From positions 1 to 32,652 of the IMG/VR virus record IMGVR_UViG_3300017700_000501: 32,652 nucleotides of DNA; one strand, given 5' to 3'. This document shows positions 1 to 32,652 of this stretch, one piece after another (the first letter of the stretch is position 1; every line of letters begins with the position of its first letter). Position numbers and translations under genes: made by a program. The notes under the pieces are model-generated. The model had not been told where the DNA came from. It worked only from the letters and a program-made list of their open reading frames with translations, and made no database searches. Source of the DNA: a virus (taxonomy: Duplodnaviria; Caudoviricetes).

Positions 1-70
1 AGGCTGGATCTCCGTCGGTCGGTTCGCATCCTAGAAACGCGGTGTGTGTCGTGGTCGAGGCTGTTGGTGG

Positions 71-370
71 TCACCATCGCTCGCTGTTCACGGTGGGCGG
101 TCGGGTCGCTGCGCCGGTGCGTTTCATGTGCCCATAGGCCGCGCCTGCGCTGCTGTTGCACGATAGGTGAGCGAGTCTCACCCTCGAGCGATCCGGCACT
201 GCAGGTGCGCCGTCGCCGAGCTTGTCGAGGTGCTCGAGGGTGCGGCTCATCCGGTGCGGGAACCTGAGCGTCATGTCGACGAGCGCACCACACAGGCAGC
301 AGTGCGACTCCTCGCGCCACACCTGCTGTTGCAGCTTGCGGTACCTGTGACCTGTCCTCGGCCCTGACAT
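71..370 (-). CDS. HNH endonuclease (packaging-associated type)
   Basis: CCLCG...TLEHLD...RLAHLSCNS motif; sits immediately upstream of the small terminase if the window is circularised, as in cos-type phages. Confidence 0.85.
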   Translation of the reverse strand: MSGPRTGHRYRKLQQQVWREESHCCLCGALVDMTLRFPHRMSRTLEHLDKLGDGAPAVPDRSRVRLAHLSCNSSAGAAYGHMKRTGAATRPPTVNSERW

Positions 371-382
371 GTGCGCAGCGTA
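371..382 (-). promoter_or_regulatory. Putative leaderless -10 element (TACGCT) for the HNH/packaging genes
   Basis: TACGCT (377-382) lies 6 nt before the ATG at 370, with no SD in between. Confidence 0.45.
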
Positions 383-387
383 CGCGG

Positions 388-418
388 CACAGCCCGGGCT
401 CGGTGAGCTCGGGCTGTG
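388..418. terminator. Stem-loop downstream of the 443-661 gene
   Basis: cacagcccgggctc-ggt-gagctcgggctgtg, a 14-bp stem with one mismatch; no U-tract. Confidence 0.45.
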
Positions 419-442
419 TCAGGTGCACACTCGGCGGCAGCG

Positions 443-661
443 TTACGCCTGCTGCTCGAGCTCCTTGAGCTCGGCGAGTGCTGCGAGGTAGGCGGGCCTG
501 TCACGTCGGCCGGCAGCCCGGCCGAGCTCATACGCTCGGCTCACCCACTGGACAGTGAGAGCTCGAGCCGGCGTGTACGGGGCACCGGCCCTCGCCTGCT
601 GGTAGCCGAGGTCGAACCACTGCGCCTCGATCCTGTGCCGGCGACCTCGGCGCAGGATCAC
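443..661 (-). CDS. Hypothetical protein (weak Rmf/CrpP-like pattern)
   Basis: GTG at 661 overlaps the stop at 658; WFDLGYQQA...PY...W..AYELG pattern. Confidence 0.5.
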   Translation of the reverse strand: MILRRGRRHRIEAQWFDLGYQQARAGAPYTPARALTVQWVSRAYELGRAAGRRDRPAYLAALAELKELEQQA

Positions 662-867
662 TGCGACACCGGTGGTCGCTCGAGCTCGAGTGTCACGTCG
701 AGCCACGAGCTCACCTCGGCCGAGGCTGTGCGACGGCGCCGGTGCAGCGTGAGCTCGTGCACCTCGTGCCCCGGATACCGGGCGATCGCCTCCTCGATCC
801 ACTCGAGCGCGTCCGGCCAGTCGTCAGCCTCGACCTTGAGTGTGCGGTGTTCGGTCTCGTTCCTCAC
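658..867 (-). CDS. Hypothetical protein
   Basis: 69 aa ORF with 4-bp overlaps on both sides and RBS GGAGG. Confidence 0.6.
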   Translation of the reverse strand: MRNETEHRTLKVEADDWPDALEWIEEAIARYPGHEVHELTLHRRRRTASAEVSSWLDVTLELERPPVSQ

Positions 868-1169
868 CCTGTCACCTCCTGCGTGTCAGCCCGGGCGAGC
901 AGCCTGCGCGCCCGATCAATGCACCACCTGTCACTATCGGTGATCGTGAGCCCGGCGGCGAGCCGAGCCTCAGATACCCGGGCCCGGCCGATCACCTCGA
1001 GCTCGAGCTCGGCCGGGTCGGTGTGATGCTCGACCGGTCTGCTGCACACCCGGCACGTGTCGCCGCTGTGCTCGGCCCTCGGTCGCCGGCACACGCTGCA
1101 CCCATCCTTGCCGGCCGAGGGTGCCGGGCCCGGTGCGATCAGCGCACGTGGCACCACGTGCGAGCTCAC
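864..1169 (-). CDS. Hypothetical Cys/His zinc-binding protein
   Basis: Two CxxC...H units (CSVC..EH, CRVC..HH); coupled overlaps. Confidence 0.6.
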   Translation of the reverse strand: MSSHVVPRALIAPGPAPSAGKDGCSVCRRPRAEHSGDTCRVCSRPVEHHTDPAELELEVIGRARVSEARLAAGLTITDSDRWCIDRARRLLARADTQEVTG

Positions 1170-1783
1170 AGCGGGCGCCAGTTCTTACCCGCCAGCGGAT
1201 CACCCTCGACCACAGGTTGAGACTCGAGGTCGAGGTCGGCCTCGTCGACCTGCTCGTTCGCATCACCCGGCACGTCGAGGTCGCCGTCGAGCGCAGACAG
1301 CACACACGCCAGCGCGTGAGCACCGGCAGCGTTCACCGGTTCCCGACCCCGCACAGCCCACGCGTGCCAGTACACCGCGACACGGCGCACCCGGGCGAGC
1401 ACAGCCTCGGCCGGATCGCCACCGCGCAGCCGACCCTCGAGTCGCTCGACCTCGAGCTCGAGCCTCGGCACCACAGCAGCGAGCCCGTCACGCTCGGCAG
1501 TCACACGCTCGAGGTCGCCCTCGAGCTCGGCCTGCTCGGTCACGTGCACCGGTTCGCGCACACGTGCGTACTGCTCGCTCAGCCACTCGAGCGAGCCCTC
1601 GGCCGGGCGATCAGGGAACGGGTGCCCGGCCTGATACCGAGCGACCTGCTCGACAGTGAGGTTGATGCCGTGGCAGCGCATGTGATTCACGCGCCACCGG
1701 GCGAGGTGAGCGTCGAGCACCTGACAGTCGTCACCCTCGAGCACGAGCTCGACCCTGCAGCTACACCGCTCGGTGATCCTCAC
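1166..1783 (-). CDS. Hypothetical protein with coiled-coil segment
   Basis: GTG at 1783 overlaps the stop at 1780; heptad region ELEGDLERVTAERDGL...LELEVERLEGRL. Confidence 0.6.
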   Translation of the reverse strand: MRITERCSCRVELVLEGDDCQVLDAHLARWRVNHMRCHGINLTVEQVARYQAGHPFPDRPAEGSLEWLSEQYARVREPVHVTEQAELEGDLERVTAERDGLAAVVPRLELEVERLEGRLRGGDPAEAVLARVRRVAVYWHAWAVRGREPVNAAGAHALACVLSALDGDLDVPGDANEQVDEADLDLESQPVVEGDPLAGKNWRPL

Positions 1784-2226
1784 CCTGCACCGACCTCGGT
1801 CGTGCGGACGATCGTGCACACCGACGGTGGACACGGCACAGCAGCCGGCCGAGGCGGTGCACACCCGAGTGCGAACAGCACACCGATCGCCACGTACACC
1901 ACGAACGCTGTCAGCAGCAGCACAGCCTGCCCATGCCGGCGCCACCACGAGCGCAGCCGGCGAGGTCGAGGCGGCTGCACCGGGCGCAGCCGGGCCCACC
2001 GGGTGCCGTCGTCCGACACGTGCACCTCGAGCTCGCTGCCCTGTGCACCGGCGACGAGCGCCAGACTCAACCCGCCGCCGATCCGCTCGAGGTCGGCCGG
2101 CGTCAGCCGGCGCCACCGACCGCGCTCGGCCTCGAGCTCGGCGAGGAGCTCGAGCTTTGCTGCAGTGCGGATCGCCCCGGTGCTCGGTGGTGGTGGGCCG
2201 TCGATGAACAGGCTGTTGCCGGTCAT
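1780..2226 (-). CDS. Hypothetical membrane protein
   Basis: ATG at 2226 overlaps the stop at 2223; hydrophobic stretch AVLLLTAFVVYVAIGVLFALG. Confidence 0.6.
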   Translation of the reverse strand: MTGNSLFIDGPPPPSTGAIRTAAKLELLAELEAERGRWRRLTPADLERIGGGLSLALVAGAQGSELEVHVSDDGTRWARLRPVQPPRPRRLRSWWRRHGQAVLLLTAFVVYVAIGVLFALGCAPPRPAAVPCPPSVCTIVRTTEVGAG

Positions 2227-3038
2227 CGCGCCACGTCGAGTCGAATCGGCATCAGGATCGCGAGGAACCGGGTCCGGCAGTCCGGGTCGACCTTGACCGA
2301 GAACCGGATCGCGCCGAGCGGTGAGCTCGCACCCTCGAGCACGAGGCAGTGCCGCCACGCTGCGCCGGGCTCGACGTGAGCAGCGAACACAGCAGCCGCG
2401 TCGCCGATGTCAGCGAGGTACCGCGGCTCGAGACCGACACGCTGGTCGAGGTTGACAGTCCCGGGCGGTGCCAGATCCGCGAGCAGCTTGTCGACATCGG
2501 GGTACCGATACACCGGTTCCTCGACCCCGTGCGCCCGAGTCGGCCCGACCCGGTTGCCGGTTGCGATCACGTCGACCTCACCCTCGAGCGGGCCCACAGC
2601 AGCGACGAACACGCCGCCGCCGTTCCATGACCCGGCCGGTGTCAGCCCGAACGCGCTGTCGGCGTCGGTGCCGGCGAGCGTCATGCCGAGCAGCGTCGGC
2701 GGTGGTGGTGCCTTGAGACTCCTGCCGGCAGTGCGCTCGGCCTTGACGATCGCCCGGTGCACCCGGCGCACGTCGGCCGATCGCAGCCTGAGCATCGCAC
2801 CCTCGGCCGGCAGCCTCGGTCGAGGCGGCGCAGCGAGCTCAACCGACACGCGCACGAGGTGATAGCTGTCGGTCGCAGTGAACTCGACCCGGGTGCCCTC
2901 GGCACCGGGCTCGGGTCGCACATGCACCGACTCGAGGATCGGCCTCGATTCGTCGGTCGCCCGGAACCGCTCGACAACAGCGAGCGCAGTCAGTAGGTCG
3001 TCAGGTCTGAACTTGAGTTTGATCGGCCCTGTGGTCAT
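2223..3038 (-). CDS. DNA polymerase III beta sliding-clamp-like protein
   Basis: RPILESVHV, FTATDSYHL, YPDVDKLL and C-terminal ILMPIRL match DnaN-family hallmarks; 271 aa is shorter than a full DnaN; strong RBS. Confidence 0.75.
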   Translation of the reverse strand: MTTGPIKLKFRPDDLLTALAVVERFRATDESRPILESVHVRPEPGAEGTRVEFTATDSYHLVRVSVELAAPPRPRLPAEGAMLRLRSADVRRVHRAIVKAERTAGRSLKAPPPPTLLGMTLAGTDADSAFGLTPAGSWNGGGVFVAAVGPLEGEVDVIATGNRVGPTRAHGVEEPVYRYPDVDKLLADLAPPGTVNLDQRVGLEPRYLADIGDAAAVFAAHVEPGAAWRHCLVLEGASSPLGAIRFSVKVDPDCRTRFLAILMPIRLDVAR

Positions 3039-3376
3039 TGGTGGTGGTCTCCCTGTGTGTGGTGGTGATCAGCCTCGAGCTCGAGGTCGAGCCCGGGCGG
3101 TGTTGGTGCCGGCACCGAGTGCTGCCCGGCGAGGAATTGGAACAGCGCAGCGCCGACGAGCGGCACCGGCACACCGTCCTTGAGCATGTCGCGCAACAGC
3201 CCGAGCGCCGCGGCTGCAGCGTTGAGCTCGCCCTCGGTCCACTTGCCGGGCTCGGGTGCGCCGAGCATGTGCAGCAGCCCGCCGAGCGCCGGTGCGAACG
3301 GCATGAGCTCCTCGGGTTTCGTCGCCTCGTAGACCGAATAGATAGCTCGAGCCTGCTCGAGCGGTGTCGTCGTCAT
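3035..3376 (-). CDS. Hypothetical protein
   Basis: 113 aa; RBS ACAGGGAG. Confidence 0.7.
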   Translation of the reverse strand: MTTTPLEQARAIYSVYEATKPEELMPFAPALGGLLHMLGAPEPGKWTEGELNAAAAALGLLRDMLKDGVPVPLVGAALFQFLAGQHSVPAPTPPGLDLELEADHHHTQGDHHQ

Positions 3377-3398
3377 TGGTGGTGGTACTCCCTGTGTG

Positions 3399-3704
3399 TC
3401 AGCCGCTCGGCGGCTGTGGTGGTGGTGATGGTGGTTCGATCGACTCCTCGAGCAGCCGGATCACATGCATGTCGACCTCGTGCCACCCTCGAGCCCGGTG
3501 CACCGCTGCGATCTGACCGAGCCCACGGGCCCGGCCGGATCGTGCGAGCTCCGGTGTGATCACGAGCGTCGACTGCACACGCCCGGTGCCGGCGTCACGG
3601 CGCGGGAGACCCGGCCGCGGTAGCCCGAGCTCGGCCGCGTACTCGGCAGCAGCGACACGGCTGCCGGCGAGTACCACGTGCACCGAGTCTCGAGCCTGCG
3701 TCAT
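3399..3704 (-). CDS. Hypothetical protein
   Basis: 101 aa ORF directly after the stop at 3706. Confidence 0.6.
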   Translation of the reverse strand: MTQARDSVHVVLAGSRVAAAEYAAELGLPRPGLPRRDAGTGRVQSTLVITPELARSGRARGLGQIAAVHRARGWHEVDMHVIRLLEESIEPPSPPPQPPSG

Positions 3705-3705
3705 G

Positions 3706-4122
3706 TCATCCGGTGAACGACAGCCGGGCCGGGCCCGGTGCCGGCGCCTCGAGCTCGAGCTCGGGCTCGGGTGCCGGGTCGCGCTCGATCACGGGCGGCG
3801 GGATCAGCTGCGGTCGACACGCGTTCGTCAGACACTCGGGAGACCACCCGCACTCGGTCTCGAGCCAAGGGAACATGTGCCGCTGATCCGGTGTCACGTT
3901 GTCGCACGTCGGCACGAACGGCGCCTCGGTCGTCGTCGTGGTCGGCGCCTCGGTCGTCGTCGTGGTCGGCGCCTCGGTGGTGGTGGTGGTGGTCTCGCAG
4001 TAGCTCGAGCTCCTCGAGCTCGAGCAGCCCTCGTGGCTGCCACCGGCAGCAGCCGGCGCAGCAAGTGCAGCGAACCCTGCAGCGACAACCGCTGCAGCTG
4101 TGATGATCTGACGCGTGTTCAT
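3706..4122 (-). CDS. Secreted Thr/Pro-rich protein
   Basis: N-terminal signal-like MNTRQIITAAAVVAAGFAALAAPAAA; TTTTTEAP x3; six Cys; own promoter and RBS. Confidence 0.75.
   Translation of the reverse strand: MNTRQIITAAAVVAAGFAALAAPAAAGGSHEGCSSSRSSSYCETTTTTTEAPTTTTTEAPTTTTTEAPFVPTCDNVTPDQRHMFPWLETECGWSPECLTNACRPQLIPPPVIERDPAPEPELELEAPAPGPARLSFTG
3920..3991. repeat. 24-bp tandem repeat (3 units)
   Basis: ggcgcctcggtcgtcgtcgtggtc exact at 3920 and 3944, variant at 3968; encodes TTTTTEAP. Confidence 0.9.
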
Positions 4123-4163
4123 TGGTGATGCTCCCTGTTGGTGGTGGTGGTGGTGATGAGCTC

Positions 4164-4192
4164 AGTGTATGCATGAATGCGTAGCGTTACAA
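4164..4192 (-). promoter_or_regulatory. Sigma-A-like promoter
   Basis: TTGTAA (4187-4192) - 17 nt - TACACT (4164-4169) in an AT-rich patch upstream of 4122. Confidence 0.7.
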
Positions 4193-6145
4193 CGGTGGGA
4201 CCGGTCCCACGTGAGCGGCGAGCCGGTCGAGCCCGGCAGCGAGCGTCGATGGTGGGTCGTCGGCCCAATCTGCAGCGACCGCGGGTGCGTAGTGGAACGG
4301 CAGAATCGAGTACGTCGCACCCGAATCGAACGAGGCGATAACACCCTGCAGCTGCGACCCGGTGTCGAACAGGAAGTTGACGAACAACGGGTAGCCGGCC
4401 GAGGCGAGCCGGAACGGCTGCTCGATCTCGTCGAGGTACTGCCACGTGATGCCGTCGCCGAGCAGCACATAGATGCCGTCGTGGGTCGGGTCGGTCTGAC
4501 CCTTGAGCAGAAACCTGATCCCGACAGGCAGAATCCCAGCGAACGAGGGTGTCACCATCCCGGTCGCAGTGAACGTCGCGAACGGGTCGAGCGACTCGAT
4601 CGGCGACACGGTGCCGGCGCCGGCAGCGAACCCGGTGACCCGGCGATCACCGAGCGGCACAACAGTGCCCGTCCACAGCCTCGACCCGGTGAACGAGCCG
4701 AGGGTGCCGGCGTGCCCCGGATTGAGTACGAACGTGCCCGAACCGTTCAGCGGGTATTCGTCGTCAGCGTCGGCCTCGATCGTCACGCTGTCGGTGCAGT
4801 AGTTCCACACCTCCCACGTGCGCGGGGTCGTCAGATCGAACGGTGGCAGCGTCACCACGTAGCCGCCCGGCCCGGTGAGCATCACCCGGCCCGAGTCCGA
4901 CGCTGACAGCGTGAGCGGCCCGGCACCGTCGTACGCGGTGATATTGACAGGCTGCAGCCGGCGAGTCGGGCGCGGTGTGAGCTCGATCCGGTCGATGCTG
5001 TTCGTGTCCCACCGGTACAGGTCCGGGTGCTCTGATGTCACGAGGTAGAACAACGCGGTACGCGAGTCGATGACCTTCGGTGATGCCGGCGAACCCGACC
5101 ACAACACCGAGTAGATCCACTCGAGCCCGGCACCGGTCGACAGGAACGTCGGCGCAGTGAACGTCAGCGGGTCCGACCCCACAGCCCACGACACCGAGTA
5201 GGTCGACCCGTCGCCGTCGGTGCCGACCCACAACAGCCGGCCGTCAGGCAGCGTCACGATGTCGCCGAGCCGGCCGATCACCTCGTGCCCGAGCTCGGTG
5301 AACGATCCACCGACCGACGGCTCGAGCCACTCCTCGTCGAGAGTCTCACCGGACCACTTGCGGAACGCTGCCGCAGTGCCAGCCGTGACAGCTGAGCGCA
5401 CGTCCGCGAGCTCGCACCGCGACACAGTGCCGACCGCTGCTGTGTCCGCTGCGTGAATGTCCGCGTGGAACACGTACACGAACCCGTCGACCACCACCGA
5501 GTGACCCGAGCCCTGTGTCGCATCCGCGTTGAGCGCGTCGGCCTCGGCGATCGTCTGCTCGTGGGTCTGCAGTAGTCCTAGATACTCGATCGACCGGGCC
5601 CCGTTGCGATCAGTCACCTTGGCTTGCCCGAGCGACCAATAGACCCACGTCGGGAACTGTGAATCGCTGTGCTCGAGGTGCAGCACCATCCACCCGACCC
5701 CACCACCGAGGTCGACCACCGGCCCGCCCGACACGTAGTTGTAGTCCGCTGGCAGGTTGTCGATCGTGACCACTTCCCGCGGCGCAGCGAACGGGTCGTC
5801 AGGTCCGACTGTCGACACACACACTGTGCCGAGGGTGCCACCCGAGGAGTTGTAGTGCCGGGTCACCCCGTCGTCACCGAGCATGAACCCGCCCGCCGAC
5901 CCATCGAAATACGCGTCGAACCCCCACGCCTCAATCGTTGGATTCGTCGCGACTGTTGACCGCTCGAACTCGAGCCCGAACTGATCGCTGACAGTCCAGC
6001 GATCAGCCGGGTCGGCCGGCACACCCGACACTGTGAGCGCAGCCGACAGTGTGGGCCCGGTGCCCTCGAGCCCGATCGTCGACCCGTCGGCCGAGGCTGT
6101 GATGCTCGGGCCTGAGCCCTCGAGCTCGATACTCGGCCCGGTCAC
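4187..6145 (-). CDS. Tail spike / receptor-binding-like protein with putative beta-propeller domain
   Basis: GTG at 6145 overlaps the stop at 6142; 652 aa, beta-rich; propeller-like segments (SVVVDGFVYVFH, DIVTLPDGRLLWVG); GIRFLLKGQTDPTHDGIYV resembles the GDRVLVKNQT..NGIY motif of tail-fibre proteins. Confidence 0.55.
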   Translation of the reverse strand: MTGPSIELEGSGPSITASADGSTIGLEGTGPTLSAALTVSGVPADPADRWTVSDQFGLEFERSTVATNPTIEAWGFDAYFDGSAGGFMLGDDGVTRHYNSSGGTLGTVCVSTVGPDDPFAAPREVVTIDNLPADYNYVSGGPVVDLGGGVGWMVLHLEHSDSQFPTWVYWSLGQAKVTDRNGARSIEYLGLLQTHEQTIAEADALNADATQGSGHSVVVDGFVYVFHADIHAADTAAVGTVSRCELADVRSAVTAGTAAAFRKWSGETLDEEWLEPSVGGSFTELGHEVIGRLGDIVTLPDGRLLWVGTDGDGSTYSVSWAVGSDPLTFTAPTFLSTGAGLEWIYSVLWSGSPASPKVIDSRTALFYLVTSEHPDLYRWDTNSIDRIELTPRPTRRLQPVNITAYDGAGPLTLSASDSGRVMLTGPGGYVVTLPPFDLTTPRTWEVWNYCTDSVTIEADADDEYPLNGSGTFVLNPGHAGTLGSFTGSRLWTGTVVPLGDRRVTGFAAGAGTVSPIESLDPFATFTATGMVTPSFAGILPVGIRFLLKGQTDPTHDGIYVLLGDGITWQYLDEIEQPFRLASAGYPLFVNFLFDTGSQLQGVIASFDSGATYSILPFHYAPAVAADWADDPPSTLAAGLDRLAAHVGPVPPL

Positions 6146-6477
6146 GACACACCGTCGCTGATCACGAACTCGCCAGCGAGCAGCGTGAGGTCGATGCCCT
6201 CGGACGCGTCGACCACCGACACCGACCAATACCACGAGCCGAGAATGCTCGGCACTGTGTCGCCGTCGCCGACTGTGAGGGTGCCGGCGGTGATGTCGGC
6301 AGCGAGCTCGAGCACGACACCTGAGCGCCGATCCGGTGCCCGGCGCACCATCGCACTCGCGCTGTCCGGGGTCCACGGCGCCCCGTTGAGCGTCAACGCC
6401 CACGAGGTCGGCAGTGTCTTATCGCCCGCTGTGTAGGCGAATGCGAACGGTGCAGGTGTTAGATCAGATCCGGCCAT
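6142..6477 (-). CDS. Virion structural/adaptor-like protein (BppU-N-like Ig fold)
   Basis: GD.T...L..NG.PW....A..MVR...G.WYW.V......TLLAG.F.I pattern typical of small phage adaptors; RBS GAGGAG. Confidence 0.55.
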   Translation of the reverse strand: MAGSDLTPAPFAFAYTAGDKTLPTSWALTLNGAPWTPDSASAMVRRAPDRRSGVVLELAADITAGTLTVGDGDTVPSILGSWYWSVSVVDASEGIDLTLLAGEFVISDGVS

Positions 6478-6525
6478 CGGTGCTCCTCGTCGTGTTCCCT
6501 TGCCCTGACACAGTACGAGCCGCGG

Positions 6526-6810
6526 TCACACCGGCAGCGCGATCAACACGCGCCACGCGACGAGCAGCAGAGCCGCGGCCACAGCCCACACCGCGCCCAC
6601 CAACAGCAGTAGCCCGACACACCGGACAGCACCGACGAGCATTGCGACCGGTTCACTGCGCCGACGCTCCTCGAGCACGAGAGCGCGGAGCATTTCATCC
6701 GGGTCGAGGCAGCCGAGGTCGCACACCCCGCCGTACGTCAGCCCGCAGAGCTCGAGGTGACCGCGGTGCGGCCCGGTGAGCAGCCGGCGGTTCGGTCGCC
6801 GCTGATTCAT
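6526..6810 (-). CDS. Hypothetical membrane protein
   Basis: ATG at 6810 overlaps the stop at 6807; C-terminal hydrophobic helices. Confidence 0.55.
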   Translation of the reverse strand: MNQRRPNRRLLTGPHRGHLELCGLTYGGVCDLGCLDPDEMLRALVLEERRRSEPVAMLVGAVRCVGLLLLVGAVWAVAAALLLVAWRVLIALPV

Positions 6811-7397
6811 GTCGACCCCTTCGCAGCCGACCCGACCTCGAGCACAGCGAGCCCGTGTTCGGTGTCGATGTAGACCCACGAGCCGAACAGTCCGTCGAGC
6901 TCGTCGAGCGCAGCGCGCACACTCGGATATTTCGCGTCGTGAGCGACCACCTTGCCGCCGAACTTCACCGCGCCGGCAGCGCACACGAGGTCGATCACGG
7001 CAGCCTCGGTGTGATGGTCGGCATCGACGAACGCGAGGTCGAACGTACTGATCCACGGGTCGCGGTGCGCCGACGCTGACACGTTGAACGGCAGCGTCGG
7101 CCAGATCGTCGCGATCACCCACGGGTCGACATCGACAGTGTGCACGTGCGCAGCAGTCGACGCGAGCGCACGCGTGCTGACACCGAGCCCGGTGCCGAGC
7201 TCGAGCACCTCGAGCCCGGTCGCGAGCTCGGCGAGGTGGACACACTCGGCCTCGGTGACCGACAGCCGCGGCTCACCCGTCGATGGTTCACCCGGGTCGG
7301 CCTCGTGTCGGTAGCTGCCGGTCCGGTCGAGCTCGAGCACCGGCCAGTCGTCGCGCTGTAGGTCGAACCGAAACGAGCTCGGGCCGTCGCCGGTCAT
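6807..7397 (-). CDS. Class I SAM-dependent methyltransferase (Methyltransf_24-like)
   Basis: VLELGTGLGVST, VHTVD, FDLAFVDADH, GGKVVAHD motifs. Confidence 0.85.
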   Translation of the reverse strand: MTGDGPSSFRFDLQRDDWPVLELDRTGSYRHEADPGEPSTGEPRLSVTEAECVHLAELATGLEVLELGTGLGVSTRALASTAAHVHTVDVDPWVIATIWPTLPFNVSASAHRDPWISTFDLAFVDADHHTEAAVIDLVCAAGAVKFGGKVVAHDAKYPSVRAALDELDGLFGSWVYIDTEHGLAVLEVGSAAKGST

Positions 7398-7591
7398 GTC
7401 CGGGCCTTCCGGTACGCGCGGCGATCAGCTGCCCACGCTGCCCGACACGGCGCGCACGCGTCCTCACCGTGAGCGAGGTGCCGGCGGTACGCCGCGGCTG
7501 TCCCACACGCTGCGACCGGGCGCCGGCCGGGCTGCCCGGTCCGGGCACCCTTGCTCGCGCGCCATGCACGCTGCTGCGCCGCGGAGCTCAC
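7394..7591 (-). CDS. Small zinc-binding protein
   Basis: CGTAAAYRRHL..GE.AC.PCR motif, common in actinophage small proteins; overlaps on both sides. Confidence 0.65.
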   Translation of the reverse strand: MSSAAQQRAWRASKGARTGQPGRRPVAACGTAAAYRRHLAHGEDACAPCRAAWAADRRAYRKART

Positions 7592-8106
7592 TCGGCACCG
7601 TCCTCTGAGTCGAGGAACCCGGCAGCCTCGTCGACAGCGAGTGCCAGCTGCTCGGCGACCTCGGCACCGAACAGCGCCACGTCGGCTTTCCACATGCCGT
7701 GTCGGCGCACGATCTGCGCGAACTCCTCCAGATCGTGCCCGACGAGCGACAGCGTGAGCTCGCCGTCGTCATCCTTGAAACAGCGCAGGTGACATAGCTC
7801 GTGGTCGACGAGCGCGGTGCGCTGCGCAGTTTTCAGTCGGGCCCACGTGTTGCGAGCGACCTCGATCACGAACAGCGGCACGTTCGCACTGCTGTCGACG
7901 AGCCCGGCCGACGCGTTGATCAGAAACGCGTTGAGCCCACCGACCCGGCGCGCCTTCGCGAGCGTGATCCGGCCGGCCGAGCGGGTCGCCTCGTCGCGCC
8001 ACACGTACACGATCTGCGCGTCGGCGAGCGGCTTGTGCTCCGCGACGGTGCGGATCAGCCGCGTCGCGATCTTCTCGACCTCGGGTGCGCGGCTGTACTC
8101 GGTCAC
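7588..8106 (-). CDS. Putative phage metallopeptidase
   Basis: LVDHELCH (HExxH) followed by GHDLEEF. Confidence 0.8.
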   Translation of the reverse strand: MTEYSRAPEVEKIATRLIRTVAEHKPLADAQIVYVWRDEATRSAGRITLAKARRVGGLNAFLINASAGLVDSSANVPLFVIEVARNTWARLKTAQRTALVDHELCHLRCFKDDDGELTLSLVGHDLEEFAQIVRRHGMWKADVALFGAEVAEQLALAVDEAAGFLDSEDGAE

Positions 8107-8534
8107 TGCTCGACCTCGATCGGCTCGAGGTCGGGGAACAGCACCGCGCACACGTGGTCGCGGTCATCGGCGCGCGAGTAGGGCTCACCGCTGCAGAGAA
8201 TCTCGCCGTTCGACGCGTGCCGGACGCGCCACCGGTAGCGGTCCTCGAGCCCGTGGTCGGGAAACTCGCCGATCATGTCGAGTGTCGTGAACTGCTCGAG
8301 GATCAGCGGTCGGTCGGGTGAGTCGGCGGTGATGGTCGGTTCGTCGGTCATGCCGACCGACGGTATGCGTAAATCTGTAGAGACACAACCGGCCCTGAGC
8401 TCGACCTCGAGCTCGGCGACGAGCTCACACGCTGAGCATTCCGCCGACGGGTACCGATGCACGCTGACTACGTGGCCGCAGGTCCGGCACTCCTTGTCGA
8501 GCGGGTCGCCCTGCCTGATGTCGCAGCCGGTCAC
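8103..8534 (-). CDS. DUF1508/YegP-like protein; possible internal start at 8351
   Basis: C-terminal YRWRVRHASNGEILCSGEPYSR; N-terminal CxxC..H..CxxC; a promoter sits directly before the ATG at 8351. Confidence 0.6.
   Translation of the reverse strand: MTGCDIRQGDPLDKECRTCGHVVSVHRYPSAECSACELVAELEVELRAGCVSTDLRIPSVGMTDEPTITADSPDRPLILEQFTTLDMIGEFPDHGLEDRYRWRVRHASNGEILCSGEPYSRADDRDHVCAVLFPDLEPIEVEQ
8360..8388 (-). promoter_or_regulatory. Sigma-A-like (leaderless) promoter
   Basis: TTGTGT (8383-8388) - 17 nt - TACCGT (8360-8365), 8 nt before the ATG at 8351; spacer resembles that of the 4164 promoter. Confidence 0.6.
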
Positions 8535-8575
8535 AGCTGCGCCTCGAGCTCGAGTGTCTGCTGATCGTGGATCAT
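8531..8575 (-). CDS. 14-aa micro-ORF MIHDQQTLELEAQL
   Basis: RBS GAAAGG upstream; its stop overlaps the GTG at 8534. Confidence 0.4.
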   Translation of the reverse strand: MIHDQQTLELEAQL

Positions 8576-8604
8576 GTCGACTACCTTTCGTCGGTGGTGG
8601 TGAC

Positions 8605-8634
8605 GCGCCGCCGGGTTCCCTGTCCCGGCGGCGC
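8605..8634. terminator. Perfect 11-bp stem-loop
   Basis: gcgccgccggg-8 nt-cccggcggcgc just after the stop at 8649; a T-run follows nearby on the + strand. Confidence 0.6.
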
Positions 8635-8648
8635 CTCCATTTTTCGGG

Positions 8649-9014
8649 TCAGTGCTCGCCGGCCATCGACGCGAGGATCAGTCGCACCGAGCCGAGCTCA
8701 GCCTGTCGGACATGCGAGGCGAACAGCGCCGCGCTCGCACCCTCGAACGCGGGTCGGGCCCGGTTCACTGTGTGCAGCAGCAGCATTGCGTCGGCCACCA
8801 CGAGCACCGAGGCGACAGCGGTCGCACCGCACACTCGGCCGGCGGCGAGGATCGTGGATCGGTCGACCTCGAGTGCGGTCGCGAGCTCGTCGAGTGTCGG
8901 CGCGATCCCGCTGCAGCGCGAGGCGAGCTCGAGCTCGACCTCGAGCTCGGTGGTGCGCTCGACGATCCTTGCCGGTGTCCGGTCGTCGGTCGGGTCTGTC
9001 GGGTCTGTGGTCAT
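8649..9014 (-). CDS. Hypothetical protein
   Basis: ATG at 9014 with ACAGGAG RBS. Confidence 0.65.
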   Translation of the reverse strand: MTTDPTDPTDDRTPARIVERTTELEVELELASRCSGIAPTLDELATALEVDRSTILAAGRVCGATAVASVLVVADAMLLLHTVNRARPAFEGASAALFASHVRQAELGSVRLILASMAGEH

Positions 9015-9217
9015 CGGTGGTGCTCCTGTGGTGGTGGTGGTCAGATCGGGCCGCGCATAACGCGGCTGTCGGTGTACTGCCGGATACGTCGACCCGGTGC
9101 GCCCTCGGCTGAGAACACTCGAACGAGGATCGGACCGAGCGGGAGTGCGAGAGCAAGTGCGAGCAGCTGTGTCATGCCAGATACATCGGCGCGTTTCGCC
9201 GGCACCTTGAGCGCGAA

Positions 9218-10042
9218 TCACAGCGGGCCTCGACCGGTGTCGGGCTCACCCGGTTCGGGCTCGGTCTCGAGCCGGGTGCCCGACCCGGTTCCGTACCCGG
9301 TCCGACCCGATCCCGGCCCGTCTCGCGCGTCACGCGAGGCAATCACCGGGTCCGTACCTGCTTTTTCACCCGGTACAGCAGCCGGTTCAGAGCCGGTACG
9401 TATCGGCTCGGGCGGCGGGTTGAGCACCATCTGCGCCTGAGCGGGAGTCCGGTCGCGCTTGCGCCCGTTGCAGGTCCGGCACGCGACGACACAGTTGCCG
9501 ACCGAGTTGATCCAGTCGAACGGGTCTACGTGGTCGATGGTGCCGGCAGTCGGCGACGTGTGATCGTTCGTCCAATGTGTGAGGGTGCCGCAGTAGCGGC
9601 ACAGGTCGCGGTCGCGAGACCTCACCCGGCCTTTGATGTCCTTGCCTTTTTCGGTCCGGTTGAGTTGGTGCCGACGCCGGTTCCTCTTGCGTTCTACGGG
9701 GTCGTTCTTGCCGGCCTTCGACAGCTGGTAATCGTTCCAATCGTGGAAGTAGTGCCACCGAGCAGGTATGCCGCCGTCGGTCGCATCCATGCACCGATCA
9801 CACGACCGGATCGACCTCGAGTCATGCCACAGACCCGAGCGCACGAGCGCCCGCGTCGCCGGGCGCGTGTCGACCTGAGCGAGAGCCGCGTAGTAATCGA
9901 GCATGTCGGGATCGACCCGGCCGTCGGTGTCGACCGACGCGCATTTCGGGCCCGCGGTGTGCCACAACGCTCGAGCATCCTTGCCGGCGCGGATCATCTT
10001 CGGGTGATCCGGTGCACCGTCGTCGACTCGGAACCACGTCAC
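9218..10042 (-). CDS. Replication initiator-like protein fused to an HNH domain
   Basis: N-terminal WFRVDD..PDHPK..AG..A.ALW...DG.V and FHDWNDYQ as in actinophage Rep-like proteins; then RDRDLCRYCG...TIDHVDP...NCVVACRTCNGRK. Confidence 0.75.
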   Translation of the reverse strand: MTWFRVDDGAPDHPKMIRAGKDARALWHTAGPKCASVDTDGRVDPDMLDYYAALAQVDTRPATRALVRSGLWHDSRSIRSCDRCMDATDGGIPARWHYFHDWNDYQLSKAGKNDPVERKRNRRRHQLNRTEKGKDIKGRVRSRDRDLCRYCGTLTHWTNDHTSPTAGTIDHVDPFDWINSVGNCVVACRTCNGRKRDRTPAQAQMVLNPPPEPIRTGSEPAAVPGEKAGTDPVIASRDARDGPGSGRTGYGTGSGTRLETEPEPGEPDTGRGPL

Positions 10043-10365
10043 CGCGGCAGCCTTGCACTCGGGAACGTCGCGCAGTCCTGCACCTCGACCACAACGAGCG
10101 AGCTCCTCGAGCACGCGGTGCATGTGCACACAGCTGTTGTGCGGCGCCCGCTGTCGTGCGGTGGTGACCCGGTGACGAGCTCGAGGTGCCCGCCGCACAG
10201 CGGGCACGTCAGATCGAACCACAGTGCGAGCTCGCGGGTCGCGAGCTCGGCGCGCGCCAGCTGCTCGGCCGACTCGCGTTCGTCGGCGACACCGCAGTGA
10301 TACGCGCAGCGCACACCTCGGCCGATGCACTCGGCGCAGTCGGCACCGATCGTGACCGCGTTCAC
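10039..10365 (-). CDS. Zinc-finger protein
   Basis: CAEC, CAYHC, CPLCGG, CTAC motifs. Confidence 0.6.
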   Translation of the reverse strand: MNAVTIGADCAECIGRGVRCAYHCGVADERESAEQLARAELATRELALWFDLTCPLCGGHLELVTGSPPHDSGRRTTAVCTCTACSRSSLVVVEVQDCATFPSARLPR

Positions 10366-11603
10366 GAGAACAGCCTCGGCGCCGCGTCGTCGTCGACACC
10401 CTCGAGCAGCCGGGCCGCGAGCTCGGCCACACCGGCAGCAGCCTCGAGCTCACCCTCGACTAGAGGTTGAGCGATCGGCTCGAACGGTGGTCGACCCTCG
10501 ACCACAGGTTGAGACTCGGCCGACGGGTTGAGGTCGACCTCGAGAAACATGCCGACACGCTGCCGGGCGAGCTCGACGTTCCGCTCGTCGAGGTCGATCG
10601 ACACCGAGTCGCGGCTGTGACCCGACGCGACCGCGGCTGTCGTGCCCGACCCACCGAACGGGTCGAGCACCACCCCCGGCCGATAGCTCGAGTGTCCACA
10701 GTCGGACCACCCGAGCGTCGTCCGGGTGACGGTGTAGCTCGAGCCCATCGGGCCGGCGCCGACTGTCCGCATCCGGGCCCGGCCGGCACCCTCGGTCACG
10801 TCGTCGAATGTGCGGGTGCTGTCGACAACACGTCGGCGCGGTTCACCGCACACGGTGCAGACCTCACGCGGGCACAGCGACCTGATCGGCACGTCGAGCA
10901 GCTTGCGCGGCCACGTCGCGTAGTGCGACCCGGTGTAGGACTCGGGCGAGACCGTCCACCAATCGAGCGGTGGTGACACCACGTCAGACCCGGGCCGCTG
11001 CTCGAGCACCGCGTCGAGGTCGAACCACCGGTCGGGCGCCCTCGTCGCGATCGTGATGTACGAGCTCGCCGGCCGGTACTTGTCGCCGAGCCGGCCGACA
11101 CCCGGGTTCGTCCGGGTCCACACGACCACGTTTCGCACGATCCACCGCCCGGCCGGCGAGGGTGCCCCGGTCAGCAGGTTGCGCCCGTACGCGAGCGACA
11201 GCCAATAGAGGTGCGGGACACCGGTCAGCGACTTGTCGAGCGGCCACTCGCCAGCCCGGCGCGCCGGCGCGGTCGCCTTCCCCTGACCATCGCGCAGCCC
11301 GCCGACCGAGTAGTCGCCACCGGGCCCACCGCTACCCGCGTACGTGTCGCCGAGCTCGACAGCGATCGACCCGTGCGGTGCGAGCGGCCGGGCCCATAGC
11401 GCAGTGAGGTCGAGCAGCGTCTCGAGGAACTCGGCCGGCGACTGTTCGGTGCCGACCTCGGCACCCTTGTCCGGGTGATCCGCTGGCAGGTACGAGCGCA
11501 GCGCGAGGAACGGCGGCGAGGTGAGCACGAGGTCGACCGAATCATCGGGCAGCACAGCGCACACGGCGCGCGTGTCGCCGACTAGATAGCGGGCGGTGGT
11601 CAT
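10362..11603 (-). CDS. Beta-class amino (m4C/m6A) DNA methyltransferase
   Basis: Catalytic motif IV LTSPPF precedes SAM motif VVLDPFGGSGTT; also HYATWP and a Cys-rich insert; strong RBS; no cognate restriction nuclease recognised. Confidence 0.9.
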   Translation of the reverse strand: MTTARYLVGDTRAVCAVLPDDSVDLVLTSPPFLALRSYLPADHPDKGAEVGTEQSPAEFLETLLDLTALWARPLAPHGSIAVELGDTYAGSGGPGGDYSVGGLRDGQGKATAPARRAGEWPLDKSLTGVPHLYWLSLAYGRNLLTGAPSPAGRWIVRNVVVWTRTNPGVGRLGDKYRPASSYITIATRAPDRWFDLDAVLEQRPGSDVVSPPLDWWTVSPESYTGSHYATWPRKLLDVPIRSLCPREVCTVCGEPRRRVVDSTRTFDDVTEGAGRARMRTVGAGPMGSSYTVTRTTLGWSDCGHSSYRPGVVLDPFGGSGTTAAVASGHSRDSVSIDLDERNVELARQRVGMFLEVDLNPSAESQPVVEGRPPFEPIAQPLVEGELEAAAGVAELAARLLEGVDDDAAPRLFS

Positions 11604-11636
11604 TGGTGGTGGTCTCCCTGTTGGTGGTGGTGGTGG

Positions 11637-11945
11637 TTACTCGGGTAGCGGTGGGCCCACGAGCAGCCCGAGCCGGCGCGCTGCGCCGGTGTAGTCGTCG
11701 TGAATCCATCGGTGATGAGCTCGGGACACTGCGAGCAGATTCTCGAGCGTGTCGGGCCCACCGTTGCCGGTCGGCCACTTGTGGTGAGGGTGCTCGGCCT
11801 TGCCGTTGCAGTCCTCGAGCTCGTGCACGTAGCACGCCTCGCACCGGCCGGCGCAGCGCGCCTCGAGCAGCGGTCGTAGCCGCGCCATCGCTCGCTGTCT
11901 GATCCGGCCTCGCCGGCCGACGCTGCGCAGCGGTGTGCGCTTCAT
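11637..11945 (-). CDS. HNH endonuclease
   Basis: MKRTPLR start; RCEAC...HHK...NLLAVSRAHHRWIH. Confidence 0.8.
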   Translation of the reverse strand: MKRTPLRSVGRRGRIRQRAMARLRPLLEARCAGRCEACYVHELEDCNGKAEHPHHKWPTGNGGPDTLENLLAVSRAHHRWIHDDYTGAARRLGLLVGPPLPE

Positions 11946-12079
11946 CGTTCGCCGGCCTTGAGCCCGGCCCACAGACCGCCGAACAACAGCACGAACGCGA
12001 ACACGATCCAGCCGAGCAGGATCGACGCGGCAGCACCGATCATGCACAACGCCCACGTGAACCACAGGAACCGGGTCAC
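11942..12079 (-). CDS. Small membrane protein
   Basis: 45 aa, hydrophobic throughout; overlaps on both sides. Confidence 0.6.
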   Translation of the reverse strand: MTRFLWFTWALCMIGAAASILLGWIVFAFVLLFGGLWAGLKAGER

Positions 12080-12831
12080 CTCGGCTGCCACGCGAGGATC
12101 GCCTGCCCCTGCACCTCGGTCAGCTTGGACGCCTGCAGCTGCCAGCCCTGCGACTCGATCCACGTGTCGAGCATCTCCGCGTCGCCCTCGTCGAGCTCGG
12201 CGCGGTGGGCCACGAGCGCAGCGAACGTGTCGTCGGTGCACTCGAGCTCGTCGACGCGCTGCTGCAGATCGGCGAGCTCGTCGGTGTCGTCGTCCTCGAG
12301 CTCGTCGGCCGAGTACACCCCGACCATCACGTCGGGCGCGTGCCGGCGCATCGCCCGCGACGTTGCTCGAGCCACGAGCATGTCCTCGGGATTCTTGCGC
12401 CAATTGTCTTTGGACAGCAGCCGCGCGGTCTCCGCGTCGGCGAGCGTGTACGTCGCCGAGCGCGAGGTGCCGTCGCGGGTGATCGTCACTGTCGCCTCGC
12501 CGGCACCGGCCTCGACCTCGAGTCGGTAGCCCGCGCGGATCGCTAGAGCTCGCTGCATCGTTGCGTCGATCACCGCCCGGCCCGCGTAGAACGACACCGA
12601 CTGCAGTGTCGTCAGCAGATCGACACCGCGCGCCTCGGCCCATTGCATCGCGACGAGCACAGCACCGGGTTTCCCGCGGTACGCGTGCGGGATCACGTCG
12701 CCGGCAGCAGCGACGAGCGTCGCGAACTCGATCTGTGTCTCGAGCTCGGACGGTGCCGAGGTCGGGCCCGGTGCCGGTGCCGGCGTCGAGCGCGGACCTG
12801 TGCGTGATCTGAGTAGGTGATGATCAGCCAT
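12076..12831 (-). CDS. RecT-like single-strand annealing protein
   Basis: IPHAYRGKPGAVLVA, YTLADAETARL..KDNWRKNPEDMLVARA...APDVMVG; adjacent to a YqaJ exonuclease. Confidence 0.8.
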   Translation of the reverse strand: MADHHLLRSRTGPRSTPAPAPGPTSAPSELETQIEFATLVAAAGDVIPHAYRGKPGAVLVAMQWAEARGVDLLTTLQSVSFYAGRAVIDATMQRALAIRAGYRLEVEAGAGEATVTITRDGTSRSATYTLADAETARLLSKDNWRKNPEDMLVARATSRAMRRHAPDVMVGVYSADELEDDDTDELADLQQRVDELECTDDTFAALVAHRAELDEGDAEMLDTWIESQGWQLQASKLTEVQGQAILAWQPR

Positions 12832-13834
12832 CGGTGCTGTCCCCCTTGTGGTCGGTCAGGATCGTCAGTCGCCGGCCACCGGCCGGGCGCCGCGCAGCCT
12901 CGTACACCGCGGGCTGCCCGACCTTGAACCGGTCGAGGTCGAGCACCCGTTTCGTGTACTCGGGGAACTCGGCCACGAGCTCGGCCGAGGTCGCCGCCGG
13001 AATCTTGCGCTGACCGGGTGACAGTTTCACGAGCGCGCCACCGGCCCGAGCGACTGTCGCTGTGCCCATCGCAGCGCGCAGCACAGCCTCGAGCCGGTCG
13101 GCCTCGGCCTCGGCAGCCTCGAGCGCCGCGCGCATGTCAGCGAGTCGGTGCACCTCGTCGGCGAGGTCGTCGAGGTCGAGCTCGAGCCCGACAACACCTG
13201 CACCCGACAGCTGTTTCACGAGCGGCAGCGAGCTCGCAGTCGGCGCAGGTAGCTCACCCGCGACGAACGCTGACCACAGCTGTTCGGCGAGCTCGAGTAG
13301 CTCGGCCTGCCGGTACGGGTCAGCCTCGACGATCGTCAGGAACAGCGCAGTACACCGGTCGGTCGAATCGTCGATCACAGCCTCGGCAATGATCCCCGCG
13401 CGGGCCTCGGTGACGAGCAGCTGCCACTGCACCTGATCGCGCCACCGCGCCCGGTTCGGTCGCACGTCGACCCCGCGGGTTTTCACCTCGAGCACACCGA
13501 TCACCTCGTCGCGGGTCGCCTCGTGGAACTCGGCGAGGAACCCGTCGACTGTCGCGCGCCACCGGTCGTCGAGCTCGTGTTCGGCGCACGCCTCCTCGCC
13601 GAGCACATGCCACCCGGTCAGCGCGTGCACCGCGTCGGCGATCGCCTCCTGCCACCGGTGCCCGCGCGTCATCTGCGCGGTCTCCTCGGTTGCCGGCACG
13701 AGCTCGAGCTTGTTCGCGACGACTGCGTACGCGCCGCCGTACGTGTCGTTCGCAGCGTCGGCGACATCGGTCGCGGTGATGCCGGCGCGGCGCCACGCGT
13801 GCCACTCCTCGTCGGTCATGTTGTCAGCGGTCAT
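12824..13834 (-). CDS. YqaJ/RecE-like exonuclease
   Basis: WHAWRRAGITATD, RGHRWQ, ATVDG, LEVKT, QVQWQL motifs. Confidence 0.85.
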   Translation of the reverse strand: MTADNMTDEEWHAWRRAGITATDVADAANDTYGGAYAVVANKLELVPATEETAQMTRGHRWQEAIADAVHALTGWHVLGEEACAEHELDDRWRATVDGFLAEFHEATRDEVIGVLEVKTRGVDVRPNRARWRDQVQWQLLVTEARAGIIAEAVIDDSTDRCTALFLTIVEADPYRQAELLELAEQLWSAFVAGELPAPTASSLPLVKQLSGAGVVGLELDLDDLADEVHRLADMRAALEAAEAEADRLEAVLRAAMGTATVARAGGALVKLSPGQRKIPAATSAELVAEFPEYTKRVLDLDRFKVGQPAVYEAARRPAGGRRLTILTDHKGDSTDG

Positions 13835-14079
13835 CGGGTCGCGACCTCGCCGCCGACGGCGAGCTCGAGCGCCGGCCACCGGGTGACCGGGGTCGACACG
13901 AACTCGCGACCACCGGCCTGCAGCCGGAACCCGAACAGCGTGTGTTCGGCGAGCTCGACAGGCAGGTGATCGACCTCGCCCGGCACGCGGATCGCGTGCA
14001 CACCCGGGCGCAGCTGCGCAGCTGCAGCTGTCGGGTCGGCGAACGCTGTGCGGATCGGTTCGGTGGTGGTGCGTGTCAT
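13831..14079 (-). CDS. Hypothetical protein
   Basis: ATG at 14079 with ACAGGAG RBS; overlaps the next start. Confidence 0.65.
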   Translation of the reverse strand: MTRTTTEPIRTAFADPTAAAAQLRPGVHAIRVPGEVDHLPVELAEHTLFGFRLQAGGREFVSTPVTRWPALELAVGGEVATR

Positions 14080-14192
14080 CGGTGGTGCTCCTGTGGTGGT
14101 GGGCGGGTACGGCCACGCTGCCGGCGCGGTGGGCGGGAAGGGTACCGACGCGAGAGAACTCGAGCGTCGGCGGCGCCGGCAGCGCAGCGCGC

Positions 14193-14435
14193 TCAATCGG
14201 CGAGGTCGCCGACAGTGATAGTCGGCGGCTGCCGGCGACGAATGTTGTCGAGGTGCCAGCGTCGGACGGTCTCCGGCGACAGCATTCCGCGTGACACGTC
14301 GAGCTCGGTCTCGAGGATCGACGCGACCTCGGGCCACGATCGGCCGTCGTCCCGAGCCTGAGCGATCCGGGCCTCGAGCTCGTGGTCGAGGAGCGAGTCG
14401 GCGAGTGCGTATGCGAGTGATCCTGCGAGCGCCAT
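14193..14435 (-). CDS. Small helix-turn-helix regulator
   Basis: ARDDGRSWPEVASIL...SPETVRRW; leaderless -10 upstream. Confidence 0.7.
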   Translation of the reverse strand: MALAGSLAYALADSLLDHELEARIAQARDDGRSWPEVASILETELDVSRGMLSPETVRRWHLDNIRRRQPPTITVGDLAD

Positions 14436-14442
14436 GCCGGCG

Positions 14443-14493
14443 ACGATACCCACACCGACCGACACATGCCACACCTTGTGGCACATTTTGTGC
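14443..14493 (-). promoter_or_regulatory. Promoter with operator-like palindromes
   Basis: TATCGT (14443-14448) lies 7 nt before the ATG; TGCCACA-cct-TGTGGCA (14467-14483) and GCACA-ttt-TGTGC (14481-14493). Confidence 0.6.
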
Positions 14494-14637
14494 TGTGGGC
14501 TCAATCTGCGAGCTCGAGCTCGAGGCGAATCGGCCCGGTGCTCGCACGTGAGCACGCCTCTCGCACGCGAACCGGGGTCACAGCACCACCCGGCACACCC
14601 CGGGCCCGTAGAACGCCTCACACGAGCCCACACGCGG

Positions 14638-14674
14638 ACCGACTCGAGCTCGGTCACCTCGAGCTCGAGTCGGT
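14638..14674. terminator. Perfect 15-bp stem-loop after the lysis module
   Basis: accgactcgagctcg-gtcacct-cgagctcgagtcggt. Confidence 0.6.
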
Positions 14675-14706
14675 GTCACGCCTGCCGGAACCCCCGTTAC
14701 AGCAGA

Positions 14707-14865
14707 TCAACGCTCGAAAGGATCGACCTCGAGCTCGAGCGTCACGAACTCGGCGCCGTCGCTGAGCTCCACCACGTCACTGTCGCGGATGAGCTCGAGC
14801 GACACAGCCACGAGCTCGCCGTCGACCTCGGTCCGGCGCACCCGGCCGAGGAACGAATAGGTCAC
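14707..14865 (-). CDS. Hypothetical protein
   Basis: 52 aa; GTG overlaps the holin stop. Confidence 0.5.
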   Translation of the reverse strand: MTYSFLGRVRRTEVDGELVAVSLELIRDSDVVELSDGAEFVTLELEVDPFER

Positions 14866-15119
14866 CCGGTACCGCGCACGTCGTTGAGCCCGTTCTGCAG
14901 CGCCGACACGAGGATCACCGCGCAGCCGGCGATCCCACCGGCAGCGAGCGCGGTCTCGGTGTCGATCGGCAGCAGCGCGACAGCTGCCGGCACAGCAGCA
15001 CCGACAGCGATCACTACCTGACAGATCGTGCGGACGAGCCGGCGCGCAGGTCCGGGCGGTGCCGGCGTCGGCCGGACCGGGCCCGGCGAGGTCGGCGGAA
15101 TCGGGTTGTACTCGGTCAT
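14862..15119 (-). CDS. Holin
   Basis: RRLVRTICQ followed by two TM helices and LQN; directly after the endolysin; RBS GGAGG. Confidence 0.7.
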   Translation of the reverse strand: MTEYNPIPPTSPGPVRPTPAPPGPARRLVRTICQVVIAVGAAVPAAVALLPIDTETALAAGGIAGCAVILVSALQNGLNDVRGTG

Positions 15120-15136
15120 GTGCTGAGCCTCCTGTG

Positions 15137-15955
15137 TCACCGCGCGACGCGGGTTGTCGTGAGCAGATCGGCCGACAGCTTGCGCCGGCGGATCGCCTCG
15201 GCCGAGGTCTCGCCGGCAGGTGCAGCAGCGTCGGACATGTCGGTGATGCCACCGCACAGGAACGCATACGTGTTGATGCGCTCGAGGTTGTCGGTGTGCG
15301 TCGGCCCGTAGTTCAGCGGCACGCGCAGCACACCGTCGTACAGCATGACCTCGCCGGTCGTGTGTCGAATCACCTTCATCGGTTGCACTCCTGTCTCGGG
15401 CGGTGTCGCCGGGCCGGCGAGCTCGAGCCGCACACGTTCGATTATCTCGGGCACCTGAGCCTTGCGCGCAGCACCCGGACACGACTTCGCGACCGGGGTC
15501 CAGTCCGACGGCGCACCGAACAGCGTGTGATACCCGATACCCGGGTCGCTCGGTGTGCGGCACAGCCGCGGCGGAATGCTGTAGGTCCGGCACACGTAGA
15601 CACACGCGCCGACTATTTCGTCGACCTGATGCGTGGTCCACGGTGTGCGCTCGACAGTCGCCGCGCCCATGTCCTCGGTCTCGATCGACACTGCACCGGT
15701 GCCGTCCGGGCGCCGGTTCGCCTTCCGGTTCGCGTCGGCACTGTGGTCGAGCGGGATCAGCTGCCAGCGCGGCCCGAGAAACGGCACGATGTACGTCGAC
15801 TCGAGGTCGGACCTGTCGCGGAAGAACGAGAACGCGCCCTCGGCTGAACCGACGATCGTGTGCAGGATGATCTGCGTCGGCGACATGCCGGGCTGTCGGT
15901 ACGCCTCGGGCAGCGGGCGCCAGATCGCACCGGGGTCGATCGCCGGATCAGTCAC
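15137..15955 (-). CDS. Endolysin, N-acetylmuramoyl-L-alanine amidase (Amidase_2-like)
   Basis: IILHTIVG, SIETED, IGYH and KSCPG zinc-ligand motifs; start position approximate. Confidence 0.85.
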   Translation of the reverse strand: MTDPAIDPGAIWRPLPEAYRQPGMSPTQIILHTIVGSAEGAFSFFRDRSDLESTYIVPFLGPRWQLIPLDHSADANRKANRRPDGTGAVSIETEDMGAATVERTPWTTHQVDEIVGACVYVCRTYSIPPRLCRTPSDPGIGYHTLFGAPSDWTPVAKSCPGAARKAQVPEIIERVRLELAGPATPPETGVQPMKVIRHTTGEVMLYDGVLRVPLNYGPTHTDNLERINTYAFLCGGITDMSDAAAPAGETSAEAIRRRKLSADLLTTTRVAR

Positions 15956-16280
15956 GATCGCCACCACCGGCGACAGCGCCGGCCTCGAGCACACCGAGGC
16001 GATTGTCGACACGCTGCAGCGTTTCGTGTGTGCGCGACTGCCCACGCTCGAGCTCGGCGAGCCGCTGATCCTGCCCGGTCTGACCGTTGAGAATCTTCTC
16101 GAGCATCTCGACCACGTTGCCCTTGCCGTTCGGTGTGCCGATCCTGTCCTGCGTCACCTGTGCAGTGTCGACCGCAGCCTCGCCGACCTTGCGGGTGCGG
16201 CGAGTCGACACGACCACCGGCACAGTGCCGGCGGCGACGATCCCGAGCGCAGCGATCAGAGCGACGAGAACCTCGGTCAT
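15948..16280 (-). CDS. Membrane/coiled-coil lysis-region protein
   Basis: N-terminal TM helix and C-terminal coiled coil; located just before the endolysin. Confidence 0.7.
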   Translation of the reverse strand: MTEVLVALIAALGIVAAGTVPVVVSTRRTRKVGEAAVDTAQVTQDRIGTPNGKGNVVEMLEKILNGQTGQDQRLAELERGQSRTHETLQRVDNRLGVLEAGAVAGGGDRD

Positions 16281-16810
16281 ACGATCGCCACCAATCGCAT
16301 TGCGACTCGACCTCCCATGTTGAGCGCACCGCCCGACGCCTGATACCCCTGCACCCTCACCACGTCACCGGCGGCGAGGAGTAGCTCGCCCACGATCGGC
16401 ACATAGGACGCGAGCCCGGTCGCCGGTGTCTGAAACGCGCAGGTCCGCAGCGTGTCGGCACCGTTGACAGTGATGCGGGCGAGCCTGATCCCGGTCGCGT
16501 TCGCAGCGAATGCGATCCGGCCCGAGAACCCGTACCACCCGCCGAGCCCGGTCGGTATCACGATCTGATCGTTGTTCGTCACGTTGTCGTGGTACGCGTC
16601 GGTGTCGCGTTCGTCGGTGCCGTTGAACGCGACCGACGTGAATGTCGTGTTGCCTGCGCTCGCGTCGCTCGAGGTGACGACAACACACCCGGCCGGCCGG
16701 GCGAGGTACTCGAGCCCATCGCGCACCGCGTCGCCCCACGCTGCCGGCGGTGAGGTGCCGGTCGACGGGTTGTGGATCGTGTTCGGATCTACATACGGGG
16801 TCGTCGTCAT
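16277..16810 (-). CDS. Minor tail protein
   Basis: Beta-sandwich pattern (IVIPTGLGGWY...LAAGDVVRVQGYQ); follows the tail genes. Confidence 0.7.
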   Translation of the reverse strand: MTTTPYVDPNTIHNPSTGTSPPAAWGDAVRDGLEYLARPAGCVVVTSSDASAGNTTFTSVAFNGTDERDTDAYHDNVTNNDQIVIPTGLGGWYGFSGRIAFAANATGIRLARITVNGADTLRTCAFQTPATGLASYVPIVGELLLAAGDVVRVQGYQASGGALNMGGRVAMRLVAIV

Positions 16811-16822
16811 CGGGTGCCCACT

Positions 16823-18835
16823 CTAGAACGACCACCCTTCGACAACCGTGTTCCCCCACGTCGAGGTACCCCACGTGAACCACGTGCGCCCGACCCGCGT
16901 CGGGTCGAGGTGCAGCACCACGTACCACCCGCCGAAACCGAACATGTGCTCGAGCCCGATCACGTGGCCGTAGAGGTCGAGGTCGGAACCGATCGGCACA
17001 CCTGTGCCCGGTGTCAGCTTGGCTTTCTTGCCGACGCGCACGAGGTCGCCCTGCTCGAGCAGCTGAGCGATCGGCGCGAGTGCCGACGCGTTCGGGTCGA
17101 CGTGGAACGCGACCGAGCGGATCGTCGGGTCCGGGTCCGACAACGCGAACACGAGCCACTCGGCGATCTGCGCCGACTCCCGATCTGACCGGTGCAGCAG
17201 ACCCGACAGGCTGATCGGGTTCCGCTGCCCGATCGCAGCGACACTCGCGTCGGCCTGCCGGGTCTGCTGCCGGCCGAACTCGCTCGTCACCTGAGCGACG
17301 TTCGTAATCGACAGCTGATCGTCGAGAATCTCGAGCGAGTCAGCGAGCATCGGGAACGCGGTGCCCGCATCCTGCAGCGTCGGGTCGTCCGACAGGTACA
17401 GCTGCACCGAGGTCGACCTCGAGTCGACCTCGGCCCACTTGCGCGCAGAGAACCGCAGGTCGCCGTGTCGGTCAGCCCACACCCGGCCCTGCTCGGTCTG
17501 CTCGATCTTCTGTAGGAGCTCGAGCGCGTCGGCCTGCCGGTAGCCCTGCAGCGTCACGATCCCTGACACGTCGAGCGCGCCGAGCCGCTCGCTGTAGCCC
17601 GAGCCCGACACGATCGACTCGAGCCGCTCGTCGAGTCGCTGATTCCCCCACGCTGTGCGCGCTGCGTCGGACACCTCGAGCGCGAGCTCTGCGCACTGCG
17701 CTGTCGTCAGGTTGAGCGAGTCCCACGCGACCACGTGGTCGATCACTCCCGCGTAGCGCAGCGTCGGTGACGAACCGAACCGCTCGCGCCCGATGAACTG
17801 CTCGACTGTCGGCCGCTGTGCCGACCACGACTGTGTGGTATCGGTCGCCGGTGCGTCGTCGACATGCACGCCGTCGATCCATATGTCGAGCTTGGCCGAG
17901 TCGCAGCGGGCGAGCAGCACGTGTGTCCGACCGTCGAATAGGAACTGTGCCGACGTGAAATTGCTTTGCCACGCTCGAGCGTCCGACGCGCCGGTGCCGA
18001 ACGGCATCGACACAGCGAGTGATCCGTTCCCGTCGATGTAGAAATTCGCGGTGTTGTCCGGGTTGTTCCCGATGACCGACAGCTGACCGGTGAACAGCCC
18101 GTCGAGCACCGAGGGTGCAGTGCCGAACGGCGCGGTCATCTTCATCACCACGAGCAACATGCTCGAGCCGCCCGCGGCGCCGGTGCCCCACAGCGTCGGC
18201 ACCACCCCGTACCCGTCGCCGGTGCCGTTGCCGAACGCCTTTTCGTCACCATCGACAGCCGGGTCGAACTCGGTCAGACCACCGGTGTGTCGGCCGCGGC
18301 TGCCCGACACGCGGTCGATCCACCCTTCGGGGGACGGTTGAAACCAACGCAGCATGTTCGCGTCGGCCTGCCGGACAGCTGCGTGAAACGCGGTCTCCGG
18401 TGTGTCACCTCGAGCGAGCACCCCGGGCGTGTCCTCTGCTGTCACGTTCACGAGCGACATGCCATTGACCGCGGGCTGTTGCGGCCACCCGTTGCTAACG
18501 AACCCGACCCAACGATCTTCGGTCGTCGCGCTGTACGTCGTCGTGATCCGCACCGGCACACCGAGCCGCAGATCGCCGTAGTACGGGCCCGCGCTGTTCC
18601 GCGGGTCATAGTGCCCGAGCGTGTCCTCGAGCGTGAACGAACACGAGCCCGGTTCGATGTCCGACCTGATCCCCGCGCGGCCCGACACTGTGGTGATACC
18701 GCCCGAACCCTCGGACAGCTGCACGTCGGCGGTGACATCGACCCACGTCGCCGAGCTCAGATCGTCACGCGGTCCCGAGCCGAACGCGAACTCGACGAGC
18801 ACCTCGACCTCGGCCGGCGACCCCGCGTCGCTCAC
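16823..18835 (-). CDS. Minor tail protein with LamG/ConA-like domain
   Basis: WVDVTADV..GR..G.CSFTL.D..G.YDP.N N-terminus; central FDGRTH..IWIDG..IG..AGVIDHV; directly follows the tape measure gene. Confidence 0.75.
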   Translation of the reverse strand: MSDAGSPAEVEVLVEFAFGSGPRDDLSSATWVDVTADVQLSEGSGGITTVSGRAGIRSDIEPGSCSFTLEDTLGHYDPRNSAGPYYGDLRLGVPVRITTTYSATTEDRWVGFVSNGWPQQPAVNGMSLVNVTAEDTPGVLARGDTPETAFHAAVRQADANMLRWFQPSPEGWIDRVSGSRGRHTGGLTEFDPAVDGDEKAFGNGTGDGYGVVPTLWGTGAAGGSSMLLVVMKMTAPFGTAPSVLDGLFTGQLSVIGNNPDNTANFYIDGNGSLAVSMPFGTGASDARAWQSNFTSAQFLFDGRTHVLLARCDSAKLDIWIDGVHVDDAPATDTTQSWSAQRPTVEQFIGRERFGSSPTLRYAGVIDHVVAWDSLNLTTAQCAELALEVSDAARTAWGNQRLDERLESIVSGSGYSERLGALDVSGIVTLQGYRQADALELLQKIEQTEQGRVWADRHGDLRFSARKWAEVDSRSTSVQLYLSDDPTLQDAGTAFPMLADSLEILDDQLSITNVAQVTSEFGRQQTRQADASVAAIGQRNPISLSGLLHRSDRESAQIAEWLVFALSDPDPTIRSVAFHVDPNASALAPIAQLLEQGDLVRVGKKAKLTPGTGVPIGSDLDLYGHVIGLEHMFGFGGWYVVLHLDPTRVGRTWFTWGTSTWGNTVVEGWSF

Positions 18836-21279
18836 TGCTGCACCTGAGCCTTGAGCCGCGGAGCGCGCAGCCCTCGAGCGACAGCCTTTTCGATCGTGTC
18901 CATCACCCACCGCTCGCCGTCGGGCCCGGCGACCGGGCCGAGGAACTGCGGCGCGACGAGAACCGCGGGCTGCACATTCTGCGCACCCGAGCTCAACCCG
19001 CCGATAATGCGCTGTAGCCGGGCCTCCTGCTCGCGGGTGCGGACAGTCTCGCCGGCCTCGAGCAGCGTCATCTGCTCGCCGCCGGTCATGCCCGGAACGA
19101 CACCGCCGATGTGCATGTTCGGGATCGTGAACCCCTTGCCGCCGACACCCGGAATCCAATCGGGCACGGTGAACGAGAACCCGCCGACGGTGTTGTTCCA
19201 CAGCGACTTGATCGCGCCGAACGCTGACCGGAACGGCGACGAAATAGCCTCGGCCACCGAGCCGATCCGGTCACCGATCCCGGTGATCACGTTGACGATC
19301 CCGCCGACCACCCACGACACAGCCGACGCTGCCGCGCTGATCCCTGACGTGATGCCGTTCCACATGCGGCCGACGAACCCGGCGATCCGGCCACCGATCG
19401 ACAGCACCGTCGACACGATGACACCGGTGTTCACGATCACCCACGAGGCGACCTGCCCGAACACCTGCGCGATCTTGAGCACGATCGGCACGACAGTGCC
19501 AGCAATGAACCCGGCGACCGCCTGCAGCGCCGGCCATAGGACACCGGTCCAGATCCCCGCGAGCACCTTGACGTACGCGACGAACACCTCGCCGATGAAC
19601 TTGCCGACGGTCTGCAGCACCGGCCACACGTGGTCGGCGAGGAACCCCGCGACCGCCTGCAGCGCGGGGAGGAACCACTGCGACCACGCGAACGCAAGGT
19701 TTTGCACCACGATCATGAACGTGTCACGCAGGAACCGGCCCACCGCGTCGACCACGTTCCGCACAGCCTCGAACTTGAAGTACAGCGCGACGAGAATCCC
19801 GATCAGTGCACCGATCGCGAGCGCGATCAGAATGATCGGGTTCGCAGCGAGCACCGCGTTCAACACGGCGAACGCTGCCGACGCCGCGCGCACCGCCTGC
19901 GACAGCTTCGCGACGATCAGCAGCGCACCGAACCCGGCAGCCGCGCCGAGGAGCGCAGCGCCGAGCACCTTGAACACTGTCTGATTCCGCGACACGAGCC
20001 CGAACAGGTCGGTCAGCACACCCCACACGCGGGTGATGCCGGCCACGAGCACGTCGCGCACGATCGGCAGCACTGTCATCACCGCCGACTTGAGCGTGTC
20101 GAACACGCGCCGGGCGATCAGCCCGAACTGCTCGAGCTTGCCGGCGAACCCGCTCGAGGTGACATCGTTGCCGCCGTCGCGGAACGCGCCGACGAATGCC
20201 ATCACCCCACCGATCGCCTCGTCGGTGATCGGCCCGAGCCGGTCGAGCCCGTCGCCTATCGCGTTGAACACACCGGACGCGAGCGGCTCGAGCCCGACGA
20301 ACACCCGGTTTTTCAGCTTCGCGAACTTCTCGCCGAAATCCTCGGTGTCGCCGGTCGCCTTCGCGATCGTGTCGGTGCCGCCCGTGATCGCGGCGAGCAT
20401 GTCGCCGAGCTCGAACTTTCCGCCCGCGATCGCGTCGGCGAGGTCGGGCCCGGCGCGCTGGCCGAACAACTCGATCGCCTTGCCGGTCGCCTCGCTGCCC
20501 GGGCCGAGCGCGGTTATCTCCTCGACCACCCGTTTGAACGTCGACGGCACGTCCTCGCCGGCCTTCGCGAGCTTGCCTACACCGGCCTTGAGCCCCGCGA
20601 TCACGGTGTCGGTGTTCACACCGGTCTTGCTGAACTGCGCGAGGAGCGCAGTCGATTCGTCGAGCCCGAACCCAAGGTTGCGCAGCGGTGCACCGAACTG
20701 CACTAGCTGCGCCTGCAGATCACCGATCGGCGCGCCGGACGCCTGCGCCGCGCGGAACAGCTTGTCGAGGGTGCCCGACTGGTCACCCGTCGCGACACCC
20801 CAATCGCCGAACAGCCGGGTCACCTGATCGACGTTCGTCGCGAGGTCGGTGCCGGTGAGCCGCGACAGGTTGAGCACCTGAGTCGAGAGATCCTGCAGCG
20901 GTGTGCCGGTCAGACCGAGCCGCTGCGACAGCCCCGCGATCGCGGTCGACGCGGTGCCGAAATCATCCGGCACATTCTGCACCACAGCCTTGAAATCAGA
21001 CTCGAGCCCGGCGAGCTCGGTGCCCGTCGCGCCGGTCGTGATCCGAATGTTGTCGTAGGCCTTATCGAACGAACCGCCGAGCGCGAACAGCCCGGCGCCG
21101 ACACCGAGGAACGCGGCACCGAACGCGACAGCGAGCCCCGCGGCGACCACCGCGAGCTTGCTACCCCAGCCGGCAGCCTTGCCGGTGAACGAGCCGAGGT
21201 CGCCGTCGGCATCGTTGAGGGTGCTCGACAGCTTGGACTTGTCACCGGTGATCGTGATTTTGACGTCACCGCGTGCCAT
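18832..21279 (-). CDS. Tape measure protein
   Basis: 815 aa, Ala/Gly-rich helical protein with periodic W/F repeats; follows the chaperone gene. Confidence 0.92.
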   Translation of the reverse strand: MARGDVKITITGDKSKLSSTLNDADGDLGSFTGKAAGWGSKLAVVAAGLAVAFGAAFLGVGAGLFALGGSFDKAYDNIRITTGATGTELAGLESDFKAVVQNVPDDFGTASTAIAGLSQRLGLTGTPLQDLSTQVLNLSRLTGTDLATNVDQVTRLFGDWGVATGDQSGTLDKLFRAAQASGAPIGDLQAQLVQFGAPLRNLGFGLDESTALLAQFSKTGVNTDTVIAGLKAGVGKLAKAGEDVPSTFKRVVEEITALGPGSEATGKAIELFGQRAGPDLADAIAGGKFELGDMLAAITGGTDTIAKATGDTEDFGEKFAKLKNRVFVGLEPLASGVFNAIGDGLDRLGPITDEAIGGVMAFVGAFRDGGNDVTSSGFAGKLEQFGLIARRVFDTLKSAVMTVLPIVRDVLVAGITRVWGVLTDLFGLVSRNQTVFKVLGAALLGAAAGFGALLIVAKLSQAVRAASAAFAVLNAVLAANPIILIALAIGALIGILVALYFKFEAVRNVVDAVGRFLRDTFMIVVQNLAFAWSQWFLPALQAVAGFLADHVWPVLQTVGKFIGEVFVAYVKVLAGIWTGVLWPALQAVAGFIAGTVVPIVLKIAQVFGQVASWVIVNTGVIVSTVLSIGGRIAGFVGRMWNGITSGISAAASAVSWVVGGIVNVITGIGDRIGSVAEAISSPFRSAFGAIKSLWNNTVGGFSFTVPDWIPGVGGKGFTIPNMHIGGVVPGMTGGEQMTLLEAGETVRTREQEARLQRIIGGLSSGAQNVQPAVLVAPQFLGPVAGPDGERWVMDTIEKAVARGLRAPRLKAQVQQ

Positions 21280-21282
21280 CGG

Positions 21283-21462
21283 TCAGCCCTTCCCCTTCGG
21301 TGATCCCATGATCGACCACCCGATCGGCGGCAGCTTGCGCAGCGCCGTTGCGTACACCTCGAGCTCGTCGCGAGTCATGTTGTCGAGGTCGTCCGGCACG
21401 AGGTGGAACCAATGCGACAGCGCCGGCAGCTGTGCCCTCAGCTGCCGGCGTGGGCTTCCGGG
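21283..21462 (-). CDS. -1 frame extension of the tail assembly chaperone (gpGT-like)
   Basis: Open -1 frame encoding ...LRAQLPALSHWFHLVPDDLDNMTRDELEVYATALRKLPP..., ending just before the TMP start. Confidence 0.7.
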   Translation of the reverse strand, partial: PGSPRRQLRAQLPALSHWFHLVPDDLDNMTRDELEVYATALRKLPPIGWSIMGSPKGKG

Positions 21463-21803
21463 CGGTCCTCGTCGTCGTCGTCGCCGAGGATCTGTACGTC
21501 GATGTCGCTGTCCATCGACAACGCCTCGGCGATCGCGTCGAATGTGACACCCGAGTCATCACCCTCGCCGAGCCGGGCGAGGAACACGAGCGCCGCGACC
21601 ATGAACAACGCGGGCTTGTCCGACCCGAGAGCGTTGAACACTTCCACGTAGGTGAGCCGGGCCTGCTGCCACAGTGCGAGCTCGTGTCGGTGCGTGATGT
21701 CCGCGGTGTCGAACCGGTACGTCTGACCGTCGACCTTGATGTCGATTCGTACACGATTGTCACCGGTCTTTTTCTGAGCTCGGCGGGCGGGTCGGCTTGG
21801 CAT
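21438..21803 (-). CDS. Tail assembly chaperone
   Basis: 121 aa; located upstream of the TMP; RBS AGGAG. Confidence 0.75.
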   Translation of the reverse strand: MPSRPARRAQKKTGDNRVRIDIKVDGQTYRFDTADITHRHELALWQQARLTYVEVFNALGSDKPALFMVAALVFLARLGEGDDSGVTFDAIAEALSMDSDIDVQILGDDDDEDRPEAHAGS

Positions 21804-21828
21804 CGGGCGGTCACTCCTGAGTAGTCGG

Positions 21829-21857
21829 TCGAGCTCGAGCTCGAGCTCGGGCTCGAG
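21829..21857. repeat. Intergenic TCGAGC array
   Basis: tcgagctcgagctcgagctcgggctcgag between the stop at 21859 and the chaperone RBS. Confidence 0.85.
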
Positions 21858-21858
21858 G

Positions 21859-22305
21859 TTAGGACACCTCGAGCCCGATCAGCGCGAACAGTGTCAGCAC
21901 TTCCTCGGTGAACGCGTCGCGTATCTCGGGCTCGCGGGTGCGGATCTGCTGTGCGATCACGTACGGGCCATCACCGGCGAGCACGTCCCACCGGTTACCG
22001 ACCCACTCGGGGAACTGCGGTCGCTTGCCACCGAGGAACGCGCCGAGCCCAAACGGCACTTTCGACGTGTTGCGGATCGCGAGCTCTGCACCCTTGACCG
22101 AGCCGGCAGCGAGCAGCGTCGAGGCTGCCCGCTGCTGCTGCGCTGTGCCCGACGCGGCGCCGGCCCTCGAGCCCTGCTCGACGATCTTGCCGATCCGGCG
22201 GTGCGCTGTCCGTAGATCCTTCGTCGAGCCCGACACAGCCTTGAGCCCCGCGCGTAGCTCGGCCATCGCGGCCCGGTCGACCTCGAACGCGGGTGCGACA
22301 GCCAC
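21859..22305 (-). CDS. Neck/tail completion protein (HK97 gp10-like)
   Basis: Size, position and ELRAGLKA...LR.AH..I pattern. Confidence 0.55.
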   Translation of the reverse strand: MAVAPAFEVDRAAMAELRAGLKAVSGSTKDLRTAHRRIGKIVEQGSRAGAASGTAQQQRAASTLLAAGSVKGAELAIRNTSKVPFGLGAFLGGKRPQFPEWVGNRWDVLAGDGPYVIAQQIRTREPEIRDAFTEEVLTLFALIGLEVS

Positions 22306-22308
22306 CGG

Positions 22309-23301
22309 TTAGACGGCGGTGATGTAGGCGGCTGTGATCGGCTGATTGGTGCCGAGGGTGCGAGCGACACCGCTGATCGACTGCGACGGCATCTCGAGCG
22401 AGAGACCACCGAGCGACACCTCGTCGAGTCGCACAGCCGGACACGTCAGGTTGAGCGCCGGGTACGTCGACCCGGTGATCGGTGCCGGACCCTGCGACAG
22501 CGCCTCGAACTTGATCAGCGTCGATGCTCGAGCGGTCGCAGCGAACTTCGCCCACAGCGCGAGGTCGGTGCGGTCGCACTCGAACTCGACCGCGACCTCG
22601 CGGTACCCGTCCGACACCGGTTCTTTGCGACCGGTGCTCGGGCTCGCACCCGAGCCGGCCATGTAGTGCCGGTCGGTCTTGAGCTTGCTGTCGCACGACA
22701 CCGACCACGAGGTGACCGGGACCACCACGTCGTCGACCTCGACCGACGCGTTCGCCCACGAGAACAACTCGGCGCCCGTCGGGTAGCTCGCAGTCGCGAG
22801 AGCGGTGCCGGTCGACAGGTCGGCGAACACGAGCTCGGCCTCGAAGTTGAGCACACCCTCGACCTCGCTCGACAGTGTCCACTTGCCGATCTTGCCACCG
22901 GCCCACGTGAACGCCTGATCGGTGTCCTGACACGCGCCGAGCGGCACATTCTCCTGATACGTGAACGACAGCCCGCACAGGTCGTTCATCGTTGCGGTGT
23001 GCGTCTCGGCGCCGGTGACCGGGCTGTTCGTCGCGACCTGCACGTCGCCGAGCATGTGCAGCAGCCACCAATCGAACCCGAGCGTCAGCGCCTCGATCTG
23101 CCGGGTGCCGCTGCCGCCGAGGCGGTACGGCAGGAACCGGTCGGCAGCCATCACGATCTGACCGGATCGCAGCGACTCGGACTCGGTTCGGCCGGTCTCG
23201 AGCGCGATCGGGTCGCCGGGTAGGAACTCGAAAAACGTGTCGACCACGACAGCTGTGCCGTACGTGGTCTCATTCTTGAGCCCGATCTGATGATCGACCA
23301 T
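22309..23301 (-). CDS. Major tail (tube) protein
   Basis: IGLKNETTYGTAV start; SFTYQ...GGKI..W.L pattern; 330 aa. Confidence 0.8.
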   Translation of the reverse strand: MVDHQIGLKNETTYGTAVVVDTFFEFLPGDPIALETGRTESESLRSGQIVMAADRFLPYRLGGSGTRQIEALTLGFDWWLLHMLGDVQVATNSPVTGAETHTATMNDLCGLSFTYQENVPLGACQDTDQAFTWAGGKIGKWTLSSEVEGVLNFEAELVFADLSTGTALATASYPTGAELFSWANASVEVDDVVVPVTSWSVSCDSKLKTDRHYMAGSGASPSTGRKEPVSDGYREVAVEFECDRTDLALWAKFAATARASTLIKFEALSQGPAPITGSTYPALNLTCPAVRLDEVSLGGLSLEMPSQSISGVARTLGTNQPITAAYITAV

Positions 23302-23304
23302 CGG

Positions 23305-23571
23305 TTAGCCCTCCTCGGGTGCTGCGACCTCGGTCGCTGTGTCGGTGGGCGGTGTGGTCTGACTCTTGCTCTTGCTCTTGGACTTGCTCGAGCTCGAGGA
23401 GCTCGAGCTCCTCGACTTCACGGGCGCCCAATTGTCGCGCTGCTCGAGCAGCCCGGCGGCGATCGTGTCAGTGCACTCGAGCACAGCACCCTTTTCGACA
23501 GCCTGCCAGCGCGCCGGCGCGACCTCGACCTCGACCGATGCGAACTTGCCGGTGTAGCGCACCTTTTTCAT
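23305..23571 (-). CDS. Small virion-module protein with Ser/Lys/Thr tail
   Basis: ATG at 23571 overlaps the stop at 23568; tail SSSSSSSSKSKSKSKSQTT. Confidence 0.65.
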   Translation of the reverse strand: MKKVRYTGKFASVEVEVAPARWQAVEKGAVLECTDTIAAGLLEQRDNWAPVKSRSSSSSSSSKSKSKSKSQTTPPTDTATEVAAPEEG

Positions 23572-24059
23572 GAGCCCTCGATTCTTGTGTCGAACGTGAT
23601 GAGCAGCCGGCAGCCTGAGCCGACACCCTCTTTCGTGTACCACGGGTTCGGCCCGTCGAGCTCGGTTAGCACAGCCGACACGAGCCCCGGCAGCCCGGCG
23701 CCGCTGAGCTCGAGCGTCGGCGAGTCAGCGAGCACCGAGCGCACGAGCTCGGCGCCGGCCTCGGCTGATACGTCGACCTCGGTGAAGTCGGCAGTACCGC
23801 TCGCCCACGCGAGCGACAGCACCTCGAGCGAATACCGATCGTTGTAGGCCTTGCGACCCGACTTCATCGTCGGCACCGACGTGCCCACGAACTCGAGGTC
23901 GCCGAGCGCAATGATCCCCGCTGCGACCTGATCGCGCTCGAGACCACGGCGCACGATCGTCGAGCTCGGCACACGCGACGGGTCGGCGCGCCGGGCGAGC
24001 TCGAGGAGCTCGAGCAGTCGGGCCAGCGCAGCAGTACGCGTGAACGCTGTAGCCGTCAC
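23568..24059 (-). CDS. Tail terminator-like protein
   Basis: 163 aa; located between the connector and major tail genes. Confidence 0.55.
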   Translation of the reverse strand: MTATAFTRTAALARLLELLELARRADPSRVPSSTIVRRGLERDQVAAGIIALGDLEFVGTSVPTMKSGRKAYNDRYSLEVLSLAWASGTADFTEVDVSAEAGAELVRSVLADSPTLELSGAGLPGLVSAVLTELDGPNPWYTKEGVGSGCRLLITFDTRIEGS

Positions 24060-24895
24060 GCGATCGCCATTGCCGGCCGGCGGAGCTCGGTGATCAGCGG
24101 GTCGAGCGTCAGGTACCCGGTCCACCGGCCTGCAGCCGGGTCCGGGGTCGAGTACCTGATCGACACACCGCCGTCGGGTGAGGTCTCGCTGATCGCGTTC
24201 GACGGCGCCTGAGCGCCACGCGAGAACACCTCGGACCTGCACACCTTCTTGAGCTCACGCGACAGCTTCGGCGGTGGGCGGTCGAGACCCGACTCGAGGT
24301 GCACCTCGACCGCGGCGCCACGAGGAAACGTGCCCTCGAGCTCGAGGAACCCGGCCGACGGGTCGAGCGTGTAGCGGGTGCCGGCGACGAGCTCGCCGTC
24401 GATCCACACCGCGCGGATCACCCGCGGCGCGTTGTGCTCGAGGAGTAGGAACCCGAGCCCGGTGCCGCGGTGGTGCTCGATGTCATAGCCCGGCGTGAAC
24501 CTCACGTTGCACAGATCCTCGACATGCTCTGACCATTCGTCGATCACCTCGTCGAGCAGCTGATCAGGGAACCGGGTCAGGTCGGTCATGCCGGGCTCGG
24601 CGCGCAACGCGCCTCGAGTCACGATCAGCGACCCGATCACCTCGACCTCGACCTCGGCCGTCGCCGGCAGCGAGTCGACCACAGCGTCGACCGACACGAG
24701 CAGCCGGTCGAGCTCGTCGGTGTGCGACGCGGCGAGCAACCGGATCGACACACTCGAGCCGACCACGGTGCACACCGGTGCCGGCGAGAGCTCCTGCCCG
24801 TCCGCGGTGGTGCACACAGCTGTCGGTGTGCCGGTCGGCGCAGCGTTGAACGGGTCGGTCAGCACGTCGACAGTCGATCCTCGCGCTACGCGCAT
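24056..24895 (-). CDS. Head-tail connector/adaptor
   Basis: C-terminal gp6/gp15-like pattern (VEDLCNVRF...G.D.PP..L...TG..T.DPLI); extra N-terminal beta domain. Confidence 0.7.
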   Translation of the reverse strand: MRVARGSTVDVLTDPFNAAPTGTPTAVCTTADGQELSPAPVCTVVGSSVSIRLLAASHTDELDRLLVSVDAVVDSLPATAEVEVEVIGSLIVTRGALRAEPGMTDLTRFPDQLLDEVIDEWSEHVEDLCNVRFTPGYDIEHHRGTGLGFLLLEHNAPRVIRAVWIDGELVAGTRYTLDPSAGFLELEGTFPRGAAVEVHLESGLDRPPPKLSRELKKVCRSEVFSRGAQAPSNAISETSPDGGVSIRYSTPDPAAGRWTGYLTLDPLITELRRPAMAIA

Positions 24896-24908
24896 TCGTA
24901 CACCTCGA

Positions 24909-25730
24909 TCAGATGAGCTCGGGCCGGCGCCACCACATGAAACTAGCCGCGGCAGCGAGGATCAGCAGCGGACCGGGTATCACCTCGGCGGCAGCGAGCG
25001 CCACCACCGGCCCGGCCGCGGTGTGCAGCAGTCGCACAGTGTCCGTCGCGACGAGCAGCTGCGCGTGCGCAGCGACGAGCGTCGACACAACAGCGACCGA
25101 CGGGCGCACGAGCGCAGCGAGCGACGCGCCCCACGGCCACAGCCACAGCCACGCGTCGCGGGCCCGGTCGCGGTGCGCCTCGAGCGCAGTCCTCACCGGG
25201 TGATTGTGCACCTCGAGCAGCGTCGGGTTCCCCGCCGTCACCGGGTCGAGCTCGGGCCTCGAGCACACAGCCCGGATCGCGGGTGCGAGCAGCCCGACGA
25301 GCAGCAGCGGGTGCCACGCCCACAGTGCAGCGAACACCGGGGTCGACTCCTTGACCGAGCCGGCGACGAGCACGAGCACCACCGCAGCCGGCCACCACCC
25401 GAGCTCGAGGAGCGCAGCAGCCCACAGACCCACAGCGAGCGCCGGCAGATCGACACCCACCGGGCGCACGACCACCGGGCCGAGCAGACCCGGCAGCGCC
25501 ACGAGGAGCGCAGCAGCGCCCACAGCCGGCCCGAGCTCGAGCCCTCGGCCGAGTGCGAGCACGACCATCGCTGCAGCTGTCAGCGGCCACGACAGCGACC
25601 ACACGATCCACCACCGGCGCGGCACGTCCCGGCACACGAACGGCAGCAGCCACCGCAGGTGGAACGGGCGCGCCACCCGGTGCCCCTGCCCGGCGAGCAC
25701 GTACCGCGCGGAGTCGGGCCCGAGTCTCAT
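24909..25730 (-). CDS. Multi-pass membrane protein, GT-C glycosyltransferase-like
   Basis: About 7-8 hydrophobic segments; early D..RY and PF.LR.LLP, then loop D (VGVDLP) and GSVKES; coupled to the GT gene. Confidence 0.55.
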   Translation of the reverse strand: MRLGPDSARYVLAGQGHRVARPFHLRWLLPFVCRDVPRRWWIVWSLSWPLTAAAMVVLALGRGLELGPAVGAAALLVALPGLLGPVVVRPVGVDLPALAVGLWAAALLELGWWPAAVVLVLVAGSVKESTPVFAALWAWHPLLLVGLLAPAIRAVCSRPELDPVTAGNPTLLEVHNHPVRTALEAHRDRARDAWLWLWPWGASLAALVRPSVAVVSTLVAAHAQLLVATDTVRLLHTAAGPVVALAAAEVIPGPLLILAAAASFMWWRRPELI

Positions 25731-26590
25731 TTCGACCCCTTCCGCTGCCGGCGTGTCGCCCGGTTGCCACCGATGACCGGTGCGCCCACGAGCCCGGTCT
25801 CGACCTCCTGTGGAGGTTGAGACTTTCCACCCTGCCGAGGGTGCACCCTCGAGCTCGACTCGACGTTGAGAGTCGGCGGGTGATCGGCCGGCCCGACCCA
25901 CGTCGTTTTCTGATGATTCGTCGGCACACCGGTGTGCACCCACGTCGAGAACCCGAGCGCAGCAGCACGGGCACACATACTCAGATCCTCGGACAGATAG
26001 CGCCCGGCGCCGGCCGGCACCTTGTCGTACCACGTCGGCCCGTACTCGGCGCCGATCGCCTCGAGCGCGTTGCGGTGGATCAGGATGCACGCGGAACCGG
26101 TGCCGGCGCACTGCACCACAGTGTTCGGCGGGTACTCGAGCGCAGCAGCGAACACGCGCTCGCCGTTGTCGCCCTCGGTGAATTGGAAGATCGTCGGCCG
26201 AGCTCGGCACCGGTAGCCGCGCAGCCCGTCCGGTTCAGCCTCGAGCCACGCGAAACACAGCGCACCGACAATCGGTCGTTCCACCGGGTCGGCGACCTCG
26301 AGCAGCGCGTCGAGGGTGCCCGGCGCGAATCCCATATCGGTGTCGAGAATGAACAGCCACTCGCCGTCGGTCTCGAGGAACTGCGACGCGACAAGGTTGC
26401 GCGCCTCGATCAGATTGCCGGCGTGGCACTTCTGTGCGATCCACGTCGACAGCCGGTGATCGTGCGCCGCGTCGTATAGCACGAGGTCGAGCAGCGCAGC
26501 GTGCCAGCTGTGCGCGACCTCCTGAGCGTGAACGTACGCGAGCACCACGTCGGGACGCGCCGACGCGGGCTCGGTGCCCGGCGCGGTCAC
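25727..26590 (-). CDS. GT-A fold (GT2-like) glycosyltransferase
   Basis: ARNLVASQFL..EWLFILDTDM (DxD), GSACILIHR, LSEDLSMC, H-K motifs. Confidence 0.85.
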   Translation of the reverse strand: MTAPGTEPASARPDVVLAYVHAQEVAHSWHAALLDLVLYDAAHDHRLSTWIAQKCHAGNLIEARNLVASQFLETDGEWLFILDTDMGFAPGTLDALLEVADPVERPIVGALCFAWLEAEPDGLRGYRCRARPTIFQFTEGDNGERVFAAALEYPPNTVVQCAGTGSACILIHRNALEAIGAEYGPTWYDKVPAGAGRYLSEDLSMCARAAALGFSTWVHTGVPTNHQKTTWVGPADHPPTLNVESSSRVHPRQGGKSQPPQEVETGLVGAPVIGGNRATRRQRKGSK

Positions 26591-26859
26591 TTGCGCCGGG
26601 TGCTGCGACGTTCGCCCGGCCGGGCGGTTGCCTGCTCGAGCACGTCGGCATTCGACGTGCGGATGCTGCCGGCGTCGAACGAGCGAACTCGAGTCGGCAC
26701 CGGTGCGAACGCATCCGGGTTCGCGAGCACAACCGGGTCGGTTGCGTCCCACGCCTCGCCGGCAGTGAGCATGATCCGCTCAGAGCCGAGCGACACACCG
26801 CAGGTCTGTCGCACGAACACGTGCGCCGGATCGGCTGCCTTGCTGGTCGGTGTTGCCAT
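26587..26859 (-). CDS. Small capsid-associated protein
   Basis: GEAWDATDPVV...VLEQATARPGERR pattern seen after actinophage capsid genes; RBS AGGAGG. Confidence 0.7.
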   Translation of the reverse strand: MATPTSKAADPAHVFVRQTCGVSLGSERIMLTAGEAWDATDPVVLANPDAFAPVPTRVRSFDAGSIRTSNADVLEQATARPGERRSTRRK

Positions 26860-26902
26860 TGTGGTGATTCCTCCTGTGGGCGGTGGGCGGTGGGCGGTGT
26901 TC

Positions 26903-26943
26903 GTCGAGGTGCGCCGACACCGCCCGTGGCGGCGCACCTCGAC
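26903..26943 (-). terminator. Stem-loop after the major capsid gene
   Basis: gtcgaggtgcgccg-13 nt-cggcgcacctcgac, a perfect 14-bp stem. Confidence 0.65.
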
Positions 26944-26960
26944 AGCTGTTGTTCGCTGCG

Positions 26961-28415
26961 TCAGTTCTGCAGCAGACGGAACCCGTTGTCGTTGATCGAA
27001 TCGGCACCGACTCGAGCGTGTGCGAACCATCCGCGCTCGCCGGTCGGGCGGTTGTTCGTCACGTCGAACAGGTGCGGCACGAGCTCGACCTCCATACCTG
27101 CGCGCTGTGCGATCAGGTAGTTGCGGAAGTCGCCGACGACCAACCGGTTCGCGGCTGCGGTGCCGGTCGTCATCGCCGGTGCGTAGCTCGCGAACTCGAC
27201 CGGTCGCTGCCGGACGGTCTCGAGCTCCTGCGTCAGATCGACGGTGACGAACGACAGGTTGTTCGCAGCGCCGAACGAGGCGACCTCGTTGCCGACGGTG
27301 TGCGACATGACCCACGTCGCGTTCTGCTTGAACCGGTCCGGCAGCTGACCCCACACCTTGTTGATGTCGGTGCCCGAGAACGTGCCCGCGGTGGTCACCG
27401 CGACCTCGACGTTCGTGTTCGCGTCGAGCGCCGTGAAGATACCGAACGGTTCCTCGGAACCGTCGCCGGCACCGACTGCGAACTTCTGCGCCTTGAGCTC
27501 TGCGAACCCCTCGGCGAGCAGCGTCGACATCTCGGAGGCGAACCCCGGGTAGTCGCCGCCGACCTCGATGGTGTACGGGATGAACCCGCGCGCCATGTGC
27601 GAGTTGACGATCGGCTGAGCGAGCGTCGGCTGACCGTTGGTGACGGTCGCCGATTCCGCTTGGAACGCCCACGTCACACCGGCCGAGCTCACACCGCGCC
27701 ACGCGTCGGTCGTGATCGTCTCGATCCGACTGATCGCCTCGAACGGGTTGAGCGAGCCCTGCGCGGTCAGGATGATCGACGGGTCGATCAGCACCGGCAC
27801 ACCGAACCCACCGGCGGTGTCGGTCGTGATGTTCATGGCGCGGAACTCGGCCCACGCCTGCATCGCTCGCGACTCCTCGACGGTCAGCACGGGCTGTGCC
27901 TGCGTGACCATCTTCATCCACGCGGAGCGGTACGCGTCGCTGTCGGTGATCAGCATGCGGCGCACGATCTGATCGCCGTCGAAGTTGCGCGACTTGCCCT
28001 GTCGCACGAGCGACTCGACACGATCACCGATCGCGGTGTCGACCTCGGCCGAGCGGGTCTCGAGCAGTGCGAGAGCCTGATCGCGGGCAGCGCCGCGGCC
28101 GAGCTCGAGCACGTTGCCGGCGTCGGCGACCTCGGTGCGCCGCATGATCTGCGGTGCGTCGGTCTCCGGTGCGCTGGCGCGGGTCGCAGCGACTGGCTCG
28201 AGCTCGGCGATCCGCGCGTCGATCGTGTCGAGCTCGGTGTCGAGCCCGGCGACCGCGGTGCGGGCCTCGTCGAACGCGGCCGACTCGGCCTCGTTGAGCT
28301 CGGTACGAGCCTCGGTCTCGGCGGTCTCGGTGACCGCTTCCATCGCCTCGACGAACTCGGCGCGCTGCGCCTCGAGCTCGAGCCGCTTTGCCTTGAGCAT
28401 CTGCAGGAACTTCAT
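26961..28415 (-). CDS. Major capsid protein (HK97 fold with N-terminal delta domain)
   Basis: Coiled-coil N-terminus; GGFGVP, GDGSEEPFGI, VVGDFRNY, ARVGAD motifs. Confidence 0.93.
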   Translation of the reverse strand: MKFLQMLKAKRLELEAQRAEFVEAMEAVTETAETEARTELNEAESAAFDEARTAVAGLDTELDTIDARIAELEPVAATRASAPETDAPQIMRRTEVADAGNVLELGRGAARDQALALLETRSAEVDTAIGDRVESLVRQGKSRNFDGDQIVRRMLITDSDAYRSAWMKMVTQAQPVLTVEESRAMQAWAEFRAMNITTDTAGGFGVPVLIDPSIILTAQGSLNPFEAISRIETITTDAWRGVSSAGVTWAFQAESATVTNGQPTLAQPIVNSHMARGFIPYTIEVGGDYPGFASEMSTLLAEGFAELKAQKFAVGAGDGSEEPFGIFTALDANTNVEVAVTTAGTFSGTDINKVWGQLPDRFKQNATWVMSHTVGNEVASFGAANNLSFVTVDLTQELETVRQRPVEFASYAPAMTTGTAAANRLVVGDFRNYLIAQRAGMEVELVPHLFDVTNNRPTGERGWFAHARVGADSINDNGFRLLQN

Positions 28416-29230
28416 CGGGTATGCCCTCCTCGGGATCGTTCGGTTGCTGCTCGAGCGACTGCTGTCGACACGAGCGATCGGGCCGTCGAGTGAGTCGAGC
28501 TCGGCTCGTCGGGTGCTTCACCGAGGGTGCTCGAGGCGGCGCCCGGATCTGACGGCGCAGATCGTAGCTCGCGGGTCCGCTCGAGGTAGTGATCGGTCAG
28601 GCAGCGCACACCGGCCGACGCGCCCGCGTAGGCGGGAAACACGACCGGGCCGAACTCGGCGCACTTGAGCTCGGTGATCGTCCGCTCAGGCAGCCCGGTC
28701 GGGTTCCACTCGGACACACCCGGTTCCTCGTTCCACTCCTCGCGCACCACCGAGAACCGGAACGATGCACCGAGCAGCGAGCCGTGCGACTCGCCGCTGA
28801 TCGTCCGGCCCTGCAGTAGAGGCAGGATGCGGTCGCGGTTGTAGTCGGTGTCGAGCAGCGGCACCTCGTACCACGGTCCGACAGTCTCCTCGCGGAGCTC
28901 GGTGATCGGGCCGAGCGGCGAGTCGCCGACGAACGGGTCGAACCCGTGGTCGAACTGCACCCGGATCTGATCGCGTCGCTCGGCGAACGTCTTTGCGAAC
29001 GCGCCGAACGCGATCCGCTCGAGGAACTCGCCCTCGTACCACGACCGGATCGTCGCCCACTGATCGAACACGGCGAAATGCCCGCACAGCAGCGAGCTCG
29101 AGCCGGTGTCGCCCTCGGCGCGGGTCTGCTCGACGAGCTCGAGCACGCGGTCGGCGCGAGCCCCTGCTGCCGGCGCCGGTGCCGAGTAGCCCCGATAGAG
29201 ATTCTCGCGTGGCGCGGTGATCGTGGTCAT
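28412..29230 (-). CDS. HK97-family prohead protease
   Basis: GHFAVF, FLERIAFGAF.KT, FDHG, SFRF, EFGPVVFPAY motifs. Confidence 0.9.
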   Translation of the reverse strand: MTTITAPRENLYRGYSAPAPAAGARADRVLELVEQTRAEGDTGSSSLLCGHFAVFDQWATIRSWYEGEFLERIAFGAFAKTFAERRDQIRVQFDHGFDPFVGDSPLGPITELREETVGPWYEVPLLDTDYNRDRILPLLQGRTISGESHGSLLGASFRFSVVREEWNEEPGVSEWNPTGLPERTITELKCAEFGPVVFPAYAGASAGVRCLTDHYLERTRELRSAPSDPGAASSTLGEAPDEPSSTHSTARSLVSTAVARAATERSRGGHTR

Positions 29231-30609
29231 TGTGGCTGCCCTCCCGGGTCGGTGTCGGGCGGTGGTACGAGCTCGGGCGGCAGCGCCGCGGCGAGGTTCG
29301 CGCCGGCCCGGTTCAGAATCTCGCGGGCCTCCTGCGCAGTGATCACCTTGCCAACAGCGAGATAGATTTTCTGCAGCGCACCGGCGAGCTCCACCGGGTC
29401 GAGCGAGCGGCCCTCGGTGCCGAGGAGCGCAGCAGCGTTGACCATCGGCGGGATGCCCGGCACGTCGAACTCGGGCCCGAACCCGGCCTCGTCCTCGAGC
29501 ACCCGAGCCTCGTTCACCGTGCGCAGCCGCGCGTCGAGCGCGAGTTTGTGGATCTTGAGCCGGGTCTCGGGGTCCGACTTGAGGAACGCGTCGCGGTTCA
29601 GCTTGACGATACGAGGTGCCGCGACGATCGCAGAAAACGCCTCCTCGATCGCGAGCAAGTAGCCGTCGGCCGAGTGCTTGAGGTAGTGCAGGTCGGCCTG
29701 CGACACGTTCGCATAGGTGACCGACTGACCCGACACAGCCGAGTAGACCATCGCCGGCGGCACCCGCCAGAAACGACACGCCTGCTCGACAGCAAACCGA
29801 ATGAGCTCGATGAACTGCGTGTTGTTCGGGTCCGACTGCACCTGTGTGTACTGCAGACCCGAGCCCATCACCGCGACCTCGCGCGACCCCGGTCGAATCG
29901 CTGCGTAGAACGAGGCTTTGATCCTCTTCGCCATGCCCTCGTCGAGCTCTTTGTCGCTGTGCAGGATCGCGGAAGGGTGCCCGCCGTCGGTGAAGAAACG
30001 AGCCCCGTACCCCTCGGCCTGCAGCGCAGCAGTGAGCGAGGTGCCCGCGTAGTCGAGCGGCGACAGCGCGAACGGCGACCCGGGCGGGATCATCTTGCCG
30101 GCGACATGCCACACCGGGCCATGCGGCCACAGCGCCTGCTCGCCCTTCCCGCGGATCGTGACCACAGCCACGCCGTCGTCGCGCACTGTGCGATTCGTGA
30201 CACCCGACGCGTGCATCAGGTCGATGCGCGTCGGGTTGAGGTCGCGGTCGAGGTTGTTGCCGACCCATCCGAACGCGTTGCCATCGGTCAGCAGCGAGTA
30301 CATCAGCTGATACAGCCACACCCGGCGAGACACGAGCGGCGACGGCCGGGTGATCACAGCGGGCGGCAGCGTCGGCAGCCGGGCGCCCGCGGTCGCGAGC
30401 ACCACGTCGATCGGGAGACTCGACACGGTGGTCGCGAGTACGTCGATGCACGCCCACGCTGCCGCGTTGTGTAGCGCCTCGTCCTCGGTGATCGGCCCGG
30501 TGCCGTAGCTCGAGACGGTCATCGCGGCGATCTGCTCGAGCGTGACCGATGGGAACTGCGACCGCACCTCGGCAGCTGCCGGCGCCAACGCCCGGCGGAA
30601 CAGCCCCAC
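29227..30609 (-). CDS. Portal protein (HK97 family)
   Basis: WACIDVLA, LLTDGNAF, FFTDGGHP, FWRVPP, TVNEAR..ED motifs. Confidence 0.92.
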   Translation of the reverse strand: MGLFRRALAPAAAEVRSQFPSVTLEQIAAMTVSSYGTGPITEDEALHNAAAWACIDVLATTVSSLPIDVVLATAGARLPTLPPAVITRPSPLVSRRVWLYQLMYSLLTDGNAFGWVGNNLDRDLNPTRIDLMHASGVTNRTVRDDGVAVVTIRGKGEQALWPHGPVWHVAGKMIPPGSPFALSPLDYAGTSLTAALQAEGYGARFFTDGGHPSAILHSDKELDEGMAKRIKASFYAAIRPGSREVAVMGSGLQYTQVQSDPNNTQFIELIRFAVEQACRFWRVPPAMVYSAVSGQSVTYANVSQADLHYLKHSADGYLLAIEEAFSAIVAAPRIVKLNRDAFLKSDPETRLKIHKLALDARLRTVNEARVLEDEAGFGPEFDVPGIPPMVNAAALLGTEGRSLDPVELAGALQKIYLAVGKVITAQEAREILNRAGANLAAALPPELVPPPDTDPGGQPQ

Positions 30610-30788
30610 TACCGCGGGCCTTCGGCAGCCGGCGCGGTCGAGCTCGAGCCCTCGAGCACCACACCGAGCACCACGAGCGCGCAGCCCGCGGCACCGAGGA
30701 ACGCTGCCAGACCGAACGCGAGACCGAGCGCCGCGGCGATCAGCGCCATACCGACGAGCTCGAGGAGCGTCGTCAGCGCCGAGCTCAC
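30609..30788 (-). CDS. Small membrane protein between terminase and portal
   Basis: 59 aa with two hydrophobic helices; overlaps both neighbours. Confidence 0.65.
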   Translation of the reverse strand: MSSALTTLLELVGMALIAAALGLAFGLAAFLGAAGCALVVLGVVLEGSSSTAPAAEGPR

Positions 30789-32218
30789 CACGCGTACACC
30801 GGTTTGCCCGCGTCCTCGACCGGGTTCGTCGCCCCCCACCGGGCGAGTGTGATCGCGACCAATGGGCTGATGTCGACCGTTGTGTCGTTCCGTGCCCACG
30901 TCCACACGTCACCTCGTCGTCGTCGGGTTGCTGCAGCTAGTGCGGTGTCGAGCTCAGTCTGCCCGATGTGCCGCACTGTGTGAGCGACCACAGCGTCGAA
31001 CAGCTGCCCACAGGCAGCAGCGTACTCGCGCCCGTTCGGTTGACGAACGACCACACCCGCGGTCACGAGCTCGTGAATCAGCGAGGCAGCCGGGCCGGCC
31101 GGGTCGATGACAACGCTGCCGCCGTGGTCGGCGACGAGCTCGATCACTCGCGCCACGATCCACGAGGTGCCGAACCGGTTTTCGACGAGCTCGAGGTGCA
31201 CCCCGTCGCTGACCCCGATGCTGCCGGCACCGCGATCCGGTGTGATGTCGACCGCGAACGTCGGTGCGACCTCGGGATCGCGCTTGTGCGCGGGGTCGAG
31301 AACCGGCATTTTCTGCCAGTGCTCCGCCGCGAACACCGGGTCGCGGCGCCCGGCCGACCACCGGTTCAGGTACCCGCGCTCGAACTCGCTGAGTTTCATC
31401 GTTGAAAAGTCGGTCGCGATTCGCTCCTCGGTGACGGTGTGACCGAGCGCAGGCATGCACGACCACCACGTCGCGGGGTCCGCGGGGTCTGCGTCGTCAT
31501 CGGCCGACCACTCGAAGTAGGCGACCCGCGAGGTCGCGCCGAGCTCGACGATCATCCGGCCGGCCTCGACTTTCGACCACAGGTAGGTCGAGTCGGCGGT
31601 GCCGGCGGTGCTGATGATCCACAGCTGCGGATCGGGCCGGGTCATCATCGCCGGTTTCATGAACTGTTCGATCCGGTGATCGGTCTGTTTGAACGCCTCG
31701 TCGATCACACCGAGGTCTAGATCGTCACCGTGCCCGGCCGACTCGGTGGTCGCCTCGATCCCCCACGTCGACCCGTTGCGGAAGATCATCGCCTCCTGAC
31801 CATTCGCCCGGCGCGTCGAGAACAGCGCGGCGAGCGGGGACGCCTCCATATCGGCGACGAACGTGGTCTCCCACTTTTTCCGCGCAGCGTTGCGGGTCTG
31901 CGCCGTGTAGGTGATGACCTGCCGGGCCCATGTCACCGCGCGGTGAGCCTGCACAGCCTCGAGGATTGTCGTTTTCCCTGAGCGCCGCGGCACCGTCACG
32001 ATAATTTCGCGGTACCACAGCAGCCCGGTCTCGGGGTCGACCTCGAGCGCGATATCGGCGACCTGCTGCTGCCACGGCATGAACGGCTTACCCTGCCGCT
32101 CGGCGATCGCAGCAGCGCGCGGCCCGAGCGTCAACCGCTCGGGATTACGAGGAGTCGCCCACCGCGGCACCGCCGTCGGTCGGTGTCCCACTGTCGCGCA
32201 GGAACTCGAGCCGGTCAT
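30785..32218 (-). CDS. terL: Terminase large subunit
   Basis: PWQQ, Walker A VPRRSGKT, Walker B VIDEA, IISTAG, nuclease FAVD and DISPLVA; exact start uncertain. Confidence 0.95.
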   Translation of the reverse strand: MTGSSSCATVGHRPTAVPRWATPRNPERLTLGPRAAAIAERQGKPFMPWQQQVADIALEVDPETGLLWYREIIVTVPRRSGKTTILEAVQAHRAVTWARQVITYTAQTRNAARKKWETTFVADMEASPLAALFSTRRANGQEAMIFRNGSTWGIEATTESAGHGDDLDLGVIDEAFKQTDHRIEQFMKPAMMTRPDPQLWIISTAGTADSTYLWSKVEAGRMIVELGATSRVAYFEWSADDDADPADPATWWSCMPALGHTVTEERIATDFSTMKLSEFERGYLNRWSAGRRDPVFAAEHWQKMPVLDPAHKRDPEVAPTFAVDITPDRGAGSIGVSDGVHLELVENRFGTSWIVARVIELVADHGGSVVIDPAGPAASLIHELVTAGVVVRQPNGREYAAACGQLFDAVVAHTVRHIGQTELDTALAAATRRRRGDVWTWARNDTTVDISPLVAITLARWGATNPVEDAGKPVYAW

Positions 32219-32582
32219 CGGCCGCGACCTGCGGTGCGAGCTCGGTCAAGGTCTCGCGGAGCTCGCGCGCCACCGGTGCCGGCGACTCGAGATACCCGGC
32301 GAGCTTGCGAGCGAGCTCGAGCGCGAGCTCGGCGAGCGCGGCGTGATGCTTCGACCATTGATCGGACGCCTTGCGCTCGGTGATGAACGCCGTCACCGCG
32401 ACCACGAGCTCGGTCGATTCGCGGGCAGCTGCAGCAGCAGCGCGACCCCCGGCCGGCGCACGTTTCGCCGGTGCCCGCTTGGCCGCGCCGCGTTTCGCGG
32501 GTGCCTTCGGTGCCGGCGAGCTCGGCGACTTGCGCGCCGGTCGTTTGCTCGAGCTCGAGGTCGGTCGTTTCGCTGCAGTCAT
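32145..32582 (-). CDS. terS: Terminase small subunit
   Basis: Upstream of terL; LALELARKL...VARELRETL.EL...DD.L..LR pattern; Lys/Ala/Pro-rich N-terminus; RBS AGGAG. Confidence 0.75.
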   Translation of the reverse strand: MTAAKRPTSSSSKRPARKSPSSPAPKAPAKRGAAKRAPAKRAPAGGRAAAAAARESTELVVAVTAFITERKASDQWSKHHAALAELALELARKLAGYLESPAPVARELRETLTELAPQVAADDRLEFLRDSGTPTDGGAAVGDSS

Positions 32583-32652
32583 CGGCTCGAGCTCCTGTCG
32601 AACACCCCCACACGATCATCGGGGAGAAATCTTGGAGGTGGCTGGCCTCTCC

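Follow-up and report, generated by a model that had tools for sequence, protein, structure and literature searches.

Excess of CTCGAG and GAGCTC and purge of other words in an actinophage-like phage genome

Phages are expected to lose the palindromes that serve as restriction sites. Why, then, does the phage DNA analysed here (32,652 nt, hereafter the window) carry CTCGAG and GAGCTC at a combined 10.6 sites per kb? A siphovirus-type morphogenesis module on the minus strand (18832-32218; TerL, portal, protease, capsid, tail tube, and tape measure) marks the contig as a tailed phage of actinophage-like type. Matching DNA was found in one dataset only, a freshwater metagenome that may be the source, and no RNA dataset was listed. 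A metagenome scan with the tail tube yielded no further close relative beyond the one used below (G001). Run X1 contains a co-occurring relative that is about 83% alike.

Distribution of the two palindromes

Over positions 1-32652, CTCGAG occurs 190 times (5.8/kb), which is 17 times the order-0 and 3.3 times the order-2 Markov expectation, and GAGCTC 157 times (4.8/kb; 14 and 3.5 times, respectively). A sequence-only reading had counted about 25 CTCGAG by hand in the first 3 kb; positions 1-3000 hold exactly 25, with about one expected from base composition. The tape measure gene, described there as lower yet still elevated, has 6 CTCGAG in 2448 bp. As a codon control, 300 synonymous shuffles of 45 genes were performed with proteins and codon usage held fixed. 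Coding CTCGAG numbered 167 vs. 74 expected, divided over the three frames as 130/16/21 (expected 70/1.2/2.8), and coding GAGCTC 133 vs. 63, divided as 103/11/19 (expected 59/0.9/2.8). Unassigned DNA (3067 bases) contained 7.5 CTCGAG and 7.2 GAGCTC per kb. The excess is genome-wide and does not depend on reading frame, on codon usage, or on whether the DNA is coding. It survives the shuffles in all three frames and in spacers, and is more than Leu-Glu codon choice, as the sequence-only reading had argued. No dipeptides of the window proteins are over-used more than LE (131 vs. 56) and EL (111 vs. 56), and 34 of 43 Ser-Ser pairs are coded TCG AGC or AGC TCG, in line with the Ser runs previously ascribed to the motif.

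With codon, di- and trinucleotide, and hard-purge terms included, both words still showed a pull of roughly tenfold. When penalties were limited to hard-purged words, the residual weights were +2.4 and +2.2 (z = 8.9 and 6.7). After controls CTCGAG ranked first and GAGCTC fourth among 2078 hexamers in the window, and of about 2070 hexamers CTCGAG was top in the window as well as in 5 of the 8 near-complete phages.

Density was highest in small genes and spacers, and 2-6/kb in most long structural genes. On the minus strand, a small secreted-type gene (3706-4122) has 10 sites (24/kb), the out-of-frame motif being read as a Ser run, and a small tail-region gene (23305-23571) has 8 sites (30/kb) with a Ser run coded TCG AGC. 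The likely small terminase subunit (32145-32582, minus strand, about 30/kb), so assigned by its position before TerL as a family search gave no match, has Ser runs and Glu-Leu runs coded by the motif. Two elements reported earlier are both present, namely the non-coding overlapping motif copies between tail genes (21829-21857) and a motif-built hairpin that follows the lysis genes (14638-14674, z = -4.1). The hairpin is likely a terminator; the relative has another motif-built hairpin at the equivalent place, and folding as RNA gave z = -5.2 and -5.0.

Gaps between sites were random (CV 1.0, up to 1074 bp), a 33-kb window being too short for periods of 10-90 kb. The concatemer CTCGAGCTCGAG is present as previously noted (n = 15), and because its count is close to the 11.8 predicted from overlap of the two words, it is no separate signal. 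Slippage and fold-back extension were rejected on this 12-mer count and because the palindrome arms were not longer than their flanks predict: arms of 4 or more were found at 58 of 190 CTCGAG and 103 of 157 GAGCTC sites, the flank-based expectations being about 44% and 66%. Recombination at motif sites was also rejected, since loose contig ends (run X1) match other parts of the window with the motif present or absent, indicating self-similarity rather than joints. Neither a general damage bias from GG to CG nor avoidance of UV damage was retained, because TC is enriched and because two phages (G590 and G608) are enriched despite abundant CCAGG.

Purge of other words

Alongside the excess there is a strong purge of other words, which the sequence-only reading had missed. 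In the window CCWGG and CAGCTC were absent (122 and 54 expected), CTGGAG occurred once (56 expected), and CCAG/CTGG 43 times (386 expected). Near-absent words comprised CCWGG, CAGCTC/GAGCTG, CTGGAG, GGAGCC, GGATCC, GACGTC, CCATGG, and others. The Leu codon preceding G was CTC in 455 of 480 cases. CAG CTC is absent too, so the effect is strand-symmetric, and being frame-independent as well it agrees with the DNA-level process proposed before. For coding CTCGAG, a penalty-only model with no positive term reached 148-152 of the 167 sites against a shuffle baseline of 74, and for coding GAGCTC 122-127 of 133, with 375-715 terms that are able to mimic attraction. It recovered about 50-80% of out-of-frame sites and left doubled LE/EL pairs unaddressed. 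Purging accounts for much of the excess of both words, and the roughly tenfold pull stays.

The same pattern was seen in 19 viral clusters, most of them picked up by motif search. Testable 6-bp palindromes were missing at 23% in enriched lineages, 9% in control phage loci (n = 55), and 1% in host stretches (n = 15). The relative G001 is enriched to a like degree, with a much weaker purge of CCAG, CAGCTC, and CTGGAG. Its purged set differs from that of the window (window vs. G001: CAGCTG 41 vs. 1, CCCGGG 18 vs. 0, AGCGCT 0 vs. 9, ATCGAT 0 vs. 10, and CCWGG 0 vs. 68), as changing restriction targets would predict. This near-complete, lineage-specific loss of palindromic sites in the window and its kin is the pattern of restriction-site avoidance. 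In other kin CTCGAG is itself among the purged words (at ≤0.05/kb in 8 of 16 capsid loci), which fits a word whose fate hangs on the host. Across the 19 lineages 4 of 18 one-off neighbours of the two words were drained, CTGGAG and CAGCTC to 0.08x and GAACTC and GATCTC to 0.22x.

Codon conservation between window and relative was similar inside and outside the motif (79/130 vs. 107/189, p = 0.49; 68/120 vs. 125/215, p = 0.82), and 5 of 38 out-of-frame sites were kept against a background of about 19%. In this test, which compares one pair at 56% identity in fourfold-type codons and has limited power, the sites appear to turn over without conservation beyond the codon background.

Phage genes, hosts, and the origin of the excess

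The predicted beta-class N4C/N6A DNA methyltransferase at 10362-11603 (minus strand; PF01555, E = 7e-19) has a catalytic SPPF preceding the SAM-binding DPFxGxG motif. Its modelled fold (pLDDT 68) matches M.RsrI, M.PvuII, and CcrM, which informs the class and not the target motif, and assigns it to the beta-class amino DNA methyltransferases with an RsrI/PvuII fold. No partnering restriction gene was recognised. A second methyltransferase-like gene (6807-7397) matches general SAM-binding families only, and an ORF at 71-370 shows an HNH-like cysteine/histidine pattern and gave no match in a family search. The sequence-only reading had linked the excess to the phage methyltransferase, which would protect or make the sites. 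A phage that methylates its own DNA would tolerate 190 XhoI-type sites, the window and its sole close relative both carry the gene (69% identity) and are both enriched, and amino-methylases occur in the enriched G005, G591, G603, G606, and possibly G604. However, homologues of 42-53% identity at 11 loci (10 contigs) lie in unenriched phages (combined 0.6-1.9/kb), PF01555 was no more frequent in enriched records (9/37) than in controls (8/24, p = 0.56), and no methylase was seen in 6 of the 11 enriched genomes that are near-complete, two of which are only 15.7 kb long. The gene is likely not the cause, and we regard this explanation as improbable. A link to the YqaJ exonuclease (12824-13834, minus strand, PF09588) and the RecT-like annealing protein (12076-12831, minus strand, PF03837) also found no support, as neither family was found among 126 proteins of seven other near-complete enriched phages (about half to four-fifths of the called genes of each). 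No phage gene common to the enriched phages was found. Since unrelated viruses are alike without the same methylase gene, the cause is likely a DNA-defence or DNA-marking pressure from the host and not the virus's enzyme.

Plain amelioration to a like-biased host, or a codon-pair preference, would fit the correlation of tetramer bias with actinomycete chromosomes (r = 0.3-0.7) and the host preference for CTC before G (0.68-0.90 vs. 0.98). Actinomycete chromosomes carry each word at up to 2.0-2.8/kb, mainly in frame. Yet the highest chromosomes (251+121+161 genomes and 10 picked) reach about 5.5/kb combined vs. 10.6 in the window, with sites in frame, LE at 0.9-1.4x, and no pull, and the strand-symmetric absence of CAG CTC is a further argument against this explanation, which is very improbable. 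An earlier suggestion had been to look for the same bias in the host chromosome; the two-word bias was seen in no sampled bacterial chromosome, and weights in seven samples, none the proven host, were -0.5 to +0.5 and -0.9 to +0.4. One dense chromosomal locus (L137) was set aside as a coiled-coil gene in a genome with 1.9/2.0 per kb. Some of 161 Deinococcota genomes have 3.1-3.4 CTCGAG per kb with GAGCTC near 0.1/kb, demonstrating that a chromosome can carry a pull on CTCGAG; they have hardly any GAGCTC and plentiful CCAG, whereas the phage has both words and CCAG purged. Deinococcota were rejected as host on suggestive evidence only (terminase kin 0/161 vs. 4/251 in the Acidimicrobiales-containing class). 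Among 156 genomes of that class, an XhoI-family nuclease was detected in 4 and a SacI-family nuclease, weakly, in 1.

We tentatively favour, at somewhat less than even odds, repeated escape from changing host restriction, with sequence drained into two words. Purged words would be defence targets, and each purge would shift CTG GAG, GAG CTG, CAG CTC, and GAG ATC next to Leu/Glu to the nearest tolerated word; past purges, no longer seen as zeros, may have left the residual pull. Hosts would use CTCGAG and GAGCTC heavily and seldom cut them, and the two words, having no site-specific job, would accumulate where protein constraint is weak. The graded loss of palindromes, the rarity of XhoI- and SacI-family nucleases, the near-match of the penalty-only model, heavy actinomycete use, and unconserved, randomly spaced sites are consistent with restriction escape. 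Against it stand the strong residual pull with hard-purged words only, the equal enrichment of G001 under a weaker purge, and G597, which has the greatest gain and only 14 purged words. CTCGAG-rich Deinococcota chromosomes and the occurrence of XhoI-type nucleases in the likely host class also count against it, as do the many asymmetric purged words, given that phages, according to Rusinov 2018 (PMC6286503), do not avoid the sites of Type I or IIG systems.

The main rival, which we find rather doubtful, is methylation-coupled repair in the host. A host enzyme would mark CTCGAG and/or GAGCTC, and repair or gene conversion would favour the site-making strand, an Elhai-type ratchet (outlined in PMC4390886, section 3.4) that would run further in a phage, with more replication and recombination per time, than in a chromosome. 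The word-specific residual with CTCGAG ranked first, the draining of just 4 of 18 neighbours, and the Deinococcota excess agree with it, and site turnover is what continual replenishment predicts. On the other hand, weights are near zero in the seven host samples, two words require two marks, GAACTC, the expected Vsr-type drain at GAGCTC, shows no depletion in the window, at 0.8/kb against a control value of 0.64, and actinomycetes are described as lacking MutS/MutL in the text available of PMC6159521 and PMC8228993. It is unlikely that density itself is selected. In that case the words would serve as decoys, binding sites, or marks resembling self, either damping a host defence or recruiting a host protein, and their number would count while their position would not. 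Rare codons building out-of-frame sites (16 vs. 1.2; 21 vs. 2.8), shifted proteins (LE 2.3x), and convergence among unrelated phage types speak for selected density; random spacing with long gaps, 2-6/kb in most long genes, and the lack of excess site conservation or a common gene speak against it. A broader proposal, possible and no more than tentative, is that GC-rich bacteria widely possess a system that reads or repairs both words on incoming phage DNA, and that many unrelated phages purge the words or pack 7-15/kb, rewriting their proteins. If true, the phage pattern would be a viral counterpart of HIP1 and would point to a pathway of defence, self-marking, or repair that has yet to be described.

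Comparison with known systems

Many unrelated phages hoard the same two palindromes strongly enough to alter proteins, against the expected loss. Their genomes are small, and purge-or-hoard states in related lineages offer many independent contrasts and a cheap test of selection vs. biased repair; which words are purged and which are hoarded may help host assignment and methylome prediction. A search of mostly open-access literature turned up no paper that deals with these two words in phages. For HIP1 (GCGATCGC), to our knowledge, no mechanism has been agreed for 30 years. As far as the available text of Elhai 2015 (PMC4390886) and of Xu, Lawrence, and Durand 2018 (PMC5861425) goes, the window resembles HIP1 and alternate HIPs in its short palindromes, which are 14-17x over base expectation, occur in all frames and spacers, and override codon and residue choice. 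HIP1 belongs to cyanobacterial chromosomes at about 0.5-2.5/kb, whereas the window is viral, with two overlapping 6-mers at 5-6/kb each. HIP1 sites are conserved and the phage sites, in one pair with limited power, are unconserved, and randomly spaced; the earlier analogy stands for abundance and appears to fail for conservation and for the gaps between sites. The phage also differs in its broad purge of other words. Methylase presence did not track enrichment.

Subcluster B3 mycobacteriophages over-use GATC/GGATCC genome-wide about 4x, unexplained (Siranosian 2015, PMC4841201), and are alike as an actinophage lineage over-using a restriction-site palindrome. The window has another, stronger word pair, codon-controlled and found in 19 clusters, whereas B3 is one subcluster and the available text reports no codon control. 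Phage restriction-site avoidance (Rusinov 2018, PMC6286503; Rusinov 2015, PMC4687349) shares the hard zeros for classical palindromes and the lineage-specific sets. These studies, in the portions accessible, describe site loss; the window also hoards sites, and many of its purged words are asymmetric.

Excess of CTCGAG and GAGCTC in the window

The window (32,652 bases, 68% GC, the whole viral record) contained 190 CTCGAG and 157 GAGCTC sites, 17 and 14 times the base expectation. With proteins and codon usage fixed, genes contained 167 CTCGAG against 74 expected (130/16/21 per frame against 70/1.2/2.8) and 133 GAGCTC against 63, counts that rest on 45 gene models made in this analysis. Unassigned DNA carried 7.5 CTCGAG and 7.2 GAGCTC per kb. 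The iterated-palindrome excess beyond Leu-Glu codon choice, proposed in a sequence-only reading, is therefore real: it survives codon control and is present out of frame and in unassigned DNA. Leu and Glu totals were ordinary, LE and EL dipeptides occurred at 2.3 and 2.0 times expectation, and 130 of the 131 LE pairs were coded CTC GAG. Where the window aligned to unenriched homologues, weighted counts were 22 vs. 14 for LE and 20 vs. 12 for EL, but LD was raised equally (22 vs. 12), so on its own this comparison lacks specificity. Concatemers and long palindrome arms were no commoner than word overlap predicts, gaps between site clusters were random (CV 1.0), and many small genes were dense in sites (20-44 per kb), most long structural genes sparser (2-6 per kb).

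The minus strand carries nearly all of the genes, which include those for terminase, portal, protease, capsid, tail tube, tape measure and amidase as well as YqaJ, RecT, an HNH-bearing replication initiator and a DNA methyltransferase of the beta class; no integrase was recognised among the window genes. CheckV rated the record 45% complete; the genome may be nearly whole, since the contig with the best methylase match has 32,735 bases. Searched against 50,697 phage records, the terminase matched mostly actinophages, at ~33%. In the class that contains an Acidimicrobiales genome, 4 of 251 genomes had terminase kin and 2 of 301 had methylase kin; none of 161 Deinococcota had terminase kin. These matches point to an actinomycete as the likely host.

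Other features accompany these genes. A 17-bp imperfect inverted repeat, CTCRACY-N3-RGTYGAG, matched four times against 0.18 expected, the pattern being drawn from these copies (1205-1221, 10455-10471, 10497-10513 and 25854-25870); viral locus L092 has two (6842-6858, 6926-6942). In the window and its relative alike, two copies sit in the tail of the methyltransferase gene, upstream of the gene for the replication initiator, and the repeat appears operator-like. Several early genes have a repeated element of 24-37 bp (3031-3067, 4131-4154, 9010-9037, 11596-11637 and 14075-14102) across their start and ribosome-binding region; it is likely a regulatory leader that they share. A glycosyltransferase-like gene and a membrane-protein gene (24909-26859) directly follow the capsid gene, the glycosyltransferase being retained there in 12 of 16 capsid loci. 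Metagenome run X1 held a copy-number variant contig of a 24-bp tandem repeat (3902-3994, a Thr-rich linker) and a second phage, ~83% alike and at one-fifth of contig depth, which differed most frequently by C-G transversions.

Recurrence in other viruses and turnover among relatives

Two scans by motif, one yielding 19 hits and the other ~220 (80 of them with flanks), together with homology loci gave 97 stretches of at least 4 kb. Of these, 66 reached at least 4.5 per kb, and 28 stretches of at least 8 kb had at least 7 per kb, in 19 protein-sharing clusters; motif-based selection inflates these counts, and non-overlapping fragments may belong together. The densest reached 14.9 per kb. Only the window, its relative G001 and loci L280 and L263 were found without using the motif. 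Enriched phages include 15.7-kb siphoviruses, a Mu-like myovirus, and integrase-bearing and polymerase-bearing phages, and hoarding of the two words is more general than the window. In matched control scans, 21 of 75 loci reached 7 per kb for CTCGAG/GAGCTC, 8 of 56 for GTCGAC/GACGTC and 0 of 76 for CTGCAG/CAGCTG; the pair is thus special, though not unique. GTCGAC/GACGTC may be a second, weaker pair, and five viral contigs (L502, L541, L520, L538 and L533) hoarded it at 7-8.6 per kb. One enriched viral contig, L366, had just 50% GC (4.2 and 4.4 per kb) and retained CTGGAG.

The analysis recovered a single true relative, G001; it is 29.4 kb long and syntenic, shares 28 genes at 41-76%, and has 118 CTCGAG and 151 GAGCTC. 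It purges a different set of words, and less strongly, and GAGCTC takes most of its pull (weights 0.2 for CTCGAG, 1.5 for GAGCTC). Of 101 CTCGAG sites, 35 were retained between the two, mostly where LE was retained. In this one divergent pair, codons inside the motif were retained no better than those outside, and out-of-frame sites were retained in 5 of 38 cases vs. ~19% for other hexamers. Sixteen capsid-homologue loci (38-63%) had 0-0.8 CTCGAG per kb, eight of them at most 0.05; a combined 6 per kb was reached by none of 38 tape-measure loci and by 4 of 65 terminase loci, including G001 itself. The two words can be uncoupled, because related phages (L053, L055, L693 and L691-L692) keep GAGCTC (2.2-3.6 per kb) without CTCGAG, or lack both.

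Purged words, residual pull and candidate causes

Many short words were near-absent from the window, a purge overlooked in the earlier reading: CCAG/CTGG (43 vs. 386 expected), CCWGG (0 vs. 122), CAGCTC (0 vs. 54), CTGGAG (1 vs. 56), GGAGCC (0 vs. 34), GGATCC (0 vs. 8) and GACGTC (1 vs. 16). Purged words include known restriction sites (BamHI, NcoI, AatII, BpmI and EcoRII types). The purge hits both strands and is therefore not translational. Testable palindromes were missing at 23% in enriched lineages vs. 9% in control phages and 1% in hosts; 4 of 18 one-off neighbour words were drained in enriched lineages, the remainder level or raised. A permissive penalty-only model (375-715 terms), in which many penalties can mimic attraction, yielded 148-152 of 167 CTCGAG and recovered just ~50-80% of out-of-frame sites, which the free model under-predicted too. 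In a lean model limited to codons, all di- and trinucleotides and the hard-purged words, CTCGAG ranked 1 and GAGCTC 4 of 2078 hexamers, with weights of +2.4 and +2.2, or ~tenfold. As the former gives most CTCGAG and the latter leaves this residue, a funnel and a pull on the two words are both present. Eight near-complete phages showed pulls of +1.1 to +4.6 (CTCGAG, rank 1 in five) and +0.8 to +4.4 (GAGCTC).

The proposed link to the phage methyltransferase (10362..11603, minus strand), a beta-class amino-methylase whose target is not readable from sequence, did not hold up, and it is very unlikely that the phage's own enzyme causes the excess. G001 was the only enriched locus among 14 methylase homologues; 11 at 42-53% had 0.6-1.9 per kb and two at ~30% had 2.9-3.2. 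PF01555 was no commoner in enriched (9/37) than in control records (8/24; p = 0.56, many records being fragments), and of 30 enriched records only G001 had PF00145, as a weak match. Among 11 enriched records rated at least 89% complete, PF01555 was found in G005, G603 and G606 and an NPPY-bearing frame in G604, and G600 was ambiguous. No methylase was found in the other six (G595, G597, G599, G605, G608 and G609) by family search, Pfam scan of part of the genes and a motif screen whose hits all lacked the SAM motif; a very divergent enzyme could escape. Plain amelioration to the host is even less credible. Seven chromosome samples (17-34 kb coding DNA each) had sites in frame and weights near zero, as had three control phage sets; the same bias was thus absent from these chromosomes, among which the true host is not certainly included. 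Maxima for CTCGAG and GAGCTC, from tables with rounded genome sizes, were ~2.0 per kb each in the Acidimicrobiales-containing class (251 genomes), 2.8 and 2.7 in the Gaiellaceae-containing class (121 genomes), 2.8 and 2.4 in 10 picked genomes, and 3.4 and 0.1 in 161 Deinococcota, where CTCGAG alone was in excess.

We tentatively favour, at somewhat less than even chances, repeated restriction escape into tolerated words. Repeated escape would purge many words, and sequence lost from these would end up in tolerated ones. The purge, the lineage-specific purged sets, the purge-or-hoard split among kin, the turnover of sites, their random spacing and their accumulation where DNA is weakly constrained all fit; against it we count the residual pull, the enriched genome G597, G001, and the report, in the part of Rusinov 2018 available (PMC6286503), that phages show no avoidance of Type I or IIG sites. 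Among 156 incomplete genomes of the likely host class, 4 had XhoI-family nucleases and no more than 1 a SacI-family nuclease; these sites can also be cut by enzymes of other families. Host methylation-coupled repair driving the two words, as drawn from part of Elhai 2015 (PMC4390886), is a rather doubtful alternative to restriction escape, and selection on word density itself seems improbable.

Comparison with known systems

Within the limited literature searched, no earlier report of the CTCGAG/GAGCTC pair in phages was found. The likeness to HIP1 noted from sequence holds for abundance and frame independence and breaks down on site conservation between the window and G001, for which the available part of Xu 2018 (PMC5861425) gives HIP1 the opposite result; because the conservation test failed, we do not file the excess as HIP1. 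HIP1 has also been linked to DNA uptake (PMC13756078, in part), a link with no evident phage counterpart. Among phages, the closest precedent comes from B3 mycobacteriophages, whose GATC/GGATCC excess is fourfold, as described in the accessible portion of PMC4841201.
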